This document shows, one piece after another, positions 1 to 64,000 of a DNA stretch of 64,000 nt. Each line of letters begins with the position of its first letter. Position 1 is the first letter of the stretch. The stretch covers positions 467,850-531,849 of the forward strand of contig JBLYPV010000001.1 of the NCBI GenBank assembly GCA_048538215.1, read 5' to 3'. The translations under genes were made by a program, and so were the position numbers. The notes below the pieces were generated by a model. It was not told the origin of the DNA, did not search any database, and saw only the letters and a list, made by a program, of their open reading frames with translations. The DNA comes from Patescibacteria group bacterium. GTDB taxonomy: Bacteria > Patescibacteriota > Minisyncoccia > Phycocordibacterales > GCA-2747955.

Positions 1-1451
1 TTTTGATTAAGATCACCAGAATCAAAATTTGTCCCTTCTCCATCAAAAGTAATACTAAACTCCGGGTTGATATAGTCACGAGCTAGCTTTTGTGTGTCTA
101 ACACTTCCAATTCAAAATCAAACTTACCACCTTCTTGGGGTTCAATTTCTGCAAGTGATCCATAATCGCTCTGCTTCCAAGAAATGAGATTTTGAGATGA
201 TTGATAGTAGCCATACCTAGATTTGATACTCGTCTTGTCATATCCAATACCATCCAAATGCGCTGAGAGCTTCATATCCAAAATTTTACTAGCTATATTA
301 TTTTGATAACCAAGCACTACTTTTAGTTTTTGGCCTGGCTTGACCACCACATCCCCCTGTTTATCTCCATTCACATCAAGTGTGAGAGTAATCGGGGGCT
401 TGGTAAGTCTAATACTTGACTGATCGAGGGCATACACAGTACCTAAGGTGCCCTTTTGTTCACTGCTCTCTGATCCTAAAGAATAGCGAAATGTCCGCTC
501 TTCATTGTCTTGCCCACGAATGATGCCGTTGATAGTAATAGGAATTCGCTCTCCTGGCTGGAGCTCTTTTATCACATAGGTATTATGATCAATTCCTAGA
601 GGAGTAGAGGAGACAAACTCGAAGCCAAATGGATAGTCTACTGTAAAAAGCAAATTGCGAAGCACCTTACTTGCATTTGAAATAAGCTCAATTGAAAGAG
701 CCACTTTATCACCACTTTGAAAATTTATTGAGTGCTTCGCATTGATTACAACAGGGGCTGAATCAAGCTCTACTTGATATACCCGCTCTTTAAAAAAGAG
801 GATATCGCTACCAGGCACTCGGTACTGAAAGCTCACCGTAATCTCTTTGAGATCATTTTCTGAGCCAAATAAAATTGCCTTAAAGCGCTCGCTCCCACTA
901 AGCCCTGCAGTAATCTCATCAATGCTTCTTATGTCCTTTTTCATAGGAAGCCCGCCTTTTGGATCAATAGTACCTGTAGGATAATTGATAACGATATCTG
1001 ACAATACTAAGTTTACCTGATTATTATTAGTAATATATACATCAAAAACTAACTCCTCGCCGGCTGATATTGAATTTGGGCCACGCACCGAAAGCTCTAC
1101 TGCATCATAAGAAACCTCATTGACTTGCAGATAATATACTATTGCCGCCGCTCCTAATGAAAATATAAAAAATACTATTGAGATAATCAGCGCCTTGGTG
1201 AATACCGTCATGGGTGCCTTGCGCTTTGGTCGCTCACTTTCTTTCTCTTTTTTTCTACTCTCTTCTTTTGCTCCCCCCCAGCTAGTAGATATGTTCTGGT
1301 CTACTTCTTGCGCACCAAAGCCCTTGCGCTTGTAAGGCTTTATTTTTGACGTCTTAGAATAGAGCTTTTGTTGTACCCTATCCACCGATCCAAGCTCGGG
1401 AATCTTTGATTTACTCTTAAATTTATGATGGGAAGAGTCAGGCTTTGTCAT
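1..1451 (-). CDS. Membrane-anchored hypothetical protein, partial (C-terminus runs off the window start). N-terminal Lys/Arg-rich cytoplasmic tail, one TM helix, large extracytoplasmic domain
   Basis: Long open frame on the minus strand from ATG at ~1449-1451 to the window edge; not in the ORF track because it is truncated. A hydrophobic stretch is encoded around 1140-1200. No family recognised. Confidence 0.45.
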   Translation of the reverse strand, partial: MTKPDSSHHKFKSKSKIPELGSVDRVQQKLYSKTSKIKPYKRKGFGAQEVDQNISTSWGGAKEESRKKEKESERPKRKAPMTVFTKALIISIVFFIFSLGAAAIVYYLQVNEVSYDAVELSVRGPNSISAGEELVFDVYITNNNQVNLVLSDIVINYPTGTIDPKGGLPMKKDIRSIDEITAGLSGSERFKAILFGSENDLKEITVSFQYRVPGSDILFFKERVYQVELDSAPVVINAKHSINFQSGDKVALSIELISNASKVLRNLLFTVDYPFGFEFVSSTPLGIDHNTYVIKELQPGERIPITINGIIRGQDNEERTFRYSLGSESSEQKGTLGTVYALDQSSIRLTKPPITLTLDVNGDKQGDVVVKPGQKLKVVLGYQNNIASKILDMKLSAHLDGIGYDKTSIKSRYGYYQSSQNLISWKQSDYGSLAEIEPQEGGKFDFELEVLDTQKLARDYINPEFSITFDGEGTNFDSGDLNQ

Positions 1452-1599
1452 AGCCCTAGTATATCGTGGCATTCTTAATTGACCAACCATTCTATACACT
1501 ATCTACCGTATCAAGGTCGGTATACCATCCCATACCAAGCTCCAAGATACTTGTATGAAAAAGCTAGCGATAAAGCTCTAAAATGCATATACTAGGGCT

Positions 1600-2547
1600 A
1601 TGCCTGAATTGCCTGAAGTACAAAATACCGTCGATGGCCTTCGTGAAACTGTGATTGGCAAAACTATTTCTGATATTTGGACAGACTACACGAGTGAGTA
1701 TTATCGAGGAAAACAATCTTATAAAGATCCAGAGTATTTTCAATGGATGCGAAGCCAATTGATAGGCAAGTCTATTCTTCAAATAGAAAGACGAGGTAAA
1801 TATATTACCCTTCTTTTGAAAGAGGATTGGATGCTTTTAGTACATATGAAAATGACTGGACACTTTATGTATGGACACTGGGAATGGAACAATCAAAAAT
1901 CACGGTGGCAGCCACCTCTTGGGTTTTGGGATTCATCTTGGAATCTCTCTCGCGAAGAAGTGATGCGGACGATGCCTTTTTCTGATCCTTATAATAATTT
2001 TATTCATCTGATGATCACTTTCGAAGATGGAAGCCAGCTTGCCTTGAGTGATATGCGTACCTTTGCACGATTCGAATTATTAAAAAAAGAAGAGGTGAAT
2101 ATTTTGCTCGACTCACTACTAGGGATTGAGCCTTTAGAGCAAAGTACTACTCTAAAGAAGTTTCAAAGTGCTATCAAGCGCAAGCCAAAAAAGAAAATCA
2201 AAAGTGCCCTTTTAGATCAATCTCTGGTGACGGGCTTTGGAAATATTTATAGCGATGAAGCACTTTTCTCTGCTCGGATACATCCCGAGCGATTGGTAGA
2301 GAGCTTGAATGAAGATGAGTGGCGAGCGCTCTACCAATCAGGTAAAAAAATTTTACGACAAGCAATCTCATCAGGTGGCGACAGTATGGGTGATTATCGA
2401 CGCGTTGATGGGACAAGTGGTAGCTATCAAGGGTTTCACCAAGTGTATCAAAAAGAAGGTAGCCCCTGCCCCCACTGTGGCACTCTGATTGAAAAAAAAC
2501 AAATCGACCAACGAATGGGCCGATACTGTGCTCGGTGTCAATTGTAA
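1600..2547 (+). CDS. mutM: Formamidopyrimidine-DNA glycosylase (Fpg/Nei family). At 315 aa it is longer than the canonical ~270 aa, with a Trp-rich insertion
   Basis: N-terminal MPELPEV catalytic motif; C-terminal zinc finger CPHCG...CARCQ; H2TH-like middle region. Confidence 0.85.
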   Translation: MPELPEVQNTVDGLRETVIGKTISDIWTDYTSEYYRGKQSYKDPEYFQWMRSQLIGKSILQIERRGKYITLLLKEDWMLLVHMKMTGHFMYGHWEWNNQKSRWQPPLGFWDSSWNLSREEVMRTMPFSDPYNNFIHLMITFEDGSQLALSDMRTFARFELLKKEEVNILLDSLLGIEPLEQSTTLKKFQSAIKRKPKKKIKSALLDQSLVTGFGNIYSDEALFSARIHPERLVESLNEDEWRALYQSGKKILRQAISSGGDSMGDYRRVDGTSGSYQGFHQVYQKEGSPCPHCGTLIEKKQIDQRMGRYCARCQL

Positions 2548-2577
2548 TACTTTTCTATCAATAAAATTGTTCTCGAT

Positions 2578-2811
2578 TTAATCTACTTGGATATTTCCAA
2601 AAAAAGTTTTCCCCTCTTTGCCGGGTAAGCTATGTACTTCCACAAAAATAGAATCTTTGCCCTCGGCGTGTCGCTTAATTCCACGCTCGACCCCACCAGT
2701 ACTCAGCCAAAAAAGATAGACAAAAACAAAACACAAAATCACTGTAGCAACCGGGAAGTGCCTAAACATGCCGACAAAAAGATTTTCACCATCTCCTGCT
2801 GATTCAGCCAT
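2578..2811 (-). CDS. Small hypothetical membrane protein (77 aa)
   Basis: ORF with one hydrophobic segment (VATVILCFVFVYLFWL); no homology recognised. Confidence 0.25.
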   Translation of the reverse strand: MAESAGDGENLFVGMFRHFPVATVILCFVFVYLFWLSTGGVERGIKRHAEGKDSIFVEVHSLPGKEGKTFFGNIQVD

Positions 2812-2891
2812 AATGTTATCTTAGCAAATCTACTATTAAATACCTATAGAGGCGAAAGCTCAAGCTCTACTTTATTGTTGAAAAATAAAGC

Positions 2892-2920
2892 GTGTAACAT
2901 GTTACACATGTGTTACACAG
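2892..2920. promoter_or_regulatory. Operator-like site: 16-bp perfect palindrome GTGTAACATGTTACAC plus a direct repeat of TGTTACACA
   Basis: Read directly in the sequence: GTGTAACATGTTACACATGTGTTACACAG. It lies in the 170-bp intergenic region upstream of the 77-aa ORF and downstream of trmH-like (both minus strand). Confidence 0.3.
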
Positions 2921-2984
2921 AATTTTTTCTTTTATCGTTTCTCGTGAAACACCTTCAAAATAAAATTATCTTTAGAAAATAAAC

Positions 2985-3455
2985 TTAGCAATCAAGTAGC
3001 CGAAAGAGGGCAATACCACAAGCGGTAGCTACATTGAGTGATTCCTTTTGTCCTTGCATTGGAATATGGCAGATGTGGCTTGCCAAGCTAAGCCAATCAT
3101 TGCTCACGCCATCAATTTCATTACCCACTACAAAAGCTACCCGAGACGAATTATCTACTGGGCTAATCGTTTTATAATCAACCGACTGGGGAGTTTGCTC
3201 AAGGGCAATAATAGTATCGGCTTGGCTTTGCACATACCCAATCGCCTCACTTGTGGTCCCAAAATATTTCCACGCTACAAGCTCCTGAGCACCTACGGCA
3301 GATTTAGCTAGATCACTCCGCTTGCGCCCAAAGCGATCAATGGGCGAGGGGGTAATGCCCACAAGAATAATTTCATCTACTCCTACCCCTTCGGCTGTTC
3401 GAAAAATAGCACCCACATTGTGCGTCGAGCGAATGTTGTCGAGTACTATAATCAT
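2985..3455 (-). CDS. SpoU/TrmH-family (SPOUT) RNA 2'-O-methyltransferase, TrmL-sized (156 aa)
   Basis: N-terminal MIIVLDNIRSTHNVGAIFRTAEGVG and C-terminal HIPMQG...SLNVATACGIALFRL are the SpoU methylase motifs. Confidence 0.75.
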   Translation of the reverse strand: MIIVLDNIRSTHNVGAIFRTAEGVGVDEIILVGITPSPIDRFGRKRSDLAKSAVGAQELVAWKYFGTTSEAIGYVQSQADTIIALEQTPQSVDYKTISPVDNSSRVAFVVGNEIDGVSNDWLSLASHICHIPMQGQKESLNVATACGIALFRLLDC

Positions 3456-3570
3456 AGTATAGGATTATACACGATAGTGACTACAAACTTATAGAGGGCT
3501 ATCCATTATGCATTTTAATTACTTACCATCACACAATGTGAAATTATCAGTATCAGTTATAATATGTAGT

Positions 3571-4365
3571 ATGAAGTATATTTCCTGGAATATAAATGGC
3601 TATCGTGCTTGGGTGGAAAAAGAGGGCACGGTAGATTTTCTCCTCTCACAGAATCCCGACATCATATGCTTTCAAGAAACAAAAGCTCAGACCGAGCAGA
3701 TTGAAAAGTCAGTAGCCCAGCACTTTACAAAGTGGCCCCATCACTTTTTTAACAGTGCAGAGAAAAAAGGATATTCGGGCACCGCAATCCTCTCCAAACA
3801 TGAGCCACTTTCGGTACACTATGGTATTGATGACTTAGCGCTCGCTGATAGCGAGGGCCGAGTAATTACTCTTGAGCTTGATGAGCACTACCTGGTGACT
3901 GTATATACTCCCAATAGCAAGCCCGAGCTAGAGCGAGTCGACCTTCGACACCAAGAGTGGGATGTAAAATTTTTAAAATACTTGCAAAAGCTTGAAAAGA
4001 AAAAGCCAGTGGTAATATGTGGTGATCTTAATGTAGCCCCTACTCATATTGATCTTAAAAATGATAAAACCAATCGCACAACTGACACACGCCCTGGTAG
4101 CCCTGGTGCTACCGACAAAGAGCGCGAGGGCTTTGCCAATTATCTAAGTGCTGGCTTTATTGACACTTGGCGTTACCTACACCCAGATAAGCAAAAGTAT
4201 AGCTGGTGGAGCTATCGCTCAAATGCACGAGCCACCAACGCTGGCTGGCGGATTGATTTTTTCTTAGTATCACAATCACTCAAATCAAATATTCTAAATG
4301 CCGAGATACACGATACTATCTACGGTAGCGACCACTGTCCTATATCTTTAGAATTAAAAAACTAA
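3571..4365 (+). CDS. xth: Exodeoxyribonuclease III / AP endonuclease
   Basis: MKYISWNINGYRA N-terminus and a C-terminal DHCP motif. Start moved to the ATG at 3571, which sits behind a TATAAT at 3558-3563; the ORF-track start at 3508 is probably an upstream extension. Confidence 0.85.
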   Translation: MKYISWNINGYRAWVEKEGTVDFLLSQNPDIICFQETKAQTEQIEKSVAQHFTKWPHHFFNSAEKKGYSGTAILSKHEPLSVHYGIDDLALADSEGRVITLELDEHYLVTVYTPNSKPELERVDLRHQEWDVKFLKYLQKLEKKKPVVICGDLNVAPTHIDLKNDKTNRTTDTRPGSPGATDKEREGFANYLSAGFIDTWRYLHPDKQKYSWWSYRSNARATNAGWRIDFFLVSQSLKSNILNAEIHDTIYGSDHCPISLELKN

Positions 4366-4408
4366 GAAGTTCATCCTTCTTAGTTTTACCTTCAAATTAG
4401 AAATAATT

Positions 4409-5062
4409 TTATCTCAATCCAAAACGGATTTTAATTTGTTCTACTATTCGACCAAAAGTATCTTTCTTTTCTGTACTAGACATATCATCTATAAGACTCT
4501 GGTCAATATGTGATATGCGATGTTTGCCTTTGTGATACATAGCTCCTCTCTTTTGCATTCGCTCTTGTCGCTCTTCTTGTATCCCTGCATCGTTTAATGC
4601 CTGCCGGGCAGTATCAATTGCATCTTGATTGCCAGATCTATGTGCCGCTTCCATCTCTACAAGTAAATAAAAATTATCTTGTGTAATGCTGGGCATCTTA
4701 TCGCTTCCTGAGATTAATCTCCACGCATCATAATCGCCATCTACTACTGCCTGATGAGCTTCAGTACGCTTAGCCATATGTCCTGCTCGTTTTTTAAACT
4801 GCTCTTCATCCATCACTCGCAATTTATTCTCGCCAGCAAATACTAGATACTCATCATAATTACCGTTGCGTGCAAGATCTCGCATTTTCTCATATAGCTC
4901 TGGAGCCATATGAGCTTTCATCCCTCGCTGATTGTTTTTGTAGTCACCTTGTGCAAGCCCTTGATGAGCTTCTGCTCCATAAGCCAAAGAAGATGCTCCT
5001 CCAAAAGCCATAATTCCTGCCAATAATCCCAAACTTATTTTGCCTCCCTTTGTGTTGTACAT
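4409..5062 (-). CDS. Secreted hypothetical protein (signal peptide, His/charged-rich)
   Basis: N-terminal signal-peptide-like LGLLAGIMAFGGASSLAYGA; no family recognised. Confidence 0.45.
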   Translation of the reverse strand: MYNTKGGKISLGLLAGIMAFGGASSLAYGAEAHQGLAQGDYKNNQRGMKAHMAPELYEKMRDLARNGNYDEYLVFAGENKLRVMDEEQFKKRAGHMAKRTEAHQAVVDGDYDAWRLISGSDKMPSITQDNFYLLVEMEAAHRSGNQDAIDTARQALNDAGIQEERQERMQKRGAMYHKGKHRISHIDQSLIDDMSSTEKKDTFGRIVEQIKIRFGLR

Positions 5063-5165
5063 TTATTTTATTATTAAGTATGTAATGACAAAGCCCTCGA
5101 GTGCTTTGTACTTATTACTACAAGTAGCACTAGGTGTTTCTTTCATTTATTGAGAAGCTCCCAAG

Positions 5166-5708
5166 CTAGCCCTCGCGCTCACTTTGAAATTTAAAATTAA
5201 TTCTCTCCATTCTGTGCTGATTAATATATCTTTGTCTGAGATTTTCTCTTCGCTCTACATCCATCTTATATAGGGGTAGTGAATCTCGAAACTTCATCTC
5301 CAAAGGTTTCGCCACCCCCACTTTAAATAGGGCTATGCCACCTGCAAAAGAAATGACGAGCACTAGGATAATTATTAGCAAATTATGGTGGCGATAAGCA
5401 CGGCGTGTATTTTTATAATTAAGCCAAGCAACAAAGGATAGCAATACTAATGCCCCCACCCAAAACCAGGGCATGGTATCAATAAAAGATTTATAATAAT
5501 AATAGTTATGGGGCATATGATTTATGCGAGGTGCGTGTTCACGTAAGGTTTGAAACAAAATCGAAGAAACAGCAAAGGCACCAAGAATGGTAGTGATTGC
5601 TGTTAAGGTATAAAACACACAATCACGAGTGATAAAGTACCAACGAGAAGTTTGTTTGATTTCTCCTGCTTTGATTTTTGTAAGAATTTGGTTTTTTAAA
5701 TTTGTCAT
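5166..5708 (-). CDS. Membrane protein, putative anti-sigma factor partner of the upstream ECF sigma
   Basis: Sits immediately downstream of the ECF sigma gene across a 10-bp gap; 3-4 TM segments. Assignment is by context only. Confidence 0.35.
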   Translation of the reverse strand: MTNLKNQILTKIKAGEIKQTSRWYFITRDCVFYTLTAITTILGAFAVSSILFQTLREHAPRINHMPHNYYYYKSFIDTMPWFWVGALVLLSFVAWLNYKNTRRAYRHHNLLIIILVLVISFAGGIALFKVGVAKPLEMKFRDSLPLYKMDVERRENLRQRYINQHRMERINFKFQSEREG

Positions 5709-5718
5709 AGTATTGTAT

Positions 5719-6279
5719 TTAGTTTTCTAGTAATGATAGCAATTTTTTACGGGCTCTATTTAGTCGTGTCCCCACTGTCCCAATTGGCAACTCCAGCACG
5801 ACCGATATTTCTTCGTAGGAGAGATGCTCTAAATAAAAGAGGGTGATGACTGTTTTATAGCTGTCTGATAATTGGTCGATTGCTCTTTTCATTTTTTCTT
5901 GCAAAAGAATTGCATCGATCTCTGTTTCAATTGTGCTTTCAGATACCATTTGTTGCAAAATTATCGCAGACTCTTCGTTTATTGATATACCTTCTCGATA
6001 CCGCTTATTTCGCTTCCAATCGTTGATTAGTGTGTTATGGCAAATTCTATAAATCCAGGAATTAAAAGACATTCGTGTATCAAAAGAGGCAATATTTTGA
6101 TAGGTGCGAATAAATACATCCTGTAGAATATCTACACGTTGATCCTTTGCCAGACCCGTCTTACGCTCTATGTACCTGTCTAATTTATCCTCATAACGAT
6201 CGATTAAAAACCCAAACATTTCTGGAATACGCACCACCTGAGCAGCAATTTGTTCATCAGTAGTATTATTAAAAGACAT
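5719..6279 (-). CDS. RNA polymerase ECF-type sigma factor (sigma-70 regions 2 and 4)
   Basis: Region 2 FNSWIYRICHNTLINDWKR; region 4 LSYEEISVVLELPIGTVGTRLNRARKKL. Confidence 0.8.
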   Translation of the reverse strand: MSFNNTTDEQIAAQVVRIPEMFGFLIDRYEDKLDRYIERKTGLAKDQRVDILQDVFIRTYQNIASFDTRMSFNSWIYRICHNTLINDWKRNKRYREGISINEESAIILQQMVSESTIETEIDAILLQEKMKRAIDQLSDSYKTVITLFYLEHLSYEEISVVLELPIGTVGTRLNRARKKLLSLLEN

Positions 6280-6334
6280 ATTCTTTATATAGTATTACAG
6301 TTTTGGAGTGCATTTCTTTCACTCAATAGTATAT

Positions 6335-6368
6335 GTAGTATTTAGTGTCACCTGACACTAAATACTAC
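6335..6368. repeat. Family-A palindromic repeat, variant copy (16-bp arms GTAGTATTTAGTGTCA / TGACACTAAATACTAC)
   Basis: Perfect inverted repeat read in the sequence. Shares its left arm with the six other family-A copies. Confidence 0.7.
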
Positions 6369-6379
6369 ATACTGCCAGA

Positions 6380-7918
6380 TTATCGACGGCCGACTTTATA
6401 TTTTTTTCGTATTTGTGCCAATTCGGCCTCTTCAGCTGTGTCTATTGCTTCCTTGCCCTCCCAATGCAATCTTTCTAATTCTTCGTCGGATAGCTTATTT
6501 AGTTGTGTAACATGTTTCACAAGCCAGTCATAATTGTTGTTTTCAGGCATGTGTAACGTTTCACGCATACAAGCATGCAATAACCAGCCTATTCGCTTGC
6601 CAGGTTTCATATGAAACAATTCCATTATATCATCACCCGATATCTTCAAATCTTGCACGGATACGGGGCTTCTCATCGCTTCCTCCATCATTGCTTCATA
6701 TTGACGAAGGCGATAGGGTTGTTCTTTTGGTCTGCCCATTCCTATTCTGTCACAAATACGTAGTTTAATTAAATCCCACACTCGTTCTCCACCACCGACA
6801 TTCCTTATAATCCTACGAACTGCCGATAGGCTAATTTCATCTGGATCCGAAAAAAACATATGCCAACGCACTAGTAATGTTACTCGTGAAACAAGCTCTG
6901 ATGGATAACGAAAACGTTCTAGTATTCTTTTTGTTTTTTTCGCTCCTACTACTTCGTGTCCATAAAAAGTATAATCATTTTTCTCTTTCGACCAACGGCG
7001 TGTCTCTGGCTTTGATATATCATGGAAAAGGGCAGCCAAGCGAATGTCAAGATCCCATTTTTTATCTGCCGCGTGCTCGAGAGTACGAAGTAAGTGTTCA
7101 TATACATCATAAATATGTGATCCATTTTGCTCAATACCCACAGCATCAAGTAATTCGGGGCAAATAACATCAAGAAGCTTGTGTTCTCGTAATAGCTCTA
7201 TCCCATCTCGTGGACTATCACTCATTAAAATTTTAGTAAATTCATCTCGTATACGTTCCCAAGATACATTGTGAAGTTTCATATGAAACTTTTCTACTGC
7301 CTGTGATGTTTCATGTGAAACGCTGAAGCCAAGCGTAGTAGCAAATCGCACAGCTCGAAGTAGGCGCAAGGCATCTTCATTAAATCTATCCTGGGGATCA
7401 CCTACCGTCCGAATTATCTTTGCCTGCAAATCCTGTACACCACCATATAAATCAATAAGCTTTCCACTTGCTGGATTATAGGCAAGTGCATTGATGCTAA
7501 AGTCACGCCGTTCCAAATCTTCATCCAGCGTAGTAGCAAAGCTCACCTCATCTGGTCTGCGACTATCTGAATACTTACCCTCCCTGCGGTAGGGAGTAAT
7601 TTCTACTACTTTTAATTTCTCTAGGGCTTGTATTGTTTCATATGAAACATCTTTTTGTTTAAGCTCTTCGATTTCTAATGCTATTTGGTCATTTACTACT
7701 CCTACTGTCCCATATTGATTTTCATAGAATGTGTGTTCAAATATTTTTTGTATTTCTTCTGGGGTTGCATTTGTAGTAATATCCCAATCTTCGGGAATTC
7801 GATTAAGTAATAAATCGCGAACACAGCCACCTACAATATAAGCTTCGTATCCTGCACTTTGCAATGCTTGAGTACATTCATGAATTTCTTTTGGTACTTC
7901 GAGCTCTATTTTAGTCAT
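6380..7918 (-). CDS. cca: CCA-adding tRNA nucleotidyltransferase / poly(A) polymerase family with HD domain
   Basis: GGCVRDLLL...DWDITT nucleotidyltransferase motif; HD motif LFHDISKP. Start set at MTKIELE (ATG 7918); the track's longer start would translate the TATAAT promoter region. Confidence 0.8.
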   Translation of the reverse strand: MTKIELEVPKEIHECTQALQSAGYEAYIVGGCVRDLLLNRIPEDWDITTNATPEEIQKIFEHTFYENQYGTVGVVNDQIALEIEELKQKDVSYETIQALEKLKVVEITPYRREGKYSDSRRPDEVSFATTLDEDLERRDFSINALAYNPASGKLIDLYGGVQDLQAKIIRTVGDPQDRFNEDALRLLRAVRFATTLGFSVSHETSQAVEKFHMKLHNVSWERIRDEFTKILMSDSPRDGIELLREHKLLDVICPELLDAVGIEQNGSHIYDVYEHLLRTLEHAADKKWDLDIRLAALFHDISKPETRRWSKEKNDYTFYGHEVVGAKKTKRILERFRYPSELVSRVTLLVRWHMFFSDPDEISLSAVRRIIRNVGGGERVWDLIKLRICDRIGMGRPKEQPYRLRQYEAMMEEAMRSPVSVQDLKISGDDIMELFHMKPGKRIGWLLHACMRETLHMPENNNYDWLVKHVTQLNKLSDEELERLHWEGKEAIDTAEEAELAQIRKKYKVGRR

Positions 7919-7981
7919 ATAGTCTATATTATACATTATCAAAGTATTTGCGTTTGATTAATTATTGGTACAATAAGCGAT

Positions 7982-10072
7982 ATGAAAAATAATATCATTA
8001 GCGCTCTAGAGTTTATCGCTATAAGTGCTCTCATTATAGCTCCTCTCAGTTTACTTGCCCTCGATACTAATTTACTATTTCCTTATATCACAAGTAAAGC
8101 TTTTGTCTTTCGAGTGATTGTTGAAATTTTAGTAGCAAGCTGGATTTCACTTGCTCTACTCGTGCCTCGCTACCGTATAAGTTGGCACCACCCACTTGTT
8201 GGCGCCTTTACTCTTTTTATGGGTATTATGCTCGTTGCTAATCTCACCGGACTCGATTGGTACCAAAGCTTTTGGTCGAATGCTGAGCGGATGGATGGCT
8301 ATATTGGGCTCCTCCATTTGTATGGCTTCTTTATTGCTGGGCTCGCAATAATTTGTGCCTCAAAAAAAGAGGCTCCCTTGTGGCAGAATCTCGTTTGGAT
8401 ATTTGCATTCATTATAGGCTTGGGAGCTACCTACACGACTACCTTCGCATCAATTGTGGGTACTTACTCAGCTCTTGTTTTGTTGCTCACCTTTGTGGCT
8501 ATGGGATTTATTTTTGCCCCGAGTTTTCGTAAGCCAAACATTCCAAAATCTCTCCTACACTCCCTTCTCGCTCTCGGAATCTACCTAGGAGTAATTGCTA
8601 TTTTCCAAGACAGCAATCGTGCTGATTCTATTTTGGGCAACCCCATTTACTTAGCTACTTATTCATCTTTTGCTCTCACTATCTGCCTCTACTACGCAAG
8701 CATGATCCAAAGTCACTCACGTCAAAATCTTATTGCTTTTGCAAGCTATTTGCTAGGAGCTGGTTTTTTCTTGCTTATTATATTTGAAACTGCTAGTCGT
8801 GGAGCTATCCTTGGATTAGTCTTTGGTGGCTTGACAGCTGCACTTACTGCAAGCTTTACCGTACGCGACAAAGAAAAACGAGCTTGGCGTTGGGCGGGTA
8901 TTATCTTAGCTGTGTTTATTATATCGAGTATGGGGCTATTCTTTGGCTTTAAAGATAAAATTGCCGAAAGCGACTACCTTCCTTCCTCACACTTGATTAA
9001 ACGAGTTGCACATTTCTCTCTTCAAGATACCACTACCAAACACCGTGTGGCAAATTGGGAACAAGCTATCGAGGGATTCAAGGAGCGCCCTCTCCTTGGC
9101 TGGGGACAAGAGCACTACATGGAAGTATTTTCAAAATATTACCAAGCCGACAAGCTCTATGACGCGGAACAATGGTTTGATAGAACGCACAATATGTTTT
9201 TAGACTGGTTGATATTTGGAGGCATCTTAGGCTTAGGAAGTTTCTTGCTTGTCTTAGGAGTAGCCATCTGGATTATCTGGGCTCGCACGGGTAGCTCTAT
9301 TGATAACCTCAATCGAAGTATTCTCACTGGAATTATAGTAATGTATATGGCACAAAATTTTGTAGCCTTTGACGCCCTCGCGACTAGCATTTGGTTTACA
9401 AGTATCCTTATACTCATTGGGTATTTGTATCAAGCCAAGAGGCAAAATTCATCTACCCACCCAGCAATCATCCGTGACAGTATTGCTCTTTTGGCGGTCG
9501 TAACGGTGTGGCTAGGGATGATCTATTGGATGTATATTTCTGTATATGAAACACGAGCCTACGCACATCAATATATGCAGGTAATGCGTCCCATCTCTAG
9601 TGGAATAAATCTTGGTACTTTGCGCGAGCTTCAATATCCCAGTGTGGCAGAAGCAGTGGAAGCCAATACTTTATTCAAACAAGAATTTCTCGAGCAATTT
9701 ATTAATAGTCCTAAAATTTTCTTGCACCCCGATATCTCAAAAGAAACACGAGAAAAATATGGCGCCCTAGTAGTCAAAGAAGCAGAAGCACAAATTGCTC
9801 GCGAGCCGCACGCAAGCCGGCTACCACTCTTTTACGCTAATTTCTTGATACAAACTGGCAATCCAGATAGAGCTTTACCATATCTTGAACAAGTACATCG
9901 CAATTCACCAGAGAAGATTCAGCCACTTTGGCTATTGGGACAGGTATATGAAAGTAAGGGTGATACCGAGCAAGCTCTCGAATATTTCCAAATGGCTAGC
10001 GAATTAGCTCCAGAGTATGAGGAGGCACAAGAGCGCTATCAAAAAGCTCAAGAGCGAATGAGTGACCAGTAA
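7982..10072 (+). CDS. O-antigen ligase (Wzy_C) family polytopic membrane protein with C-terminal TPR repeats
   Basis: More than 12 TM segments; Wzy_C-like loop RTHNMFLDWLIFGGILGLG; C-terminal TPR-like LEYFQMASELAPEYEEA. Confidence 0.65.
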   Translation: MKNNIISALEFIAISALIIAPLSLLALDTNLLFPYITSKAFVFRVIVEILVASWISLALLVPRYRISWHHPLVGAFTLFMGIMLVANLTGLDWYQSFWSNAERMDGYIGLLHLYGFFIAGLAIICASKKEAPLWQNLVWIFAFIIGLGATYTTTFASIVGTYSALVLLLTFVAMGFIFAPSFRKPNIPKSLLHSLLALGIYLGVIAIFQDSNRADSILGNPIYLATYSSFALTICLYYASMIQSHSRQNLIAFASYLLGAGFFLLIIFETASRGAILGLVFGGLTAALTASFTVRDKEKRAWRWAGIILAVFIISSMGLFFGFKDKIAESDYLPSSHLIKRVAHFSLQDTTTKHRVANWEQAIEGFKERPLLGWGQEHYMEVFSKYYQADKLYDAEQWFDRTHNMFLDWLIFGGILGLGSFLLVLGVAIWIIWARTGSSIDNLNRSILTGIIVMYMAQNFVAFDALATSIWFTSILILIGYLYQAKRQNSSTHPAIIRDSIALLAVVTVWLGMIYWMYISVYETRAYAHQYMQVMRPISSGINLGTLRELQYPSVAEAVEANTLFKQEFLEQFINSPKIFLHPDISKETREKYGALVVKEAEAQIAREPHASRLPLFYANFLIQTGNPDRALPYLEQVHRNSPEKIQPLWLLGQVYESKGDTEQALEYFQMASELAPEYEEAQERYQKAQERMSDQ

Positions 10073-10080
10073 ATAGCCTA

Positions 10081-10117
10081 GGGTAGCATTTATTTACACC
10101 TGACACTAAATACTACC
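10081..10117. repeat. Family-A palindromic repeat (reverse orientation)
   Basis: Reverse complement reads GGTAGTATTTAGTGTCAGGTGTAAATAAATGCTACC. Confidence 0.7.
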
Positions 10118-10186
10118 TTAGGTGTCACTCTCAAATTTAATCTTATCCCTTGAGGGAGGTCGGGAGGTCAGGTATGATAGATAGTA

Positions 10187-10684
10187 ATGAAACAAGGCTT
10201 TACCCTTATAGAATTGTTGGTAGTAATAGCTATTATTGGTATTCTCTCTCTTGGAATATTTACCCAGCTTGAAAGTGCTCGCACACAGGCACGAGCCGCT
10301 CGGGCTGTACAGATGTTTCAACAAATTGAGAAAGCTATACAAGTGGAATATGCGAGTGTGGCGAGGTATCCAAGAGAAAATGAAATGCCTGGGGACGATA
10401 TAAACACAATAATAAATAATGGCTACCTGTCCGGACTCTCCCCAAATGTTGATTATAAAATTGATGGTAAAGATGTTCGATATGATAATGATGGTGATTC
10501 CAGAGAGGAGTGTAGTGGCGTAACAACAGCTGGAGCATCCTTGTATGTAGAGATGAGTGATGAATTAAAAACAGCAATAGAAAATTTGGTAGACGGTGGG
10601 GATGGGGAAAACTGTGGGAAAATTAGATCATTTAACTCAATATTACTCTACCGCCTCCAAAATGACCCTAGTAAATTTCCATAG
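10187..10684 (+). CDS. Type IV pilin / pseudopilin (N-terminal methylation motif)
   Basis: MKQG|FTLIELLVVIAIIGILS class-III signal with Glu+5. Confidence 0.8.
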   Translation: MKQGFTLIELLVVIAIIGILSLGIFTQLESARTQARAARAVQMFQQIEKAIQVEYASVARYPRENEMPGDDINTIINNGYLSGLSPNVDYKIDGKDVRYDNDGDSREECSGVTTAGASLYVEMSDELKTAIENLVDGGDGENCGKIRSFNSILLYRLQNDPSKFP

Positions 10685-10765
10685 AAATTTAATTCCCAAA
10701 CAACACAGAAATTTATTTATAAGGAAATCTTTATTTAAGATTTTATAATCTATAATTTTAGAATG

Positions 10766-10803
10766 CTAACACAAGGGTAGTATTTAGTGTCAGGTGCAAA
10801 TAA
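10766..10803. repeat. Family-A palindromic repeat (GGGTAGTATTTAGTGTCAGGTGCAAATAAATACTACCC)
   Basis: 11-14 bp arms with a 14-nt loop; intergenic between the pilin and tRNA-Pro. Confidence 0.7.
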
Positions 10804-10896
10804 ATACTACCCTTATACTTTATGCTGTAGAGAGGGTCGCTTCTAATCTAAAGACATTCTAAAGAAAAATCACCCTAGGGTGATTTTTCTTTCCAG

Positions 10897-10969
10897 TCGG
10901 GGCGCCGGGATTCGAACCCGGAGTCTCCCGCTCCCAAAGCGGACATGTTAGCCGTTACACTACGCCCCG
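10897..10969 (-). tRNA. tRNA-Pro (anticodon UGG)
   Basis: Manual fold: acceptor CGGGGCG/CGCCCCG, T-loop GGTTCGAATCC, anticodon loop TTTGGGA, 73 nt. Confidence 0.85.
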
Positions 10970-11023
10970 ATGTTTGGCAAAAGCATAGTACCATATTTTT
11001 AGCATAAGCCAAGAAGATACAGA

Positions 11024-11488
11024 CTATGCAACAAATTCTTCCCAGGTACTCACCTGTCCATGCAGAGCTACATACACTCCATGTGGCATTTTTTGTACAG
11101 CCCCCACGGCCATACCTACATTAAAATCAGCATCGGAATCACGAAACTTTTCGGGTATCATTGCTCCTGTGAGCACGATAGTCTTATCTTTGATTGGAGC
11201 TAGTGCCTCAGCTGTCAATCCAATAGTATCTGTCCCATGGGTAATCACTATTTTATCAGTACCTAATTGCGATACTGTATTGTAAACTTCCTGACGATCT
11301 CGATCGTCCATATCCAAGCTATCTTTTTGCATAATGCGTAAGACCTCAAAGGAAAACTGCGGGGTAACGCGCCCTAAAATATCAATAACCGCTGGTTCGC
11401 CGATTTGAAAAGCATAGCCGTGGTCAGACAAGCCCTGCGGATAATCTTTATCGATAGTGCCCCCCACTTGTACAAAGGTAATTTTCAT
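11024..11488 (-). CDS. Asparaginase-family protein, N-terminal domain only (154 aa)
   Basis: VGGTID (TGGTIA-like) and ITHGTDT motifs of L-asparaginase/GatD N-domain; no C-domain is encoded. Confidence 0.5.
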   Translation of the reverse strand: MKITFVQVGGTIDKDYPQGLSDHGYAFQIGEPAVIDILGRVTPQFSFEVLRIMQKDSLDMDDRDRQEVYNTVSQLGTDKIVITHGTDTIGLTAEALAPIKDKTIVLTGAMIPEKFRDSDADFNVGMAVGAVQKMPHGVYVALHGQVSTWEEFVA

Positions 11489-11495
11489 ACACTCA

Positions 11496-11828
11496 TTATA
11501 CGCGAGCGGATAATCTCTTCAAGAGCTTGCCCACCTCAAGCTCAAGCTTTTTAAATGAGACGCCCACCCCTTCCTTTTTGAGTACGAGCAAAAGATGAGT
11601 ATCGGGAGGAATGCTATCCCAATGTATACGCAAGGCGTGATATAGTCTCCTTCGCCAGTGATTGCGATCCACTGCTTTCTTTACTATTTTTTTACTCACC
11701 GTTACAGAAGCTTTGGCACTACCCGCTTTCGTATACATAATATGCAAATACTCTCCATGTAGATGATGGGGGCTAGCACAAAGCTTCTCTACTTCTCGTG
11801 AATTCATTCTTTGTTTGGCAGGCAACAT
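11496..11828 (-). CDS. rnpA: Ribonuclease P protein component
   Basis: KKAVDRNHWRRRLYHALR RNR-type motif; directly downstream of rpmH. Confidence 0.75.
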   Translation of the reverse strand: MLPAKQRMNSREVEKLCASPHHLHGEYLHIMYTKAGSAKASVTVSKKIVKKAVDRNHWRRRLYHALRIHWDSIPPDTHLLLVLKKEGVGVSFKKLELEVGKLLKRLSARV

Positions 11829-11907
11829 AGATACAATACTATCCTACTGGAGACAATAAATAAAATACAAGAGCTTGCAAGCTCTTGTATTTTATTTTTG
11901 ATATATA

Positions 11908-12042
11908 TTAAACGCTCAATTTTTTGCGTCCTTTACGACGACGGTCTCTGATTACTCTCCTGCCTCCCACAGTTTTCATACGACTCAAAAAGCCATGGAT
12001 TCGACTTCGTTTTCGTTTTTTGGGCTGATAGGTTTGTGACAT
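11908..12042 (-). CDS. rpmH: 50S ribosomal protein L34
   Basis: [44 protein letters not shown]. The ORF-track start (12117) is an artefactual N-terminal extension. Confidence 0.9.
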
Positions 12043-12107
12043 AGTTGCGGGATTGTACATAAAATATACAAGTATTGCAAGCATTGCTTGACATAAGACC
12101 CTATAGC

Positions 12108-12127
12108 TTATCCACAAGTTATCCAGA
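12108..12127. promoter_or_regulatory. DnaA boxes in the rpmH-dnaA intergenic region: TTATCCACA (perfect) and TTATCCAGA
   Basis: Read in the sequence at 12108-12116 and 12119-12127. Confidence 0.5.
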
Positions 12128-12309
12128 AAAATCCCCCAAGCAGCTATTATTTGGTTTTTCCCATTTTTTACTGCACAATAGCATATATTAGCAAGCTGCT
12201 CTTCTGCAAAATCATCAACTATGACTATCTCAGATTACACTGATGATGAATTAGCGTGATAGGTATTATATATACCAAGCTCTATGAAGAGTAATAACAT
12301 ACAATTACT

Positions 12310-13656
12310 ATGGTACACGACCTTGAAACAATATGGGAAAAAGCTTCTACTAATATCGAGCTCGATATCTCACAAGCAAATTTTAATACTTGGTTCAAGG
12401 ATGCCTTTATATCTAAAATTGAGGACGGTATTGTAACCATCGCTGCACCAAACCAATTCGTCAAAAACTGGTTGGCTGACAAATTTCACAAAACAATCCT
12501 CAAGCATCTTATCAATATCGATAGTACCTTCAGAAACATCGATTATATAATTGAGAAAAAAGAAGATAGAAAAGAACAGCCAAGACGCCAGGCCCCCTCG
12601 GTCAACAATCGTCTTCCTATAGACTCTCTCTATATCAACAAAGATGACAATCTCAACCCTCGTTATACCTTTGATACATTTGTGGTGGGTGATTTCAATG
12701 AGGTGGCCTACAGTGCCGCCCAAGCTATCGTCAAAAAACAAGAGGTCGTCTACAATCCATTTTTTGTCTATGGCTCTACAGGTTTTGGAAAAACTCATCT
12801 TATTCAAGCAGTAGGTAATTACATAAAGAAAACTCAGCCACACAAAAAAGTGTATTATCTCACTACCGATAAATTCCAAATGGAAGTAGTAGAGCAAATA
12901 GGAAAATCAAACAGGGCTAATGATTTTAAAAATAAATATCGTAAGTATGATATTTTAATTATTGATGATATTCAATTCTTAGCAAAAAAAGAAAAGACCC
13001 AAGAAGAGCTCTTCCATCTCTTTAATTACCTCTACGATAACAACAAGCAAATTATCTTCTCCTCAGATAAACACCCTAATCAAATATCTGAAATTGAAGA
13101 TCGTCTTCGCGGACGCTTTAATGCAGGAATGACGATTGATATTCAAGCGCCAGATTATGAATCTCGTATAGAAATCTTACGACAAAAAGCCCTCGCATCT
13201 CAATATGGACTTTCAGAAAAAATTATCGAGTACCTAGCTACTACCATCAATGGTAATATTCGTGAGCTTGAGGGAGTCTTAAACTCAGTCATCCTTAAAT
13301 CAGATGTGAAGGCACGAGAGCTCAATCTCAATGAAGTAAAGGATTTGGTAAAAAATAATGTTAAAAAGAAAAAGGTAATGAAGGTAGAGGAAATAGTCCA
13401 AATTGTTTCCGACTACTATGGAATCGATGAAGAAAATGTGTATAAAAAAATTCGTAAGAAAGAGTTTGTAAAGCCCCGACAACTCATTATGTACATCTTA
13501 AGGGAAGATTTTAAAATTTCTTTTCCAACTATTGGAGAAAAGCTTGGTGGGCGTGATCACACTACAGTTATGCATAGTTGTGAAAAAGTACGTGAAGAAT
13601 TGGAAGATAATCCTCAATTAATATCTGACCTTGATTCTATTCGAAGTATGTTTTAA
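12310..13656 (+). CDS. dnaA: Chromosomal replication initiator DnaA
   Basis: Walker A GSTGFGKTHL, AAA+ sensor motifs, C-terminal DNA-binding domain HTTVMHSCEKV. Confidence 0.95.
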   Translation: MVHDLETIWEKASTNIELDISQANFNTWFKDAFISKIEDGIVTIAAPNQFVKNWLADKFHKTILKHLINIDSTFRNIDYIIEKKEDRKEQPRRQAPSVNNRLPIDSLYINKDDNLNPRYTFDTFVVGDFNEVAYSAAQAIVKKQEVVYNPFFVYGSTGFGKTHLIQAVGNYIKKTQPHKKVYYLTTDKFQMEVVEQIGKSNRANDFKNKYRKYDILIIDDIQFLAKKEKTQEELFHLFNYLYDNNKQIIFSSDKHPNQISEIEDRLRGRFNAGMTIDIQAPDYESRIEILRQKALASQYGLSEKIIEYLATTINGNIRELEGVLNSVILKSDVKARELNLNEVKDLVKNNVKKKKVMKVEEIVQIVSDYYGIDEENVYKKIRKKEFVKPRQLIMYILREDFKISFPTIGEKLGGRDHTTVMHSCEKVREELEDNPQLISDLDSIRSMF

Positions 13657-13690
13657 TTGGTATAAAACACAGCACTATTTTTAAAACAAG

Positions 13691-13718
13691 AATACTCACT
13701 CGTGAGTATTTTTTAAAA
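13691..13718 (+). terminator. Intrinsic terminator after dnaA
   Basis: Hairpin AATACTCAC-TCG-GTGAGTATT followed by TTTTTAAAA. Confidence 0.5.
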
Positions 13719-13749
13719 GAATTACCAATACACACTTCACTAAAAATCC

Positions 13750-14012
13750 CAAGTGGATTACCCCTATAATATCTGGGGAAAAACTATGCATAGATTGAGG
13801 GATAAACCGGTGGATTAATTATATCAATCTCGGTATAAATGATATGATTGTAATTACACCAGAAATACCAGAAATTGCTTCAACAAGCGCAGAGAAAGTT
13901 TTGGAGATGTTAGTATAATTATTCACAAGCAATAAGTAGATATACTCACAAAAAAATGGTTTATCCAGATATTCACAAGAGATAATATTATTAATAAATA
14001 TATAATAAATAT
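13750..14012. other. Candidate oriC: DnaA-box-like 9-mers plus an AT-rich unwinding element, immediately upstream of dnaN
   Basis: TTATTCACA (13919-27), TTATCCAGA (13961-69), ATATTCACA (13969-77), GTGGATTA x2 (13753, 13803); AT-rich tract 13981-14012. Confidence 0.5.
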
Positions 14013-15128
14013 ATGGACTTCGAATGTGTACAAAATAAATTGAGACAAGCAGTACAGAAAAGTAATCAGGTAGTATCACGCTCGATCGACTTACCAATTC
14101 TTTCTTGCGTTTTAATGACCACTACAGGAGACAAGCTTTTATTGCAAAGTACTGATATAGAACATGCTCTTACTGTAACAATTCCTGCACGAATACATCA
14201 AGAAGGAAGAGTGGCGGTACAAAGTGATGTCATCAACCGAATTCTTCAGGGAGTAAATAGTAAAGATGAACACACTAAAATTACATTAGATAAACAAGAG
14301 CTAGTAGTAAGCACAAGTCTTACCGAAAGCCGTATCACCACTCAAGATGATAGTGATTTTCCTACCATTCCTCATATTGAAACTGATGAGGGGACAGTCA
14401 GTGTCTCTATTAGCACCGAGGATTTTCTTAGAGGGTTGGAGGTAGTTAGTTTTGCTGCATCTCATTCAAATATTAAACCAGAACTATCCTCGGTATATGT
14501 TTATTACGAAGCAGGGAGGCTTACATTTGTTTGTACGGATGGTTTTCGTCTTGCTGAGCAGGTAATTATAGTAGATCTCGGCGCTCTCGAGTTTGATTTT
14601 CTCTTACCAGTAAAATCAGCTGGAATAATTCAAAAATTATTTGATGATTACTCTAAAGAAGATCTCACTATTTATATTACCGATAATCAATTAGCAATAA
14701 AAAATAAACAATTATATTTTACCTGCCGATTAGTATCTGGAAATTTTCCTGATTATAAAAAATTAATTCCTACCGAGCACGAGACCAGTACAGTAATGCT
14801 CAAAGAGGATTTAGCTTCAGTCCTTAAGCTCTCAAATATATTTTCAAATGAGTACCATGAAGTAGTACTCAATATTGATCCTTCTAAAAAATTATGTGAG
14901 CTTTCCAGTAGTAATAAAGAGGTGGGAAGTAATCGTACCAATATTCCCGCAGTCCTTGAGGGAGATCCTGTAACAGTCACATTCAACTATCGTTTTCTCA
15001 ATGAGGCTTTACCGGTAGTACATACCGATAGTGTACAAATTACCTTTACTGATCCAGGGCGCCCACTCAAACTCACTACTATACCTGAATCAGCATTTAC
15101 TTATATTGTAATGCCACTTAACACCTAA
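14013..15128 (+). CDS. dnaN: DNA polymerase III beta sliding clamp
   Basis: Three-domain beta-clamp pattern; classic position after dnaA. Confidence 0.9.
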   Translation: MDFECVQNKLRQAVQKSNQVVSRSIDLPILSCVLMTTTGDKLLLQSTDIEHALTVTIPARIHQEGRVAVQSDVINRILQGVNSKDEHTKITLDKQELVVSTSLTESRITTQDDSDFPTIPHIETDEGTVSVSISTEDFLRGLEVVSFAASHSNIKPELSSVYVYYEAGRLTFVCTDGFRLAEQVIIVDLGALEFDFLLPVKSAGIIQKLFDDYSKEDLTIYITDNQLAIKNKQLYFTCRLVSGNFPDYKKLIPTEHETSTVMLKEDLASVLKLSNIFSNEYHEVVLNIDPSKKLCELSSSNKEVGSNRTNIPAVLEGDPVTVTFNYRFLNEALPVVHTDSVQITFTDPGRPLKLTTIPESAFTYIVMPLNT

Positions 15129-15138
15129 GAAGGATTAA

Positions 15139-15849
15139 TTATGACTGTGGGAGACTGAGTATAATTTGTTCCAAACGACAAGAAAGATCAAGACCACCTC
15201 GGCGTGACTCGTGATACTGGGATACCAATCTAATATGCAATGATTGGGCTTGTGTGGCCGACCAGGATGATTTATGTGCTTTGTTGTATACAAAGTCACT
15301 AAGACCAGAATCAGCTCTATTTTTAGTTTTAGCAAGATGGAGTGATCGAGCCTGAAATACTAATATTCCGTATATTGCTTCCGGAGCTACCCCATTAAGA
15401 AATTCTTTCTGTAAAGCCGTCCACAGTGCTCGTGTATTTTTTGCACATAATAAATCAGCGAGATAAAATAAATTATCTTTTACTTGCTTGTGCGCATTGT
15501 GCTCATATACTATTGCACCATGTTTTGTAAAGCTAGTAATTTCTTTTTTTGAAAGAAGTTGCTCGTAGAGAATAAAGGCGTTTTTAGATTCGTGGAATAG
15601 TGGAGCGTTGCTTAATAAGTATTGTTTAATTTCATTTTCAGCGCATAGGGAGTTGGCACAAATAATTGATTTACTATCAAACAAACCAACACTAGCAGTG
15701 TGTTCTTGAAGCACAGGTAATACTTCTGGATGGTCTGATTTGAGGTTAATGATTTGAGCACTTGGGCGTTTGGTATATAGCGATGAGAGTAGGGCACTCT
15801 TTTTCTTTTGAATGGTAGCAAAGTCATCACCAGTAAAGATATGAAGCAT
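15139..15849 (-). CDS. holA: Putative DNA polymerase III delta subunit (short, 236 aa)
   Basis: N-terminal MLHIFTGDD (delta YLLYGED-like) and VGLFDSKSIICANS; weak overall similarity. Confidence 0.4.
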   Translation of the reverse strand: MLHIFTGDDFATIQKKKSALLSSLYTKRPSAQIINLKSDHPEVLPVLQEHTASVGLFDSKSIICANSLCAENEIKQYLLSNAPLFHESKNAFILYEQLLSKKEITSFTKHGAIVYEHNAHKQVKDNLFYLADLLCAKNTRALWTALQKEFLNGVAPEAIYGILVFQARSLHLAKTKNRADSGLSDFVYNKAHKSSWSATQAQSLHIRLVSQYHESRRGGLDLSCRLEQIILSLPQS

Positions 15850-15901
15850 CTGTATATTATAACATTCCCCAATTCAATAGATTTGGTATACTAAAATCTA
15901 T

Positions 15902-16411
15902 ATGTTGGGTGAAATTTTCAAAGCCAATACATTTTTATTTGTTGTTTTTATGGCAGTGATGATATTTGGATTATATGCATTTTGGACAGGAAAAGATGAT
16001 GGAGACGCTGTATTACAAATTCCAGGATATGGATCAAATAGTTTGGGTTCTCAATTAGACAATAGTTTATATATCGAAGATGATTCTTCAAGAAAATCAA
16101 ACACAGATGTGCGGGGTATACAAAGTGTAAGTGGAGGTGGAGGTGAGGCTAATCAAGCAGTGTTTGAGACCAGCCCTCCTATTCTTGAGGGCTATGTGGC
16201 AGGGTACGGTACTAAAACTAGTGGTGGCAGAGAGTACTGGATACTCTTGGTAGCTACTCCACAACTTAAAATCAATGGCTATGAAGTAGATATGCGAGAT
16301 ATCATAGGCTACCGAAAGCTTAATACCTCTCTTTGGCAAGAAGGGGATTTCGTGCGCATCTATGGCACCCTTGTATCAGAAACAGTCGTTCGTGCTCAAG
16401 CGGTACAATAA
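15902..16411 (+). CDS. Membrane-anchored hypothetical protein
   Basis: N-terminal TM helix; no family recognised. Confidence 0.4.
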   Translation: MLGEIFKANTFLFVVFMAVMIFGLYAFWTGKDDGDAVLQIPGYGSNSLGSQLDNSLYIEDDSSRKSNTDVRGIQSVSGGGGEANQAVFETSPPILEGYVAGYGTKTSGGREYWILLVATPQLKINGYEVDMRDIIGYRKLNTSLWQEGDFVRIYGTLVSETVVRAQAVQ

Positions 16412-16423
16412 TTTTTTTACACA

Positions 16424-18793
16424 TTATTTTACCTGAGCCCAGGTATCTCCTTGGTGAGAATCCACTACTAGAGATATTGCAGGAGTCACTCCCACCTGGG
16501 GGGCGTAGGTATCGAGTACCCGCTCCATAATCTGAGTAATTGTTTCTTGCTCTTTTTCGATAATACTAGTGTCTACTTCAAAGATAAGCTCATCGTGTAC
16601 CTGAGCGAGAATATGCACACAATTGAGGAGCTCATTTTTTTTAAGGTAGGTATATATATCCTTGAGGGCTAATTTAATAATGTCTGCAGTGGCAGTGCCC
16701 TGGATTGGCGCATTGACAGCCATACGTTCAGCTGCTGCTCTAATAAAAGGCACTTTACTGTCAATATCACTAAAGTAGCGGATGCGCCCAAAAAGGGTGC
16801 GAGAATATTTATGTTTACGAGCACTTTCTTTAGATGATTCCAAATAAGATGCAAGAGTGGGGAAGCGATCAAAATATTTTTCAAGATATTCTTCAGCGTC
16901 CCGAGCAGTGTATTCATCTATTCCTAAATTGCTACGCAAAGCCCGTGCACCCATTCCATAGAGAATACCAAAATTAATTATTTTAGCTTTACGACGATTT
17001 TCTGCTGTTTCATCACCAAACATTTCTCGAGCTACCGCTCTATGAATATCTTGTCCATCACGAAAAAATTGTAAGAGCTTTTCGTCACGAGAAAGTTCAG
17101 CGGCGACGCGTAATTCAATCTGAGAATAATCACAAGAAAGTAATCGGTAGCCCTTTTGGGCTATAAACATAGTACGGATTTCTTTTCCATAGGTGCCTCC
17201 AGTGGGAATATTTTGAAGATTGGGATCACGAGATGACATTCGTCCGGTGGTGGTACCACTTTGTATAAAAGTAGTATGAAGACGATTGGTACGAGGGTCG
17301 ATCATCGGCTTGATGTTATCAAGGTAGGTTGAGGTGAGTTTGGTGAGTTCACGATATTCAAGAATATCATCAATAATAGGGTGTACCCCTTGCAATTTAC
17401 TGAGCTCAGACTCTTTGGTAGAGATGTTGCCGGTTGGCGTTTTTTTGATGCCTTTTGTAGGGAGATCTAATACGTCAAATAAAATATGGGCTAGTTGTTT
17501 GGTAGATTTGATATTAAATGTTTCACCAGCATGCTTGTAGATTCGCTTTTCAAGCTCTGCTTCTTGTGCGTGAAATTTTTGTGATAGTTCGTCGAGACGC
17601 TCTATATCTATCAGTAAGCCAGTATTATTCATTTGTTCTACTACTTCAATGATGGGGCATTCAATCTCGCGCCACACAAATTCTAAGTCATGATCTTTAA
17701 TTGCTTTTTCAATCTCACCATAAGCAGTATCAAAATCGTCACCATAGCGCAAAACGTCATCAAGGACGGGCTCACTAATAATTGGGTTGAGCAAATATAC
17801 TCCGAGCAAGGCCTCTTTTAGACGGCGACTGTCGATATTTTCTTCGGAGGCAATATCCTCAGTGTTTTCAAGACCAAGTATTTTTTGTAGTCGCTGGTGT
17901 AAGGTGCGGAATTCAAGTCTGCGAAACAAATCATCTATCTGTGCCATATCTATCCCTTCCCTAAGAGTGTAATCGGTAGTTTTGTAAGAAATGGGCACCT
18001 TGGTATAAATGGTGGCAAGCTCCTTTGAAAATCGAGCATCTTCCTCATGCTCACGGAGAAGCTTTTGGATGCGGGGCTTGATACCAGCTTCATCAAAGCT
18101 TGATGGATTATTTTTTAATTGTTCATAGATTGATTCAATTGAGCCAAAGGAGGTGATAAGCATACGTGCGGTCTTATCGCCAATTCCTGGTATGCCTTTG
18201 ATATTGTCTGAAGAATCACCCGCGAGCCCTTTATAATCTGGAATGAGATCTGAATCAAAGCCGTAGCGGTCTTGCACTGCTTCTTCATCATAGAGGATGG
18301 TATCAGTAATGCCTTTTTTGAGAGTGTACACCTGTACTTGATCAGTATTTACTAATTGTAAAGTGTCTAAATCACCCGAAGCAATAATGACTTGATGATC
18401 ACTTCTTTGGGATATTTGTCGAGCGAGGGTGCCGAGAACATCATCAGCTTCATAGCCGGGATATTCATAAATAGGAATGTTAAATGATTCAAATATTTTT
18501 TTGCTGGTCGACAATTGCTCTTTGAGGGCATCTTCTGTCTCACTTCTTGTCCCTTTGTATTCCTCATAGGCAGCATGACGAAAAGTGGGCTCGGGTAGAT
18601 CGTAGCAAGCAATAATATAATCAGGTTGCAATTCTTCGATAATTTTTAGAAGCATGGTACACACGCCATAGAGCCCCCCTGTGGGGGAGCCATCGCGCGT
18701 AGTAAAATCAGGCAAGGCATGATAGGCGCGGTGAATAATAGCGTGAGCGTCGAGGAGGATGGTACGCTTGCTGTACTTTGAGTTTTTTTTCAT
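16424..18793 (-). CDS. polA: DNA polymerase I (5'-3' exonuclease plus polymerase; no 3'-5' exonuclease domain evident at 789 aa)
   Basis: N-terminal ILLDAHAIIHRAYHA 5'-nuclease motif; polymerase motifs A (DYSQIELR), B (RRKAKIINFGILYG) and C (QVHDELIFE). Confidence 0.9.
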   Translation of the reverse strand: MKKNSKYSKRTILLDAHAIIHRAYHALPDFTTRDGSPTGGLYGVCTMLLKIIEELQPDYIIACYDLPEPTFRHAAYEEYKGTRSETEDALKEQLSTSKKIFESFNIPIYEYPGYEADDVLGTLARQISQRSDHQVIIASGDLDTLQLVNTDQVQVYTLKKGITDTILYDEEAVQDRYGFDSDLIPDYKGLAGDSSDNIKGIPGIGDKTARMLITSFGSIESIYEQLKNNPSSFDEAGIKPRIQKLLREHEEDARFSKELATIYTKVPISYKTTDYTLREGIDMAQIDDLFRRLEFRTLHQRLQKILGLENTEDIASEENIDSRRLKEALLGVYLLNPIISEPVLDDVLRYGDDFDTAYGEIEKAIKDHDLEFVWREIECPIIEVVEQMNNTGLLIDIERLDELSQKFHAQEAELEKRIYKHAGETFNIKSTKQLAHILFDVLDLPTKGIKKTPTGNISTKESELSKLQGVHPIIDDILEYRELTKLTSTYLDNIKPMIDPRTNRLHTTFIQSGTTTGRMSSRDPNLQNIPTGGTYGKEIRTMFIAQKGYRLLSCDYSQIELRVAAELSRDEKLLQFFRDGQDIHRAVAREMFGDETAENRRKAKIINFGILYGMGARALRSNLGIDEYTARDAEEYLEKYFDRFPTLASYLESSKESARKHKYSRTLFGRIRYFSDIDSKVPFIRAAAERMAVNAPIQGTATADIIKLALKDIYTYLKKNELLNCVHILAQVHDELIFEVDTSIIEKEQETITQIMERVLDTYAPQVGVTPAISLVVDSHQGDTWAQVK

Positions 18794-18964
18794 ATATTTA
18801 TTGTAGCATTTTCTATATGACGAATAGTTTGATTTTGAACACAGATAAATTTTTATTTACTTACAAGAGCTTACAAAAAATGGATTAAGGGCAGAGGAGA
18901 TTTACAAGGCCCGCGCTCCGCGCGGGCCTTGTCTGAGAATTAGGCATAAATACAATAATCTAAC

Positions 18965-19414
18965 TTATAGAGTAGCTATATTTAAAGCTCGAGTATCATC
19001 ATTTTGGATAGTGATGCTAATATTAATGCAATGTGGAGGCAAGATAGATTCTAGGTATTCCGGCCATTCGATAATGATAAGTTTTGCAGGGTCAGCAAAA
19101 AATTCTTCAAAGCCAAGAGGTTCTAGGGGCTCATCATCTAATCGATAGGCATCGATATGTACTAGCTTGTCCCACACTTGATTCTCGAGTGGATATTCTT
19201 TGGAGATAATAAAGGTAGGGCTTCGCACTGCCTGGTCGATACCTAGGGTGCGAGCAATTGCTTGAGTGAGAGTAGTTTTGCCTGCACCCAAATTACCACT
19301 AAGAGTAAGAATAGTAGCGCTCTTTGGATTTTTTTCTTTCTCGAGCTTTTTGACAAGAGTAGGGGCAAAGCTAGTTAGCTCTTCGAGAGAATGAATAGTA
19401 TGTGTATTTTGCAT
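18965..19414 (-). CDS. tsaE: tRNA threonylcarbamoyladenosine biosynthesis ATPase TsaE
   Basis: P-loop GNLGAGKTTL and the YjeE-family SPTF motif. Confidence 0.75.
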   Translation of the reverse strand: MQNTHTIHSLEELTSFAPTLVKKLEKEKNPKSATILTLSGNLGAGKTTLTQAIARTLGIDQAVRSPTFIISKEYPLENQVWDKLVHIDAYRLDDEPLEPLGFEEFFADPAKLIIIEWPEYLESILPPHCINISITIQNDDTRALNIATL

Positions 19415-19482
19415 ACGCAAAAATTATAGCATGCCATACACAAGACAGGGGGGAGTGATCTCTGCTATAATCAAGAGCGACC

Positions 19483-21165
19483 ATGGTTGTCCAATTTAAA
19501 GAAACAAAACAAATACAGCGAGTAAAGCGTCTGAGAGCCGAACAAGAAGAACGAGCGGTCAGGCACTTTGCTCAAAAGCACGGCGTGGGCTATGTAAATT
19601 TAGACGTGGTCCCCGTCAACACCAATGCTTTACGGCTCATTCCAGAAGATAGAGCACACGAAGGAGCAATGGCTGCTTTTAATATTCAAGAGCGGAAGAT
19701 TGCGTTGGCTATTAAATCTCCACATAATCCACTAGTACAAGAAGAGGTGCAGAGGCTTGAAGAAAAAAAATTTGAGGTAGATCTTTATATGGCATCGCAA
19801 AATTCCCTAGAGAAAGCATGGAGCCGATATGGGGATATATCTTATGCAGTACAAACAGAAGAAGGAGTGATTGATATTTCTTCTGCTGATGTTAGTGAGA
19901 TTATTTCTCAGGCATCCACCCTTGATAAAGCATCAAAGCTTTTAAAAGAGGCTTTAGCATCCAAGCAATCCTATCGAGTTTCGAAAGTAATAGAAATTAT
20001 TTTATACGCAGCTTATGCACTCAAGGCATCTGATATTCACATTGAGCCGGGAGCCCAAAAGGTACAATTGCGCTATCGTCTCGATGGTATTCTTACTAAT
20101 ATTATTACATTTGACCTAGAAACATATCAGCGGATTCTTTCTCGTATCAAGCTTACTGCAGGGCTCAAGCTCAATATTCGACAGAATGCACAGGATGGAA
20201 GATTTTCTATTAAACTTGAAAATACTGAAATTGAAGTGCGTACCTCCACCTTGCCAGATGCCTATGGTGAATCAATTGTGATGCGTATCCTTGATCCAAA
20301 GTCTATCTCTGTGCCTATGAGTGAGCTAGGGATGCAACAAGACTTACTTGAAAGAATGCGACACGAAATCGCCCGTCCGAATGGCCTCATCCTCAATACT
20401 GGCCCTACTGGCTCAGGTAAATCTACAACCCTTTTTTCTTTCATTAAAAAAATTCGCTCACCAGATATTAAAATTATCACTATTGAAAATCCGATTGAGT
20501 ATCATGTAGATGGGGTGGTGCAAACACAAGTAGAGCGCGAAAAGGGCTATACCTTTTTGACGGGTCTCCGCTCGGCTCTACGACAAGATCCTGATGTCAT
20601 TATGGTCGGTGAGATTCGAGATGAAGAGACTGCCAAAATTGCTGCTAATTCTGCTCTCACCGGACACTTGGTATTCTCCACTCTCCACACCAATAGTGCT
20701 GCAGGTACCTTTGCGCGACTCGTAGATCTAGGAGTATCTGCAGATACGATTACGGTAGCACTTAATGTGGCGATGGCTCAGCGTTTGGTGCGTCGTCTTT
20801 GTCCACACTGTCGAAAAGAAAAACAGTTTAGTGAGTATGGGGAGTATATTCGGCGTATGATTACCAAAATACTCAATGGTATGCCCAACAAGGATCGCTA
20901 TATAGAACAAACAGAAATAGTCTACGAAGCCCAGGGTTGTGAGGAGTGTAATGGTACAGGGTATAGTGGGCGTATTGGTATTTTTGAGGTTATCTTTATG
21001 GACGAAGAGCTCGAGCAATTATTGCGTACCACCACTTCTGAGCACGATATTCAAAAAAATGTACGACGGCAAGAGGTACTTGATATGCGAGAAGACGGAG
21101 TGGCAAAAATATTTGCAGGGACTACCACAGTAGAAGAATTGATGCGAGTGGTAGATTTGGATTAA
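19483..21165 (+). CDS. pilB: Type IV pilus assembly ATPase PilB / GspE family
   Basis: Walker A GPTGSGKSTT, Asp box, His box TLHTNSA, C-terminal tetra-Cys CPHC...CEEC. Confidence 0.9.
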   Translation: MVVQFKETKQIQRVKRLRAEQEERAVRHFAQKHGVGYVNLDVVPVNTNALRLIPEDRAHEGAMAAFNIQERKIALAIKSPHNPLVQEEVQRLEEKKFEVDLYMASQNSLEKAWSRYGDISYAVQTEEGVIDISSADVSEIISQASTLDKASKLLKEALASKQSYRVSKVIEIILYAAYALKASDIHIEPGAQKVQLRYRLDGILTNIITFDLETYQRILSRIKLTAGLKLNIRQNAQDGRFSIKLENTEIEVRTSTLPDAYGESIVMRILDPKSISVPMSELGMQQDLLERMRHEIARPNGLILNTGPTGSGKSTTLFSFIKKIRSPDIKIITIENPIEYHVDGVVQTQVEREKGYTFLTGLRSALRQDPDVIMVGEIRDEETAKIAANSALTGHLVFSTLHTNSAAGTFARLVDLGVSADTITVALNVAMAQRLVRRLCPHCRKEKQFSEYGEYIRRMITKILNGMPNKDRYIEQTEIVYEAQGCEECNGTGYSGRIGIFEVIFMDEELEQLLRTTTSEHDIQKNVRRQEVLDMREDGVAKIFAGTTTVEELMRVVDLD

Positions 21166-21244
21166 GTTTTTAGATACAAATATACATATATAAATATGTA
21201 TACAATAAAGTGTGCTTGCCGAGCCTACCTCACCCAGGTGATAT

Positions 21245-21290
21245 AGAGACTACTGACTAGTGCACGGCCGTGCACTAGTCAGTAGTCTCT
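21245..21290. promoter_or_regulatory. 46-bp perfect palindrome (23-bp arms) between pilB and ruvB
   Basis: AGAGACTACTGACTAGTGCACGG|CCGTGCACTAGTCAGTAGTCTCT read directly. No U-tract follows on either strand, so it is not a canonical intrinsic terminator. Confidence 0.35.
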
Positions 21291-21421
21291 TATGTAATAC
21301 GCCTTTGTCTTTTTATTGTTGGTTCAATTTTATGGAGAGTAGCTTACTTCGGATAAAGATGTTGAAAACTTGGCATCAAAATAAATACATAGATTTCTAT
21401 ACACTTTGCTATACTAGAGGT

Positions 21422-22405
21422 ATGGAAGAATCAAGAGGAGCTACAGCTACTGGCAATAGCAATCTCGACAGCTTGTTGCGTCCAAGCAACTGGGCTGATT
21501 ATATTGGGCAAGAGAACATCAAGCAAAATTTGCGTATTTTGCTCGACGCTTCGCGTTCACGGGGGGATAGCCCAGAGCACTTACTTTTTTATGGTCCACC
21601 GGGCTTGGGGAAGACTACACTTTCTTATTTAATAGCTAAAGAAATTGGAGCTCAGATCAAAATTACCTCAGGGCCTGCTATTGATAAAGTATCTGATCTA
21701 GCAAGTATTTTGACCAATCTAGGCGAGGGCGATGTCTTATTCATTGATGAGATTCATCGATTAAATAAAACAATCGAAGAAGTACTCTATCCAGCAATGG
21801 AGAATGGGACCCTTGATATTATTATTGGCAAAGGGCCTTCAGCACGCACAGTGCAACTCGACTTACCGCCCTTTACGCTCGTAGCCGCCACTACCCGTAT
21901 TAGTTTGCTCTCACCACCTCTGCGTAGCCGATTCTCTGGTGGGGTACACCGGCTCGAGCTTTATGCTGAATCAGACATTGCTCAGATTATTCATAATTCA
22001 GCACGGGTCTTAGGTATGGATATTGCTGATGATGCTGCCCAGGCGATTGCTTGTCGCGCACGATCCACTCCACGTACGGCGAATTTTCTACTCAAGCGTT
22101 GCCGAGATATGGCTCAGCTAGATGGAGTGAGTATCACCCCACGAGTAGTAGAGCGCACTATGCAGATGCAGGGGGTAGATGAGCTTGGACTTTCTGAAAT
22201 TGATAGAGAGCTTTTACGTGTAATGATAGAAAAATTTAATGGTGGTCCGGTAGGGCTCTCTACTATTGCGGCAGCTATTAGTGAAGATCCATCAACCATC
22301 GAAGAAGTTTATGAGCCCTACCTGCTCCAACAAGGGCTCATCCACAAGACACCACGTGGACGCGAAGTGACCCAGGCTGCACGGCATCATCTCGGCTTTG
22401 TCTAG
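21422..22405 (+). CDS. ruvB: Holliday junction branch-migration helicase RuvB
   Basis: Walker A GPPGLGKTTL; sensor and RuvB-C winged helix. Start moved to MEESRG, which has an AGAGG RBS. Confidence 0.9.
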   Translation: MEESRGATATGNSNLDSLLRPSNWADYIGQENIKQNLRILLDASRSRGDSPEHLLFYGPPGLGKTTLSYLIAKEIGAQIKITSGPAIDKVSDLASILTNLGEGDVLFIDEIHRLNKTIEEVLYPAMENGTLDIIIGKGPSARTVQLDLPPFTLVAATTRISLLSPPLRSRFSGGVHRLELYAESDIAQIIHNSARVLGMDIADDAAQAIACRARSTPRTANFLLKRCRDMAQLDGVSITPRVVERTMQMQGVDELGLSEIDRELLRVMIEKFNGGPVGLSTIAAAISEDPSTIEEVYEPYLLQQGLIHKTPRGREVTQAARHHLGFV

Positions 22406-22556
22406 CAGACTGCCCACACAAGAAGGAGCTTTCTTGGTATATAGATCTTTGATGATATACTTCTAGTACATAAAAGAAGCAGAGCATTTTCCTGTATAAG
22501 CCTGGAGTGCTTAGCTTTTACCGCCGCAAGTTGGTCACTTGCATTCACAAACAATT

Positions 22557-23096
22557 ATGGCTGGACACAGTAAATGGCACAACATTAAACATAAAAAAGC
22601 TGCAGCAGATGCCAAGCGGGGCAAGGTATTTACTCGTTTCTCAAAATTAATCTCAGTCGCAGTTAAGGAGGCGGGTGGTGATGTAGATCACCCTAATGTA
22701 CAGACTATTATAGAAAAGGCCAAAAAAAATAGTGTACCAAAAGACAACATAGAGCGCGCTATTAGTAAGGGGCGCGATACCTCGAGTGCCGCGCTCGAGG
22801 CAGTAGTCTATGAGGGCTATGGGCCAGGTGGAGTAGGATTTATTGTAGAGGCAATTACCGATAATCGAAATCGTACGGGACAAGAAGTAAAGCATATTTT
22901 TTCAAAAGCAGGATATAGTATGGGAGTCCCGGGGAGTGTGTCTTGGGCTTTTATAAAAAATGAAGAAGGCGATTGGGAAGCCCAAGCAGATATGCAAATA
23001 GCAACAAGTGAAGATATTCAAAAAGCAGTTGATGAGTTTATCGAGCTCCTAGAAGAGCAAGATGATGTGACCCGAGTCGTGACTAACGCGACATAG
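22557..23096 (+). CDS. yebC: YebC/PmpR-family transcriptional regulator (short form, ~179 aa)
   Basis: MAGHSKWHNIKHKKA N-terminus is diagnostic. Confidence 0.8.
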   Translation: MAGHSKWHNIKHKKAAADAKRGKVFTRFSKLISVAVKEAGGDVDHPNVQTIIEKAKKNSVPKDNIERAISKGRDTSSAALEAVVYEGYGPGGVGFIVEAITDNRNRTGQEVKHIFSKAGYSMGVPGSVSWAFIKNEEGDWEAQADMQIATSEDIQKAVDEFIELLEEQDDVTRVVTNAT

Positions 23097-23099
23097 TCT

Positions 23100-24119
23100 A
23101 TGCAGATTCGTGCTTACAAAAATTTACAAAGGCTCCATACATTTGGAGTCCCCTGGCGTTCAGAAGTATATTGCTCGTTGCACACTTTCGAAGAAGCAAT
23201 CAAAGCTATTCATTATGCCAATGAAAAACACATTGATATTCTTGTGCTTGGTGGTGGATCAAATATTTTGCCGACCAAGGATTGGCAGGGGCTTGTAATA
23301 AAAAACGAAATCGGAGGACGGGCGGTAATGGAAGAAACAAAAGATACTATTACTATCGAAATTGGGAGCGGAGAAAATTGGCATGATCTAGTCTTTTGGA
23401 GTATGGAACAAGGGATGTATGGCTTGGAAAATCTTGCCCTTATTCCCGGCACAGTGGGTGGGGCAGTAGTACAAAATATAGGAGCTTATGATGTAGACAT
23501 TGCGCGCTATATCAAAGCAGTGGAGGTAATTGAAATAGCTAGTGAAAAGAGCTATTGGATGAACACATCAGATTGTAATTTCTCATATCGAAAGAGTATA
23601 TTTAAATCACAGCCAGGAAAATGGCTAATTACAAGGGTTCGTTTAGAGCTTTTGCAAAAGTTTACTCCAGTGTTGAGCTATAAGGCACTAGAGCAAGCTC
23701 TTGGTGGTATTGCATATCCACGCGCACAAGACGTGGCACAGAGAGTAATCGATATTCGTCAGAGCAAGCTCCCTGACTGGCAGAAAATTGGTACAGCAGG
23801 CTCTTTTTTTGCCAATCCCCGTGTAAATGATACCGAGCTCAAACAATTACAAGCCAAATACCCGCAGATTCCCGTCTTTCATAATTATGGCACGAAAGAG
23901 CACACCATCCCCGCTGGCTATCTCATTGAGCACTGCGGGCTGGCAAAAGCAGATAAGGAAAAATTTATATACCCTAAGCATCATTTAGTGTTGGTCAATA
24001 ATGCCAAAAATACTGATGCTATATCTGGCAGAGAGATTGATACCTTTAGTAAAATCATCGAGCAAAGGGTGAAAGACACATTTGGTATCACCCTCATGCC
24101 TGAAGTGGTTGTATTGTAA
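23100..24119 (+). CDS. murB: UDP-N-acetylenolpyruvoylglucosamine reductase
   Basis: FAD-binding LVLGGGSNIL motif and MurB C-terminal domain. Confidence 0.85.
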   Translation: MQIRAYKNLQRLHTFGVPWRSEVYCSLHTFEEAIKAIHYANEKHIDILVLGGGSNILPTKDWQGLVIKNEIGGRAVMEETKDTITIEIGSGENWHDLVFWSMEQGMYGLENLALIPGTVGGAVVQNIGAYDVDIARYIKAVEVIEIASEKSYWMNTSDCNFSYRKSIFKSQPGKWLITRVRLELLQKFTPVLSYKALEQALGGIAYPRAQDVAQRVIDIRQSKLPDWQKIGTAGSFFANPRVNDTELKQLQAKYPQIPVFHNYGTKEHTIPAGYLIEHCGLAKADKEKFIYPKHHLVLVNNAKNTDAISGREIDTFSKIIEQRVKDTFGITLMPEVVVL

Positions 24120-24148
24120 TTGTCTTACAGGCGTAATACAATAGTAAT

Positions 24149-24412
24149 ATGAAAAAAACCGCCACCATTCAAGCTCGGGTACACCCCAAGCTCAAAAAAC
24201 AATCAGAACTTTTGCTTAAAAAGTTTGGGCTATCGCCAAGCGAATATATTAATATGGCTTTGTCACAAATGGTAATAGAGAAAAGGATTCCTTTTTCTGC
24301 CCATATTCCTAACAACAAGACCATCACTGCTATACATAAGGATACTTCTGAGGCCACAGGGTATAGTTCTGTGGAAAAACTAATGGATGACATTTCGCCA
24401 CAAGGTGGGTAA
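24149..24412 (+). CDS. dinJ: RelB/DinJ-family antitoxin (ribbon-helix-helix)
   Basis: IQARVHPKLKKQSELLLKKFGLSPSEYINMALSQMVIEKRIPF matches the DinJ pattern. Confidence 0.6.
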   Translation: MKKTATIQARVHPKLKKQSELLLKKFGLSPSEYINMALSQMVIEKRIPFSAHIPNNKTITAIHKDTSEATGYSSVEKLMDDISPQGG

Positions 24413-24428
24413 TCTAAAACAATGAGAG

Positions 24429-24605
24429 ATGTCTTATACAAAAGTCTTTCTCAAAGATGTAAAGCCTATAGCCAAACGGGGTAAAGACAGAGCTAAATTA
24501 CAAACTATGATTATCTCCTCACAAAAATATGGAAAAGTTGGTGCAAATTGTAAAACATATAAATTGAAAGGAGGTTATTATGGATGTTGGGAGTGTTATA
24601 TTTAA
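24429..24605 (+). pseudogene. Truncated YafQ/RelE-like toxin remnant (58 aa; C-terminal catalytic part missing)
   Basis: My own translation: MSYTKVFLKDVKPIAKRGKDRAKLQTMIISSQKYGKVGANCKTYKLKGGYYGCWECYI*. It matches the YafQ N-terminal two-thirds, stops where YafQ continues with ...HIEPDWLLIY, and ends 8 bp before ruvC. Below the ORF-track size cutoff. Confidence 0.45.
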
Positions 24606-24615
24606 TATTTAAATT

Positions 24616-25107
24616 ATGAAAGTACTTGCAGTAGATCCAGGCTATGATCGAGTGGGCTTTGCACTCGTTGAAACACAGGTGCAAACAAATGGGGCGACAA
24701 ATGAAGTCTGCCTGCACTCGGAAACATTTCAAACGAGTAGAGAAGAAGACTTTAACACTCGTTTGCACCAAGTAGGAATGCGTACCAGAGAATTAATCGC
24801 ACAGTATGCTCCTACACATTTAGCAATTGAAACCCTCTTTTTCTCTAAAAATCAAAAGACTGCAATGCAGGTAGCCCAAGCTCGAGGCACGATTATATAC
24901 CAGGCTCTTGATCTAGGTCTTAGGGTATGTGAGTATAGCCCTCAGCAAATCAAAATAGCAGTCACGGGCCATGGGGGAGCAGACAAGCGGGCGGTTGTGG
25001 CAATGTTGCAACACTTGGTGGCTCTTGATACGCGCACACGGCTGGATGATGAGTATGATGCTATTGCTTGTGCTCTCACCTGCCTGGCCTCTTCTCGTGG
25101 AAAATAG
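24616..25107 (+). CDS. ruvC: Holliday junction resolvase RuvC
   Basis: MKVLAVDPGYDRVGFAL N-terminus and the catalytic acidic residues. Confidence 0.9.
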   Translation: MKVLAVDPGYDRVGFALVETQVQTNGATNEVCLHSETFQTSREEDFNTRLHQVGMRTRELIAQYAPTHLAIETLFFSKNQKTAMQVAQARGTIIYQALDLGLRVCEYSPQQIKIAVTGHGGADKRAVVAMLQHLVALDTRTRLDDEYDAIACALTCLASSRGK

Positions 25108-25168
25108 TGTACAAGTAGATGGCTTTGCTATGGTATAATTATTCTATTAGTAGTTAATACATATCGGT

Positions 25169-25546
25169 ATGTCATTTTTAGGAAATCTATTCGGCTCTCC
25201 TCGAGGAGACGATAGCAATAGCCAAGCTCATGATGCCAAGGAGGCACAGGCAATGGATCAAGAAATTGATGGGGCAGAGGATATGGGGCAATTAGGAGGG
25301 GATGTTTTGAATGAGATAGATGCCACCATTCTCCCTACCGAAGAGAATGTTTCTCCTACTTTAGACCAAGTGGGGGATGTGGCCCAGGCGGCAGAAGATA
25401 TGGCCGAGGAAGGAATCGAGCTTATAGACAAAGAGGCTGGACAAGCGCAAATGCAAGTCGAGGAAGGAGCGATGGATGCACCTCAGAATCTAGATGATAG
25501 TGCTCAGGAGACAGGAAGCTCTCTCGGACATAACGACAGACTATAA
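25169..25546 (+). CDS. Acidic low-complexity hypothetical protein
   Basis: ORF only; highly acidic (D/E/Q-rich). Confidence 0.3.
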   Translation: MSFLGNLFGSPRGDDSNSQAHDAKEAQAMDQEIDGAEDMGQLGGDVLNEIDATILPTEENVSPTLDQVGDVAQAAEDMAEEGIELIDKEAGQAQMQVEEGAMDAPQNLDDSAQETGSSLGHNDRL

Positions 25547-25683
25547 GCTTTACTAGTAGTCTTTCGTCACAGAGCTCGCTTATTCTGGCGAGTTTTGTAT
25601 TTATCGGTATTAATCGAGCTAGCATCTCCCTCCCACTTGTGCGAAAATAGGGTGCACCACTAGGCGCGTATCGGAGACCATCT

Positions 25684-28236
25684 ATGGCAAAAAAACAAAA
25701 AAAATCACATCGAGCTATGCATACACTTGGCAAAATTGCCTTTGGTGTTCTTATCCTTTTTTTCATAAGTGGAGGATTATTTTTTGTGTGGGTAGCTACC
25801 TTGGAGATTCCAGAAGGCAACATTGATGACCGTATAGTAGCCCAATCCACTAAAATTTATGATTCAAGTGGTGAAGTATTGCTCTATGATGTGTTTGGTG
25901 AACAACGAAGGACAGTCGTGCCACTTGAGGAAATTTCTCTAGAAATGCGTCTTGCTATTATTGCTACCGAAGACGATTCATTTTATGAACATAGCGGAGT
26001 GCGTCCACTAGCGGTACTTCGTGCTGTTTACTACAAGCTCCGCAATCCTGAAAGTCGCCTGCAAGGAGGGTCTACCATTACCCAGCAGGTAATTAAGAAT
26101 GCTTTACTTACAAATGACAGAAAAATCGAGCGTAAGGTGAAGGAGTGGGTTTTAGCGTGGCGACTTGAAAATAAAAAAAGTAAAGATGAAATTCTTGAGA
26201 TCTATCTCAACGAGATTCCTTTTGGAGGTCCAGTGTATGGGGTAGAGCAGGCGGCTCGATCTTTCTATGGCAAAAAGGCGAGCGAGCTTTCGGTAGCAGA
26301 ATCAGCCTATCTCGCTGCTCTACCAAAAGCTCCTACTACCTATTTGAATAATCGTGAAAAGCTCGTGGGGCGTGCCAATTATATTATGCGCCGAATGTAT
26401 GATCTTGGTTTTATTTCGTCTCAGGCATACGAAGAGGCGAGAGGGGAAGAAGTCAATTTTATTGAGCAGGTGGATAAGGGTATCAAGGCTCCACATTTTG
26501 TTTTCTATACACTCGAGCGTTTGCAGGAAGAAGTAGATTCAGAGGTAAAAGATTTTACTCGAGGGGGCTATAAAATTTATACAACGCTTAATTGGGAATT
26601 ACAACAAGAGGTAGAGGAAGTGGTAGAGCGCCAGGCCAAACGAGTAGCAGAAAATTATCGGGCTTCGAATGTAGCGGTGGTCGTACTTGAGAATAAAACA
26701 GGCAAGATTCGCGCCATGGTAGGGTCAAAAGATTATTTTGCTGAAGATATTGATGGCAAATTCAATATCACTACTGCCCTGCGTCAGCCGGGGTCTACCT
26801 TTAAGCCCTTTGTATATGCAGCTGCTTTTACCAAAGGATATCTACCCCAAACAGTACTTTGGGATGCGCCTACCGAATTTTCCCAAGCTTGCTTTCCTGA
26901 CGGGGAGCCTAAGAGTGGATCTAATGCTCGTGATTGCTATGCGCCACAAAATTATGATAAAAGATTTCGTGGGCCGGTTGACTTACGAAGTGCTTTGGCA
27001 CAGTCGCTTAATTTACCAGCGGTCAAGCTTTTATATCTCGTAGGAGTATCTGATGCAATGAATTTTGCTAAATCACTTGGCATTTCAAGCTTGAATAAAA
27101 GCCCAAGCTTTTATGGCCTCAATTTAGTGCTTGGTGGAGGAGAGGTGCGGATGATTGATATGGCACAAGCGTACAGTACCTTTGGTAATGATGGAACAAG
27201 ACTGGAGACTGCCTCTTGGGAAGAGCTACAATCCAAAACAGGAGAGATCCTTAGTGAATACGAGGCAAAAAAATCACAGGTGATTGATACACAGACTGCT
27301 CGAATGATCAATGATATTCTTTCTGATAACGCTGCGAAGATGCCTATGTTTGGAGTCAATTCTTCTTTGTACTACAACAATTATGACGTGGCGGTAAAAA
27401 CAGGTACAACTAACAATTATCAAGATGTTTGGACGGCAGGATACTCAAGTGATGTCACCGTAGTAGTGTGGGCAGGGAATAATGACAACACCCCGCTAGC
27501 TCAAAGTCCCTCCTCTAGTGTAGTCGGGCCATTTTGGCGAGAGGTAATGGATGTTGCTTTACAACACTACAGCAACAAGCCTTTTGTTGCACCGAATCCA
27601 GTAAATCTAGAAGAATATAAGCCAATCTTGCGAGGCGATTACCAGAGTACTGCTCTTGAGTATCTTGATCCAGATACAGGAGAAGTGATAGAAAATCCTG
27701 ACCCAAATGACTTAGATTCCTATAGTATGCGTCGTAAATATCATTCGATATTGCATTATGTAAAGAGACAAGATGTACGAGGAGAAATGCCGACGAGCGA
27801 CGAGCGGGATGGTTTATACAAGTATTTTGAATATGGTGTCCAGAAATGGACAACAGAGAATGGCTGGAGTGAGGCTATTATCAGCCCTCCAGGAGGAGGA
27901 GGAGGTGATCACTCTGGAGATAATTCTTCAGATGATCAAGAGCCAGCTGAGCCAGATTTTAATTTCTCTATCAAGAAGCCAGAAGCAGGAAAGCGTTTTG
28001 ATGTAAATGAAACTATTAAAGTCGAGCTCGCTACCCTTGGGAATACTCGTAAAATTGATCGCATTTATTACTACCTCAATAATACCTACCTAGGATCGGG
28101 AGGTAGTCGTATCACTGAATACAGCTTTCGCCTAAGTGACGCACGACGCACACAGGAGATTAATACACTCAAGGTAATAGTAGAAACAGACAAGGGAGAG
28201 CGTATTACCCAGACGAGAGAGATTATTGCCCGCTAA
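25684..28236 (+). CDS. mrcA: Class A penicillin-binding protein (PBP1A: transglycosylase plus transpeptidase) with a C-terminal extension
   Basis: Glycosyltransferase motif EDDSFYEHSGV, RxxTITQQ, transpeptidase STFKP; N-terminal TM anchor. Confidence 0.9.
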   Translation: MAKKQKKSHRAMHTLGKIAFGVLILFFISGGLFFVWVATLEIPEGNIDDRIVAQSTKIYDSSGEVLLYDVFGEQRRTVVPLEEISLEMRLAIIATEDDSFYEHSGVRPLAVLRAVYYKLRNPESRLQGGSTITQQVIKNALLTNDRKIERKVKEWVLAWRLENKKSKDEILEIYLNEIPFGGPVYGVEQAARSFYGKKASELSVAESAYLAALPKAPTTYLNNREKLVGRANYIMRRMYDLGFISSQAYEEARGEEVNFIEQVDKGIKAPHFVFYTLERLQEEVDSEVKDFTRGGYKIYTTLNWELQQEVEEVVERQAKRVAENYRASNVAVVVLENKTGKIRAMVGSKDYFAEDIDGKFNITTALRQPGSTFKPFVYAAAFTKGYLPQTVLWDAPTEFSQACFPDGEPKSGSNARDCYAPQNYDKRFRGPVDLRSALAQSLNLPAVKLLYLVGVSDAMNFAKSLGISSLNKSPSFYGLNLVLGGGEVRMIDMAQAYSTFGNDGTRLETASWEELQSKTGEILSEYEAKKSQVIDTQTARMINDILSDNAAKMPMFGVNSSLYYNNYDVAVKTGTTNNYQDVWTAGYSSDVTVVVWAGNNDNTPLAQSPSSSVVGPFWREVMDVALQHYSNKPFVAPNPVNLEEYKPILRGDYQSTALEYLDPDTGEVIENPDPNDLDSYSMRRKYHSILHYVKRQDVRGEMPTSDERDGLYKYFEYGVQKWTTENGWSEAIISPPGGGGGDHSGDNSSDDQEPAEPDFNFSIKKPEAGKRFDVNETIKVELATLGNTRKIDRIYYYLNNTYLGSGGSRITEYSFRLSDARRTQEINTLKVIVETDKGERITQTREIIAR

Positions 28237-28237
28237 T

Positions 28238-28271
28238 ACAAAAAGCTTCTGTGCCTACAGAAGCTTTTTGT
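28238..28271. terminator. Bidirectional intrinsic terminator between PBP1A (+) and clpB (-)
   Basis: ACAAAAAGCTTCTGT-GCCTA-CAGAAGCTTTTTGT (A-tract/T-tract symmetric). Confidence 0.6.
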
Positions 28272-28294
28272 ATTAAGCAATAGGAGAGCAGAAG

Positions 28295-30421
28295 CTAGGC
28301 TTGAGAGAATACTATTGTATCCTGGTCAAGATCGACTTGGAGGGTAGAGCCTAATTCATTTTCATCAGTATCAAGTAGATAGTCGGCCAAATTATCGAGA
28401 ATATATCTATCTACCGCTCGCTTGAGTGGACGAGCCCCAAAGGCAGGGTCATAGCCTTTTTCAAGTAGAAAATCTTTAACAGCGGGGCTTATTTCTAAGG
28501 TGATACCTTTCTCTTTTTTAATTAAGCTAATAATGTCTCTAATAGCGTAATCTACGATAGTGGAGAGTTGCTCACGGCTGATACGGTGAAAGACGATAAT
28601 ATCATCGAGTCGATTAAGAAATTCTGGACGGAAGTATTCGAAGGCTTTTGCGCGTGCCTTTTCTTCGTCATTGTCTGTCAGAAGCTCTTCGCTACCAAGA
28701 TTGGAAGTCATAATGATAATAGTGTGAGAAAAATCTACCGTACGACCTTGGCTGTCGGTAAGGCGACCATCATCCAAAACTTGGAGCAAAACATTAAAGA
28801 CATCAGAGTGGGCTTTTTCTATCTCATCGAGCAAGATCACACTATAGGGGCGACGGCGTACAGGCTCTGTAAGCTGGCCACCTTCCTCATAGCCTACATA
28901 GCCAGGAGGGGCACCCAGTAGACGACTAACAGCATGACGCTCCATATACTCACTCATATCTATTCGCACCATAGCTTGCTCATCGTTGAATAGTTCGAAG
29001 GCAAGAGTACGGGCGAGCTCTGTCTTTCCTACCCCAGTCGGGCCGAGAAAAAGAAAGCTACCGATAGGCTTGCGACCTTCTTTGAGCCCCATACGCGAAC
29101 GGCGAATAGCCCTGCTCACCGCTTCTACTGCTTTGTCTTGCCCCACAACTCGCCGGTGCATTGCCTGTTCTAAATCGCGAAGCTTTTCTTGGTCACTTGC
29201 AAGCAGGCGACTCGTAGGAATACCTGTCCAGCGCTCGACTACTCCAGCAATGTCTTCAGCAGTAACAGAGAGTCGAATAAGACGATTCTCTTGAGGAATT
29301 TTATCGAGTGTTTGCTCAGCGCTTTGAAGAGATTTTTGTGCTTCAGGAATATCTTTGTATTGTAGTCGAGCTGCTTGCTCGTAATCGGCTTCGCGCTGAG
29401 CTTTTTCCATCTCTTGTTGTAGCTCTTCTAATCGTTGAGCTGATTGTTTCACCTGGGCAATTAAATCTTGTTCGTATTGCCATTTCTTTTTAACTTCCTC
29501 ATATTCTGTTTTGAGCGTATCAAGCTCAGCTTCTACTTCGGCTAATTTTTCTTTACTACTCGCATCCTTTTCTTTTTTTAATACTCGAGATTCAATCTCA
29601 AGTCGAGTAATTTGTCGATTAGTTTGATCAAGCTCGACGGGCATACTCTCCATTTCCATTTTGAGCATAGAAGTGGCTTCATCCACGAGATCGATAGCTT
29701 TATCAGGGAGATTACGATCACTAATATAGCGAGAAGACATTTCTACTGCAGCACTGAGTGCTCCATCGGTAATTTGTACTCCATGATGGAGCTCGTATTT
29801 TTCTTTGAGTCCACGCAAAATAGCAAGTGCGTCTGCTTCGGATGGCTCGCTTACAAATACCGGCTGGAAACGACGCTCGAGAGCGGCATCTTTTTCTATA
29901 TATTTACGATACTCTTCGAGAGTAGTAGCTCCAATCAAGCGAAGCTTGCCACGAGCCAAAAGGGGCTTGAGTAGATTGCCTGCATCTATTGATCCTTCTC
30001 CTTTGCCAGCACTCGTGATGGTATGGAGCTCATCGATAAAAAGAATAATTTGTCCATCCGAATCTTCTACCTCTTTGAGAATACTTTTTAAGCGCTCTTC
30101 AAACTGTCCTTTAAAAGATGCTCCCGCTACAAGTGCTCCTACTTCGACACTTATAATTCGCTTGTCCTTGAGGGATTCAGGCACATCACCTTTGGCAATG
30201 CGTTGGGCCAAGCCTTCCACCAGAGCGGTCTTTCCTACCCCTGGCTCTCCAATGAGTACAGGATTATTCTTGGTACGACGCAAAAGGACTTGGGTGAGCC
30301 GGCGTACCTCACTGTCTCTACCAATTACTGGATCAAGAGCACCATCACGAGCTTGGGCTGTGATATCTTGCCCAAATTGCTCGAGGGGATTTTGATTGGA
30401 TTGTTCGTTGGGGTACTGCAT
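28295..30421 (-). CDS. clpB: ClpB-type disaggregase (two AAA+ modules with a long M-domain coiled coil) lacking the N-terminal domain
   Basis: Two Walker A motifs ([18 protein letters not shown]), a ~120-aa coiled-coil insert, C-terminal D2-small domain. At 708 aa the protein starts right at NBD1. Confidence 0.85.
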
Positions 30422-30512
30422 AGTATTTGAGATTAGCTAATATATGTATTCATTATAATACAAATATATAGCAAATTTAATGATAGAAAAAAGTATGCTA
30501 CTATATACATAT

Positions 30513-30998
30513 ATGAAAAATATTGTAATGATAATTGTGGTGCTTTTAGTAGGGGTAGGGCTGGTCTACTATTTTGGTGAAAATAAGACAGGAGATAATA
30601 AAGAGGGAGAAGATCTACAAAGTAGTATCGCCCCTCTTTATGCCTATGTATGGCAATGGCAGGAGAGTAGATTAGATGGAGGTGAGATAGTTCGAGCAAG
30701 TGATCCATCTCAATTCGAGCTACGATTTTTAGAAGATAATCGCTTTACCTCAAGCACCGATTGTAATATCTTTACAGGGAATTATGCTATAGAAAATGGC
30801 ACAGAGCTTGGCTTGAGTGAAATTGCTAGTACCAAGATGGCATGCCCAGAAGAAAGCTTGGAGCAAGATTATGCCAATCTCTTGGCCCTCACAGAGAGTT
30901 TTACGGTGACTACCCCTGAAGGAGAAGAGAGTGAGGAGCCAATGCTCGAATTGAATCAAGAAAATAGTAAAATGATATTTATAGGAGTAGCGCAATAG
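30513..30998 (+). CDS. META-domain (HslJ-like) secreted protein
   Basis: Signal anchor MKNIVMIIVVLL; motif LVSTKMACPEE...YANLLALTESF is typical of the META/DUF306 domain. Confidence 0.55.
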   Translation: MKNIVMIIVVLLVGVGLVYYFGENKTGDNKEGEDLQSSIAPLYAYVWQWQESRLDGGEIVRASDPSQFELRFLEDNRFTSSTDCNIFTGNYAIENGTELGLSEIASTKMACPEESLEQDYANLLALTESFTVTTPEGEESEEPMLELNQENSKMIFIGVAQ

Positions 30999-31050
30999 CT
31001 AGATATATATAAATAAAAAATTCTCTTTTAAAGAGAATTTTTTATTTTAG

Positions 31051-31123
31051 TCCCCCCGCTAGGATTCGAACCTAGGACCGTCAGCTTAAAAGGCTGCTGC
31101 TCTACCGACTGAGCTACAAGGGG
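31051..31123 (-). tRNA. tRNA-Lys (anticodon UUU)
   Basis: Manual fold: D-arm GCTCAGTCGGTAGAGC, anticodon loop CTTTTAA, T-loop GGTTCGAATCC. The acceptor needs two G-U pairs. Confidence 0.75.
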
Positions 31124-31410
31124 ATACCTGGTTTATACTGTACAAACTTGTCGTTATTTACCGACGGTCAGGACCGCCAGCTACTATCATCTTAATTGGG
31201 CTGCTCTTCTACCGACCCGCGCTACAAGGGGATACCTGGTTTATACTGTACAAACTTGTCGTTATTTACCGACGGTCAGGACCGCCAGCTACTATCATCT
31301 TAATTGGGCTGCTCTTCTACCGACCCGCACGACGAGAGGATACCTGGTCTGCACTATACTAATTTGTCGTTGTTTGCTGATAGTCCGACCGCGAGTGAGC
31401 ATCATTTTTC
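31093..31410. repeat. 108-bp tandem repeat, ~2.8 copies (third copy degenerate). Each unit carries the tRNA-Lys upstream region plus a copy of the tRNA 5' half
   Basis: GATACCTGGT recurs at 31123, 31231 and ~31339. Unit ends GGGCTGCTCTTCTACCGACCCGCGCTACAAGGGG resemble the tRNA 5' half GGCTGCTGCTCTACCGACTGAGCTACAAGGGG. Confidence 0.7.
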
Positions 31411-31703
31411 TGATAATGCCAATCCTCGCTCGCCGATTGTACCAATATTTTGCTCTATTGCAACGCTTGGCGCAGTCTACATAGCTCTTATTGTCATATG
31501 ATCGGAATATTTGAGAGCGAACCCTTGGATGTTTAATAAAAGCTTTGAGAATAAAATACTATGAATAAACATAGATGTAAATATAGGGAGTGTGCAGTGA
31601 ATATTTCTTAGTTGTGTCTAGAATAATTCGCGTTATTATGAGTAAAGTAAGAAGTACACTATAGTATGGTGTGTTTACTTATTAATATATATAACAAATA
31701 ACT

Positions 31704-32534
31704 ATGAAATATCTGATAGCAAGTAGTATGGCATTCTTGTTGATGGTTGGATTTGTGGCTGGACAAGAGCCAGAGGCAAATGAGCAGGTGGCTTCTGATC
31801 GTCAAACACGAGAGCTACATCGCCAAGAAGCGCGGGCTGAGCGCCAAGATACAAAGGCTAAATTACAAAATGAGCGTCGAGCTAATCTAGCCGAAGAGCA
31901 AGAAGTACGCAAAAAAATTAAATTAGAGCATCAAGAGTTTAAATCACAGGTAGCGAGTGAGCGGACAGAGCTACAACGAGCGTTTAAACAAGCCAGCACA
32001 AGTGAAGAAAAAGAGGCCTTGCGGGCTGATGCTCAACTTGCCCGAGAGAAGTGGCAAGCAGAGCGTGAAGTATTACGCAAAGAGCGTCAAGATTCTTTCA
32101 AGAATACACTTAGAGCACGAGCACAAGGGCTTGATCGAGCATTTACTAATGCGCATGAGAGAGGAAAAGATGCTATCGAGCGTTTGGATAATCACCTAGA
32201 TACAATAGCTAATAAGGGTGTGGATACAAATGAGGCACAAGAAGTATTAGACACTGCCAAGGAAAATCTTGAATCTGCATACACTCAAGCAAATGAGGCA
32301 CTTAGCCAATTACAAGATCTAAATTATGATGCAGGCCCAGAGAGCTTGCGTAATAGTTTTGATGAATCACGAGAAAGTCTCAGGCTTGCTCGAGAAGCAA
32401 TGAAGGCATCTTTTGAAGAAATCAAAAAAGCAGCTGAGGTAGCCAAAGAAGCGATACGGCAATATCGAGAAGAAATGAAAGTCAGAGCTCAAAATAGAGC
32501 TAGTGAAGTAGAAGAGGAGGGTGATTCTGAGTAA
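31704..32534 (+). CDS. Secreted coiled-coil protein (signal peptide, charged heptad-rich)
   Basis: Signal peptide MKYLIASSMAFLLMVGFVAG, then an E/R/K/Q-rich predicted coiled coil. Confidence 0.45.
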   Translation: MKYLIASSMAFLLMVGFVAGQEPEANEQVASDRQTRELHRQEARAERQDTKAKLQNERRANLAEEQEVRKKIKLEHQEFKSQVASERTELQRAFKQASTSEEKEALRADAQLAREKWQAEREVLRKERQDSFKNTLRARAQGLDRAFTNAHERGKDAIERLDNHLDTIANKGVDTNEAQEVLDTAKENLESAYTQANEALSQLQDLNYDAGPESLRNSFDESRESLRLAREAMKASFEEIKKAAEVAKEAIRQYREEMKVRAQNRASEVEEEGDSE

Positions 32535-32562
32535 TATATTATTAATTAATACATCATCATTT

Positions 32563-32835
32563 ATGAATAAACAAACAGCTACATATAATTCTGGTAATAT
32601 CTTCGTTATCATTATTGTCATTATCGCACTCGCCATTTCAGGGTATTTTATTTATCAGCAAATAGCACCCACTTTTATAACACAAGATGAAGATCCAGAG
32701 ACAAATGATTTTGATATGTTAGTGGATGATTTGGATCTTGATTTTAATCAGGAGATTGATATGTCAGCATTCGATGAGCTAGAAGCTGATTTACAGGCAC
32801 TTGAGGAGCTCGATACTATCGAAATAGAGATATAA
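32563..32835 (+). CDS. Small membrane protein with an acidic C-terminal tail
   Basis: One TM (IFVIIIVIIALAISGYFIY) followed by a D/E-rich tail. Start moved to MNKQ to avoid overlapping the upstream gene. Confidence 0.35.
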   Translation: MNKQTATYNSGNIFVIIIVIIALAISGYFIYQQIAPTFITQDEDPETNDFDMLVDDLDLDFNQEIDMSAFDELEADLQALEELDTIEIEI

Positions 32836-32910
32836 GTTGGTGATTGGAGAGGGAGAGGGTACAATGGGATTGCAAAAAGAGTTTTTTAGCAATGATAAGA
32901 TAATATAATT

Positions 32911-33969
32911 ATGGATGCCATATACAGTAATATTAAAATAGAAAAAAAAGAGCAATCCACTCTAGAAATTAGCGGTAGTATTGCCTGGGACAATTTATCG
33001 TCATATTATAAAAAAGAATTAGAGAGACTTTCAAAGCAGGTAGAAATTGATGGTTTTCGTAAGGGCACTGCTCCGCAAGAGATAGTAGAAAAAGAGCTGG
33101 GTGAGATGCGTATTATGCAAGAAGCGGCCCAAAGTGCTTTAGGGGATGCATATCCAAGCATAGTCTTACAAGAAAAGCTCGCAATAATCGGCTACCCACA
33201 AATTCAAATTACCAAGCTTGCCCGTGGAGATGATTTAGAGTTTAAAATTACTACTGCTATTATGCCCGAGCTTAGGCTTGGAGATTATAAAGCAATTGCA
33301 GCTTCAAAAAATACCGAAGAGCTTACCGCCCAAGTGACTGACGAAGAATTTAATCAATCAGTAGAGCAGTTGCGTACTATGTATGCACATTCGGCTGAGG
33401 GGGCAGTAGATACCGGCAAGGGAGATCCAGATAGTATGCCTGATGTACCAGAGCTATCTGATGAATTTGTACAGAAAATTGGCAATTATTCAGACGTGGA
33501 AGATTTTAAGACTCGTTTTCGAGAAGAGCTACGAGATCGCAAATTGCAGGATGCTCGCGCCAAACGAAGAGAAGAGATTATTAATGAAATTGTCTCACAA
33601 TCACAATTTGATTTACCTGAGGTTTTAGTGGAGTCGGAGAAGGATAAAATGTTGGCACACATTAAGGATGATATTACCCGAATGGGGCTCGAGTATAGTG
33701 CTTGGTTGGAGCATTCAGGCAAGAGCGAGGAGGATATGCGTGGAGAAATGCATCCCGACGCCGAAGCTCGAGCTAGGGCAGATATCGTTCTCAAAGAAAT
33801 TGCTCGTTTAGAGAATATTAGCCCTGATGAAGAGAAAGTAAAGTCACAAATTTCGGCTATCAAAGAGGTGCACAAGGATGTTTCAGAAGAACAGATCCGT
33901 GCCTATGTAGAAAACATTTATCTCAATGAAGCGGTCCTAGTCTTCCTTGAAGGGCAAAAAAAATCATAG
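32911..33969 (+). CDS. tig: Trigger factor lacking the PPIase (FKBP) domain
   Basis: N-domain signature GFRKGTAPQEIVEKELG. Only 352 aa; the N-domain connects directly to a C-domain-like region. Confidence 0.75.
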   Translation: MDAIYSNIKIEKKEQSTLEISGSIAWDNLSSYYKKELERLSKQVEIDGFRKGTAPQEIVEKELGEMRIMQEAAQSALGDAYPSIVLQEKLAIIGYPQIQITKLARGDDLEFKITTAIMPELRLGDYKAIAASKNTEELTAQVTDEEFNQSVEQLRTMYAHSAEGAVDTGKGDPDSMPDVPELSDEFVQKIGNYSDVEDFKTRFREELRDRKLQDARAKRREEIINEIVSQSQFDLPEVLVESEKDKMLAHIKDDITRMGLEYSAWLEHSGKSEEDMRGEMHPDAEARARADIVLKEIARLENISPDEEKVKSQISAIKEVHKDVSEEQIRAYVENIYLNEAVLVFLEGQKKS

Positions 33970-34009
33970 GAAATGTGGATTGCTCTGTGGATATGTTATT
34001 AACTACTTG

Positions 34010-34040
34010 AAAAAGCCGGGCATATGCCCGGCTTTTTCTT
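34010..34040. terminator. Bidirectional intrinsic terminator after tig
   Basis: AAAAAGCCGGGCATATGCCCGGCTTTTTCTT. Confidence 0.6.
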
Positions 34041-34201
34041 GTTTGTGCTATAAATTAGCAAAAAACCGGATATTTCTCCGCTCAAATGAGTATTTTTACA
34101 TTCAAACCATACTTTTGATACTATGTAAAATAATCGTTATAATTCATAGGAAATTAGTAGGTTTAGCAGTTATGGTCAATATGGTAAGTAAATGAAATTA
34201 T

Positions 34202-35263
34202 ATGATGACAATTTTACAAGAAGTAAAGATAGCCCGGGTAGTGTTGGGGATTATCTTGAGCGTTGCCATCTCTATTCCCGGCTTTGTGAGCGCTAGCGAG
34301 TGTCGCAATGATCAGATACTCTCTTATAGTATCAATCCCGGAGAGCGAGTAGAATCCTTTCAAGGATTTTATTACGATGTATCGGCAGATACCGATCCGG
34401 ATAGCTTAGGAGTAGAGGTCAATGGCGCACAACAGCCATTGGTATACGCAGAGAAAGAAGAGGGAGGATATACAGCGATTGTATTACTCGATCGCTATGT
34501 TGAAGGAGCCGTGTATGTTGATATATATGCAGAGGGACTCAGTGAGCAATCTTGTGATACACCTATTAGTACCTCGATAGTAGCAGGGCCATTCGATAAA
34601 TATGATGAGTATGGGGTAGCTCTCAGGGGTAGTTCGCAATCAAGTGATCAGGGGAGTCCTTCGTATACTCCACCGCGCACTGATAATAGTCAAACAAGTA
34701 CAAATGTAGGTAGTGACACCTCGAGCGACCAGGTGGTGCAAGCTCCTGATAATGACTCAGAGGGGGAGACAGATAGAGATGAGGGTCTTGCAGATATTGA
34801 TGGCCTTGACGAAGAAGCAGATACTCAGGCGACTACTAGCACAAGTAGCGATGATCAAATAGCCGATGGCGATACCACTCTTGGTGACGGGGCTAATCAA
34901 TCAGCTAGCTTGTGGGGAAGCATTAGCGCGATGCTAGGTGCTAGTGATTGTAATACCTTTGGGGCTTCTTGGCCTTGGTATGCTTGGCTGGGAATGATAT
35001 GGATGTATTTAGTAGCACTGTGGCTTGCCGTCACCTATTTTGTAGAGCCAGCAGTAGGGCAATCTGGGTACCGTACTCGCTTGACTTGGACTATGGGGCT
35101 CGGTACAGCACTTTCTGTAGGATTTTGGTACCTTGCTAATCCTTGCCTTACCCATCTTTGGGTAGCTATTGTCCTCTTTGGACTTGGGGCGCTACTTTAT
35201 TGGCTCTATAGTGAAGAAGATGATATTTCTGGCATTGTAATTGAAACAAAAGATGAATCCTAG
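34202..35263 (+). CDS. Hypothetical protein: N-terminal signal/TM, S/T/D-rich linker, C-terminal multi-TM region
   Basis: ORF only; hydrophobic C-terminus rich in W/Y/L. Confidence 0.45.
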   Translation: MMTILQEVKIARVVLGIILSVAISIPGFVSASECRNDQILSYSINPGERVESFQGFYYDVSADTDPDSLGVEVNGAQQPLVYAEKEEGGYTAIVLLDRYVEGAVYVDIYAEGLSEQSCDTPISTSIVAGPFDKYDEYGVALRGSSQSSDQGSPSYTPPRTDNSQTSTNVGSDTSSDQVVQAPDNDSEGETDRDEGLADIDGLDEEADTQATTSTSSDDQIADGDTTLGDGANQSASLWGSISAMLGASDCNTFGASWPWYAWLGMIWMYLVALWLAVTYFVEPAVGQSGYRTRLTWTMGLGTALSVGFWYLANPCLTHLWVAIVLFGLGALLYWLYSEEDDISGIVIETKDES

Positions 35264-35290
35264 ATAGGCATATTATTAGTATATTATTAT

Positions 35291-35328
35291 AAATCCCCTA
35301 GAGTATCTCGCTCTAGGGGATTTTATTT
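35291..35328 (+). terminator. Intrinsic terminator
   Basis: TCCCCTAGAG-TATCTCGC-TCTAGGGGA followed by TTTTATTT. Confidence 0.55.
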
Positions 35329-35367
35329 GCTCATAATATTATGATTGCTCTATGCTATAATTTATTT

Positions 35368-36591
35368 ATGAAAACAAGAATTTTGATTGTGGGGGGTGGC
35401 TTTGCGGGAGTAAAGTGTGCACTCGAGCTACAAAAGAAAAATATTCCTAATCTCCATATTCGTTTGATATCTAGCAAAAGTAATTTTGAGTATCATGGAG
35501 CCTTGTATCGTTTGGTAGCAGGACGGTCTCCATTGGAAGTATGCCTCCCCTTGAGAGACATTTTGGATGAATCACGAGTGGATATTATCAAAGATACTGT
35601 TGTGGAGATAGATAAAGTTAATCGTGTGGCAGTAGGAGAGAGTGGTAGCACCTACCAGCATGACATACTAGTTTTGGCTCTTGGGGCAGAAACAGATTAC
35701 TTTGGTATTCAGGGTCTTGAAGAGCATGCTTGGTGTATGAAAACAATCGACGAAGCTCTAGCTCTTAAAAAGCATGTCAATACAGTATTGAATACTTGCC
35801 GAGAGCAGGCTACTTCGGGAGCACGCTTTGCGATAGTAGGGGCAGGACCTACTGGGGTAGAGCTAGCAGGAGAATTGGCATTTTATGCGCGTGCAAAAGC
35901 CAAGCAATGCGGGCTTGATAAAAAATTAGTAGAGATAGATCTTATCGAGCGCTCAGGTCGTATCTTGCCGGGTCTTGATGAAGCTTTTGCACAGAGAATT
36001 TCTCGCCGTTTGGAGAAAATAGGCGTACGACTTCGCACCAATTGCTCAGTAGCATCGGTAGATGCAGACACTATCCTTTGTGTGGGAGGGGATACCATAG
36101 CCAGTAGCACTACTATTTGGACTGCGGGGGTGCGTGCAAATCGCTTAGTAGATACCCTGGGAGTAGATCAGGGGAAATCAGGGCGTATTGTTGTCGATGA
36201 CAACCTTAAAATTCCTGGCTGGGATCATATATATGTGGCAGGGGATGTGGCAGACACACCATACAGCGGGACAGCACAAACAGCACTCAGTGACGGTCGC
36301 TATGTTGCTCGCTGTATAGAGATAGAAGAAAGTGACGAGCAGATAATGCTTCCAGATTATTACTCAGGAGCACCAGTTTATGCAATTCCAGTTGGCCCAC
36401 GCTGGGCAGGGGCACAGTGGGGGCGCTCACATTTCTATGGCTCTTTGGGATGGATGCTTCGTCGATTGGGAGATTGGAAAGTCTTTATTAATTTCCTCCC
36501 TCTATCAAAAGCTTTTGCCTCATTCCGCTCACACTACCACTCTCAGGGAGAAGATGGCGTAGCTTTGCAAAATAAATCTATAAATAATTAA
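35368..36591 (+). CDS. ndh: Type II NADH dehydrogenase (NDH-2) / FAD-dependent pyridine nucleotide-disulfide oxidoreductase
   Basis: Two Rossmann motifs: ILIVGGGFAG and FAIVGAGPTGVELAGEL. Confidence 0.8.
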   Translation: MKTRILIVGGGFAGVKCALELQKKNIPNLHIRLISSKSNFEYHGALYRLVAGRSPLEVCLPLRDILDESRVDIIKDTVVEIDKVNRVAVGESGSTYQHDILVLALGAETDYFGIQGLEEHAWCMKTIDEALALKKHVNTVLNTCREQATSGARFAIVGAGPTGVELAGELAFYARAKAKQCGLDKKLVEIDLIERSGRILPGLDEAFAQRISRRLEKIGVRLRTNCSVASVDADTILCVGGDTIASSTTIWTAGVRANRLVDTLGVDQGKSGRIVVDDNLKIPGWDHIYVAGDVADTPYSGTAQTALSDGRYVARCIEIEESDEQIMLPDYYSGAPVYAIPVGPRWAGAQWGRSHFYGSLGWMLRRLGDWKVFINFLPLSKAFASFRSHYHSQGEDGVALQNKSINN

Positions 36592-36660
36592 GCTTCTTAG
36601 GACTTTCTTAAGAGGGTTTGGCTTAACAACAAAATCCCGAGTATTGTTGGGTATTTACTT

Positions 36661-37140
36661 ATGAATGAACCAAATTTAGTATCATCCAGGATAAAAAATA
36701 AGATAGGAGTCGCTGTTGTGTTTATGGTAATTGCAATAATACTGAGTACATTTTTTGGTAATAGTGAATCAGGTGATACTAATATGCAAATCAGCCCAAA
36801 AATAGAGATTATAAATTATAAAGCTCAAATAGCGTATGATTTTAACTATGGATATGAGTGGGCTGAGGACAAGCACATTTTAAATTTTGATGAATGTGAT
36901 TATGAGTTTGCTAATAGTACCGATTCCGCGGATGGATGTAATCAATATGTACAAGAACAATCCTATTTTGATTTAGATAATACCAGTTTTTATGGTTACA
37001 AATGTACAGAAGATTGCAGTGGACATAAAGCAGGATACGAGTGGGCTGAAATGAATAGAATAATAAGTTCATGGGATTGTGGTGGCAACTCGTCCTCGTT
37101 TATTGAAGGATGCATAGCTTATACGGAGGAGTATAGATAG
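36661..37140 (+). CDS. Membrane-anchored hypothetical protein with a duplicated Cys-containing GYEWAE motif
   Basis: TM anchor; two repeats of YGYEWAE...C...C. Confidence 0.4.
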   Translation: MNEPNLVSSRIKNKIGVAVVFMVIAIILSTFFGNSESGDTNMQISPKIEIINYKAQIAYDFNYGYEWAEDKHILNFDECDYEFANSTDSADGCNQYVQEQSYFDLDNTSFYGYKCTEDCSGHKAGYEWAEMNRIISSWDCGGNSSSFIEGCIAYTEEYR

Positions 37141-37148
37141 TAGTAAGA

Positions 37149-37463
37149 TTAGGATTCTAAACTATAAGATATATGTTTAAGTGGCCAACTTCTCGTATTA
37201 CCTCGTTTTTCGAGCTTGGATTTGTGTTCACGGGCATCATATTCCACAGTGTATATCTCATAGTATTTGAGAAAAAAGGAAGGTCTATGCTTCGTGGACT
37301 GTACCTTAGCAGAACTATGTCCTTTTAGACGTTTTTTCAAATTATTTGTAGATTCAATATATAATTCTTGGTCTGGTGTGCTCTTGAGTATATATACAAT
37401 ATATTGTAGTAAGATTTTTTGGTGCGGGTAGGGAGAATCGAACTCCCGTCTCATCCTTGGCAA
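37149..37463 (-). CDS. GIY-YIG nuclease-domain protein (UPF0213-like, ~100 aa)
   Basis: YIVYILKSTPDQELYIESTNNLKKRLKGH is a GIY-YIG motif. The 5' end overlaps tRNA-Gly on the same strand: the first codons (TTG 37463 / ATG 37454) lie inside the tRNA, and no ATG/GTG/TTG follows the tRNA before the GIY motif. Confidence 0.5.
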   Translation of the reverse strand: MPRMRREFDSPYPHQKILLQYIVYILKSTPDQELYIESTNNLKKRLKGHSSAKVQSTKHRPSFFLKYYEIYTVEYDAREHKSKLEKRGNTRSWPLKHISYSLES

Positions 37464-37493
37464 GGACGTATTCTACCACTTAACTATACCCGC
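37420..37493 (-). tRNA. tRNA-Gly (anticodon GCC), CCA encoded
   Basis: Manual fold: acceptor GCGGGTA/TACCCGC, anticodon loop TTGCCAA, T-loop GTTCGATTC, 3' ACCA. Confidence 0.85.
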
Positions 37494-37532
37494 ATATGCG
37501 CTACCGACAACAAGAAGAAGTGTAGCAAAAAA

Positions 37533-38849
37533 TTAGCTCTTGGCAATATAATATTCGCGATATGCAAGGGCAAAAGAGAGGAGAGCTAGGAGGATGAGGG
37601 CTGTAGCAGCTACTGCAAATTTAGCACTAAAGCTAATGGCTACAAGATAGAGGATGAGAAAAAGTAGGGTTTTTGTTCCCATTGATACCATATTTTTCAT
37701 CACAGCAGTCGTGAGGGCGTTTGTTTGATTGCCTATACGGAAAATATTGGCATCAATGGGCACCTGCATAAAAATCATCACCATAGTCGCAAGCACTACA
37801 GAAAAATAATACCAGCTTGCGTCTTCAAAAAAGATACGACCAATCCAAATAAGAGCTACAATGAGGGCGCTCCCCGCGATAAATGAATAGCGTCGATGAG
37901 GGCGAATATAGCCAGAAAAATAAGAGATGACGAGCGCCACTCCCGGCACTAGGAGAGCCAAGACGGCTACTGATTCTATGGTGCCAAAGAAAAGAAAAAT
38001 AAAAATAGGCCAAATTACTCCGCTAGATACTTCATGAATTTTGAATAAGCCAAGGCTTAAGTGATGCGTGAGCACCGTAGGCATACGGATAAATTCACCA
38101 AAAGGCATCATAGCGACGCGCTCGCCCTGCTCGAGACTAATCCACAAGAGGGGAAGAAGTGAACAAAAGAAAACAAAAATCACTACCATAATCACCCAGA
38201 GAGAATTGCCTCCTAAAATAAGGATACTTGATCCAATAATAGGTCCGATAATACCTGCCGAGCGAATGACGGTGTGTAGAATGCCGGTATTTTTCCCTGT
38301 TTGCTCTATATCAATAGTAGTATGCATAAAGAGATACATAGATGCTGTATAGTAGAGGGCATCATAGAGTGCTGCTAGAATACCCAAGAGAATGAGGCTT
38401 GTAAATGAATTAGGGATCACCCAAGCGTATGCAACAAAAAAGGCAATTTGGAAAAGAGTAGCAAGTATAATCGTTTTGCGTGCACCAATATATCCTACTA
38501 GGTAGCCAGCCCCCACATTGCTTGGGGTATTGATTGCATGAAAGAGTACATAAAAGAGTAAGACATCAGCAAGACTAAATCCAGATTGGAGCATCAAAAT
38601 GGGAACATAAATTGCAAGCATAGTATTAGCCACCACATGGAGCCACACTGAAAGCTCATAGAGCCAAAAATTACGATGTCTGCTTTTGGCCACATAGGAG
38701 AGATTGTTATGAGCGCGTTGCCAGAATGATTCGAGAGAAGTAGATCCTGTGAGCATGGCTCTTATTATACTTGAGATACAAATATAGGCGTATAGATAAT
38801 TCTGTTGACAAGCACAGAGGCTCATTTGAGTGCACGGGAGGGCTTTCAA
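37533..38849 (-). CDS. Polytopic membrane transporter-like protein (possibly MFS)
   Basis: About 12 hydrophobic segments; no specific motif recognised. The true start is probably internal. Confidence 0.45.
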   Translation of the reverse strand: MKALPCTQMSLCACQQNYLYAYICISSIIRAMLTGSTSLESFWQRAHNNLSYVAKSRHRNFWLYELSVWLHVVANTMLAIYVPILMLQSGFSLADVLLFYVLFHAINTPSNVGAGYLVGYIGARKTIILATLFQIAFFVAYAWVIPNSFTSLILLGILAALYDALYYTASMYLFMHTTIDIEQTGKNTGILHTVIRSAGIIGPIIGSSILILGGNSLWVIMVVIFVFFCSLLPLLWISLEQGERVAMMPFGEFIRMPTVLTHHLSLGLFKIHEVSSGVIWPIFIFLFFGTIESVAVLALLVPGVALVISYFSGYIRPHRRYSFIAGSALIVALIWIGRIFFEDASWYYFSVVLATMVMIFMQVPIDANIFRIGNQTNALTTAVMKNMVSMGTKTLLFLILYLVAISFSAKFAVAATALILLALLSFALAYREYYIAKS

Positions 38850-38971
38850 GCTATAAACAGTGGCCTATTGCACAAATTCACCCTTACCGTATAATAAATT
38901 AGACATTGCTGAAATATTCATTATTATGTATATTTCTTCAATCGATTTAGTAGTCACTAATCAGTGTGAAT

Positions 38972-39253
38972 ATGGCTAAAGTAACCAAAAAAGACATTGT
39001 GGATCATGTAGCAGAAAAATGCGATATGACCAAGGCCGACGCTGAACGAGCGCTGGAATGCGTGGTAGATTTAATCTCTTCTCGTCTTGTACAAGGAGAT
39101 GATGTAGCAATTGCCGGATTCGGTAATTTCACTACCTCACAACGAGCTGCTCGAGAAGCCCGCAATCCACGCACTGGCGAAAGCGTACAGGTACCTGCAA
39201 TGCGCGTACCTAAGTTTAAGCCGGGCAAGGCCCTCAAAGACGCTGTGCGATAG
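38972..39253 (+). CDS. hup: Nucleoid protein HU
   Basis: GFGNF...RAAREARNPRTGESVQVPAMRVPKFKPGKALKDAV is the HU beta-arm signature. Confidence 0.9.
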   Translation: MAKVTKKDIVDHVAEKCDMTKADAERALECVVDLISSRLVQGDDVAIAGFGNFTTSQRAAREARNPRTGESVQVPAMRVPKFKPGKALKDAVR

Positions 39254-39382
39254 GCGTATAGATGGTCTCATTTTTTGCAGATACAAGGCTCCACTTCAAG
39301 TGGAGTTTTTGTGTGTAGATGCCTCTTTTGCTAAGCGGAGCACCATATAAAGCTTTGCTAATCAGTATGCTACAATAGCGCT

Positions 39383-40552
39383 ATGGATCAGTTTACCCAC
39401 ATCACTATTTCGATTGGCACCCTTATCAAGGTAGCCCTTGTGGCTCTTGCTTTTTACCTAGCTTATTTCTTTATTGATTTGATTTTGATAGTACTCACGG
39501 CGATTGTATTGGCCTCAGCAGTGGAGCCTGCGGTACAGCGATTACAGCGATTTCAAATGCCACGGATGCTTGCAGTACTTTCAGTATTTGCTCTTGGTAT
39601 CACAGCGCTCACCATACTAGGCTTTACCATCTTGCCTTCGCTTGCTAGTGAAACGGTAGCTTTTATCAAAGAATTCCCTCAGTATTTACAAGATACCAAC
39701 TTGTGGTTTTCTAATCAAGCAGAGGAATCAGAAGTATTAGGAAATTGGCTTGGTTTAGAAAGTGATTTGTCACTAGAGCAGATATATGAAAGCATTTCCC
39801 AGGCCTTGGGCTTTGCCGCCAGTGGGGTGGGCAATCTTGTTGGTTTTCTTTTTGGATCAATTTTAAATCTAGTCCTTATCCTTGTCCTCGCCTTTTATTT
39901 TGCAGCTCAGGAATATGGGATTGATAATTTTCTTAAAATTGTCGTTCCTCCCAAGCATAGCAAATACGCTATCAATCTTTGGCGTCGTAGTCAGCACAAA
40001 ATTGGCCTGTGGATGCAAGGACAGCTCGTCATTATGCTCCTCACTGGTACGATAGTGTACATAGGGCTACAATTTTTGGGCTTGGCTTATCCATTTTTAC
40101 ACGAATACGCTTTGGTGCTCGCCACCATCGCAGCTCTTGCGGAGCTGGTGCCAGTAGTGGGAGCATTTGTCTCAGCCATCCCTGCGGTGGCCTTGGCTTT
40201 GATCGGAGCAGGGCCAATGGCTGCCTTATGGGTGGCGCTCTTTTACCTGGTGTATCAGCAAATTCAAGGCAATGTTATATACCCGATGGTAGTTAATAAA
40301 GTGGTAGGAGTACCGCCCCTTTTGGTGCTTATCGGCCTTATTGTAGGAGCACAGCTTTTTGGTATTTTAGGAGCAATTCTTTCAGTGCCGATTGCTGCAG
40401 CATTTATGGAATTTGTAAAAGATGTAGAAAAGAAGCACGCACAAGAGATTATGCGTCGTAAAAAGGAGGAGAATGATTTGGCAGAAAAAATTGCAGAAAA
40501 AGTAGTAGAAAAATCATCTGGTGAAAAAATAAATACCGAGAAGAAAAAATAA
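39383..40552 (+). CDS. AI-2E family (PerM/YhhT-like) transporter
   Basis: 8-TM topology; conserved FYFAAQEYGIDNFL... region; C-terminal K/E-rich tail. Confidence 0.65.
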   Translation: MDQFTHITISIGTLIKVALVALAFYLAYFFIDLILIVLTAIVLASAVEPAVQRLQRFQMPRMLAVLSVFALGITALTILGFTILPSLASETVAFIKEFPQYLQDTNLWFSNQAEESEVLGNWLGLESDLSLEQIYESISQALGFAASGVGNLVGFLFGSILNLVLILVLAFYFAAQEYGIDNFLKIVVPPKHSKYAINLWRRSQHKIGLWMQGQLVIMLLTGTIVYIGLQFLGLAYPFLHEYALVLATIAALAELVPVVGAFVSAIPAVALALIGAGPMAALWVALFYLVYQQIQGNVIYPMVVNKVVGVPPLLVLIGLIVGAQLFGILGAILSVPIAAAFMEFVKDVEKKHAQEIMRRKKEENDLAEKIAEKVVEKSSGEKINTEKKK

Positions 40553-40622
40553 ACATCACAAAGTACTCATACTGTACAAGTAGGCACTACTAAAAAGCAC
40601 ATAGAGTATCTCTATACTATAT

Positions 40623-42065
40623 ATGAAACAAGCAATATACATTACCACCACTCTACCCTATGTAAATGGCTTACCACATATTGGGCATACGGTAGAATTT
40701 ATTCGGGCAGACATACTGGCGCGCTACTATCGTATGCTTGGGCATAAAGTCTTTTTCAATACAGGTGCCGACGAGCATGGGCAAAAAATTGCTGAGAAGG
40801 CATATGAATTATCACAAAGCCCACAAGAATATGTAGATGCACAAGTAGATCAATGGAAGGCCTTTGCTCAAAAAATCGATATGTCCTACGATTATTTTTC
40901 ATGTACTACCGACAAGCAACACAAAGAAGCCGCTCAAAAGCTTTGGGTAGTCTGTCGTGAGCGTGGCTATATTTATAAATCATCCTATGTGGCAAAGTAT
41001 TGTGTAGGTTGTGAGATGGAAAAGACCGATAGTGAGCTGGTCGATGGACGATGTGCTGATCACCCTAATCGTGAGCTTGAGCTCATTGATGAAGAAAATT
41101 ATTTTTTTGCGTTTAGTAAATTGGCAGAGGATTTATTAGAGCTTTATAAGACGAGAAAAGATTTTGTTGTCCCACCTTTCCGTCTCGATGAAATTCAAGC
41201 TTTTGTCAGCAGAGGACTACGAGATTTTTCTATCTCTCGCTTGCGTGAGAAAATGTCTTGGGGAGTGGCGGTGCCTGATGATCCTACGCAGGTGATGTAT
41301 GTGTGGTTTGATGCCCTCACCAATTATATTTCCTGTTTGGGTTGGGGGAGTAATGACGAAAGTAAATATGAGTATTTTTGGCAGAATGGGCACAGTATCC
41401 AGCTTTGTGGTAAAGATAATTTACGCCAACAAAGTGCTATCTGGCAGGCAATGTTGCTAGCTTCTGGGCTTGAGCCAACCAATACTATTTTTTGTGAAGG
41501 GCATCTGACAAGCGGAGGGACGAAGATGTCGAAATCAGTGGGTAATGTGGTCGATCCAGAGACCTATCTCGCTTATTATGGAGTAGACGCAGTACGCTAC
41601 TTTGCTCTTCGCCATATACACAATGTGCAAGACAGTGATTGGACTCCCGAGCGCTTTCACGAGGCCTATAATTCTCATTTGGTAAATGGCTTGGGCAATC
41701 TTGCCAGTAGAATTTTGAATATGGCAGAGAAATATGAAGTGCACTACACTGATTATAAGGAAGTAGATATATCTACCGATCTCAAAGATTTTGATTTTAA
41801 TACTTATGGTGATTTTGTTTGGAATATCATCGGACAAGCAGATGCATATATCACTCACGAAGAGCCCTTTCGCAAAGCCAAAGATAATATCGAAGCTGCG
41901 CGCAAAGATGTAGAGCACCTGCTTGACCTTTTATGGCAGATCAATGCGCACCTTGCACCACTTATGCCCCAGACCCACGCCAAGCTCACCCAAGCTATCA
42001 AAAACGGCGCCAAGCCAGCAGAGCCACTTTTCCCTCGGCTAGAATTTAATTCAGAAGTGTTGTAG
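40623..42065 (+). CDS. metG: Methionyl-tRNA synthetase (short form without the C-terminal tRNA-binding domain)
   Basis: HIGH-type LPHIGH and KMSKS. Confidence 0.9.
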   Translation: MKQAIYITTTLPYVNGLPHIGHTVEFIRADILARYYRMLGHKVFFNTGADEHGQKIAEKAYELSQSPQEYVDAQVDQWKAFAQKIDMSYDYFSCTTDKQHKEAAQKLWVVCRERGYIYKSSYVAKYCVGCEMEKTDSELVDGRCADHPNRELELIDEENYFFAFSKLAEDLLELYKTRKDFVVPPFRLDEIQAFVSRGLRDFSISRLREKMSWGVAVPDDPTQVMYVWFDALTNYISCLGWGSNDESKYEYFWQNGHSIQLCGKDNLRQQSAIWQAMLLASGLEPTNTIFCEGHLTSGGTKMSKSVGNVVDPETYLAYYGVDAVRYFALRHIHNVQDSDWTPERFHEAYNSHLVNGLGNLASRILNMAEKYEVHYTDYKEVDISTDLKDFDFNTYGDFVWNIIGQADAYITHEEPFRKAKDNIEAARKDVEHLLDLLWQINAHLAPLMPQTHAKLTQAIKNGAKPAEPLFPRLEFNSEVL

Positions 42066-42167
42066 GGATCTCTATTTGAGAGCGTCCTATGCCTTATAAA
42101 TACGCTTTGGCTTAGCCGTGTATATCTCGGCATTTCTACAGATTGATGCTGTGATACACTCAAGTAT

Positions 42168-43703
42168 ATGAATCTCGGGAAGGTCTTTTCGGCTCAAACA
42201 GATTTAGCTACCTCAAATACCATTGAAATTGAGGTGGACATCAACAAGCATAGCCTGCCGGCTTTTCAAGTGGTGGGCTTGCCCGATAAAGCGGTGGAGG
42301 AATCGCGTGAGCGTGTCTCGGGTGCTATTAAAAATTCTGGCTACACCTCTCCCAAACAATATAAGACAATAGTGTCACTCTCTCCTGCTTGTGTAAAAAA
42401 AGAAGGAGGACACTTTGATTTGCCCATCGCCGTAGGGCTTTTGCTTGCAAATACAGATGAGGAATTATCCTTTAATTCAGAAGGGATATGTTTTGCTGGG
42501 GAGCTTTCACTAGAGGGGAAGGTGCGAAAAGTGGATGGGATTTTAGCCCTTGCCCTACACGCCCAACAAGCTGGCTTTCACAGTATTTATGTGCCAGAAG
42601 CCAATGCACAAGAAGCAGCTTTAATTGAAGGGATTACCGTATATCCGGTAAAAAATTTGCGAGAGCTTGTTTTGCATTTAGGAGAAATGGGAAGGGAGCA
42701 GGCACAAGCATCTTTGCTTATTAGCCCTGTACCCACCATAGAGTATAAAGCAGAAGAGATGGGAGAAGTAGAAATTGATTTTGCTGACATTGTAGAGCAA
42801 AAGCAGGCAAAGCGGGCGCTCGTGATCGCTGCTTCTGGAGGGCACAATACAGCAATGTATGGCCCAGCAGGCACGGGCAAGACTATGCTTGCCAAAGCTC
42901 TCGCAGGCATTTTGCCACCGCTTGAATACAAACAAATGATAGAGAGCACGATGATTCATTCTTATCATGGTATTTTAGAGCGTGTGCCAATTGCTCGCCC
43001 TCCTTTTCGTGCTCCGCATCACACTGCTTCCTATGTATCAATTATTGGGGGAGGCACTTATCCACGCCCTGGTGAGATTTCTCTTGCTCACAATGGGGTG
43101 CTCTTTTTGGATGAATTCCCAGAATTTGATAAGCGGGTACTAGAGTCACTTCGTGAGCCACTCGAAGAAGGAGAAGTACGCATCGCTCGCTCTCGTGGGA
43201 GTGTGACTTTTCCTGCAGATGTATGCTTGGTAGCAGCTATGAATCCACCTTCAGCGGTCTATCGCGACCCGCAGACTATCACTCCAAGTGTGGTACGCAA
43301 TTTTGAAAAGAAAATATCAGGGCCGATTATGGATCGTATAGATATGTGGGTAGAAGTGCCTAAAATTGAACACAATAAATTGCTGGATCACTCTCAAAAA
43401 GGTGAAAGCTCACAAGAGATTCGCAAGCGTGTGCTCGAGGCTCGTGCTCGACAAAGCAAACGATTGGGAGTAGGGCGCACCAATGCTTCGATGAGTGCGC
43501 GAGAAATACAAGAGGTAGATTTCCTGTCTCAAGAAGCAAAAAATATATTAGACATCTCAGCTCAAAAATTTGGCTTTTCGCCACGGGTATATCACAAGCT
43601 TATCAAGCTTGCTCGTACCATCGCAGACCTGGACGAATCCGACGATGTAGAAGAGGCACACATTCTTGAGGCACTCTCTTATCGGCCCCGTGCTGTCACC
43701 TAA
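42168..43703 (+). CDS. comM: YifB/ComM-family Mg-chelatase-like AAA+ ATPase
   Basis: N-terminal Lon-like domain; Walker A GPAGTGKTMLA; ChlI-like C-terminal. Confidence 0.85.
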   Translation: MNLGKVFSAQTDLATSNTIEIEVDINKHSLPAFQVVGLPDKAVEESRERVSGAIKNSGYTSPKQYKTIVSLSPACVKKEGGHFDLPIAVGLLLANTDEELSFNSEGICFAGELSLEGKVRKVDGILALALHAQQAGFHSIYVPEANAQEAALIEGITVYPVKNLRELVLHLGEMGREQAQASLLISPVPTIEYKAEEMGEVEIDFADIVEQKQAKRALVIAASGGHNTAMYGPAGTGKTMLAKALAGILPPLEYKQMIESTMIHSYHGILERVPIARPPFRAPHHTASYVSIIGGGTYPRPGEISLAHNGVLFLDEFPEFDKRVLESLREPLEEGEVRIARSRGSVTFPADVCLVAAMNPPSAVYRDPQTITPSVVRNFEKKISGPIMDRIDMWVEVPKIEHNKLLDHSQKGESSQEIRKRVLEARARQSKRLGVGRTNASMSAREIQEVDFLSQEAKNILDISAQKFGFSPRVYHKLIKLARTIADLDESDDVEEAHILEALSYRPRAVT

Positions 43704-43725
43704 ATCACTGTGCTACAATAGCCAA

Positions 43726-44649
43726 ATGCAATTAGCAAAATTATTGACTAATCAGACTATCATAATACGTGTAGCGCTTACAACAACTGCTCTGGCGCTC
43801 GTTGTAATTTCACTGGCGCTTTATTGGGTAATGCAAGAATATCAAAGATTTCAAGCGCAAAGTGCGGAGGATATAGAAAAATACCGTGCTCTTTTTGCCC
43901 AGGCTTCTTTTGAACGCTTTGATGCACTCGTTGATTTAGATCAAGCCCAATCACGACTACAAGAAATTCGAGAGATTATGGAGGAGCAGGAAGATCGGGT
44001 AGTGGAGATAGAGGATGAATATGAAAAAATCAATAGTACAGTGCGAGATTTACTCAAGCTTGGAAGTACAGACGAGGAGCTTTTACAAAAATATTCTCGT
44101 GTATATTTTTTAAATGAAAATTACATCCCGAGTGACTTAGAAATGATTGATAAAGAATATCTGTGGGGGGATAAAGCACTACAGATTCATGGAAGTGTTG
44201 AAAGATTTCTAGACGATTTGATGGATGAGGCAGAAGATGATGGTATGGAGCTACGCATTATTTCTGCCTATCGGTCTTTTGATTACCAAGGGGCCTTAAA
44301 AAATCAATATCTTACCATTTATGGCTCAGGAGCTAATCAATTTTCTGCTGACCAGGGCTATAGTGAGCACCAGCTTGGGACAACTATTGATTTCACCACT
44401 CCAAAGATTGGAAGTGCTATCTCGCGCTTTGATGAGACTGATGAATTCAAGTGGCTTCAAGATAATGCTCATCGCTTTGGCTTTGTGCTCTCGTACCCAC
44501 CCAATAATAGCTACTATCAATACGAGCCATGGCACTGGCGATTTGTCGGCAAAGATTTAGCTGATGATTTACACGACGACGATCAATATTTTTATGATCT
44601 TCCTCAGCGAAAAATCAATGAGTATCTCTTGGGAATCTTTGATCGCTAA
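43726..44649 (+). CDS. M15-family D-Ala-D-Ala carboxypeptidase (VanY-like), membrane anchored
   Basis: SAYRS...SEHQLGTTIDF...EPWHWRFVG is the VanY/M15B zinc-peptidase signature. Start at MQLAKLL, behind a TACAAT box. Confidence 0.7.
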   Translation: MQLAKLLTNQTIIIRVALTTTALALVVISLALYWVMQEYQRFQAQSAEDIEKYRALFAQASFERFDALVDLDQAQSRLQEIREIMEEQEDRVVEIEDEYEKINSTVRDLLKLGSTDEELLQKYSRVYFLNENYIPSDLEMIDKEYLWGDKALQIHGSVERFLDDLMDEAEDDGMELRIISAYRSFDYQGALKNQYLTIYGSGANQFSADQGYSEHQLGTTIDFTTPKIGSAISRFDETDEFKWLQDNAHRFGFVLSYPPNNSYYQYEPWHWRFVGKDLADDLHDDDQYFYDLPQRKINEYLLGIFDR

Positions 44650-44668
44650 TATTTGCAAGCCACTTGTG

Positions 44669-44710
44669 AGCCCACTTGGGAGCTCGGCTCCCAAGTGGGC
44701 AGATTTTTAA
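44669..44710. terminator. Bidirectional terminator between the vanY-like gene and tatD
   Basis: GCCCACTTGGGAGC-TCGG-CTCCCAAGTGGGC followed by AGATTTTTAA. Confidence 0.6.
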
Positions 44711-45546
44711 GTCGTGAGCGTGATACCAAAGACTCGCTCGGTATTTTTCAAAATTTGTACACGCACTTCTTCTTCGTCGAGATTATGAATCTCGGCAATT
44801 TTTTTGTATACATACTCTACATATAATGGGCTGTTGGTTTTCCCACGATGAGGCACGGGAGCTGCATAGGGGGTGTCTGTTTCAGCTAAAATATATTTAA
44901 GTGGGATGCTCTGCACCATTTCATCAAGGCGAGCATTGCTAAAGGTGATCACCCCGGGGAGTGAAATATAGTGCCCCCTTTTAGTAATTTCTTGAGCCAA
45001 TTCGGTACTTGCAGTATAGAAGTGAAAGATAGCTTGTAAGCTTTGACTATCTTTATGCGAGTCAAGAATCTCTAGGGCTTCACGATGGGCATCTTCAGTG
45101 CCCTCACTTGATCGCAGATGCAACATTAGTGGCAAATCATTCACAAGAGCCAAGGTGATTTGTTTGTGGAATAATATTCTTTGGCGTACTTTATCTGCTT
45201 CAAAATCTTCTTGAGTGATTTCATTATTGGCTAATTTTTTTGAGAGCCAATAGTAATCAAGCCCACATTCACCAATACATACTACTTCATCAGTATGTTC
45301 ATCAATGAGCTTTTGATATATCGATGGCTTAAATTCTTCTTTGGGGTTGTCTACTGGATGTTGGCCAATACAAGCCCAAATATTCTCACAGCTTCGTGCT
45401 ATAGCTAGCGCTCGGCGTGAGCTCTCGCTATCTACACCCACCGTACAAGCAGCAATAGCTTCTTGTTTCATAGTATGCAAAATCTTTTCTCTAGTAGGGG
45501 CTATTTGCTTACTATCTAAATGGCAATGCGCATCAAAATATTTCAT
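44707..45546 (-). CDS. tatD: TatD-family metal-dependent DNase/hydrolase
   Basis: MKYFDAHCHLD N-terminus; conserved His/Glu/Asp positions. Confidence 0.85.
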   Translation of the reverse strand: MKYFDAHCHLDSKQIAPTREKILHTMKQEAIAACTVGVDSESSRRALAIARSCENIWACIGQHPVDNPKEEFKPSIYQKLIDEHTDEVVCIGECGLDYYWLSKKLANNEITQEDFEADKVRQRILFHKQITLALVNDLPLMLHLRSSEGTEDAHREALEILDSHKDSQSLQAIFHFYTASTELAQEITKRGHYISLPGVITFSNARLDEMVQSIPLKYILAETDTPYAAPVPHRGKTNSPLYVEYVYKKIAEIHNLDEEEVRVQILKNTERVFGITLTT

Positions 45547-45591
45547 AGTATGAGTATATCAGATACACAAGTGTTGGCCTTCGATCTTGAT

Positions 45592-45822
45592 TTACAAAGG
45601 ATAATTCTTTAGCTCGGCTCGCTTAAGCGAGCGCTCTTCTCGGAGCTTTTCTAAAATTTCTCCATCACCTGGTCGGTGCTCACCTTGTCCGAGATAGTGC
45701 TCCATTGCAGAGATGCGATCTTCAATCTTGCGCAGATCTTCTTCGATTCGATTACGCGCTTTGTCTCGCTCTGCCATTTCACGTAAGCGTCGATGGGGAG
45801 CTGATTCGAAAGGATTTTTCAT
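45592..45822 (-). CDS. Small charged hypothetical protein (DUF465/YdcH-like?)
   Basis: 76-aa helical, E/R-rich ORF. Confidence 0.3.
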   Translation of the reverse strand: MKNPFESAPHRRLREMAERDKARNRIEEDLRKIEDRISAMEHYLGQGEHRPGDGEILEKLREERSLKRAELKNYPL

Positions 45823-45965
45823 TGCCTTAGTATATCAAAAACACCGGGTTCTCATAGACTTATGGGGAAGAGTGATACGCACGGCAAAGCATAGGGGGGA
45901 ATATCTGTTCATATTTTTTAAGTTTTTCTATTTTCTCTATTTACCTTATTCGTGTAAATCATTTT

Positions 45966-46002
45966 ATGCTAAAAGTTGTCCGGGTTCGACAACTTTCACC
46001 AT
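45966..46002. repeat. Family-B palindromic element (ATGCTAAAAGTTGTCC-GGGTT-CGACAACTTTCACCAT)
   Basis: Inverted repeat read in the sequence; located in the promoter region upstream of the 46063 operon. Confidence 0.7.
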
Positions 46003-46062
46003 AAAATAAATAGTGGATAAATATCTTTTATTTATCTTATAAAATTGATAGGGTAAAAAATA

Positions 46063-47397
46063 ATGAGCGGGCTAGAGGACCATTTCACTCGAGCAAAGCA
46101 ACACAAATACGCGGGGCGTAAGCTCTTATGGTGGGGCCTGCACCCATTTCTTTTTATCATTATCTTTTCAGCGGTGCGTGCGGATGATGATTTTTATGCC
46201 ACTCTTCAAGGCATACTTTCTGTCAAAGATGGTCGAGTCGGTATCCAAAGTGCTAGCCTCCAGGGGGCGCTCAATATAGGAGGGCAAGCCCAGGCCACCA
46301 AAGGTATTGTGGCTCTAGGTGATGATGGGCAAGCCCATACCATTATTTCTGCTACCGAAGATGGGGGCTTGTGTGTGGGCGAGTGTGGAGAAGAGAGCAC
46401 TGCTAGTACCACAAGTGCAAGCACCTCGGTACAGAGTCGTGCCACCAACGAAGATACTGCTAGTACAAGCTCGAGCCAAGAAGCTACTGATCGTGCCACA
46501 GACGAGAAAAATGATGATCAATCAAGTATAAGCTCCAGTAAAAGCATAAATGCAACTTCGAGTGCCTCTAGTACCGACACAGGATCACCCAATCAATCAC
46601 CGGCCACATCTTCAGATCCCCAGACAGAATCAGGAGATTCATCCTCAGATGACAAAGAGGGTACCGTGCGCTTCACCGGAAAGAGAAGCTCAGGTGGAGG
46701 ATCATCAAATGATGGCTCTGATGAAGAGATTATAGTAGAGGAGATTCCTCATCAAGACACGGGGAGTACAAGCACGAGTAGTGAAGCAGTAGGTTTGTAT
46801 GATGCATTTGCTACTCTCCTCCAGTCTGTTTTATCAATTGGGAGAGGAAGCTTGGGGGTAGGAATGCAGGCGCTTGATGCCTATCGATTGGCGGTAAATG
46901 GCTGGATATTCACCACCGAAGGAATCATAGTAGGAGCACAGGGCGATCAGCAAGTAGGCTTTGGTATTAGCTCAAATGGGATGTGCCTTGGTAGGTGCGA
47001 CTTCGATATTTCAGAGCCTATCAATGTCGAAGCGAATGAAGAAGAAGCAAATAGGACACCACCAGAATCAGACGAAGATGATGCACCTAAAGTACAAGCC
47101 ACTACTCTCATCGCCACAAGCAGTGAGAGCGTCAGCTCTAGCCCAATCACCGGTACAAGTAGCACCAGCACAAGCCCTGCTGGCTTGCAAGAGGGAGGAG
47201 CTGATCAAGAGGTCGAAGATTCAAGTGCAAGCACCACGAGTACTAGCACCCTCGCTACTACCACTGCCACTACTACAAGTACGAGCACCTCACCCAGTGC
47301 TCAAGAAGCAAAAAATGAAATTGCCACATCCACTGCCTCTTCAAGCCAAGAGCAGGGCGCTTCAAGCACTACAAGTACAAGTAGCACTCCGCACTAA
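46063..47397 (+). CDS. Ser/Thr-rich secreted or anchored protein (low complexity) with two Cys-containing G-rich modules
   Basis: N-terminal hydrophobic anchor; more than 40% S/T in linkers; motifs GGLCVGECGEE and GMCLGRCDFD. Confidence 0.5.
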   Translation: MSGLEDHFTRAKQHKYAGRKLLWWGLHPFLFIIIFSAVRADDDFYATLQGILSVKDGRVGIQSASLQGALNIGGQAQATKGIVALGDDGQAHTIISATEDGGLCVGECGEESTASTTSASTSVQSRATNEDTASTSSSQEATDRATDEKNDDQSSISSSKSINATSSASSTDTGSPNQSPATSSDPQTESGDSSSDDKEGTVRFTGKRSSGGGSSNDGSDEEIIVEEIPHQDTGSTSTSSEAVGLYDAFATLLQSVLSIGRGSLGVGMQALDAYRLAVNGWIFTTEGIIVGAQGDQQVGFGISSNGMCLGRCDFDISEPINVEANEEEANRTPPESDEDDAPKVQATTLIATSSESVSSSPITGTSSTSTSPAGLQEGGADQEVEDSSASTTSTSTLATTTATTTSTSTSPSAQEAKNEIATSTASSSQEQGASSTTSTSSTPH

Positions 47398-47399
47398 AT

Positions 47400-50300
47400 A
47401 TGTTTTTAATAGACCAACAAAAAAGAGGGAAAATAGGGATCGTAATACTATTATTTGGTACAGGGATAATCCTTCCTTCACTTTGCTTGGCTCAAGAAGT
47501 GCCAGTAGCAACTATTCATAGTATAAAGCCTAATGGGCACTGGCATGATTCCAGCACATGGCTAGAGCATCGTATTCCCACCACAGATGATGTCGTGTAT
47601 GTGGATGTGCCTATAAAAATGAGGCACCAGCCTACGATTGTTCGTGGTCTGCACATTACCCCTTCGGGAAGGATTGATGGCTTAGGAAAGTATAATAATG
47701 GCTATCTTGCAGTGAGTGATTATTTTTATAACCAAGGAAGCATTGGCCGGAATATGTTTGAGCTTAAGCTAGGAGGGTGGATACGAGCCCTTGGGAGTAT
47801 TGCACTTAATAAAATCCGATTAAGTGGAGGGGAGATAGAGCTACCTCCAGTGGTGAATCACAATCTTTCTCTCACAAGAGATATTAGCCTTGTCAATCAA
47901 TCGCTAAAGCTTGGTGGTAGATTTGAAACAAATAATCGTATCATTACCCTGACCGCTACGAGCACTGATTTAGAGCTAGAGAATCCAGTAGACAAGCTTA
48001 TCGTCTACGGTACGAGCACTATTAATATAGGTCGGGAAGAATCGGAAGCAAGGATGATAGTAGATAGCATACAAGCTGCCTCATCTACTGTGCACTTTCA
48101 AGCTCCTAATATGGGCATAAATGGTGATGTTCGTGCAGAGAAAATATATATACATCATAGCCTCAAGCTTGAGGAGTCCAATATACGATTTACTGGAGAT
48201 GTCTATATCAAGCCGGGAGGCTACATCAATGGCGAAGCCTGGCGAGTAGTACACTGGTTTGAAATTGTGGGCGACTTGATCAATTATGGCTCGGTGGGGC
48301 CGTATGTCTATCTACATTTATGGGGGAGCTTGCACAATCATGGAAGTTATAGCAATTCGCAAGGTTTGGTGTTGCGAGGTGATGGAGAACGAAATTTTAT
48401 CGGTAGTATTCCCAATAAAGTATATTTGCGAGGTAATCAGATTTGGAGGTCTTCCCCTACTTTGTATGTTTTAGATACAGGTGGATACGAGATTACCCTT
48501 CCTCAAGGGGTAGGCCTCGCGCTCTCCAGTAGCAATGGTGATCTCAAAGTTGCTGGCTCGGGCGTTATCACCTATGTAGACCCAGTAACTCCCGACTACC
48601 AAGCATACGCTAGAGCTATTTATGCCCCAGATGCACGAGTGATTTTTGGTGCCAAGGGCTCGATATCTGATGATATTAGCGCCAATGTTATTGAAATCCG
48701 TGATCGATTAGAGGTAGCAGATTCTCTTACTATGAATGCCAATCAAGTAGCCTTTATCGGTGGGACTTTGCAGAGTGACAGCGAAAAATACAAGCGTCTA
48801 GTAGAGATCAACACCCCTTCTCTCCGGGGAGCTGGGCACCTAGGAAGCTACCTGGAGGCGTACTTTAATACAGATATTCCGCGAGGATTTAGTGCCGGAT
48901 GGAATACAGGAATCTATTTGCGTCACCGAGCAGATCAGACAGGCGATCAATTCAAGCTTGCAAGCTCAAGCGAAAGTATACTCGCTGGCATACAAGATAT
49001 TTTCTTAGATAGAGAGCCAAATTTGCGAGAGGTGCTCAATTCAGGAAAAGCCCACTACTATAGCTATCATAGCAATAATAGCTGGAGCGATATCTGGAGC
49101 ATCAATGCTGAGTACAACCCTTTTAATCTTCAAGAGGAATTAGCTCGGCGAAGCTATTTTGATTTTTCTTTTGTTCCACATCAGCAATCAGGAGAGCCAT
49201 TTTGGGTGCAAATTACTGCTCGGGATGCTACGTATGCTGGCGAGCTACATTTGAGTGCAAAGCGAGGAAGGGTATCACCTCGCCGGATTACACTAAGCGA
49301 TGGTAGCTGGCAGGGGGAGCTACGAATAATTGGTGAAGGTAGTGGAGAACAGCTAGTCGCTACTGGCTTGGGCAAATACGCAGGATACTCTGGACGATCA
49401 AATTATTTTGGTGTCAGCCAAGCGCAAGCCCTTGAGGGGGTGATTCGAGGGGTAGTACGGAGTGCTTCTGGAGCCCGTATTGATTATGGCTTGGTGGAAT
49501 TTACCGATCTCACCACCGGGGAGCATTGGAGCACTAGCATTGATAGCAATGGAAGATATAGCATCGCTCTGCCTTGCGGGGCATATGAGGTAAAAGCTTC
49601 GGGGGCAAGTTTGCGCAGTCTTTCTCTTTCCTGTGGTGAGACAATTATTTATGATATAGAGATAAGTAGATCTTGTGTAGCAGATAGGCGTATCCCAGTC
49701 ATCTTTGTGCCGGGGATTCAAGGATCAGATTCTTCTGATAATCCAACAGTCATATTCCCTGAGCTTCTCTCCTACGCCCCTCGCTGGGACTCTGCTAAGC
49801 TTCATCTGCATGATCCATTTGGTGCTGTGGGCTGGAAGCGCTTGCAAGAAGCACTCGAAGAGGAGGGCTATCGATATGGATGTACTATTTTTGCCGCTCC
49901 CTATGATTGGGCACTTTCGGCACAAGATAGTGCCGAGCAATATTTGATGCCAATGATAGAGCACGCCAAGAAAGTAGCATCCTCTACCCAGGTAGATATT
50001 GTGGCGCATTCGATGGGGGGATTGGTGGCTCGGGTGTATATTCAAGGCGAGGAATATCAGGGTGATGTTCGCCGTTTTGCTATGGTGGGCACTCCCAATG
50101 CTGGATCGGCAATGGCATATTTTTCTTGGGAGGGAGGAGATACAGAGCAGGCCGATAGCTATGGTGGTAATTTTTTTGAACATTTACTATCAAAAATTCA
50201 ACAAACAAATCAATTTCAAACGAAAACGACCGTAAAGAATCATTTGATAAAGACAGGAGAAGAAAAGCCACTGTGCTGGGGCTTTGGCCCACCATCAGAA

Positions 50301-50786
50301 TATACTGCTTGTGACCGAGAGCGGATCAAAGCATTTTTGCAGAGCTACGCACCATCGGTGGGCGAGCTCTATCCCAGCTACGATTTTCTCTTCGACGAGC
50401 AAAGCAAAAAAATGATAACACCAGCATTTGAAAATACCCTACTCCGTGCTCTCAATAATCAAGAGTGCGAGGAGGGCGATTGTGGATATAATTTTATCCC
50501 AATTGCAAAGCAAGGGGTGGAGATCCGCAATTTTGTGGGACTTGAAGAGAATATTCTTGGGCCTCGTCGTCATACACTTGAAAATATATATGTTTCACCT
50601 TCAAAAAATATAAGGTATGATTATTCTGATGGTAAGATAGAAATGCTAGAGTCGGGGATAGGTGATGGAACGGTGTTGGTGGATAGTGTACAGGCGGTTA
50701 AAGCACGGAGTGAGTTTTTGGACGAAAAACATTCTGCTCTAATTAAGAATATGAAAGATCAGATTAAAAATTTTTTAACTGAATAG
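47400..50786 (+). CDS. Large secreted protein (1128 aa): N-terminal signal peptide, beta-rich region, CarboxypepD_reg-like domain, C-terminal alpha/beta-hydrolase lipase/esterase domain
   Basis: Signal peptide IVILLFGTGIILPSLCLA; carboxypeptidase-regulatory-like GVIRGVVRSASGARIDYGLVEFTDLTTGEHWSTSIDSNGRYSIALPCGAYEV; lipase nucleophile elbow VAHSMGGLV preceded by IPVIFVPGIQGS. Three bp after the upstream stop. Confidence 0.6.
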   Translation: MFLIDQQKRGKIGIVILLFGTGIILPSLCLAQEVPVATIHSIKPNGHWHDSSTWLEHRIPTTDDVVYVDVPIKMRHQPTIVRGLHITPSGRIDGLGKYNNGYLAVSDYFYNQGSIGRNMFELKLGGWIRALGSIALNKIRLSGGEIELPPVVNHNLSLTRDISLVNQSLKLGGRFETNNRIITLTATSTDLELENPVDKLIVYGTSTINIGREESEARMIVDSIQAASSTVHFQAPNMGINGDVRAEKIYIHHSLKLEESNIRFTGDVYIKPGGYINGEAWRVVHWFEIVGDLINYGSVGPYVYLHLWGSLHNHGSYSNSQGLVLRGDGERNFIGSIPNKVYLRGNQIWRSSPTLYVLDTGGYEITLPQGVGLALSSSNGDLKVAGSGVITYVDPVTPDYQAYARAIYAPDARVIFGAKGSISDDISANVIEIRDRLEVADSLTMNANQVAFIGGTLQSDSEKYKRLVEINTPSLRGAGHLGSYLEAYFNTDIPRGFSAGWNTGIYLRHRADQTGDQFKLASSSESILAGIQDIFLDREPNLREVLNSGKAHYYSYHSNNSWSDIWSINAEYNPFNLQEELARRSYFDFSFVPHQQSGEPFWVQITARDATYAGELHLSAKRGRVSPRRITLSDGSWQGELRIIGEGSGEQLVATGLGKYAGYSGRSNYFGVSQAQALEGVIRGVVRSASGARIDYGLVEFTDLTTGEHWSTSIDSNGRYSIALPCGAYEVKASGASLRSLSLSCGETIIYDIEISRSCVADRRIPVIFVPGIQGSDSSDNPTVIFPELLSYAPRWDSAKLHLHDPFGAVGWKRLQEALEEEGYRYGCTIFAAPYDWALSAQDSAEQYLMPMIEHAKKVASSTQVDIVAHSMGGLVARVYIQGEEYQGDVRRFAMVGTPNAGSAMAYFSWEGGDTEQADSYGGNFFEHLLSKIQQTNQFQTKTTVKNHLIKTGEEKPLCWGFGPPSEYTACDRERIKAFLQSYAPSVGELYPSYDFLFDEQSKKMITPAFENTLLRALNNQECEEGDCGYNFIPIAKQGVEIRNFVGLEENILGPRRHTLENIYVSPSKNIRYDYSDGKIEMLESGIGDGTVLVDSVQAVKARSEFLDEKHSALIKNMKDQIKNFLTE

Positions 50787-50787
50787 T

Positions 50788-51060
50788 ATGAAATATTTTA
50801 AGTTTATTTTGTCCATAGGATATGTCTACTTTGGACTTGTTACTTTGCTAAATACACTACAACAAGGAGGCTCAGGACAATGGCATTATAATGTTTTTGG
50901 CCAAAGTAATCCTATTATCTTAGATTGGTGGTTGGTGATTATTCCTTCAATTATCATCACCGCTTTGATTGCTCGATATACTGATAGTAAAACTCAAACA
51001 ATTTTCTTTTATTTGTTTACCGGTCTGGTCGTCTTCCTGATTGTTGGTACATATTTATAA
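50788..51060 (+). CDS. Small 3-TM membrane protein, paralog 1
   Basis: ATG one bp after the lipase-gene stop. Clear paralogy with the next ORF (MKY.K.I...GG...WW..IPS.I....ARY...GT.L). Confidence 0.5.
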   Translation: MKYFKFILSIGYVYFGLVTLLNTLQQGGSGQWHYNVFGQSNPIILDWWLVIIPSIIITALIARYTDSKTQTIFFYLFTGLVVFLIVGTYL

Positions 51061-51072
51061 TTTCTTATTAGT

Positions 51073-51357
51073 ATGAAATATATAAAGTATATAATTGCCA
51101 TAGTATGGGTTCATATATGTACAGTAACTATACTACTAATAATAAGATCAGGTGGAGGTAACTTTTCCGTTAGTGATTTTTATGACGAATACACCGGATT
51201 TTGGGGCAATACCTACATCCAATGGTGGTGGGCGTTGATACCTTCTTTTATTGCCGTTGTGATTTATGCAAGGTATTTCTCGCGAGCAAGTCAGAGACGG
51301 ATTTTGATTTTGTACACAATCCTCGCCTTGTTGTTTATTTTAGGGACAAAATTATAA
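51073..51357 (+). CDS. Small 3-TM membrane protein, paralog 2
   Basis: Tandem duplicate of the previous ORF (~35-40% identity by eye). Confidence 0.5.
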   Translation: MKYIKYIIAIVWVHICTVTILLIIRSGGGNFSVSDFYDEYTGFWGNTYIQWWWALIPSFIAVVIYARYFSRASQRRILILYTILALLFILGTKL

Positions 51358-51373
51358 TAAAAATATATTTATA

Positions 51374-52564
51374 ATGAATACCATAGAGAAGCAATATATC
51401 TTTAATCTACATTATATCGGGCACAAGGTTTTTATCATCATCAGCATCCTGCTAGCTCCCCTGTGGGGATGGGCTCAATCGGATGTGCCCTTGCCTTTTC
51501 TCAGTATAGAGATAGGGGGCAATACGAGAATAATTATTACCGATCCAGAAGGCAATCGCACTGGCTCACAAGGATATGAAGTGCACAAGGCATCAGACAA
51601 TGCTCATTTGGTATTAGCATATGGTAAGCAATCTATTTCCTACGCCCAGCCAGTACTTGGCAAGTATGAGCTCGATCTGAAGGGCAGGCATAATGAGGTG
51701 TATGAGCTTGTGCTCGCTTGGTATGACGGGACTCAATATGAGCACCAGAGCTATCGATTCTATGCCAAAGCGGAGAGCTCTCGCAAGCTTGATATTACTT
51801 TGGAAGATGTGGGTGATGGTAGATGGCGAGTAAGCTCACCTAGCTTTGAGCAGGTATCTGCTCAGATTGGTAGATCAGAAAAAGATGAGAGTACAGTGTG
51901 GGTGTCTTGGCAGGCACTAGAAGGAGTGCGTAGCTATTATGTATATGCCAAAGAATCGGGGGCGATGCAATTTGAGCGAATTCTTAGCACAGAGGCTACC
52001 TCGAGCGCTACGGGTATTCCCTGGGGAGCGGATGCCAAGCTTGGGCCGAGCTATCTTGCCGTATCTGCTGTGCTAGAAAATGGCCGTGAGACAGCGCTTT
52101 CGCTCATACTCGCTACCGACGACAGCGATGGCGATGGCTATAGCGACGATCGCGAAGAAGCACGGGGTACCAATCCCTATGCACGAGATAGCGATGGCGA
52201 TGGGGTAGATGATTTTTTGGAAATTAATCGCTTTTATTCTGATCCGCTCAATCAGGACAGCGATGGCGATGACTATAGTGATGGTGAGGAAGTGAATGCG
52301 GGGACTCTCCCTAATAGTGATCGATCCTATCCGGGAGTGGGGCAAGAATGTGCCCCGCCTGCACAAGGGGATTGGGAAGTGCACAATGATTGTACGGTGG
52401 TGGAAAGTGATGTCATTCCCGCTGATCTGATTGTGTTTCCAAAAAGCATTTTGAGTATTGCACGGGGAGTCACGCTCTGGTTTGATTATTTGGAGCACTC
52501 GATCCTAGTTCTTTTTGGTGGAGGTATCAAAATGGCTCCTGATGCTCGTATTGAGCAACACTGA
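51374..52564 (+). CDS. Secreted protein with thrombospondin-type-3-like Ca-binding Asp repeats
   Basis: Signal/TM anchor; three DSDGDG(Y/V)xDxxE repeats (DSDGDGYSDDRE, DSDGDGVDDFLE, DSDGDDYSDGEE). Confidence 0.55.
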   Translation: MNTIEKQYIFNLHYIGHKVFIIISILLAPLWGWAQSDVPLPFLSIEIGGNTRIIITDPEGNRTGSQGYEVHKASDNAHLVLAYGKQSISYAQPVLGKYELDLKGRHNEVYELVLAWYDGTQYEHQSYRFYAKAESSRKLDITLEDVGDGRWRVSSPSFEQVSAQIGRSEKDESTVWVSWQALEGVRSYYVYAKESGAMQFERILSTEATSSATGIPWGADAKLGPSYLAVSAVLENGRETALSLILATDDSDGDGYSDDREEARGTNPYARDSDGDGVDDFLEINRFYSDPLNQDSDGDDYSDGEEVNAGTLPNSDRSYPGVGQECAPPAQGDWEVHNDCTVVESDVIPADLIVFPKSILSIARGVTLWFDYLEHSILVLFGGGIKMAPDARIEQH

Positions 52565-52604
52565 CGAGTAGGCAATAGATAGGCAAGAGCTTCCCAAATA
52601 AAAT

Positions 52605-52641
52605 ATGCTAAAAGTTGTCCGGGCTCGACAACTTTTAGCAT
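52605..52641. repeat. Family-B palindromic element (ATGCTAAAAGTTGTCC-GGGCT-CGACAACTTTTAGCAT); it is in a terminator-like position after the operon
   Basis: Read in the sequence. Confidence 0.7.
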
Positions 52642-52863
52642 AAAATGGGGGGAGGTGAAATAGGGGGGATGTATTTAATTAAATTATTTTTTAATTTTTT
52701 AATTTTAGATTGTGTCTACAATTGAAGAAGTGTATGTCTAATCCAAAGAATCTGTATTAAGTGGGAGAGGAGATATGCTTAAGGGGGTATGTATAAAATA
52801 AAGTTCGCCCGGAGGGCGCGCTTATTTATCTAATACTAAATGAAAAATACATTACTAGCTCTA

Positions 52864-53229
52864 TTACTCCCCCATATGAGCAATACAGGTAGGAGCTGAA
52901 GGATTTGCTTCTAGTCGCTCCTTTTCTATCTCTTTGCCACAGCGTACACAGAGCCCAAAGCTACCAGCATCGATACGATTAAGGGCTTCTTCCACCATAC
53001 GATAGCGTATCTCAAGCTCATTGGTGATTGATTCATTGCGAGTAAATGATTCAAGCTCTGTCCCTATCTCTACTGGGTCTAATGACGGTGGTTCGCTAGA
53101 GAAATCATCTTCACGGGCTTGAAAGCCCCCATCAGCGCGCTCATTTTTTATTGCTATTTTTCCAAGCTCTCTTTTCAAAAGCTCCTTATCTTTTTCCAAT
53201 CGCTCTTTATATTCTTGTATATCAGTCAT
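52864..53229 (-). CDS. DksA/TraR-family C4 zinc-finger protein
   Basis: CVRCGKEIEKERLEANPSAPTCIAHM (C-x2-C ... C-x2-H/C). Start set at MTDIQEY. Confidence 0.7.
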   Translation of the reverse strand: MTDIQEYKERLEKDKELLKRELGKIAIKNERADGGFQAREDDFSSEPPSLDPVEIGTELESFTRNESITNELEIRYRMVEEALNRIDAGSFGLCVRCGKEIEKERLEANPSAPTCIAHMGE

Positions 53230-53282
53230 ATTCGCGATTATACCTACTCGTGTAATTAGTGCAAGAAGAGCAAAATATAAAT

Positions 53283-53729
53283 AAAAAAAGAGCCCCAACG
53301 CGCGTGGGGCTCAAAAGTGCAGACGCACTCGGCTAGCCGAGAGTGTTGGCAGCCGAAGCTAGCCGAGCGCGTCATATCTTGCCGACCAAAGCAAGTCGCC
53401 ATAATTTTAGCAAATACCCCAAACTTGTCTAGGGCACGGAGGGTGGGGTGCCGTGCTTGCGCACGGCACCCCGATGATCAGGCTCGAGATCAATCGCTTG
53501 TGGCGACCGAGTGAGCTTCTGTATGGCAGCCATAGAGTGGGCTCGATATTCCTGCTGATTGCTCAACAAGAATCGAGCTTTCCTCCGATACGAAATTTGG
53601 CGGGAGTCTGTGAAGCTCTTCAGCCCCAAGCCCAATACCAAATCCGTAGCAGACTACCATTATTTTCATCATCGTTTTCTCCTTCGCTTTGGTCGGTTAT
53701 TTGCACCAGCAATCTGCCAATTGCCAATG
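53283..53729 (-). ncRNA. Unassigned structured ncRNA candidate (~450 nt) with its own promoter and terminator
   Basis: ORF-poor and GC-enriched relative to its surroundings. Extended -10 TGTGTATAAT on the minus strand (plus-strand coordinates 53738-53747). Intrinsic terminator GAGCCCCACGCGCGTTGGGGCTC plus U7 at 53283-53312. Long-range perfect 11-bp complementarity CCGACCAAAGC/GCUUUGGUCGG between the 5' and 3' parts; several strong local hairpins (GGGGUGCCGUGCGCAAGCACGGCACCCC; CUCGGCUAGC...GCUAGCCGAG). Contains GGAGGAAAG, reminiscent of RNase P RNA J3/4, but no CR-V element. Confidence 0.4.
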
Positions 53730-53808
53730 CGCGAGCTATTATACACAAAAAAATGCAATCGTATATGGAGGGCCTGGTGAGAAGTTTGCTATAATGGGCA
53801 CACAAGCT

Positions 53809-55380
53809 ATGTTTAGAGTACGATATCACACGCCACTACTGCTAGGATTGCTGGGCGCTATTTTGGCTCTCCCCGGTGCTTTTGTCTTTGCAAAAATTGA
53901 TGTACGCGAGATTCAAAACAATCTTCAAGAAACATCCAATCAAATATCCGAGCTAGAGCAAGAGATCAAACAAGATGAAGCAGAGCTCGATCGGCTCAAA
54001 GGAGAAAAGCAAACCCTCTCAAGCACAGTATCCAGCCTCAATGCTTCTCAGTATCGGCTCGAGAAATCTATCAAACAAACAGAATCTACCATACAAAAAA
54101 CAGAGCAAGAAATCCTCACCCTTTCCGAGCGTATCGCCGAGCTCGAGCAATCTATTAGCCAGAATCGAAAGGTAATTGGCACTACAGTACGAGAAATCTA
54201 TAAATCAGAAGATACAAGTGTCTTTGAGGCTCTGCTCATCTATGATACTTTTTCTGAATTTCTTGCCGAGAGTGATGCCCTTCGGCAAACAGGTGTCGTC
54301 CTCAAAAAAGAGCTGGGCACCCTCGAGGCCACCTATGGACGATTGAAAGACACGACGCAAGAAAAAGCTCAAGCCAAGTACAAGCTTGAGACTGAGCAAG
54401 AAAATCTTCAAGACCGCAAACAGGTAGTGGCATACACCAAGCGGAGCAAGGAGACCCTTTTAAAAGAAACACAAAATAAAGAAGAAGTATACCAGCGTAC
54501 TCTGGCAGAAAAGCGCCAGGCCTTGCGAGAATTTGAAGCACAGATGCAACAGCTTGAGCTCGAGCTCAATATTGCTATTGATGAATCACGGGTACAAGAC
54601 CCTCTGGTAGGCTTGTTTAGCTGGCCTTTTAGTAATTGGTATCGTATCACCCAATTTTTTGGCAATACAAGCTATGCTTCAAGCGGTGCCTATAATGGCC
54701 GTGGGCACAGTGGGGTAGATTTTGCCACTCCGCTGGGGACACCTATATTGTCACCAATGGATGGGGTGGTGATGGCAGCTGATGATACAGGAGCTCATGG
54801 CGCTCGTATCAATGGCTCATATCAGCAGTGTATTTCATATGGAAAATGGATCGTTGTAGATCACCAAAATGGGCTTTCCACTCGAGTCAATCACCTCTCG
54901 CTCATTAAGGTACGAGATGGCGAGAGGGTGCGTCGTGGGCAGGTCATCGGCTACTCGGGCAATACTGGTATATCTACTGGACCACACTTGCATGTTTCGG
55001 TGGCTGCTACTCAGGGAGTACAAATTCGTCGCCTTGGGGATGTTATTACAACTACCGCTTGTCGAGACGCACGAGCGCCCATCATCTCCTCAAATGCGTA
55101 TCGTGATCCTTTTGATTATTTCCCCCGCCCGCACTTTACTCTCAGTGAAGTAGCGCTCGGTGATAGAGGCACTTCAGTACGCAATTTACAAATGATGCTC
55201 AAGCACGAGCGTATCTTCCCTATAGAAATCTCAGCCAATGGGGTGTATGGCCCTACTACCGCCAAGGCAGTCCTCAAGTGGCAGAAAAAATATCGAGTAG
55301 ACAATCCTTCAGAATTGGATGCCCAAGCTGGCAAAAGCTTTGGTGAAGCATCACTCAAGCGCTATCAATCTTTCTTCTAG
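53809..55380 (+). CDS. M23-family murein endopeptidase (EnvC/lysostaphin-like) with N-terminal coiled coil and C-terminal PG_binding_1 domain
   Basis: HSGVDFA...GNTGISTGPHLH M23 zinc motifs; coiled-coil N-terminal half; C-terminal LSEVALGDRGTSVRNLQMML...GPTTAKAVLKWQ. Start set at MFRVRY (signal peptide) behind TGCTATAAT. Confidence 0.8.
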   Translation: MFRVRYHTPLLLGLLGAILALPGAFVFAKIDVREIQNNLQETSNQISELEQEIKQDEAELDRLKGEKQTLSSTVSSLNASQYRLEKSIKQTESTIQKTEQEILTLSERIAELEQSISQNRKVIGTTVREIYKSEDTSVFEALLIYDTFSEFLAESDALRQTGVVLKKELGTLEATYGRLKDTTQEKAQAKYKLETEQENLQDRKQVVAYTKRSKETLLKETQNKEEVYQRTLAEKRQALREFEAQMQQLELELNIAIDESRVQDPLVGLFSWPFSNWYRITQFFGNTSYASSGAYNGRGHSGVDFATPLGTPILSPMDGVVMAADDTGAHGARINGSYQQCISYGKWIVVDHQNGLSTRVNHLSLIKVRDGERVRRGQVIGYSGNTGISTGPHLHVSVAATQGVQIRRLGDVITTTACRDARAPIISSNAYRDPFDYFPRPHFTLSEVALGDRGTSVRNLQMMLKHERIFPIEISANGVYGPTTAKAVLKWQKKYRVDNPSELDAQAGKSFGEASLKRYQSFF

Positions 55381-55463
55381 TTATATAATCCCAAAATCTT
55401 TATATAATCCCCAGGTATTTATACCTTGTTTTTGCTAATAGTGGGGGGTACAATAAATTTACT

Positions 55464-57665
55464 ATGCGGATTTTACAAAAATATAGCGTTTTACTAGCAA
55501 TACTAATTGCCCTGCCTCTCCTGCTAGCTCATCAAGCGTGGGCACAAGATGCCCAAGCAGAAATTGAAAATACTATTAGCGATATTAGTCTAGAGGCAGA
55601 GGGAGCAATTCTAGTATCAGGAAGCATCGCAAGCTCGAGTAATAGAGGCCCCTTCTATATTCAAGCAGTGCTTTCCGACAAAGATGGTATCACGCGCGAT
55701 AGAATCCAGAGCAGACAAGCTCTCATCCCTGGCTCTTCTTACGAAGAGCGATTCAAGTTTGGTCTCTCGCCTGTTACCAGTGATAGGGTAATACTTATGA
55801 CCGTCACCGAAAGCGGAATTCCCTTTGATATTGATCCTCTACAAATAAAGTGGAGTAGTGATACCCCAGAAGCCCGCACCAATGAGATCCTTGATATTAT
55901 TTCTTGTGAGCATCAAGACGCCTCAGAAGAGCTGGTTTGTAGCTATCGAGGAGAAGTGGATACTCAATCTATCACCGTACGGCTCTATGATGGTCAGCCG
56001 TATACTGCTACACAAATAGCAGAGACTACTTCTTTGATACAAGAAGAATTAGATGGAGAGCTTGTTTTAAGTGCCTTTGCCAAGCCACAAGAAGATGGCT
56101 TGTATATTTATACAATTACTGATGACCGAGGCACCCTACTACACCAAGGCTCTGTGCGTAGAGGAGCAATTCCTGGATTTGAAAAGGAGCAGTCACTTGC
56201 AGATCAAGAAAAGCAGGATCAGCAGAGATTTTTGATGATACTCGGTGCTTTGAGCCTTGCCTTTTTCACTGCAGTGATGATGCTTTCACAATTCTTATTG
56301 AACCCAAAGAAGACTCGTTGGATATGGATTGGGGTGGGAGCTCTTATTCTTGCTTTCTTGAGTGTGTGGTATGTCGCTTATGCAGCCACCTATCAATCTA
56401 CCAATTATCCGCAGTACCAATATGTAGTGGATGTTACTCCTATTGATGCCACCGAGAATGTAGATGGTGATGTAATCGATACGACCTATATCATTTCTTT
56501 TAGTGCCTTTGATACTTATACAGGCAATGCGCCTATGGAGCAAAAGGTAGATATTACCTTCGATGGCTCTACCTACCAAGCATTTATTCGAGATGAATCA
56601 GGAGAAGTGGTGCATTCTCGCCAGGTCACTATCGCCGAAAGTGAAAAGAACACGAGTGCTCTCAAGGTAGTCGATGGCTGTGGAAGCTACTACCAATTCT
56701 CTGAAGCAGGCACTGATGTATACGGGAGCTACGACTGTAGCCCATACCCACTCTTTAATCTTGATGCCACAATCGGCTGTATGAATCCAAATGCTAGTAA
56801 TTATGATCCGAGTGCTATCATTTCAAGCGGGCAATGTAATTTTGGGGGCTGTATCATCCCAAGCGCGCTTAATTACAATCCATCAGCCACTATTGATGAC
56901 GGCTCATGTGTGGTCGAGGGCTGTGTAAATCCAGAGGCTACTAATTATGATCCGAAAGCCACTATTGATGACGGCTCATGCCTCTGTGGCGGTGGCTCTT
57001 GCGAGGATGTATATGGCTGTACCAATCCTGAATCCTCAAACTTCAATGAGCTAGCCACTATTGATGACGGCTCGTGCGATAATTGTATGTGGATACCGAT
57101 TATTCCTGACCCTTCTACCTTCTGTGCTACCGAGATCTATTACCAAACCAATAGCTGTACAAAAGAAGTACGCACCGTACAAGGCAATTTGCAATCTAAG
57201 TGGCTCCCCGATATATCAGCAAATGATATTTGTATTGGTGATTTTGTCACCCAAACCGAGCAGTGCTCACCACTTGATAAGCCCGCCACTCGAGTGCTCG
57301 AGGGTACGAGCAATAGCCCATTCTGTTTTGCTCCCATTACAGAATTTGAAGTATCTACCAATCTCACTAATTGGACTAGTTGTGAAAAGATAGGTCGCAT
57401 CCAAATGACTCATCCGAGCCAAGAGCTTTACTTGCGACCATCAGGTACTGAGCCAGTAGACTCATGGGCAATTTCACAAGAAGCTGGAGAGATTAGTGGC
57501 TCGGTGAGCTCATATAAGGGAGATGTGTGGAAAGCACAATTCAATTATCTTGTTGAGCAAAAGCAATTCAATGATGTGTCGATTACTATGAGGTCGCCTG
57601 CAGGGAATGAGGCCACTCAGCTTTGTAATATTTCTCTCTTGAGCTTTAGTTTTGAGGAGCGCTAG
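55464..57665 (+). CDS. Surface protein with signal peptide, two central TM helices and a C-terminal array of ~33-aa Cys-containing repeats
   Basis: Four tandem repeats of the form GC.NP.A.NY(D/N)P.AT.DDGSC. Confidence 0.55.
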   Translation: MRILQKYSVLLAILIALPLLLAHQAWAQDAQAEIENTISDISLEAEGAILVSGSIASSSNRGPFYIQAVLSDKDGITRDRIQSRQALIPGSSYEERFKFGLSPVTSDRVILMTVTESGIPFDIDPLQIKWSSDTPEARTNEILDIISCEHQDASEELVCSYRGEVDTQSITVRLYDGQPYTATQIAETTSLIQEELDGELVLSAFAKPQEDGLYIYTITDDRGTLLHQGSVRRGAIPGFEKEQSLADQEKQDQQRFLMILGALSLAFFTAVMMLSQFLLNPKKTRWIWIGVGALILAFLSVWYVAYAATYQSTNYPQYQYVVDVTPIDATENVDGDVIDTTYIISFSAFDTYTGNAPMEQKVDITFDGSTYQAFIRDESGEVVHSRQVTIAESEKNTSALKVVDGCGSYYQFSEAGTDVYGSYDCSPYPLFNLDATIGCMNPNASNYDPSAIISSGQCNFGGCIIPSALNYNPSATIDDGSCVVEGCVNPEATNYDPKATIDDGSCLCGGGSCEDVYGCTNPESSNFNELATIDDGSCDNCMWIPIIPDPSTFCATEIYYQTNSCTKEVRTVQGNLQSKWLPDISANDICIGDFVTQTEQCSPLDKPATRVLEGTSNSPFCFAPITEFEVSTNLTNWTSCEKIGRIQMTHPSQELYLRPSGTEPVDSWAISQEAGEISGSVSSYKGDVWKAQFNYLVEQKQFNDVSITMRSPAGNEATQLCNISLLSFSFEER

Positions 57666-57692
57666 AGCTAGAGGGTGTAGCTTGTAAAAGAC

Positions 57693-57730
57693 AAGAGCCC
57701 GCGCCTTCGGCGCGGGCTCTTATCTATGAG
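57693..57730 (+). terminator. Intrinsic terminator
   Basis: AAGAGCCCGCGCC-TTCG-GCGCGGGCTCTT followed by ATCTATGAGATTTTATTT. Confidence 0.6.
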
Positions 57731-57769
57731 ATTTTATTTAAAACAAGAAGCCAGACACCCCAGATAAAA

Positions 57770-58816
57770 TTACTTGCGTATCATTTTGAGAATCTGCTTG
57801 AAATAAGCGCGCCCTATATACGGGTAATACCACCAAGAAGTAGGCAAATCATAGCGGGGATAATGCAAGAGCTTTTCCCCACCAAAGCCGAGCTTGAATT
57901 GATTGAGCCCGGCTAAGGATGCGTCATCTTCTCCCACACTAATACCACCCCAATTAAAATCTTGAATACCTTGCTCCTTGAGATGCTTGATAATCTCCCA
58001 TTTGATAAAGTAGTAAGCACCTAATTCGCGCTTGCCTCGCTCGGTGCTGGCTCCATAGGGGCAATAGGCGTGCTTGCCAAAGATAGTGATGATATTGATA
58101 GCGTGGATTTCTTGCTCGCTGTCTCGCACCACCGCTACAAATGATTTTTTGTTGCCCGCGAGCGCTTCAAAAAGTATTTTAAAATGAGTATCACTATGAG
58201 TAGTGGTGTGGTGAGCTTGAGTAGTGGCTTGATTGATACAGATAAAATCATCACGAGAGCCAAGTAGATCATTGCCGTAAGCAAATTCTATAGATAGATT
58301 ATTTTTTTGTGAGGCAGTAATATTTCGTCGAGTACTTTTAGAGCACTTGTGCCAGAGAGTATCAATTGGGGCTTTGAGATTTAATAGTGCTTCACCTTCG
58401 GCTTGAGCAAAGCTTGTTGTATTAGGATAGGGGGCTTGGCGAAAAGCTTGATGAGGGCGAGGAAGCTCGAGCCGGAGGAATATAAGCTTGTGACGAGAGG
58501 CATAATCACGCAAAAAATTGGCGAGCTCATCAAGGATAGTGTCATCCGGAGAGCTAAGCCATACAGGGCCGTACGGAATATCTGCAAGTTTTAAGCCATA
58601 GCCGAGGGGATAATGAATGATTGCAAAGTAGCCGATGATTTTTTTGCTTGATTCTTCTTCGATGATAAGGTGCTCCGCATCACGATTGAGCTTGTGCTGG
58701 AAATCTAGATACTCCAAGCTATGTTGCCAGTGAGCAATATCCAATCGTGCCCATTCTCCTGAAGGTGCTGTGCGAAATATATAGCGAGGGCTTGTCATAT
58801 CTATAGAGTATAGCAA
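57770..58816 (-). CDS. FemAB-family peptidoglycan peptide-bridge aminoacyltransferase-like protein
   Basis: GNAT-like tandem fold; signature NWGGIS...LNQFKLGFGG resembles the FemX/FemAB motif. Confidence 0.55.
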   Translation of the reverse strand: MLYSIDMTSPRYIFRTAPSGEWARLDIAHWQHSLEYLDFQHKLNRDAEHLIIEEESSKKIIGYFAIIHYPLGYGLKLADIPYGPVWLSSPDDTILDELANFLRDYASRHKLIFLRLELPRPHQAFRQAPYPNTTSFAQAEGEALLNLKAPIDTLWHKCSKSTRRNITASQKNNLSIEFAYGNDLLGSRDDFICINQATTQAHHTTTHSDTHFKILFEALAGNKKSFVAVVRDSEQEIHAINIITIFGKHAYCPYGASTERGKRELGAYYFIKWEIIKHLKEQGIQDFNWGGISVGEDDASLAGLNQFKLGFGGEKLLHYPRYDLPTSWWYYPYIGRAYFKQILKMIRK

Positions 58817-58873
58817 ATACCAAGCAGGTGTATCTAGGGGCCAATACTGGGGTATGCAGACTATTTATAATTT

Positions 58874-58909
58874 ATGGTAAAAGTTGTCCAGCTGGACAAC
58901 TTTTACCAT
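58874..58909. repeat. Family-B palindromic element, 36-bp perfect (ATGGTAAAAGTTGTCCAGCTGGACAACTTTTACCAT)
   Basis: Perfect palindrome in the divergent promoter region between the femAB-like gene (-) and the 59107 gene (+). Confidence 0.75.
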
Positions 58910-59106
58910 AAATCGTTGAAATAATTTAAGGCTTATTCCTAGAGCGGATGAGCTTGCTATTCTAAGGTTTTAAGTTAAGTGATGTACTTAAAAGCCAAAG
59001 GCCTGAAATATGCATTTTTATATTACAAATCCCACTTTTCTAGTATCTTTGTGTATAAGTAGCGCTCTTGTATGCTTCGTTCGCGTGTATAATTATGAGA
59101 AGTAGT

Positions 59107-61278
59107 ATGTCATTTTTTGCCGCTAATCATCAGGAGCGACCGAAAGCAGGAAATGTCCGAATTATCGGGCTCTTTGCTTGTGCTCTGCTCTTGCCTGTGC
59201 TCGCTTTTGCACAGCAATCGGCTCCTCCGGGCAATAATACCGATCCACCTATCAATACGGGGAGCGCCTCACAGATAAAGGCAGGAGGGCTGAGCCTCGG
59301 CTCTTTAGTAGTAGAAGGGGGTATTATTTTTGAGGGCAATCTGGGGATTGGCACTAGTGGGCCAGCTAGTAGCCCGCTTGAGGTAGTGGGCAGTGCGGTG
59401 AGTATTATTTTTGGTCAGAATGATAATCCAGCTTATCAAGCCCAGCTTATAAGTGGTGATTCTTTCTATGGCTTTCGTGATGGTGATGGGGCTAGCACCT
59501 TGAGCATCTTGCAATCCAATGGCTCTGTGGGTATCGGCACTACTACTCCATTACAAAAATTACACGTAGATGGCAATCTGGCGCTTACTACAGGGCAACA
59601 CATTTATTTTGGAGGCACTAGTGGGCAAGACCTGTATGGTGATGGAGCCACAGCACTTTATTTTGATTCTGCAAGTGCCAACACGGCATATTTTCTTATG
59701 CGTAATTCAGTCAATGCTCCTCTGGGCTATTTGTATGGAGACAACACAGGTAATTTTGGCTTACTTGATGCAGATGGCAATTGGGCTATCCAAAGTGATA
59801 CCGACGCCAACATCAATTTCCGAGTAAACAACGATGAAAAAATGCGCATCCTCTCGAGTGGCAATGTGGGGATTGGGACAGCGAGTCCCGGATTGAAATT
59901 TGATGTATCAAATACATCAAATCAAGCTAATTTGGGAGTTATCCGTACAGATGGCAAATGGGCTACCCTATATGCAGGTTCTGGATTTTCAGGGATAGGG
60001 TTTGATAATTCAGGATATTTCAATATTAGTCCAGAATCTTCTCGTACCGGAACTACGGCAGGCGGAGGGTTGACTATTAATAATCTGGGCTCTGTCGGCA
60101 TCGGCACCACAGCTCCCAGCGCAGGGCTCAAGCTAGATGTGGCAGGCAAGGTAGGAGCTACAGAGTATTGTGATGCAGATGGAGCTAATTGTACCCTTGC
60201 TGCTAGCTTGGGGGGAGGCGATAATTTGGGCAATCACACTGCCACTCAAAATCTTGTACTTGGAAACAATAGTATCACTGGCATCGGAGAGCTTCAATTT
60301 AATAGTGGAAGCAATCATAGTATTACCTCAAATGCTGCTGGGCTTATTTTTGATGGGGGTGACGGTACTCCTGACTTTTTAATCTACGATAATCAATCAT
60401 ACACCAACAATCTTATGCTAGGATATAATGGCACAGCTATTCTCTCTACCTACGACACCAATGAAGACCTGCAGATATCTGCTAATGGTACGGGGATAGT
60501 AGATATCAATGATAGTGTAGATATTTCAGGTGAACTCACCCTCTCTTCTGCTCGAAAGATCAATTTTGGTAGCCAGGAATTGTATGGAGATAATAACACT
60601 CATTTATACTTTGATTCTAATAATGTTAGTATTGCAAGTTTTATGCTCCGTAATTCCAATAATGCAGTTATCGGTTCACTTCATGGGACTAATACTGGTA
60701 TGTTTGGATTATTAAATGGTTATGGCAATTGGATCATTCAATCAAATCTCGATGACAATATCAATTTTCAGGTATCTAATAGTGAAAAAATGCGCATTGA
60801 TTCTGCTGGACAAGTGCAAATTGCTACCACTACCGCTACCTCATCACTCAAGCTTGCGGTAGATGGCAAGGTAGGAGCTACCGAGTATTGTGATGAAAAT
60901 GGAAATTATTGTAGATCACTAGCTGCTGGCTGGCCATTTATCAGCTCACCGATAGCACATCCTGGAAATGGTAATGCTATTGTAGTAAATCATAATTTAC
61001 CCGCTGCCCCCAATGAAGTCCAGGTAGATATAGTAAATGTAGCAGCTAGCGGTGTATTTGACGGTGGATATACCACGGGGGAACGTATTTATAATGTACC
61101 GAGCTTGTCTCAAACAAATGACGGTCTTCACCAGATGGGAATAGTAGTGATGACAGATAATAGTAGTCAGATAAAAATGAGAGTCTCTTCTCTGGGTTTT
61201 TTTATGGTGCAAAAAGATAGCGGTGCTCCATTTAGGTTGGATCCTACTAAGTGGAGCTTTATCGTTAAAGCCCGGTAA
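59107..61278 (+). CDS. Secreted tail-fibre-like repeat protein with internal duplication (GNVGIGT...KLDVAGKVGATEYCD modules)
   Basis: Signal peptide; repeated GN(V/L)GIGT(S/A)xP...L(K/E)(L/V) motifs; two ~250-aa halves each ending KL(D/A)V(A/D)GKVGATEYCD(A/E)(D/N)G. Confidence 0.55.
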   Translation: MSFFAANHQERPKAGNVRIIGLFACALLLPVLAFAQQSAPPGNNTDPPINTGSASQIKAGGLSLGSLVVEGGIIFEGNLGIGTSGPASSPLEVVGSAVSIIFGQNDNPAYQAQLISGDSFYGFRDGDGASTLSILQSNGSVGIGTTTPLQKLHVDGNLALTTGQHIYFGGTSGQDLYGDGATALYFDSASANTAYFLMRNSVNAPLGYLYGDNTGNFGLLDADGNWAIQSDTDANINFRVNNDEKMRILSSGNVGIGTASPGLKFDVSNTSNQANLGVIRTDGKWATLYAGSGFSGIGFDNSGYFNISPESSRTGTTAGGGLTINNLGSVGIGTTAPSAGLKLDVAGKVGATEYCDADGANCTLAASLGGGDNLGNHTATQNLVLGNNSITGIGELQFNSGSNHSITSNAAGLIFDGGDGTPDFLIYDNQSYTNNLMLGYNGTAILSTYDTNEDLQISANGTGIVDINDSVDISGELTLSSARKINFGSQELYGDNNTHLYFDSNNVSIASFMLRNSNNAVIGSLHGTNTGMFGLLNGYGNWIIQSNLDDNINFQVSNSEKMRIDSAGQVQIATTTATSSLKLAVDGKVGATEYCDENGNYCRSLAAGWPFISSPIAHPGNGNAIVVNHNLPAAPNEVQVDIVNVAASGVFDGGYTTGERIYNVPSLSQTNDGLHQMGIVVMTDNSSQIKMRVSSLGFFMVQKDSGAPFRLDPTKWSFIVKAR

Positions 61279-61469
61279 AGTTTGTAGCTTGATGATGGGG
61301 GATGAGGAGGGCGGGGCCAAAGGCCCCGCCCTCTTCCTTTCAATCCTTAAAAATCAAGGATTGAAAGGATTAAGATTTCTAAGCCCTACAAATGGGAGAA
61401 TAATCACCCCCCATTTATACACAAGCCCCCACTTATCAAACACCCAATAATTAGCTACTATAAAGCTAT

Positions 61470-61919
61470 ATGAAACACATACTCAAAAACACCACACTCG
61501 TCTTGGGAGGTATTGCCCTTGCTATAGGCAGTATGGTATTCGCTGCTACCTGGCAAGGCACTGATACTATTCAAAATGGACAAATCATAGAAGCAGATGT
61601 TATTAAAGATAATTTTGATTATTTGTATGAGCTAGTAGGGGAAGTGAAAGCTAGTTGTAGTGGAGGAGGAAGTATTATCCTAGGAAAGAACCCTATTACG
61701 GGTGAAAATATCACTCAATCACTACCAGCTAATGGAGGAGAGCATCTACAAGTAGCAGGAGCAGATGGAACAGTATACCAGTGTCTTGATGGTAGCTGGA
61801 ACGCTATCAATATGGGCTCAGGAGCAACATCTAATAATCCATGTCCTCCTGGACAGCAATTGGTGAATTCTGGTGGTGGGATGATGGTATGTAATCCAGG
61901 CGCTGGAGGCCCACAATAA
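61470..61919 (+). CDS. Small secreted Gly-rich protein
   Basis: Signal peptide LVLGGIALAIGSMVFA; no family recognised. Confidence 0.4.
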   Translation: MKHILKNTTLVLGGIALAIGSMVFAATWQGTDTIQNGQIIEADVIKDNFDYLYELVGEVKASCSGGGSIILGKNPITGENITQSLPANGGEHLQVAGADGTVYQCLDGSWNAINMGSGATSNNPCPPGQQLVNSGGGMMVCNPGAGGPQ

Positions 61920-62025
61920 AAAGGGCAAGCCAAGCCCACAGAGACTCGCAACAAAAGCAAAACAAGCGCTTTGTTTTTGTTTTATTCTAAGAATGTGAGG
62001 ATGTTTGCTTTATTTCGATAGAGAA

Positions 62026-62063
62026 AATGGTAAAAGCTGTCCGAGCTCGGACAGCTTTTACCA
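62026..62063. repeat. Family-B palindromic element, 38-bp perfect (ATGGTAAAAGCTGTCCGAGCTCGGACAGCTTTTACCAT); it is in a terminator-like position
   Basis: Read in the sequence. Confidence 0.75.
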
Positions 62064-62170
62064 TTTTTGTTTTCTCTCTCTTATTCTAATCTAAGTAGCA
62101 GACAAGCTTAAGGAGGCAGGGCTATATATGCTATAATAGGCGCACCATATATTTAATATAAAATAGCAAT

Positions 62171-62701
62171 ATGACAGATTACAATACTTTATACACCCCT
62201 GGAGATATTGATAAAGGAATGATTAATACAGTGATAGAAATCCCCCAAGGGTCGATGCATAAAATAGAATACAATCGAGAGCTGGGCACCTTTGAATTGG
62301 ATCGAGTAGAGCCAGGTATTTTTGCTAAGCCGACTAATTATGGCTTTATTCCCGCCACCCTTGATGATGATGGCGATGAGCTCGATACTCTCGTGGTAGT
62401 AGGAGAGCCACTGCCTCTGGGAGTGGTGGTACGGGCTCGAGTAATAGGTATTCTTGAATTTGAGGATGATGGTGAAATGGATCATAAGGTAATCTGCGTG
62501 CCTGCTGATGATAGACACGAAGGATCTCGTATCCAATCAATAGATGATTTGGGAGAAGTGTGGAAGCAGAAGATAGAGCATCATTTTACCCACTATAAAG
62601 ATCTCAAAAAGCCTGGAAGCACCAAAGTGCTTGGCTTTGGAGATGTGGGCAAAGCCAAAGAGGTGATACAGGAATGTATTGATCGCTGGCAGAATCGCTA
62701 G
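62171..62701 (+). CDS. ppa: Inorganic pyrophosphatase (family I)
   Basis: Conserved EIPQGS...KIEYN...DGDELD(V/T)LV motifs. Confidence 0.9.
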   Translation: MTDYNTLYTPGDIDKGMINTVIEIPQGSMHKIEYNRELGTFELDRVEPGIFAKPTNYGFIPATLDDDGDELDTLVVVGEPLPLGVVVRARVIGILEFEDDGEMDHKVICVPADDRHEGSRIQSIDDLGEVWKQKIEHHFTHYKDLKKPGSTKVLGFGDVGKAKEVIQECIDRWQNR

Positions 62702-62756
62702 GATTATTCTCCCGTGTAGACACGATCCTCACTGCTCGTCTACCAGCCCCCCACTT

Positions 62757-62790
62757 GAGTATTTATTTGCACCTGACACTAAATACTACA
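62757..62790. repeat. Family-A palindromic repeat (reverse orientation, short arms)
   Basis: Reverse complement reads TGTAGTATTTAGTGTCAGGTGCAAATAAATACTC. Confidence 0.65.
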
Positions 62791-62796
62791 TTGCAT

Positions 62797-62838
62797 ACAC
62801 AAGCCCTTAATGAGGGCTTGTGTATTTTTGTGTAGGAT
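62797..62838 (+). terminator. Intrinsic terminator after ppa
   Basis: ACACAAGCCCTTAATGAGGGCTTGTGT followed by ATTTTTGTGT. Confidence 0.55.
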
Positions 62839-62845
62839 AGGAATA

Positions 62846-62930
62846 ATGAGGGGCAGAGGCGAAGGAAAGAATATAGAGAAAAAAAGAGTATAGAGGCGAA
62901 GGAAAGAATATAGAGAAAAAAAGAGTATAG
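62846..62930. repeat. 37-bp tandem direct repeat, ~2.3 copies (GAGGCGAAGGAAAGAATATAGAGAAAAAAAGAGTATA)
   Basis: Read in the sequence. Confidence 0.7.
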
Positions 62931-62944
62931 AGAAAAAAGCTGGA

Positions 62945-62986
62945 GGGGGTAGTATTTAGTGTCAGGTGCAAATAAATACTACCCCC
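62945..62986. repeat. Family-A palindromic repeat with extended 14-bp arms (GGGGGTAGTATTTA...TAAATACTACCCCC)
   Basis: Read in the sequence. Confidence 0.75.
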
Positions 62987-63134
62987 TCAAGTTTTTCGCT
63001 ACGTGCAACGCTTGTTTGGATGCAGAATGAGGGAATTGTGAGGGAAAATAAAAAATATATTACATAGCTCTATATAATATCAATGCCAACTTATTCATTT
63101 ACAGCTGGAGCAAATAAGGCTAGTATAATATAGT

Positions 63135-63719
63135 ATGTTATACAAGGATACAAAACGTATAGGCAAACAGGAGATGGCTCTTTTGGAGGAAATCAATGCT
63201 GGAGATGTGGTCTTTGGATTCCTTACATCTGGTGGATCTACGACGATTGCCTATCGGCAAGCCAAGCGGCGCGCTTATAGACGCAAAGAGGATTGTAGGA
63301 AGCAGGATATCCTTCGGAGACTCAAGCGCCTTGAAGAGAAAAATTTAATTTGTATAGAGCAAGTATCAAGCAAAGAGCGCCGGGCACAACTCACCGAAGA
63401 AGGCCAGGTACAGCTATCCAAACAAAAACTCATAGAGCAATATGCCTCGTATCACAAATCATACAAATGGGATGGGGTATGGCGAATAGTAATGTTTGAT
63501 ATTCCACAAGAACAGCGAAGATATCGCTATGCCTTGCGTCATCTATTACAAGAATGTGGCTTTGTACAAGTACAGCAGAGCGTATATGTTGCTCCCTATC
63601 CTTGTAGGGTGCTCAAAGAGTATATTGCAAACAATCGTATCATTGGTAGCTATGTGCACATTGTCAAAGGAGAGTATGTGGGAGATGATATGCGCTTGCG
63701 GAAGGAATTCGGCATATAA
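63135..63719 (+). CDS. wHTH-like N-terminal domain fused to a Cas2-like (ferredoxin-fold) C-terminal domain; stand-alone, PaaX-like architecture
   Basis: C-terminal WRIVMFDIPQEQRRYRYALRHLLQECGFVQVQQSVYV follows the Cas2 pattern (V.YD(I/V)....RR.K..K.L...G.R.Q.SV(F/Y)). The N-terminal ~110 aa is basic and helix-rich. No cas1 or CRISPR array is nearby. Confidence 0.45.
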   Translation: MLYKDTKRIGKQEMALLEEINAGDVVFGFLTSGGSTTIAYRQAKRRAYRRKEDCRKQDILRRLKRLEEKNLICIEQVSSKERRAQLTEEGQVQLSKQKLIEQYASYHKSYKWDGVWRIVMFDIPQEQRRYRYALRHLLQECGFVQVQQSVYVAPYPCRVLKEYIANNRIIGSYVHIVKGEYVGDDMRLRKEFGI

Positions 63720-63803
63720 AAGTGGTAAGCAGGAGGAAAAAAAGCTCTGTACCGGCTTCAAAATAAGAAAAGAAAGGATGCTTATTTAGCGCTAAAAATG
63801 ATA

Positions 63804-63840
63804 GGGGTAGTATTTAGTGTCAGGTGTAAATAAATACTAC
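63804..63840. repeat. Family-A palindromic repeat
   Basis: GGGGTAGTATTTAGTGTCAGGTGTAAATAAATACTAC. Confidence 0.7.
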
Positions 63841-63915
63841 TTTTGGTTGTTTGTGTGGTGGAGAGATTGGGGAGAGGTGGGAATGTCTTGGTGTGGTGTT
63901 TGGTGTGAGGGAATA

Positions 63916-63956
63916 TGGGGGGGTAGTATTTAGTGTCAGGTGCAAATAAATACTAC
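63916..63956. repeat. Family-A palindromic repeat flanked by G-runs
   Basis: GGGGGGGTAGTATTTAGTGTCAGGTGCAAATAAATACTACC, followed by TTTGGGGGGTGGG. Confidence 0.7.
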
Positions 63957-64000
63957 CTTTGGGGGGTGGGCGTATTGTGGCTATAGCCGAGCTGGGCGAG

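Follow-up and report, generated by a model that had tools for sequence, protein, structure and literature searches.

Lineage-specific palindromes on both sides of a mini-PaaX gene in Patescibacteria: candidate cognate sites of a compact PaaX-like protein

Introduction

Dimeric binding to palindromic operators is a known property of PaaX and MarR proteins. The repressor PaaX of E. coli (PDB 8a39) is ~305–316 aa long, carries an N-terminal winged helix-turn-helix (wHTH) followed by a Cas2-like domain, and has as its site one imperfect ~15-bp operator upstream. The protein described here has the same domain order, and palindromic DNA is likewise found beside its own promoter. However, it comprises only 194 aa, lacks the PaaX C-terminal domain, and is accompanied by near-perfect palindromes of 30–58 bp on both sides of its gene. 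Palindromes close to small genes are also a feature of REP/RAYT and IS200/IS605 systems, to which we return below.

Results

The window, i.e., the whole 64-kb stretch of DNA analyzed, was searched for a 34-nt near-palindrome with the consensus GTAGTATTTAGTGTCAGGTG[C/T]AAATAAATACTAC. Seven matches to the 34-nt core were obtained with at most three mismatches, against 0.00 expected from 100 shuffles. In line with the first-pass annotation, which had described a dispersed family of intergenic palindromic repeats in seven copies, all of them lie between ORFs or tRNA genes; once the G-run flanks are included, its coordinates are correct to a few bases, apart from 10766, which is 8–11 nt too low. 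GTAGTATTTAGTGTCAGGTG is common to all seven copies. Six are near-identical across the 34 nt and five have the same asymmetric right half, in place of which the copy at 6335 forms a perfect palindrome; the window copies thus arose by copying and not by independent site evolution. The copies and the features around them are the following:

6332–6371, minus strand: copy 1 (core 6335–6368), a perfect 19+2+19 palindrome, TATGTAGTATTTAGTGTCA-CC-TGACACTAAATACTACATA; 12 nt past the stop of a CCA-adding enzyme gene and ~55 nt upstream of the start of an ECF sigma factor gene, both on the minus strand
10077–10122, minus strand: copy 2 (core 10083–10116), two mismatches, stem prolonged by CCTAGG/CCTTAGG flanks; 11 nt past the stop of a Wzy_C/TPR gene and 70 nt upstream of a type IV pilin start codon
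10773–10814, plus strand: copy 3 (core 10777–10810), exact core, 14-nt arms; 93 nt past the pilin stop, in the convergent gap preceding a tRNA-Pro gene
62751–62789, minus strand: copy 4 (core 62756–62789), outer end degenerate; between the pyrophosphatase stop codon (62701) and the pyrophosphatase terminator (62795–62825)
62855–62932, no strand assigned: 37-nt tandem repeat, 2.1 copies at 100% identity, within the ~115-nt purine-rich tract that separates copies 4 and 5
62935–62996, plus strand: copy 5, the upstream palindrome of the cassette (core 62949–62982), exact core, 24-nt arms with an A-run and a T-run; its centre lies 169 nt ahead of the mini-PaaX start codon
63098–63126, plus strand: promoter-like TTTACA-17-TAGTAT, a consensus match only, ending 8 nt before the ATG
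63135–63719, plus strand: mini-PaaX gene, encoding 194 aa with an N-terminal MarR/PaaX-type winged helix and a Cas2-like domain (residues 111–184)
63804–63843, plus strand: copy 6, the downstream palindrome of the cassette (core 63807–63840), one mismatch, GGG/TTT flanks that pair by G-T wobble only; 88 nt past the mini-PaaX stop codon and followed by TTTTGGTTGTTTG
63841–63922, plus strand: spacer of copies 6 and 7, G+T-rich and almost without C
63919–63960, plus strand: copy 7, a second downstream copy (core 63923–63956), exact core, G-run flanks; 40 nt before the window end

The stems are lengthened by flanks whose sequence differs from copy to copy, with the longest arms in copy 5; copies 4 and 5 have the flank CTCAAGT in common. 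The cores of the last four copies are irregularly spaced (159, 824 and 82 nt), the pilin gene is bracketed by copies 2 and 3, and three copies lie 2–6 kb away from dnaA. No additional half-sites were found in the window. An exact 20-mer of the repeat had no match in 185,579 species genomes or in the metagenome collection, and 102 stretches of unrelated genomes matched an arms-only pattern, with no more than one site in any of the 80 listed. The 37-bp tandem repeat and the wHTH-Cas2-like ORF that had been pointed out beforehand are both real.

The 194-aa protein was matched by PaaX_M (PF20803, Pfam) at an E-value of 1e-19, whereas the Cas2 profile match was far weaker (1e-5). The cas2 model TIGR01573 scored 30.7 bits, above its cutoff of 24.5, but covered only model positions 3–47 of 96, and the PaaX model TIGR02277 reached 20.2 bits vs. 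a cutoff of 264.55. An AlphaFold model (pLDDT 83.7), which stops after the Cas2-like domain, had PaaX 8a39 as its best PDB match in Foldseek (probability 1.0), followed by Cas2 proteins and also VapD. Its N-terminal half aligns to the wHTH domains of MarR regulators, and the Cas2-like half shares with Cas2 the beta1 motif, in which an Asp follows a hydrophobic stretch, as well as the QxSV(F/Y) strand. The NCBI product name is Cas2; the product is, however, a mini-PaaX and not a CRISPR Cas2.

Among the homologues, the wHTH half is variable and invariant residues are confined to the Cas2-like half, the pattern expected from shifting DNA specificity. Residues D113, D122, R131, Q147 and S149 are the invariant polar positions of the Cas2-like domain, and the Asp that matches the Cas2 catalytic Asp by alignment is invariant. 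Judged from sequence, the invariant polar residues suggest that this domain may be more than a mere dimerization scaffold. The position of the promoter-like site, 8 nt from the ATG, suggests a putative leaderless-type start. Copy 5 does not overlap the promoter but precedes its putative -35 box by ~115 nt, a placement that speaks against an operator. No paa genes were found near mini-PaaX. The family is essentially restricted to Patescibacteria metagenomes, with a single relative found among 2.9 million viral contigs and, apart from true PaaX, no plasmid-borne ones.

The arrangement of palindromes was then compared between 88 mini-PaaX homologue genes from metagenomes and 373 control genes at the same loci. 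With a shared upstream/downstream sequence score of at least 20 as the criterion, 50 of the 88 homologues were bracketed by two palindrome copies vs. 4 of the 373 controls. The clustering noted around the Cas2-like gene is meaningful, the gene being the conserved partner of the repeat rather than a bystander. The bracketing palindromes, 30–58 bp long, are lineage-specific in sequence; in six closer relatives (35–65% identity), too, the gene lies between two copies of a palindrome particular to its lineage. Two of these loci, L103 and L106, are syntenic with the window cassette and retain the pyrophosphatase gene upstream; in L103 the palindrome, GGTATAATTTAGCAGCA-GG-TGCTGCTAAATTATACC, shows clear homology to that of the window. 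The palindrome-gene-palindrome arrangement is thus repeated around mini-PaaX relatives in many uncultivated Patescibacteria; no description of it was found in print.

Half-site similarity follows protein identity (Mantel r 0.34, reached by 0 of 2000 permutations), half-site identity being 0.79 at 80–90% protein identity compared to a baseline of 0.35. Within a locus the two palindromes have remained similar to each other and thus evolve in concert. Their median centres lie at -38 from the start codon and at +29 past the stop, and in several subfamilies a TATAAT box, 5–10 nt before the ATG, touches the right arm of the upstream palindrome. The centre is almost always C-N4-G, with a loop that is sometimes not self-complementary (GACC, GATA, AGGT). 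Since the downstream palindrome falls in a convergent gap at 32 of 56 loci, it is not an operator for the neighbouring gene; at 17 of 55 loci the upstream palindrome lies between divergent genes and belongs to no 3' UTR. The relatives carry only 2–3 copies per 10–20 kb; extra copies are rare (4 of ~25 long loci) and, where present, tend to bracket another gene, like the pilin gene in the window; they adjoin a nucleotidyltransferase gene in L146 and a GNAT gene with a duplicated promoter-like unit in L152.

Several divergent mini-PaaX paralogues, at most 80% identical, are found on one contig. In non-syntenic pairs (75–89% protein identity), DNA homology extends from about -47 to about +45, the outer palindrome edges, and thus delimits a unit of ~655 bp. 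Between L150 and L177 (92% nucleotide identity), synteny breaks at the cassette ends, which lends only indirect support to the recombination-prone hotspot that the first-pass annotation had seen here.

Lastly, the symmetry of the arms was analyzed in 26 loci whose copies are at least 50% identical, four loci with unrelated palindromes having been dropped. Inter-copy differences comprised 51 positions changed on both arms with complementarity kept and 28 single-arm changes, while only ~4 compensated changes were expected by chance from the per-arm change rate. Such compensated changes indicate hairpin or cruciform pairing, or homogenization by template switching; long palindromes can stay perfect via replication template switching without a dedicated enzyme. 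Arm mismatches (G.T 30, A.C 28, other 57) showed no RNA-type wobble or strand bias, so any pairing takes place at the DNA level. A plain dimer-operator model does not predict this pattern of compensated symmetry.

Discussion

On balance, the seven repeats are probably the cognate DNA sites of mini-PaaX, the gene and its flanking palindromes forming a self-contained cassette across Patescibacteria, as judged by sequence comparison. The repeat, its conserved bracketing, the co-divergence of protein and site, the kept symmetry, the protein fold and the cassette-sized homology are directly supported; from there we infer binding by mini-PaaX, the direction of regulation and looping. The Cas2-like domain would dimerize the protein and place one wHTH on each palindrome arm. 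As the upstream site lies over the core promoter in most relatives, a dimer bound there would silence mini-PaaX itself. The downstream site, occupied by another dimer, might serve to close a ~650 bp loop, or else to block incoming transcription from outside. The extra window copies (those flanking the pilin gene, the one ahead of the ECF sigma factor gene and the one that follows the pyrophosphatase gene) would be duplicates of the same site, which either place those genes under mini-PaaX or are by-products of site duplication; the low copy number is more in line with a small regulon than with a repeat that proliferates.

An alternative that we consider rather unlikely is that the palindromes form extruded DNA hairpins or a cruciform. 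These would be recognized, and perhaps cut, by the wHTH-Cas2-like protein, and the cassette as well as solo palindromes would be moved or copied in this way. Such a system would parallel REP/RAYT or IS200/IS605, with a Cas2 fold in the place of HUH. The excess of paired changes and the lack of wobble or strand bias would be explained by DNA-level pairing, the C-N4-G centre can be taken for a 4-nt loop with a closing C-G pair, and the invariant equivalent of the Cas2 catalytic Asp is in keeping with this alternative. The outer palindrome edges that bound the homologous unit, the synteny breaks between L150 and L177 and the common asymmetry of the copied window repeats also speak for mobility. 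However, homology ending at the palindromes may also mark the end of selective constraint, and template switching could by itself keep the arms symmetrical. Further, near-identical cassettes at different sites were not observed, paralogues on one contig being at most 80% identical, the window cassette shares its synteny with L103 and L106, solo copies are few, and there is neither a HUH motif nor a known transposase domain nor a target-site duplication. The near absence of relatives from viral contigs and plasmids likewise counts against it. Quite improbable, in our view, is the stronger claim that the palindrome-gene-palindrome unit represents a previously unrecognized class of selfish or domesticated element, in which a Cas2-fold protein, guided by its own wHTH, recognizes the DNA hairpins or cruciforms of its flanking palindromes and copies or relocates them. 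If true, the unit would be the functional counterpart of REP/RAYT or IS200/IS605 without a HUH enzyme, and a free-standing Cas2-type domain acting with palindromic repeats outside CRISPR would bear on the recruitment of Cas2 to repeat arrays.

We give little credence to a generic REP/BIME-like or MITE-like element, the label originally proposed, with its enzyme encoded elsewhere, its association with the Cas2-like gene coincidental, and its main role that of a hairpin in 3' UTRs or a hotspot of recombination. The repeat does lie between genes, is palindromic and present in both orientations, and begins with GTAG, the tetranucleotide typical of REPs; in addition, five of the seven window copies lie less than 100 nt downstream of a stop codon, and contigs L103 and L107 end within such palindromes. 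However, throughout the protein family the gene is systematically linked to palindromes whose sequence differs by lineage, and hence this is no coincidence. The wobble bias expected of RNA hairpins is missing, and the upstream copies in divergent gaps lie outside 3' UTRs. The 20-mer had no match in the genomes and metagenomes searched, none of the 80 arms-only stretches listed had more than one site, and the relatives carry few copies per locus. The suggested search for a cognate RAYT (HUH Y1) enzyme gave no Y1_Tnp (PF01797) match, and no other transposase or integrase either, among the ~50 window ORFs (Pfam). Direct target-site duplications were absent, the flanks being complementary, unique to each copy and not direct repeats. 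A MITE reading is not supported, given a bare 34–40-bp palindrome with no TIRs around an internal segment and no target-site duplications.

Even less credible is a family of intrinsic bidirectional terminators or insulators without a dedicated protein, which had been raised as a possibility at the outset. Copy 5 does form a strong hairpin (-36 kcal/mol) with an A-run and a T-run, and copy 6 is followed by TTTTGGTTGTTTG. Nevertheless, the pyrophosphatase has a separate terminator beside copy 4, and T-rich tails, found on two of the seven window copies, follow only 11 of 105 palindromes in the relatives (4 of 53 downstream, 7 of 52 upstream), whose arms have 38% GC. An identical sequence on both sides of one gene, co-diverging with the protein, has no terminator rationale.

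A degenerate or nascent CRISPR array beside a cas2 gene, as the NCBI product name, the above-cutoff TIGR01573 score and near-palindromic 34–36-nt repeats next to the gene might imply, deserves practically no weight in view of the partial Cas2 match, the far better PaaX_M match, the N-terminal wHTH, the PaaX-like structure, copies in both orientations and 50 kb away, the lack of Cas1 among the window ORFs scanned, and the irregular spacing with a gene between copies, from which the first-pass annotation had rightly concluded that this is no CRISPR array.

Returning to mini-PaaX with its proposed cognate sites, its C-terminal domain shares the Cas2 fold with Cas2 and VapD. In contrast to Cas2, it is fused to a wHTH, matches the first half of Cas2 models only, and is found with neither Cas1 nor a repeat-spacer array. 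By analogy only, a few palindromic sites at the protein's own locus are also seen with ParB/parS and KorB/OB-type systems; mini-PaaX differs from ParB in having no ParB/HTH-CTPase domain, and several divergent paralogue cassettes per contig do not fit a single centromere. The window repeat has the REP trait of a short, imperfect intergenic palindrome in both orientations. Unlike REP/RAYT, however, mini-PaaX has no HUH/Y1 domain, its copy number is 2–3 per locus (seven in 64 kb), and its long palindromes are almost perfect, have a 4-nt centre and do not form REPIN-type doublets with fixed short spacing. The IS200/IS605 traits of multiple identical copies per genome and a HUH domain are also absent, same-contig paralogues being at most 80% identical. 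What this locus has in common with both REP/RAYT and IS200/IS605 is a small gene between copies of a short palindrome, further copies of which lie in other parts of the genome, a palindrome particular to each gene lineage, largely vertical inheritance with several divergent paralogues per genome, and intra-palindrome pairing kept by compensatory change.

Results

When the window was searched for the core of the element, GTAGTATTTAGTGTCAGGTGCAAATAAATACTAC, with up to three mismatches allowed, seven matches were found, as against none expected from 100 dinucleotide-preserving shuffles. The seven hairpin copies listed in the first-pass annotation were thus confirmed, one of its coordinates (10766) being about 10 nt off, and all seven are intergenic, as had been claimed, lying between ORFs or tRNA genes. 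The core starts are as follows:

6335, minus strand: copy 1, a perfect palindrome (19+2+19), between the CCA-adding enzyme gene and an ECF sigma factor gene
10083, minus strand: copy 2, on one side of a type IV pilin gene
10777, plus strand: copy 3, on the other side of the pilin gene
62756, minus strand: copy 4, terminal cluster
62949, plus strand: copy 5, terminal cluster
63807, plus strand: copy 6, terminal cluster
63923, plus strand: copy 7, terminal cluster

The left 20 nt are common to all copies and the imperfect right half, TG[C/T]AAATAAATACTAC, to five of the seven. The flanks extend the stem with a different sequence in each copy (ATG/CAT, AAGGG/CCCTT, GCTGGAGGGGG/CCCCCTCAAGT and, with wobble pairing, GGG/TTT). 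A half-site search of the window revealed neither additional copies nor lone half-sites, and Rfam at gathering thresholds detected three tRNAs there and nothing else. Further, the exact 20-mer GTAGTATTTAGTGTCAGGTG had no match in the genome or metagenome contig collections. An arms-only pattern with a variable loop matched 102 stretches of the genome contigs, from unrelated phyla, and none of the 80 listed held more than one site.

The window spans the replication origin of a Patescibacteria genome together with surrounding housekeeping DNA. In the origin region (11496-15128), rnpA, dnaA and dnaN (11.5-15.1 kb) are grouped, and the cumulative GC skew reaches its minimum at 12-14 kb, where a stretch of 34% GC also lies; other genes include those for PolA, PilB, RuvABC-type proteins, PBP, ClpB, trigger factor and MetRS. 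Because three of the seven copies are 2-6 kb away from dnaA, a parS-like site was considered, but it was rejected in view of the several paralogue cassettes per contig in relatives.

The terminal cluster opens with a pyrophosphatase gene, whose terminator comes after copy 4. A purine-rich tract then leads to copy 5, and a promoter-like site precedes the 194-aa mini-PaaX gene (63135-63719, plus strand), which is followed by copy 6, a GT-rich spacer and copy 7. The purine-rich tract (62830-62945, about 115 nt) is strongly strand-skewed and contains the 37-nt tandem repeat, which is real. The 82-nt G+T-rich spacer (63841-63922) is also strongly strand-skewed and nearly devoid of C. An invertible switch formed by the inverted pair 62756/62949 was rejected, as the window encodes no recombinase and no supporting evidence was seen. 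Upstream of the mini-PaaX (63098-63134), pilin (10150-10186) and ECF sigma (6280-6300, minus strand) genes, a -10-like hexamer ends 5-9 nt before the start codon and obvious Shine-Dalgarno spacing is absent, which suggests leaderless transcripts.

The Cas2-like ORF noted at first pass in this cluster also held up: its product, mini-PaaX, matched PF20803, which represents the Cas2-like middle domain of PaaX, with an E value of 1e-19. Its N-terminal half aligned weakly to MarR-type winged helices, Cas2 models matched over their first half only, PADLOC returned only partial Cas2 matches and a PHROGs search gave no significant match. Among PDB structures, the AlphaFold model (70 homologues, pLDDT 83.7) came closest to PaaX, the E. 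coli repressor (8a39); many Cas2 proteins, Rv0674 and VapD ranked next. An identical protein in an NCBI Patescibacteria MAG record is named 'CRISPR-associated endonuclease Cas2' because its partial match to TIGR01573 scores just above the cutoff; this name is most likely a misannotation. The family counts 5,826 cluster representatives (50% identity) at E<=1e-3 and 3,085 at E<=1e-10, nearly all of 180-200 aa. The few source names given are Patescibacteria, Paceibacterota, Moranbacteria and Tagabacteria, and relatives are present in groundwater datasets from Rifle and Hainich. Members are currently annotated 'hypothetical', 'PaaX' or (wrongly) 'Cas2', JGI naming relatives either PaaX or Cas2, and the Cas2 name is probably an error made systematically throughout the family.

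Only six close relatives of mini-PaaX were found among 5.8 billion proteins. The same kind of palindrome pair was present at four of the five metagenome loci examined, the sixth relative (P0004) being outside the sample:

L103 (65% identity, same upstream pyrophosphatase gene): upstream TTGGTATAATTTAGCAGCA-GG-TGCTGCTAAATTATACCAA, downstream GGTATAATTTAGTAGCA-GG-TGCTACTAAATT at the contig end
L106 (57% identity): TTCCTAATTATATGCGCAATTGCGCATAAAATTAGGAA on either side of the gene, with a variant after the pyrophosphatase gene
L104 (48% identity): CGTACCACTTTCGTAACA-CC-TGTTACGAAAGTGGTACG on either side of the gene
L107 (40% identity): its own palindrome pair and a third copy at the contig end
L108 (35% identity): upstream palindrome unlike the downstream one

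A family I inorganic pyrophosphatase gene precedes the closest mini-PaaX genes (window 62171-62701; L103 1871-2401; L106 6-284), its place being taken in L104 (113-433) by a gene with a DHHA2 domain, a domain also found in family II pyrophosphatases. This shared gene order may reflect a functional link between pyrophosphatase and mini-PaaX.

To widen the sample, metagenome contigs were scanned with a profile, which yielded 433 loci, 80 of which were analyzed. For each gene, the 200 nt on its upstream side were compared with the 200 nt on its downstream side, and the best match without gaps was scored. A score of at least 20 was reached by 50 of the 88 homologue genes vs. 4 of the 373 control genes from the same loci, and in 46 loci once duplicate contigs were removed. 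The sequence common to both sides is a palindrome with arms of 12-29 nt, in which 115 of 1,867 arm pairs are mismatched, and its centre is almost always C-N4-G (CTATAG 22, CGACCG 10, CCATGG 9, CGGCCG 9); in the window lineage it is CAGGTG. The median position of the upstream centre is -38 relative to the start codon, a distance uncertain by a few codons as gene starts were chosen by script, and that of the downstream centre is +29 relative to the stop; the two centres are about 610-690 bp apart. The window cassette, with centres at -169 and +104, has the loosest geometry.

Palindrome sequence is lineage-specific, yet the two copies of one locus stay alike. Half-site identity was 0.94 between loci with at least 90% protein identity, 0.79 at 80-90% and about 0.5-0.57 at 50-80%, vs. 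a baseline of 0.35 below 50% (Mantel r 0.34, reached in none of 2000 permutations). This is evolution of the two sites in concert with one protein, and it is the main argument for recognition of the palindromes by that protein. Differences between the copies of one locus fell mostly on both arms with complementarity kept (89 compensated vs. 36 single-arm changes over 30 loci, or 51 vs. 28 after removal of four loci with unrelated best palindromes), while about 4 compensated changes would be expected by chance as estimated from the per-arm change rate. An RNA-level function was tested through wobble and strand bias of the stem mismatches. These comprised 30 G.T, 28 A.C and 57 other pairs without a sense-strand preference for G.T, which argues against an RNA hairpin and for symmetry at the DNA level.

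The window cassette (the gene with one palindrome on each side) is syntenic with those of L103 and L106. Many pairs at 75-89% protein identity share no neighbour gene within 3 kb; in these, the homologous DNA begins at about -47 relative to the start codon and ends at about +42 to +47 relative to the stop, positions that coincide with the outer palindrome edges. In 32 of 56 loci the next gene downstream is convergent, and the palindrome on that side was therefore rejected as an operator of that neighbour. The cassette is self-contained and stands in either orientation relative to its neighbours. Several contigs carry two or three divergent paralogues, each with its own palindrome; no near-identical cassettes were seen at different places, and the family hardly occurs in viral contigs (one relative) or on plasmids (Rhodococcus PaaX only). 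Two loci from the same sample, L150 (6527-10443) and L177 (491-3820), have a 2.5-kb block and the cassette in common at 92% DNA identity and lose homology exactly at the outer palindrome on both sides. This break is either a rearrangement at the palindromes or an assembly mis-join, and the argument is weaker for the possible mis-joins of metagenome contigs at repeats.

Copies away from the mini-PaaX gene are rare in relatives (4 of about 25 long loci), and the window lineage has more of them than any other locus examined. The near identity of the window extras, including the shared asymmetric half, shows an origin by copying. The extra copies in relatives are:

L111: after the ClpB gene
L185: between a DedA-type gene and ComEC
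L146: after the PilB gene, so that a nucleotidyltransferase gene is bracketed too
L152, 2295-2389 and 2868-2962: 95-nt direct repeats, 91% identical, on either side of a GNAT acetyltransferase gene

Both L152 repeats contain the promoter-like TTGAAT-17-TAGAAT, along with a sequence that differs by one mismatch from the palindrome of that contig's mini-PaaX gene, which lies 7 kb away with the palindrome upstream of it.

Other repeats were also recorded in the window:

45965-46003, 52604-52642, 58870-58913, 62024-62067: family B palindromes ATGGTAAAAGTTGTCC...GGACAACTTTTACCAT, up to 44 bp perfect, copies differing by symmetric changes on both arms
21245-21290: single 46-bp perfect palindrome AGAGACTACTGACTAGTGCACGG/CCGTGCACTAGTCAGTAGTCTCT, centre CGGCCG, just past the PilB/T2SSE ATPase gene and ahead of ruvB
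31092-31375: 108-nt unit in 2.6 tandem copies (two 100% identical), starting in the 3' part of tRNA-Lys (31050-31123, minus strand)
6597-6622, 7269-7294, 7628-7653: three GTTTCATATGAAAC-centred 26-nt repeats within the CCA-adding enzyme coding region (6380-7942, minus strand)
56775-57077: four 63-nt in-frame repeats (GCxNPxAxNYDPxAxIDDGSC-like) in a 733-aa ORF (55464-57665), forming a repeated Cys-containing module of what is probably a surface protein

Family B brackets two clusters of genes for unknown or surface-type proteins (46063-52564 and 59068-61919) and has no cognate mini-PaaX gene in the window; its palindromes may thus belong to a paralogue whose gene lies elsewhere. The palindrome at 21245-21290 resembles the cassette palindromes of relatives in style, and the extra cognate copy of L146 likewise follows a PilB gene. 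The tRNA-Lys repeat may be an integration remnant or a partial tRNA duplication.

Discussion

All functional statements made here are drawn from sequence. With moderate confidence, we read the element as the cognate site bound by the adjacent mini-PaaX, with wHTH domains that would contact the palindrome arms and a Cas2-like domain that would mediate dimerization, as in PaaX. Since the upstream site lies over the core promoter in most relatives, binding would be expected to cause autorepression, the sign of regulation being predicted; the second site might serve in looping or as a roadblock. Extra sites would bring a few more genes under control, here the pilin and ECF sigma genes.

The main rival, a hairpin-recognizing REP/RAYT-like or IS200-like system built on the Cas2 fold, seems rather unlikely. 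It would also fit the symmetric covariation of the arms, the loop-like C-N4-G centre, the copied sites, the homology in cassette-sized blocks and the acidic residues that are invariant in the Cas2-like domain. The operator and hairpin-system readings are compatible, as a regulator whose sites spread by duplication would have both sets of features. That the palindrome-gene-palindrome module is a categorically new Cas2-fold hairpin-element system is doubtful.

The REP/MITE label proposed at first pass is contradicted: a generic element of that kind is very improbable, since no transposase or HUH/Y1 enzyme (nor any integrase) occurs among about 50 window ORFs scanned with Pfam and the palindromes pair systematically with mini-PaaX genes across the family (50/88 vs. 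4/373). A terminator family, named at first pass as the case against that label, is hardly credible, as T-rich tails accompany only 11 of 105 palindromes and the arms are AT-rich. With partial Cas2 matches and no Cas1 among those window ORFs, a CRISPR origin can be dismissed.

We regard the module as a predicted regulator-operator pair whose conserved bracketing architecture is unusual: sites on both sides of the gene, long palindromes kept perfect by symmetric change and cassette-like boundaries. Together, these features may stem from DNA looping or from a copying mechanism based on hairpins. In Patescibacteria (CPR), genomes are tiny, recognizable regulators are few and experimental genetics is almost non-existent. 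Here, a large protein family would be tied, member by member, to DNA sites predictable from sequence, providing a testable regulatory code for uncultivated bacteria, with pilin, sigma-factor and competence-related genes among the neighbours. A recurrent Cas2 misannotation would also be corrected.

No description of the module was found in the searchable literature, which covers few subscription journals, and it is provisionally considered undescribed. Like REP/RAYT systems, it has palindromes of its own around the gene, pairs specific to each lineage, and paralogues alongside vertical inheritance; unlike them, mini-PaaX is not an HUH enzyme, their defining feature, and copy number is low as far as visible in the window and the loci of relatives. 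The PaaX/MarR repressors are structurally closest to mini-PaaX and probably work in the same manner, whereas PaaX itself is set apart by equivalog tests: mini-PaaX lacks the C-terminal domain, scores 20 bits against a cutoff of 264 and has no paa context.

Follow-up and report, generated by a model that had tools for sequence, protein, structure and literature searches.

The operator of PaaX in E. coli spans 39 bp and consists of widely spaced half-sites, TGATTC-N27-GAATCA (PMC9493321). It has been documented that the palindromes of terminators can double as transcription-factor sites (bioRxiv 10.64898/2026.08.19.745784). In Enterobacteria and Pseudomonas, the RAYT-associated REP/BIME elements are repeated extragenic palindromes, short (20-40 nt), in which the base of the stem is conserved and the stem covaries; some members are terminators or mRNA stabilisers, and they bind proteins. 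Here we compare these systems with four palindromes, which we call family B, in a Patescibacteria metagenome-assembled genome. The window is the whole stretch of DNA analysed, 64,000 nt of contig JBLYPV010000001.1 (GCA_048538215.1). An earlier note had placed one palindrome at the 5' end and one at the 3' end of each of two secreted-protein operons. This observation is confirmed. All four copies (c1 to c4) exist where they were reported, except that c4 starts at 62027 rather than 62026. The copies, with covariance-model scores, and their neighbours are as follows; promoters throughout this report are inferred from sequence.

44707-45546, minus strand: tatD, TATACT box 6 nt before the ATG; with the next ORF (44707-45822) the conserved backbone left of c1
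45592-45822, minus strand: conserved 76-aa ORF, TATACT box 6 nt before the ATG
45966-46002: c1, 37 bp, imperfect, ATGCTAAAAGTTGTCCGGGTTCGACAACTTTCACCAT; 46.3 bits on the plus strand
46063-52564, plus strand: operon 1, five genes, all encoding secreted or membrane proteins: 444 aa (Ser/Thr-rich, N-terminal transmembrane helix), 1128 aa (CarboxypepD_reg and LCAT/lipase-like hydrolase domains), membrane proteins of 90 aa and 94 aa, and 396 aa (TSP3 repeats)
52605-52641: c2, 37 bp, 15 of 16 model pairs paired, 7-nt loop; 50 bits
52864-53298, minus strand: dksA/yteA-like gene, backbone right of c2
57770-58798, minus strand: femX (lipid II:glycine glycyltransferase; P0121, 100% identity, 342 aa), backbone gene beside c3
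58874-58909: c3, perfect 36 bp, symmetry over 58870-58913; 56.3 bits
59107-61919, plus strand: operon 2, a secreted, repeat-rich, tail-fibre-like protein of 723 aa (ACKKL4_02850, annotated start 59107) and a secreted protein of 149 aa (61470-61919)
62027-62064: c4, perfect 38 bp, symmetry over 62024-62067; 49.6 bits
62171-62701, plus strand: inorganic pyrophosphatase gene, downstream of c4
63135-63719, plus strand: PaaX-like gene, PaaX_M/Cas2-like domain, weak PadR wHTH match

All four copies are intergenic. As the earlier note had it, two of them are perfect palindromes (c3 and c4, whose symmetry reaches 44 bp), and the bracketed genes encode secreted or surface proteins, with a signal peptide or N-terminal transmembrane helix in 7/7. 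The consensus given for all four is matched exactly only by c3 and c4, and to call the palindromes identical was an overstatement: c1 and c2 differ from each other at three positions, c3 and c4 at four, and the cross pairs at five to seven. Both c1 and c2 start with ATGC, not ATGG, and both have a loop of 7 nt; in c2 this change is compensated on the opposite arm (AGCAT), and c1 carries two mismatches without compensation. Searching the window with the exact pattern returned 2 matches (0.00 expected), and searching with a 14-nt half-site at up to two mismatches returned 8 (0.61 expected), all of which are the eight arms. With the covariance model, the four copies scored 29-56 bits and all other hairpins in the window at most 18 bits.

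The copies occupy two kinds of site. c1 is in a 240-bp divergent region between the 76-aa ORF and tatD on the minus strand and operon 1, its centre 79 nt upstream of the ATG at 46063. c3 is in the divergent region between femX (ATG at 58798, -10 box TATACT at 58807-58812) and the 723-aa gene, its centre 93.5 nt upstream of the femX ATG. By contrast, c2 lies 40 nt past the stop codon of the 396-aa gene, the last of operon 1, in a convergent arrangement with the dksA-like gene; the latter has its own short GC hairpin (52806-52818) between itself and c2. c4 lies 107 nt past the stop codon of the 149-aa gene, and the pyrophosphatase ATG follows it at 107 nt.

These palindromes belong to a small family that is conserved in related Patescibacteria. 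Five further members came from two related metagenomic populations, and the orthologous position upstream of femX is among them. This gives nine copies from three populations, a biased sample since the relatives' loci were retrieved via tatD and femX. The nine members scored 29-56 bits and other hairpins, in the window and in the relatives' loci, at most 23 bits. The basic form is 36 bp long: ATGGTAAAA, six variable nucleotides, C-AGCT-G, six complementary nucleotides, and TTTTACCAT. All six members of exactly this length sit upstream of gene starts; c1, c2, and c4 are the 37-38-bp variants. Across genomes the outer arms are kept and the AGCT centre usually is, and the six bases between arm and centre are wholly different, yet still complementary. 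c3 is orthologous to palindromes at the related loci L127 and L131. Upstream of femX in three genomes (55-57% amino acid identity in FemX), only the -10 box, the outer 9-mers, and the CAGCTG centre can be aligned, with GTTGTC, TACAAA, and TAGGTT as the intervening 6-mers. Double-sided changes affect 9 of the 16 stem pairs, and 94% of cells in the stem alignment are paired, one of them as G-U. No family-B element was found upstream of femX in L129 (femX 59% identity) or in the more distant L133.

Inverted DNA-uptake sequences in the terminators of Neisseria and Pasteurellaceae resemble family B in that a specific 9-12-mer, conserved among related species, forms inverted pairs in intergenic hairpins. 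However, uptake sequences recur roughly once per kb and are also found as single copies within genes, whereas exact ATGGTAAAA in the window and in L124 occurs solely as inverted pairs and never singly above chance. Where the arms co-occur by chance in viral DNA (125 cases), the inner part is non-complementary.

The earlier note held that a terminator makes little sense at the 5' ends, and this point is strengthened. Predicted promoters are 4-9 nt from the ATG, which places c1 and c3 each upstream of the two divergent promoters. Divergent promoter regions hold 5/9 family-B members and 0/19 of the other hairpins in the window (p=0.0013). Other hairpins that seemed to lie in divergent regions were rejected because they follow small genes, rpmH and a conserved 60-aa ORF. 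The inner stems preceding T4 have predicted energies of -2.3 to -9 kcal/mol in 8/9 members, and most are too weak for canonical terminators; T-runs beyond the element are present only in c4, c2, L124b, and the L127 member among the nine.

The suggestion that the 3' copies act as terminators is supported by sequence. The inner stem of c4 (-13.8 kcal/mol) is followed on the plus strand by a T-run, with TTTTTGTTTT directly after the element, which is the build of an intrinsic terminator, and its core, AAAAGCTGTCC-loop-GGACAGCTTTT, is a T-tailed terminator in more than 119 unrelated genomes from many phyla. After c2 the T-run TTTTATTTGG is found on the minus strand. Copies c2 and c4 probably also terminate transcription. 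Family B shares with bidirectional Rho-independent terminators the symmetry of A-tract, stem-loop, and T-tract and a strictly intergenic location, and c2 (convergent) and c4 (tandem) fit in both position and sequence. Unlike such terminators, most members are upstream of promoters in divergent regions, have weak inner stems, and are without a T-run past the full hairpin; moreover, the 9-nt arm and the loop are conserved across genomes, a conservation that a terminator does not require.

The palindromes resemble regulatory or boundary sites recognised by a protein more than they resemble plain terminators. Our preferred explanation, to which we assign a probability of roughly 0.38, is that they are a clade-specific, protein-recognised dyad/hairpin element of cell-surface transcription units, with c2 and c4 doubling as terminators. 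In this model, a protein would recognise family B, a set of repeated extragenic palindromes specific to the clade, by its sequence. Each element would form an operator-like or boundary site at the upstream edge of such a unit. The units served would be the operon of the secreted hydrolase, the femX, pilin, LTD/PKD, and tail-fibre-like genes, and also the gene of the PaaX-like regulator. The element could also fold as a hairpin, and c2 and c4 would be derived copies at operon 3' ends that gained flanking T-runs and double as intrinsic terminators or roadblocks. What the analysis establishes is the family itself, with its pattern of conservation, its positions, and its covariation; protein binding, any regulatory effect, and the PaaX-like wHTH protein as candidate binder are inferred.

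We favour recognition by a protein because this is a discrete family with a footprint at the femX site and arms that come in pairs only, and because the 36-bp members are upstream of starts, 5/9 members are divergent, and most are weak as terminators. The neighbouring genes, all with cell-envelope or surface functions, also argue for it, as does the PaaX-like gene of two relatives. In L127 and L131 the orthologue of this gene is divergent from femX with a family-B palindrome between the two. On the PaaX-like side, a conserved (T/A)ATACT box lies 9 nt from the element, which therefore covers the -35 region of that promoter.

The geometry of the PaaX operator and the precedent for dual use point the same way. 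Like the PaaX operator and other wide-spaced dyads (CIRCE/HrcA), family B has inverted half-sites, a long spacer, and a span of 36-39 bp upstream of a functionally coherent gene set, and in two relatives it adjoins and overlaps the promoter of a PaaX-family gene. It differs in that the half-site sequence is unrelated, the spacer is self-complementary and varies by 1-2 bp in this genome, and the CPR protein, a short form of 194 aa, has no PaaX C-terminal domain and stays far under the PaaX equivalog cut-off (20 vs 264 bits). As in palindromes that serve as both terminator and transcription-factor site (LexA at yobI/ruvA; promoter-coupled terminators, Fletcher et al. 2026 preprint), an RNA hairpin and a duplex site would be combined and neighbouring transcription units coupled. 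However, in those systems the terminator directly precedes the next promoter on its own strand, whereas many family-B members are divergent with no upstream transcript.

Several observations count against recognition by a protein. The lengths of 36, 37, 37, and 38 bp in one genome shift the spacing and phase of the half-sites, which fits awkwardly with a rigid dimer. Self-complementarity is maintained in the inner part; a duplex-binding protein has no need of it, so that an auxiliary assumption is required, either hairpin-templated correction or recognition of a hairpin or cruciform. The compensations at position 4 of c2 and position 11 of c4 fit base pairing better than half-site recognition. 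For an operator, the distances from element centre to start (-54 to -135) are not helically phased, c2 is without a promoter that it could control, the PaaX-like gene of the window is preceded by a different 'family A' dyad, and L129 and L133 lack the element upstream of femX. The shared operator proposed in the earlier note draws support from the arms and centre kept at an orthologous site in three genomes and by the adjacent PaaX-like promoter in two relatives, but sits poorly with the variable length and the selected inner complementarity.

A possible, if doubtful, alternative is that these are REP-like RNA hairpins active only when transcribed, serving as bidirectional intrinsic terminators, insulators, or 3'-end stabilisers that delimit transcription units. 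The 5' copies would then shield the leaderless promoters of an operon and its divergent neighbour from read-through or antisense transcription, and family likeness would reflect duplication and gene conversion, an origin proposed for the REPs of E. coli. Family B has the same build as the generic terminators of the clade (outer 4-6 bp, A4-6, stem, loop, stem, T4-6, outer), and strong stem covariation with one G-U cell is expected if both strands must fold. Whole hairpins of intact copies are stable (-19 to -28 kcal/mol, z-scores -4.5 to -11); as RNA, c1 folds better on the minus strand (-24.7 vs -14.7 kcal/mol). c2, c4, and L124b occupy 3' or tandem positions and have T-runs along the direction of transcription, and the widespread terminator core of c4 agrees with this role. 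Copies within a genome are more alike than orthologous copies between genomes, and such a genome-specific consensus, also seen in REPs, suggests concerted evolution. Yet 5/9 members are where no annotated transcript would cross, which is true of no other hairpin. Selection on structure alone explains neither the outer 9-mers and AGCT centre kept amid unalignable intergenic DNA nor the fixed 36-bp size. The relatives' copies have weak, AT-rich inner stems, and in most copies no T-run follows the full hairpin. Moreover, family B has no GTAG/CGTC tag and no RAYT was seen in the window; its stems are AT-rich and perfect whereas REP stems are GC-rich and bulged, only four copies occur in the 64 kb examined, and it prefers positions upstream of promoters.

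It is rather unlikely that the palindromes are sites, or portable homology, for insertion, swapping, inversion, or excision of surface-protein cassettes through a recombinase that recognises hairpins, homologous recombination following DNA uptake, or breakage induced by the palindromes. Of the recombination or boundary sites raised earlier, what holds is that relatives differ in gene content precisely next to the elements. Between tatD/76-aa ORF and dksA there are five secreted-protein genes in the window and LTD/PKD, Bac_transf, and epimerase genes in L124; beside femX there is the tail-fibre-like operon in the window and the PaaX-like gene in L127 and L131; and between vanY and tatD a pilin gene with its own palindrome is present in L124 and L126 and missing in the window. 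However, synteny breaks at intergenic junctions anyway at 55-75% protein identity. Within each operon pair (c1 with c2, c3 with c4) the copies are mutual nearest relatives, as attL/attR duplication would give, and the exact 10-mer ATAGGGGGGA is found at only two places in the window, immediately outside c1 and c2. The machinery was not seen: no integrase, invertase, transposase, or RAYT is among the window genes, and neither an empty site, an inverted configuration, nor target-site duplications were found. Perfect palindromes confer no directionality. The L124 cassette has a family-B copy at its 5' side only, with an ordinary GC hairpin at the 3' side, where the dksA orthologue has its own GC hairpin 41 nt past the stop codon. 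The N-terminus of the 149-aa protein is homologous to a femX neighbour already present in L133, so operon 2 is not a recent insertion. Family B recalls integron attC/pdif modules in its conserved hairpin base, variable stem, and location at borders of variable gene cassettes, but it has no integrase or Xer context, is 36 bp instead of 57-141 bp long, is fully symmetric without extrahelical bases or R/L boxes, and flanks cassettes that have their own promoters.

We consider it improbable that family B is a neutral or selfish small palindromic repeat with no host function, kept symmetric by hairpin-templated mutation (quasi-palindrome correction), persisting in longer, tolerant intergenic regions, and lying by chance in two places where terminators were needed. 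The copies are indeed only in unusually long intergenic regions (240-308 bp, compared with 39-62 bp for ordinary divergent ones), perfect symmetry continues past the motif that the copies share and into flanks specific to each, c1 and L124a are in decay, and the femX sites of L129 and L133 are without the element. Nevertheless, arms and centre are kept at the femX site in three divergent genomes with randomised flanks, the 9-nt spacing to the -10-like box is fixed in two genomes, very few copies are present in the 64 kb examined, and neither a mobilising enzyme nor a target-site duplication was seen.

It is highly improbable that each arm is an inward-firing extended -10 and the palindrome a symmetric, face-to-face promoter pair: although promoters of this clade are extended -10 boxes of the TGnTATACT type with no obvious -35, the relatives' arms read TGGTAAAAT, and elements occur in divergent regions, two RNA polymerases would collide, c2 faces no gene, 8/8 window arms read TAAAAG without the critical final T, and the neighbouring genes have their own -10 boxes beside their ATGs.

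All four palindromes of the family that we call family B were present where the earlier note had described them, at 45966, 52605, 58874 and 62027 (the note placed the last of these 1 nt earlier, at 62026), and are referred to here as c1 to c4.

Copies of family B in the window
45966-46002: c1, ATGCTAAAAGTTGTCCGGGTTCGACAACTTTCACCAT, 37 bp
52605-52641: c2, ATGCTAAAAGTTGTCCGGGCTCGACAACTTTTAGCAT, 37 bp
58874-58909: c3, ATGGTAAAAGTTGTCCAGCTGGACAACTTTTACCAT, 36 bp, perfect
62027-62064: c4, ATGGTAAAAGCTGTCCGAGCTCGGACAGCTTTTACCAT, 38 bp, perfect

The claim of two perfect palindromes was borne out by c3 and c4, in which symmetry extends to 44 bp. The consensus first proposed for the family fits these two exactly and does not fit c1 and c2. 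This exact pattern matched twice in the window against 0.00 expected, and the half-site, with at most two mismatches, matched eight times against 0.61 expected, precisely at the eight arms. With a covariance model c1-c4 scored 29-56 bits and everything else in the window scored 18 bits or less; thus, there are exactly four members there, all inside 16 kb. The window copies are not a product of chance.

A 240-bp divergent region, with the conserved 76-aa ORF next to tatD on one side and operon 1 (46063-52564, + strand) on the other, contains c1. Located 40 nt past this operon is c2, convergent with a dksA-like gene that has a small GC hairpin of its own. The region containing c3 is 308 bp long and separates femX from the divergent operon 2 (59107-61919, + strand), and c4 follows operon 2 and precedes a pyrophosphatase gene. 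Divergent regions in the window are ordinarily 39-62 bp long, compared to which those of c1 and c3 are unusually long. All of the bracketed proteins have a signal peptide or transmembrane helix. The bracketing of both operons by these elements is accurate within the window; the family as a whole does not show it, since the five copies that we found in relatives are all 5' copies.

The relatives' loci were reached via neighbouring proteins. The relative in JGI sample 3300038702 has 74% identity in TatD and 55% in FemX, and its locus L124 has the backbone chlI, vanY, tatD, 76-aa ORF ... dksA. The corresponding identities in ENA sample ERZ23499442 are 69% and 57%. From shared samples we infer two populations, one with L124 and L127, the other with L126 and L131.

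Copies of family B in relatives
L124: ATGGTAAAATACATACAGCTGTTGCTATTTTACCAT, in the divergent region adjoining the 76-aa ORF, the position of c1
L124: ATGGTAAAATAGAAACGATTGTTTCTATTTTACCAT, upstream of a pilin gene absent from the window
L127: ATGGTAAAATACAAACAGCTGTTTGTATTTTACCAT, 96.5 nt upstream of femX, compared with 93.5 nt for c3
L131: TTGGTAAAATAGGTTCAGCTGAACCTATTTTACCAT, upstream of femX
L126: CTTGTAAAATATGAGCGATGGCTCGTATTTTACAAG, upstream of a pilin gene

All nine members, four in the window and five in relatives, are intergenic. No copy was found in L125, L132, L129 and L133, loci of more distant relatives that have their own terminator palindromes at gene 3' ends.

Alignment of the region upstream of femX from three genomes showed conservation of the -10 box, the outer 9-mers and the CAGCTG centre only. 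The arms, ATGGTAAAA, are near-invariant across these genomes, forming a dyad with conserved half-sites, and exact ATGGTAAAA was found solely as inverted pairs. Between arm and centre lie six bases that differ from genome to genome (GTTGTC, TACAAA and TAGGTT), in every case with perfect complementarity to the opposite six. When nine members and 16 pairs were considered, 94.4% of cells were paired, changes on both sides occurred at nine pairs (24 cells) and one cell only was G-U. None of 500 shuffles reached the observed values for pairing or covariation, and slid controls gave 36-45% pairing. The length is 36 bp in six of the nine members, including all five relatives' copies (c1 and c2, 37 bp; c4, 38 bp). 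Copies of one genome have inner sequence in common: c1 and c2 have three pairwise differences, c3 and c4 four, and cross pairs inside the window 5-7; one of the two L124 copies (L124a) and the L127 copy have three. The window copy nearest the relatives' copies is c3.

An arms-only pattern gave more than 120 matches in viral contigs, with an inner part that was not complementary (mode 2-3 of 9-10 pairs). We rejected these as chance matches and used them as a negative control. Because the inner part is non-complementary in 125 such chance co-occurrences of the arms, complementarity is a property of family B. A window-specific arm pattern had no matches in viral contigs and four, chance only, in metagenome contigs; the relatives' inner stems differ, so that this pattern was too specific and missed their copies. 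The pattern that we afterwards judged suited to the family is ATGGTAAAA-N18-20-TTTTACCAT.

The best-supported description of family B is a small, clade-conserved set of repeated extragenic palindromes in which both the arm and centre sequence and the pairing of the inner stem are maintained. The family appears to be undescribed, yet of known kinds of element. As to its function, we favor, with a probability of about 0.38, an element that a protein recognises and that serves cell-surface transcription units as an operator or boundary; c2 and c4 would also act as terminators. Patescibacteria (CPR) are uncultured and have tiny genomes with very few recognisable regulators, and to our knowledge almost nothing is known about their cis-regulatory DNA. 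A conserved 36-bp element beside genes for pilins, peptidoglycan-bridge formation and fast-evolving surface proteins, together with a gene for a PaaX_M/Cas2-like wHTH protein, would be a testable handle on the ways in which these episymbionts regulate or vary their cell surface. If the elements are merely terminators or REP-like hairpins, the finding is ordinary.

The candidate binder is encoded in the window at 63135-63719 (+ strand), and the gene divergent from femX in L127 and L131 is its orthologue. A PaaX_M/Cas2-like domain was found in this PaaX-like protein, along with a weak wHTH match. In both L127 and L131 a (T/A)ATACT box occurs exactly 9 nt from the palindrome on the side of the PaaX-like gene, suggesting that the element covers the -35 region of the inferred promoter of this gene, a classic place for autoregulation. 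An AATAGT box is 6 nt from c1, and the remaining element centres are 54-135 nt from start codons. In Escherichia coli, PaaX binds a similarly wide dyad, TGATTC-N27-GAATCA (PMC9493321). The likeness may be taken as a lead, not a test. The half-site of family B is unrelated to that of PaaX in sequence, and the window protein scores 20 bits against the 264-bit cut-off of the PaaX equivalog.

Several observations argue against an operator. Length varies inside the window genome, the inner part is selected for pairing, and compensatory changes have occurred inside that genome at position 4 of c2 and position 11 of c4. The distances from element to start codon are unphased, with no helical phasing found when measured from the element centres. 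There is no promoter beside c2, and the PaaX-like gene in the window is preceded by a dyad of another family, family A, instead.

Family A has the form GGTAGTATTTA-GTGTCAGGTGCAAA-TAAATACTACC, with arms of 11-17 bp and a conserved 14-nt spacer that is not self-complementary. Its copies flank two genes, one for a pilin (10187-10684) and the other for the PaaX-like protein, and one copy is upstream of an ECF sigma factor gene (5719-6279). A look-alike in L125, AAATAGTACCACC-N16-GGTGGTACTATTT (11562-11603), directly follows a PaaX-like gene. As a candidate operator of the PaaX-like protein, family A ranks no lower than family B.

Copies of family A in the window
6332-6371: family A
about 10080-10125: family A, inverted
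10773-10814: family A
62943-62988: family A
63922-63957: family A

The maintained pairing could also mean that family B functions purely as an RNA hairpin or insulator, which we regard as only somewhat less probable than the operator or boundary reading. The window contains 22 hairpins with 12 or more pairs, every one of them intergenic. The generic long-palindrome terminator of this clade is built from 4-6 outer pairs, A4-6, a GC-rich stem, loop, stem, T4-6 and outer pairs, and family B shares this general build. On the + strand, c4 has an inner stem of -13.8 kcal/mol followed by TTTTTGTTTT, and c2 has a stem-loop with its T-run on the - strand, which is the dksA strand. The eight members other than c4 have inner stems of -2.3 to -9 kcal/mol, and c1, c3 and most relatives' copies have an internal T4 as their only T-tract. 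A T-run past the full hairpin was found in only four of nine members. Those in 3'-end positions are c2, c4 and, arguably, the second L124 copy (L124b) and the L126 copy, and five of nine are in divergent promoter regions where no ORF ends nearby. By comparison, this is true of none of 19 other hairpins (Fisher p=0.0013); two window hairpins that seemed to be in divergent regions trail small genes, rpmH and a 60-aa ORF, and are counted accordingly. Judged from the sequences, c4 would make a good terminator and c2 would as well, and the family as a whole does not fit this role. An imperfect hairpin with a T-run, AAAACAAGCGCTTTGTTTTTGTTTT, lies at 61955-61990 between the stop codon of the 149-aa protein gene and c4. 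Operon 2 may thus have a proximal terminator, with c4 as a second, distal hairpin.

We also scanned genome contigs with the core pattern TAAAAGYTGTCC-N4-8-GACARCTTT, which proved insufficiently specific: the matches were more than 119 single T-tailed terminators of unrelated phyla, and the ATGG/CCAT extension was missing from all of them. As a single-copy terminator, TAAAAGCTGTCC-loop-GGACAGCTTTT recurs in Bacteroidota, Bacillota, Bifidobacterium and others, with a T-run behind it in nearly every case. The inner AAAAGCTGTCC...GGACAGCTTTT is thus a convergent terminator sequence, and the core-scan matches carry no information on family B itself. Terminator palindromes that double as transcription-factor sites have been documented in a recent preprint (bioRxiv 10.64898/2026.08.19.745784), so a dual role for family B is not far-fetched. 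A terminator-built sequence at positions where terminators are not expected is relevant to this emerging view of second functions.

It is unlikely that the palindromes are recombination sites or cassette boundaries, although gene content changes between relatives precisely beside the elements and the two copies at each operon are sister copies. Gene content adjoining the elements differs in L124, L127 and L131, and relatives' proteins are only 55-75% identical. A pilin gene between vanY and tatD is present in L124 and L126 and absent from the window, and different relatives have different surface-related genes in the slot that runs from tatD/76-aa ORF to dksA.

Content of the slot between tatD/76-aa ORF and dksA
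Window, 46063-52564: five secreted or membrane proteins
L124, 1701-5715, and L125, 11637-15912: LTD/PKD protein, Bac_transf, epimerase

Against recombination, neither an empty site nor an inversion nor a target duplication was found in the window or relatives, and the L124 cassette has a family-B copy at one end only. No consistent target-site duplications surround the elements, and the main window ORFs (all except a few shorter than about 110 aa) had no Pfam match to a recombinase, transposase or integrase. The R/L boxes and extrahelical bases of attC and the 11-6-11 structure of dif are absent from the element, a 36-bp perfect palindrome. In addition, a homologue of the 149-aa protein already adjoins femX in the distant relative L133: the N-terminus of this protein (61470-61919) is homologous to a secreted protein divergent from femX (L133, 9113-9895). 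The L133 protein has the same YCD motif as the 723-aa protein of operon 2 (59107-61278; locus tag ACKKL4_02850), which contains internal GxVGIGT repeats and two copies of KVGATEYCD..G.NC. Homologues of the 723-aa protein with a Peptidase_S74/endosialidase-chaperone domain suggest that it is tail-fibre-like; no paralogues were found on the source contig.

An integrase-less variant, in which a sequence-specific protein would read the conserved stem base and AGCT loop of hairpin boundary sites and surface units would be swapped via competence uptake, seems to us quite improbable. It would explain why elements occur at every synteny break seen here, why sister copies are at the two ends of each operon, and why adjacent genes encode the fastest-evolving surface proteins. 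An exact 10-mer, ATAGGGGGGA, occurs twice in the 64 kb, just outside operon 1 (45891-45900, 66 nt left of c1; 52660-52669, 19 nt right of c2), and each copy is followed by a similar ATTTTTTAA(G/T)TTTTT stretch. This pair may be a trace of duplication tied to insertion of the operon, or chance.

We consider it about as improbable that the elements are neutral repeats. A symmetric promoter is very improbable.

Like REP elements, the members of family B are repeated, strictly extragenic palindromes of 20-40 nt. They lack the 5' GTAG/CGTC tag, their arms beginning with ATGG, ATGC, TTGG or CTTG, and a Pfam scan of the main window ORFs (all except a few shorter than about 110 aa) gave no match to a RAYT (Y1 transposase). 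RAYT-associated REP elements have tens to hundreds of dispersed copies per genome; the 64 kb considered here contain four copies of family B, all within 16 kb. Other identities were rejected by reading the sequences: a sigma-54 promoter (GG and TTG stand 2 nt too close together, and relatives lack the match), a leaderless micro-ORF beginning ATG GTA AAA (the frame is not kept in 37- and 38-bp copies) and a very small sRNA gene transcribed from a -10 box within the element (a decent box occurs in only about four of nine copies). A BirA-like operator resemblance in L126 and a dif-like 11-6-11 reading were likewise set aside. MITEs have terminal inverted repeats around an internal segment, with target-site duplications outside; here the whole element is one palindrome, and its flanks continue the palindrome or differ, with no consistent direct repeat.

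The promoters near these elements follow a habit of the genome. In 24 of 44 first genes the start codon is preceded by a -10-like TATAAT/TATACT box whose end is 3-12 nt away, most often 6 nt, and no Shine-Dalgarno sequences were seen in window genes, even within operons. Thus, transcripts would be leaderless or nearly so, and from its sequence the organism appears to make such mRNAs from extended -10 promoters. The start annotated for femX, at 58798, is consistent with this pattern.

Examples of TATAAT/TATACT-like boxes in the window
45552-45557: box
45829-45834: box
58807-58812: box
63124-63129: box

Two small ORFs are probably real genes, as both are conserved in L124: the 76-aa ORF (45592-45822, - strand; 5968-6198 in L124), whose product is charged and probably helical, and the 60-aa ORF (53490-53672, - strand; 618-815 in L124). 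An Rfam search of the window returned three tRNAs only. A 46-bp perfect palindrome at 21245-21290, AGAGACTACTGACTAGTGCACGG/CCGTGCACTAGTCAGTAGTCTCT, has no A/T tracts and is unlike families A and B and the generic terminators. It lies between a T2SSE ATPase gene and ruvB, overlapping the listed GTG start of ruvB.

The replication origin is inside the window, as indicated by rnpA, rpmH, dnaA and dnaN together with a perfect DnaA box, clustered parS-like sites and a cumulative GC skew that is lowest at about 12-14 kb. An AT-rich stretch (GC 0.34) is located past dnaA.

Features of the origin region
11496-15128: origin region, with rnpA on the - strand
11908-12042, - strand: rpmH, an unlisted gene
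12108: perfect DnaA box
12310-13656: dnaA
14013-15128: dnaN

The ParB binding site parS is a 16-bp palindrome, TGTTNCACGTGAAACA, found near oriC. We rejected it as the identity of family B, which is unrelated in sequence, and canonical parS-like sites cluster at 2936-7649.

parS-like sites in the window (TGTTTCAyGTGAAACA, 1-3 mismatches)
2936-2951: parS-like site
6603-6618: parS-like site
6878-6893: parS-like site
7307-7322: parS-like site
7634-7649: parS-like site

The parS-like pattern matched six times in the window against 1.76 expected. Four of the five clustered sites are within the gene for the CCA-adding enzyme, and the cluster is 5-9 kb from dnaA.

Follow-up and report, generated by a model that had tools for sequence, protein, structure and literature searches.

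The cassette described here lies within the window, the 64-kb stretch of DNA analysed as a whole, of a Patescibacteria MAG, and consists of five tightly packed + strand genes spanning positions 46063-52564 and separated by intergenic gaps of 2, 1, 12 and 16 nt (Table 1). All five open reading frames were present where the first-pass annotation had placed them, and its gap lengths were recovered for the last three junctions; the first, given there as 3 nt, measured 2 nt. The same annotation had supposed a putative episymbiont with a reduced genome, which the Patescibacteria origin supports. In the NCBI record the 1128-aa product is named lipase/acyltransferase domain-containing protein, and there is no gene between ACKKL4_02820 and ACKKL4_02825, so the second of the two small membrane proteins (mini-protein 2) appears to be unannotated; its exact sequence was absent from the protein collection, and its neighbours carry consecutive locus tags. 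The cassette has ComM-like, VanY, TatD, DksA-like and M23 peptidase genes as neighbours. Its arrangement is not due to chance: Ser/Thr-rich protein, lipase, mini-protein(s) and TSP3 protein follow one another in this order again in independent relatives from metagenomes, at 38-62% identity.

Both sides of the cassette are bracketed by the same 43-nt hairpin repeat (repeat family D1); of its 31-nt core the window contains exactly two copies, against 0 expected. The matched core of the upstream copy covers positions 45966-45996 and ends 66 nt ahead of the first gene. Folding of this copy gave -14.7 kcal/mol (z -5.0), and that of the downstream copy -21.4 kcal/mol (z -5.8) on the + strand and -22.9 kcal/mol (z -8.2) on the - strand. 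Read on the - strand, the downstream hairpin leads into a T-rich run and could therefore also be a terminator for the convergent DksA-like gene.

Table 1. Genes, predicted domains and flanking repeats of the cassette (positions are those of the window).
Feature	Position	Strand	Remarks
Upstream hairpin-forming repeat, 43 nt	45965-46007	.	TATGCTAAAAGTTGTCCGGGTTCGACAACTTTCACCATAAAAT; divergent intergenic region
Ser/Thr-rich protein	46063-47397	+	444 aa ORF
Multidomain lipase, predicted exported	47400-50786	+	1128 aa ORF
Right-handed beta-helix, adhesin-like	47817-48734	+	aa ~140-445
Two Ig-like beta-sandwich domains, second = CarboxypepD_reg	49167-49679	+	aa ~590-760
LPLA2/LCAT/PGAP1-type alpha/beta-hydrolase lipase domain	49692-50783	+	aa 765-1128
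Mini-protein 1	50788-51060	+	90 aa ORF; start 1 nt past lipase stop codon
Mini-protein 2	51073-51357	+	94 aa ORF
TSP3 calcium-repeat protein	51374-52564	+	396 aa ORF, predicted secreted
Downstream copy of the 43-nt repeat	52604-52646	.	perfect 16-bp stem; begins 39 nt past last stop codon

The two outer genes had been described as coding for a Ser/Thr-rich anchored protein and a secreted protein with thrombospondin-type-3 calcium repeats, and both descriptions agree with our data. Ser and Thr make up 29.5% of the 444-aa product, which has a single N-terminal hydrophobic segment (aa 20-38) and contains two copies of a Gly/Cys module of ~70 aa (…GGLCVGECGE and …NGMCLGRCDF; 33% identity, E 5e-6) with low-complexity Ser/Thr linkers between them. 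It is probably a surface stalk; homologues hold the same position in two related loci (L001 and L091), and searches of Pfam, NCBIfam and PDB returned no match. The 396-aa product comprises a signal peptide, an N-terminal beta domain, an FN3-like segment, TSP3 repeats and a Cys-containing C-terminal domain, the repeats passing the bacterial profile TSP3_bac (PF18884) in two stretches with 38.3 bits (cut-off 25). At the DNA level, these DxDxDG-type repeats show as repeat families D4 and D5. Homologues of this gene follow the mini-protein genes in five other loci (L004, L005, L006, L007 and L088), although L089/L090 have no TSP3 gene and retain lipase and mini-protein. We infer an accessory role at the surface, peculiar to this clade, for the anchored Ser/Thr-rich protein as well as for the TSP3 protein with its calcium-binding repeats.

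Judging from hydropathy, Pfam and AF2 models, the 1128-aa protein is composed, from N- to C-terminus, of a signal peptide, a low-confidence N-terminal cap, a beta-helix, two Ig-like beta-sandwiches and the lipase domain. Its N-terminus is hydrophobic (aa 12-30 by hydropathy) and was recognised by eye as a Sec-type signal peptide (aa 1-31), so that export via Sec is predicted, and inspection of hydropathy and sequence revealed no C-terminal anchor or sorting motif. The beta-helix matched Vag8, EtpA and Hap. The Ig-like region, an all-beta model with pLDDT around 90, matched Gram-positive pilin Ig folds in Foldseek, and CarboxypepD_reg (PF13620) was detected at aa 682-739 (35.2 bits vs 32.3). 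The C-terminal ~400 aa had been reported to carry a lipase elbow, and comparison with PGAP1-like and related lipase families, together with a complete Ser-Asp-His triad, had been put forward as a check. The motifs AHSMGG (aa 869), IPVIFVPG (aa 765) and GDGTV, which includes Asp1089, were all found, and four Pfam profiles scored above their curated cut-offs: LCAT (PF02450; 58.6 bits, cut-off 21), PGAP1 (PF07819; 36.4, 24.3), Lipase_2 (PF01674; 27.6, 20.3) and DUF7379 (PF24096; 35.6, 33). The domain belongs to the alpha/beta-hydrolase fold, and its active-site motifs align with those of LPLA2 and LCAT, its closest solved relatives, which are phospholipase/transacylases. The predicted triad is complete on alignment, with Ser871 (nt 50010-50012), Asp1089 (nt 50664-50666) and His1111 (nt 50730-50732) invariant among the ungapped homologues (62/62, 56/56 and 55/55, respectively). 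The top Foldseek matches were family I.1/I.2 lipases (6cl4, 1ys1, 2es4); the relation to Tle4 (E 6.7e-7 with a 62-sequence profile) is at clan level only and weaker than that to LCAT, PhaZ7 and LipA. Sequence and models together argue for a catalytically intact serine lipase or phospholipase of the LPLA2/LCAT type.

The two mini-proteins had been taken for tandem paralogues with three transmembrane (TM) helices. Their paralogy is supported (BLASTP E 1e-12 over the full length), with an identity of 32% rather than the 35-40% estimated by eye, and hydropathy plus homology gave three hydrophobic helices for each. Only about 18-25 residues are predicted to lie outside the membrane. Mini-protein 1 has the outer-loop motif GGSGxWH…FG and, where helix 2 begins, DWW…IPS, and in both proteins the chain stops within the third helix, a charged C-terminal tail being absent. 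The duplication takes in 9 nt upstream of the mini-protein 2 ATG (repeat family D2), and the closest relative of this protein (P0007, 39% identity) belongs to the array in L006. The family has only three invariant positions and is very small, an exhaustive profile search having found 4 clusters among 1.84 billion representatives. As anticipated in the first-pass annotation, no match to a known immunity family was obtained (no significant hit in Pfam, NCBIfam, PADLOC or PHROGs), family members elsewhere are linked to hydrolase genes and copy number varies. Every mini-protein found is encoded directly after a homologous lipase gene (orthologues of mini-protein 1 in L001/L004, L005, L007 and L089/L090; also L091) or within a tandem array, with one copy in L001/L004, L005, L007 and L089, two in the window and at least four in L006; no orphan array was seen among the members found. 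Lipase and mini-protein genes, 1 nt apart in the window, overlap by 8 nt in L089, and the mini-proteins diverge about as fast as the lipase, not faster.

We then considered the pairing beyond this family. The lipase domain is widespread in the group: species-representative genomes gave no fewer than 298 confirmed matches, and the 80 kept were mostly from Patescibacteria. Using crude gene calling (longest ORF) and TM counting (Kyte-Doolittle), a small multi-TM ORF was found directly after the lipase gene in 24/39 Patescibacteria loci, as opposed to 0/19 outside the phylum; for control genes the count was 5/163 (odds ratio against these 49, p 9e-18). Most of these partners form an undescribed 4-TM family (alignment A4) with a short basic C-terminal tail, which shares only position and general build with the mini-proteins: hhalign gave a probability of 2%, and neither HMM recovered the other family. 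Several apparently unrelated small-TM families fill the same slot, some of them in arrays (L088, L087), and the lipase and small-TM pair is the only conserved element among the neighbouring genes, a self-contained two-gene unit. Pairing of this kind is general in Patescibacteria, and the 3-TM mini-proteins are this lineage's version of the partner. About 38% of the Patescibacteria homologues with intact AHSMGG/GDxTV have no adjacent small-TM gene. A C-terminal membrane anchor of the enzyme's own, with a basic tail and a long linker ahead of it, was present in 6/14 partnerless lipases and in 4/27 of those with a partner (p 0.064); two loci (L060 and L062) have both anchor and partner.

The account of the whole region that we prefer, tentatively, is that a Patescibacteria episymbiont encodes a lipase apparatus for its cell surface in this single operon, in which the mini-proteins would be self-protection factors; as the best joint explanation of these data, this role of the mini-proteins still falls short of an even chance. 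The lipase would attack or harvest host-cell membrane lipids at the contact site, and the mini-proteins, located in the exposed cytoplasmic membrane of the producer itself, would act in an immunity-like manner. Their outer loop, which is conserved and rich in Trp, His and Gly, and their WW-IPS motif at the interface may engage the lipase at the outer leaflet and so spare the symbiont's membrane, itself host-derived, from hydrolysis, and tandem duplication and divergence of the mini-proteins would track divergence of the lipase. Confinement of the pair to organisms with an exposed cytoplasmic membrane of scavenged lipids would fit such a need for protection, and immunity genes are a case where several unrelated families commonly fill the same slot. 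The proposal of a toxin/immunity module stands in part: adjacency and co-inheritance (window, L001, L005, L007, L089/L090 and L091) and copy-number variation with tandem arrays are observed, whereas neither a delivery system nor a known immunity family was found. The five proteins contain no LXG, PAAR, Rhs or MuF-type domain in Pfam and NCBIfam, and the cassette has no secretion-system or toxin-trafficking gene next to it, only the Sec signal peptide. Moreover, some related Patescibacteria lipases with an intact triad are partnerless and have their own C-terminal membrane anchor, which argues for a resident surface enzyme, not necessarily self-toxic, and suggests that the lipase may sit on its own membrane with no dedicated protector. 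The immunity proteins known for lipases (Tli1-5, TilA) cover the active site and are either soluble in the periplasm or lipoproteins, and to our knowledge none is a 90-aa, almost wholly membrane-embedded protein. The equal divergence rates of mini-proteins and lipase also count against self-protection, as does the absence of orphan mini-protein arrays. Nor is the pairing peculiar to this locus: as one lineage's version of a Patescibacteria-wide rule, it fits a core physiological role no less well than a conflict system.

It is possible, though we consider it rather unlikely, that the mini-proteins instead dock the Sec-released lipase on the symbiont surface or aid its maturation and protect nothing, the lipase thus being active only at host contact. 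This would suit an enzyme with neither C-terminal anchor nor sorting motif and the restriction of the pair to Patescibacteria, as opposed to diderm homologues, which release the enzyme past the outer membrane. There is also a precedent in the family I.1/I.2 lipases, among the top Foldseek matches, whose genes are followed by that of a membrane-anchored foldase (lif). The more frequent self-anchoring of partnerless relatives points the same way, but this anti-correlation is weak and is broken by the two loci that have both anchor and partner. Furthermore, a 20-residue loop is small for holding a 120-kDa protein, the mini-proteins show no Lif similarity, no Pfam match and no large extracytoplasmic domain, and a structural subunit would not be expected to vary in copy number or to be replaced by unrelated families.

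An involvement in lipid acquisition appears unlikely on balance. Here, a surface lipase/transacylase would free fatty acids or lysolipids from the host and oligomeric mini-proteins would import or flip the products. Patescibacteria lack lipid biosynthesis, and lysolipids have been implicated in an uptake whose mechanism is stated to be unidentified (PMC11665869). The wide distribution of the lipase domain, the phospholipase/transacylase activity of its closest solved relatives and the confinement to Patescibacteria of a pair that travels as a self-contained unit are all in keeping with this role. However, no residue pattern in the mini-proteins points to transport, their three invariant positions and the filling of the slot by families with no detectable homology are hard to reconcile with it, more than a third of the lipases are partnerless, and the copy-number variation is left unexplained. 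We are equally doubtful of its generalisation, in which a contact-dependent surface lipase and its small polytopic partner form a lipid-scavenging device of Patescibacteria, the partner receiving the acyl chains or lysolipids stripped from the host membrane or flipping them into the symbiont's bilayer; the cassette of the window would then be an elaborated version with stalk protein, calcium-binding protein and duplicated partners.

Two further explanations are very improbable. Holin-like release factors, which would aid the exit of the lipase or other cargo by permeabilising the membrane, as in holin-dependent export of toxins or enzymes, would resemble the mini-proteins as small, highly diverse 1-4 TM proteins often paired and encoded beside secreted hydrolase genes, and a short basic tail is present at the C-terminus of the wider 4-TM family. 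However, a Sec signal peptide is already in place on the lipase, the mini-proteins lack a charged tail and any PHROGs match, and the pair is not coupled to any gene for a peptidoglycan hydrolase. The absence of any functional link, with the mini-proteins being generic small membrane proteins in an operon of surface-protein genes, would agree with their lack of functional annotation and their equal adjacency to the TSP3 gene in 5/6 loci, but lipase adjacency is kept where TSP3 is absent, the family was found nowhere else and the analogous adjacency is ~49-fold enriched over control genes.

Phospholipases have been proposed in Patescibacteria only in general terms, as factors damaging the host envelope. 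A recent review describes these bacteria as unable to make their own lipids and the mechanisms of breakdown, like those of uptake, as unidentified (PMC11665869). The locus yields a concrete unit, the gene of a predicted exported LPLA2/LCAT-type lipase followed by that of a tiny multi-TM protein, present in ~60% of the Patescibacteria homologues and in 0/19 others. Whether the partner serves self-protection, tethering or lipid acceptance, the pair marks the membrane interface of lipid handling by the episymbiont and offers small, tractable targets in Saccharibacteria, now open to genetic manipulation. If the mini-proteins do confer immunity, this would be a lipase effector-immunity system needing no specialised secretion machine, and its immunity protein, embedded almost completely in the membrane, would be of a new kind.

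Comparison with known systems places the lipase close to lysosomal phospholipase A2 (PLA2G15)/LCAT (PF02450) and PGAP1-like proteins (PF07819), whose family profiles it matches; PLA2G15 and LCAT are eukaryotic soluble enzymes with no partner gene, beta-helix or Ig stalk, whereas the window lipase has these. The type VI effectors Tle1-5 with their Tli partners, especially Tle4-Tli4 (PDB 4r1d), are delivered into the diderm periplasm and bound by soluble proteins or lipoproteins, in contrast to the Sec signal peptide, monoderm-like host and 90-aa 3-TM proteins of this locus. The T7SS lipase toxins TslA/TslM of Staphylococcus aureus reportedly combine a monoderm lipase toxin with arrays of immunity lipoproteins. 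They resemble the cassette in having a lipase in a monoderm-like bacterium and multiple tandem membrane-associated partner genes, but their LXG-like targeting domains, T7SS genes and immunity lipoproteins with a folded extracellular domain have no counterpart at the window locus. The lipA-lif operons of Pseudomonas and Burkholderia share the order of a lipase gene followed by that of a membrane-anchored partner, there required by the lipase. Lif, however, is a ~340-aa protein whose single N-terminal TM helix is followed by a large helical domain of about 300 aa that embraces the lipase in the periplasm, whereas the mini-proteins are almost wholly membrane-embedded. A Lif foldase was rejected as an identity for them, given their 90 and 94 aa, three helices and lack of a Lipase_chap or other Pfam match. 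Small polytopic immunity proteins, namely those against pore-forming colicins, TsaI of TspA and, with 4 TM helices, those of Min-Wnt lipocone toxins (PMC12419801), showed no sequence relation to the mini-proteins, and their toxins either insert into the membrane or target lipid head groups within it, whereas the window enzyme is a large soluble alpha/beta hydrolase. In build they are alike, with ~90-180 aa, 3-4 TM helices and genes beside that of the toxin, sometimes in arrays, and the immunity proteins of lipid-targeting toxins have been reported as TM proteins or lipoproteins that act at the membrane (PMC12419801).

Our analysis showed that the lipase encoded by the second gene of the cassette is genetically coupled to small polytopic membrane proteins, in a pairing that is conserved, specific, variable in partner copy number and restricted to Patescibacteria. 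The cassette lies at 46063-52564 on the plus strand of an NCBI Patescibacteria MAG (622,806-bp contig), among ordinary genes (ComM-like, VanY, TatD, DksA-like and M23 peptidase). Its five ORFs are separated by 2, 1, 12 and 16 nt, so that the packed operon of the first-pass annotation, with gaps of 3, 1, 12 and 16, stands except for the first gap; the Ser/Thr-rich anchored protein and the secreted TSP3 Ca-repeat protein placed at its two ends were both recovered as such (Table). The gene 1 product contains two copies of a Gly/Cys module of about 70 aa (internal repeat, E 5e-6), which end in G-x-C-x-G-x-C and are separated by long Ser/Thr tracts, and it had no match in Pfam or the PDB. A Ser/Thr-rich gene is also kept upstream of the lipase in relatives (L091:698-2152 and L001:3-968). 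Outside the cassette, window positions 55464-57665 encode a secreted or membrane protein of 733 aa in which Cys-bounded repeats (C-x-NP-x-A-x-NYDP-x-A-x-x-DDGSC) occur several times in tandem; it had no significant Pfam match.

The gene 2 product, named 'lipase/acyltransferase domain-containing protein' by NCBI, scored above the curated Pfam cut-offs for LCAT, PGAP1, Lipase_2, DUF7379 and CarboxypepD_reg. Among proteins of solved structure, those nearest to it in sequence are lysosomal phospholipase A2 (LPLA2) and LCAT, with whose nucleophile and catalytic-Asp motifs its AHSMGG and GIGDGTV align, respectively. The initial lipase reading depended on a complete triad, and Ser871 (62/62), Asp1089 (56/56) and His1111 (55/55) were conserved in all ungapped rows of a 62-sequence alignment. 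An AF2 model of residues 590-1128 was confident (pLDDT 91.7); Foldseek matched its hydrolase domain to bacterial family I lipases and PhaZ7, and two beta-sandwiches of the protein to pilin-like Ig folds. Because the family profile gave better E-values for LPLA2, LCAT, PhaZ7 and LipA than for Tle4, we assign the protein at clan level only (LCAT/PGAP1 lipases) and reject a specific Tle4 assignment; of the families first named for comparison (PGAP1-like, DUF676 and Tle), PGAP1 was upheld and Tle4 was not. The lipase, a new addition to an already known clan, reads as exported, adhesin-like and catalytically intact.

Positions and gene content of the cassette, its bracketing repeats and related loci (plain numbers, window positions; L0xx, loci fetched from relatives; mini, small membrane protein homologous to those of the cassette)
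Feature	Location	Strand	Description
Hairpin repeat, upstream copy	45965-46007		About 66 nt upstream of gene 1, counted from the end of the matched 31-nt core (45966-45996)
Gene 1, Ser/Thr-rich protein	46063-47397	+	444 aa, 29.5% Ser+Thr, single N-terminal hydrophobic segment
Gene 2, lipase	47400-50786	+	1128 aa, Sec-type hydrophobic N-terminus
Gene 3, mini 1	50788-51060	+	90 aa, three hydrophobic helices
Gene 4, mini 2	51073-51357	+	94 aa, three hydrophobic helices
Gene 5, TSP3 protein		+	396 aa, signal peptide, bacterial TSP3 repeats (Pfam)
Hairpin repeat, downstream copy	52604-52646		Starts 39 nt past gene 5; perfect 16-bp stem
Mini locus	L001 / L004		Ser/Thr-rich, lipase (62% identical), one mini, TSP3 protein
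Mini locus	L005		Lipase C-terminus, one mini, TSP3 protein
Mini locus	L007		Lipase, one mini, TSP3 protein
Mini locus	L006		At least four tandem minis (first cut by contig end), TSP3 protein, 182-aa multi-TM protein
Mini locus	L091 (sample shared with L006)		Ser/Thr-rich, lipase, start of a mini resembling the L006 145-453 copy
Mini locus	L089 / L090		Lipase (38% identical), one mini, RecJ; no TSP3 gene
Related arrangement	L088		Lipase, two tandem paralogous small membrane proteins, TSP3-like protein
4-TM family	L016, L019-L023, L026, L027, L029, L030, L036, L038, L039, L043, L047, L049, L051, L057, L087		For example L016:9830-10192

The two minis are paralogues with three helices each, as first described, and their identity is about 32-33% (BLASTP E 1e-12) rather than the 35-40% estimated at that time. 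Mini 2 is nearer to a mini of the L006 array (P0007, 39% identity) than to mini 1, which hints at an old duplication. Mini 2 is apparently unannotated in the NCBI record of the source MAG, since the tags of mini 1 and the TSP3 protein are consecutive (ACKKL4_02820 and ACKKL4_02825) and the protein collection has no entry with its exact sequence. For the minis, nothing beyond noise below threshold came from Pfam, NCBIfam, PADLOC or PHROGs, in line with the earlier failure to match them to any known immunity family. With the mini alignment as query, a word-indexed search recovered the query itself and one orthologue, an exhaustive profile search over 1.84 billion representatives recovered four mini clusters in all, three of them beyond the word-indexed search, and an improved HMM added one further mini in the fetched loci; metagenome scans gave no matches, and so no added cassette loci or orphan mini arrays. 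The linkage to lipase genes and the variable copy number anticipated by the first-pass annotation were both borne out, with one to at least four copies observed and, in L089 and L090, a mini that overlaps the end of the lipase gene by 8 nt. These gene orders tie the minis to the lipase and not to the TSP3 gene, and a chance association with the lipase is unlikely. The 182-aa multi-TM protein (L006:2212-2760) has no counterpart at the corresponding position of the window, where the cassette stops at the hairpin. The partners in L088 were rejected as mini homologues (hhalign probability 3.4%), despite a common GGS-x-W-H loop motif seen by eye. Their genes (L088:2780-3205 and 3226-3774) encode identical first 28 residues and diverge beyond, which suggests that the 5' part was recently duplicated or underwent gene conversion.

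The pairing itself extends across the phylum. Scanning species-representative genomes yielded at least 298 lipase-domain relatives, of which 80, mostly from Patescibacteria, were kept. The HMM search found no mini homologues in these loci. In Saccharibacteria, Paceibacterota, Kaiserbacteria, Magasanikbacteria and further groups, many of the LCAT-like lipase genes are followed, within -19 to +15 nt, by members of a single family of 120-147-aa proteins with four TM helices. This undescribed 4-TM family carries the motif FGGxKKYWWIG…P…D..H.Y and a short basic C-terminal tail, has no Pfam match, and was rejected as a homologue of the minis (hhalign probability 2%). Elsewhere this slot is occupied by other small proteins with 2-5 TM helices, and in L087 an array of three small-TM genes follows the lipase. 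Using crude gene calls and Kyte-Doolittle hydropathy, we counted as partners proteins of at most 200 aa with at least two hydrophobic helices that start -20 to +60 nt from the lipase stop. Such a partner followed the lipase in 24 of 39 Patescibacteria loci, 4 of 7 unlabelled loci and none of 19 from other phyla. For the remaining long ORFs in these loci the count was 5 of 163 (odds ratio 49, p 9e-18), and lipase plus small-TM protein was the sole conserved pair among the neighbouring genes.

A 43-nt hairpin repeat, present in only two copies in the 64-kb window, brackets the five genes exactly, in direct orientation, and was not found in the 91 fetched loci or in viral contigs. This arrangement may identify the cassette as a unit that was inserted or recombines; alternatively, the two copies may form a pair of regulatory elements or of terminators. 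Downstream, the repeat could serve as the terminator of the convergent gene, a reading that makes no sense for the upstream copy because it is located in a divergent promoter region.

The role of the small membrane partner is the part of the mechanism that we infer. The reading we tentatively favour, as possible rather than probable, is that the partner would protect the symbiont's own exposed, host-derived membrane from the lipase. Self-protection fits the tight coupling, the arrays, the turnover of unrelated families and the absence from diderm homologues. Arguing against it, no delivery system is present, known lipase immunity proteins are soluble or lipoproteins, and partner-less homologues keep intact lipase motifs, some having their own anchor. 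Of the effector/immunity module originally proposed, the linkage and copy-number variation stand, and a delivery system and a known partner family are lacking. A C-terminal membrane anchor was present in 6 of 14 lipases without a partner (clear by eye in five; the C-terminus of L082 is without it) versus 4 of 27 with one, a weak anti-correlation (p 0.064) in favour of the partner being a membrane tether or assembly factor for the lipase, which we nevertheless regard as doubtful. The six partner-less lipases counted here are those of L014, L035, L054, L058, L074 and L082, and the built-in anchor consists of a low-complexity linker followed by a single TM helix with a basic tail. More doubtful still is participation of the partner in lipid uptake, which agrees with Patescibacteria biology as stated in PMC11665869 but has no sequence support. 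Holin-like release by the small membrane proteins is unlikely; size, topology and the Sec signal spoke against this reading and against a Lif-like foldase.

Lastly, the literature searched contained general statements only and no description of the lipase plus small-TM pair, and neither lipases nor lipids are mentioned in the Southlakia Tn-seq paper. What makes the module valuable is chiefly that the pairing is phylum-wide, with a bearing on lipid handling by Patescibacteria. With respect to known systems, the cassette resembles Tle-Tli, TslA-TilA and the lipA-lif operons in its gene grammar, and differs from all three in their delivery-system and partner-family features.
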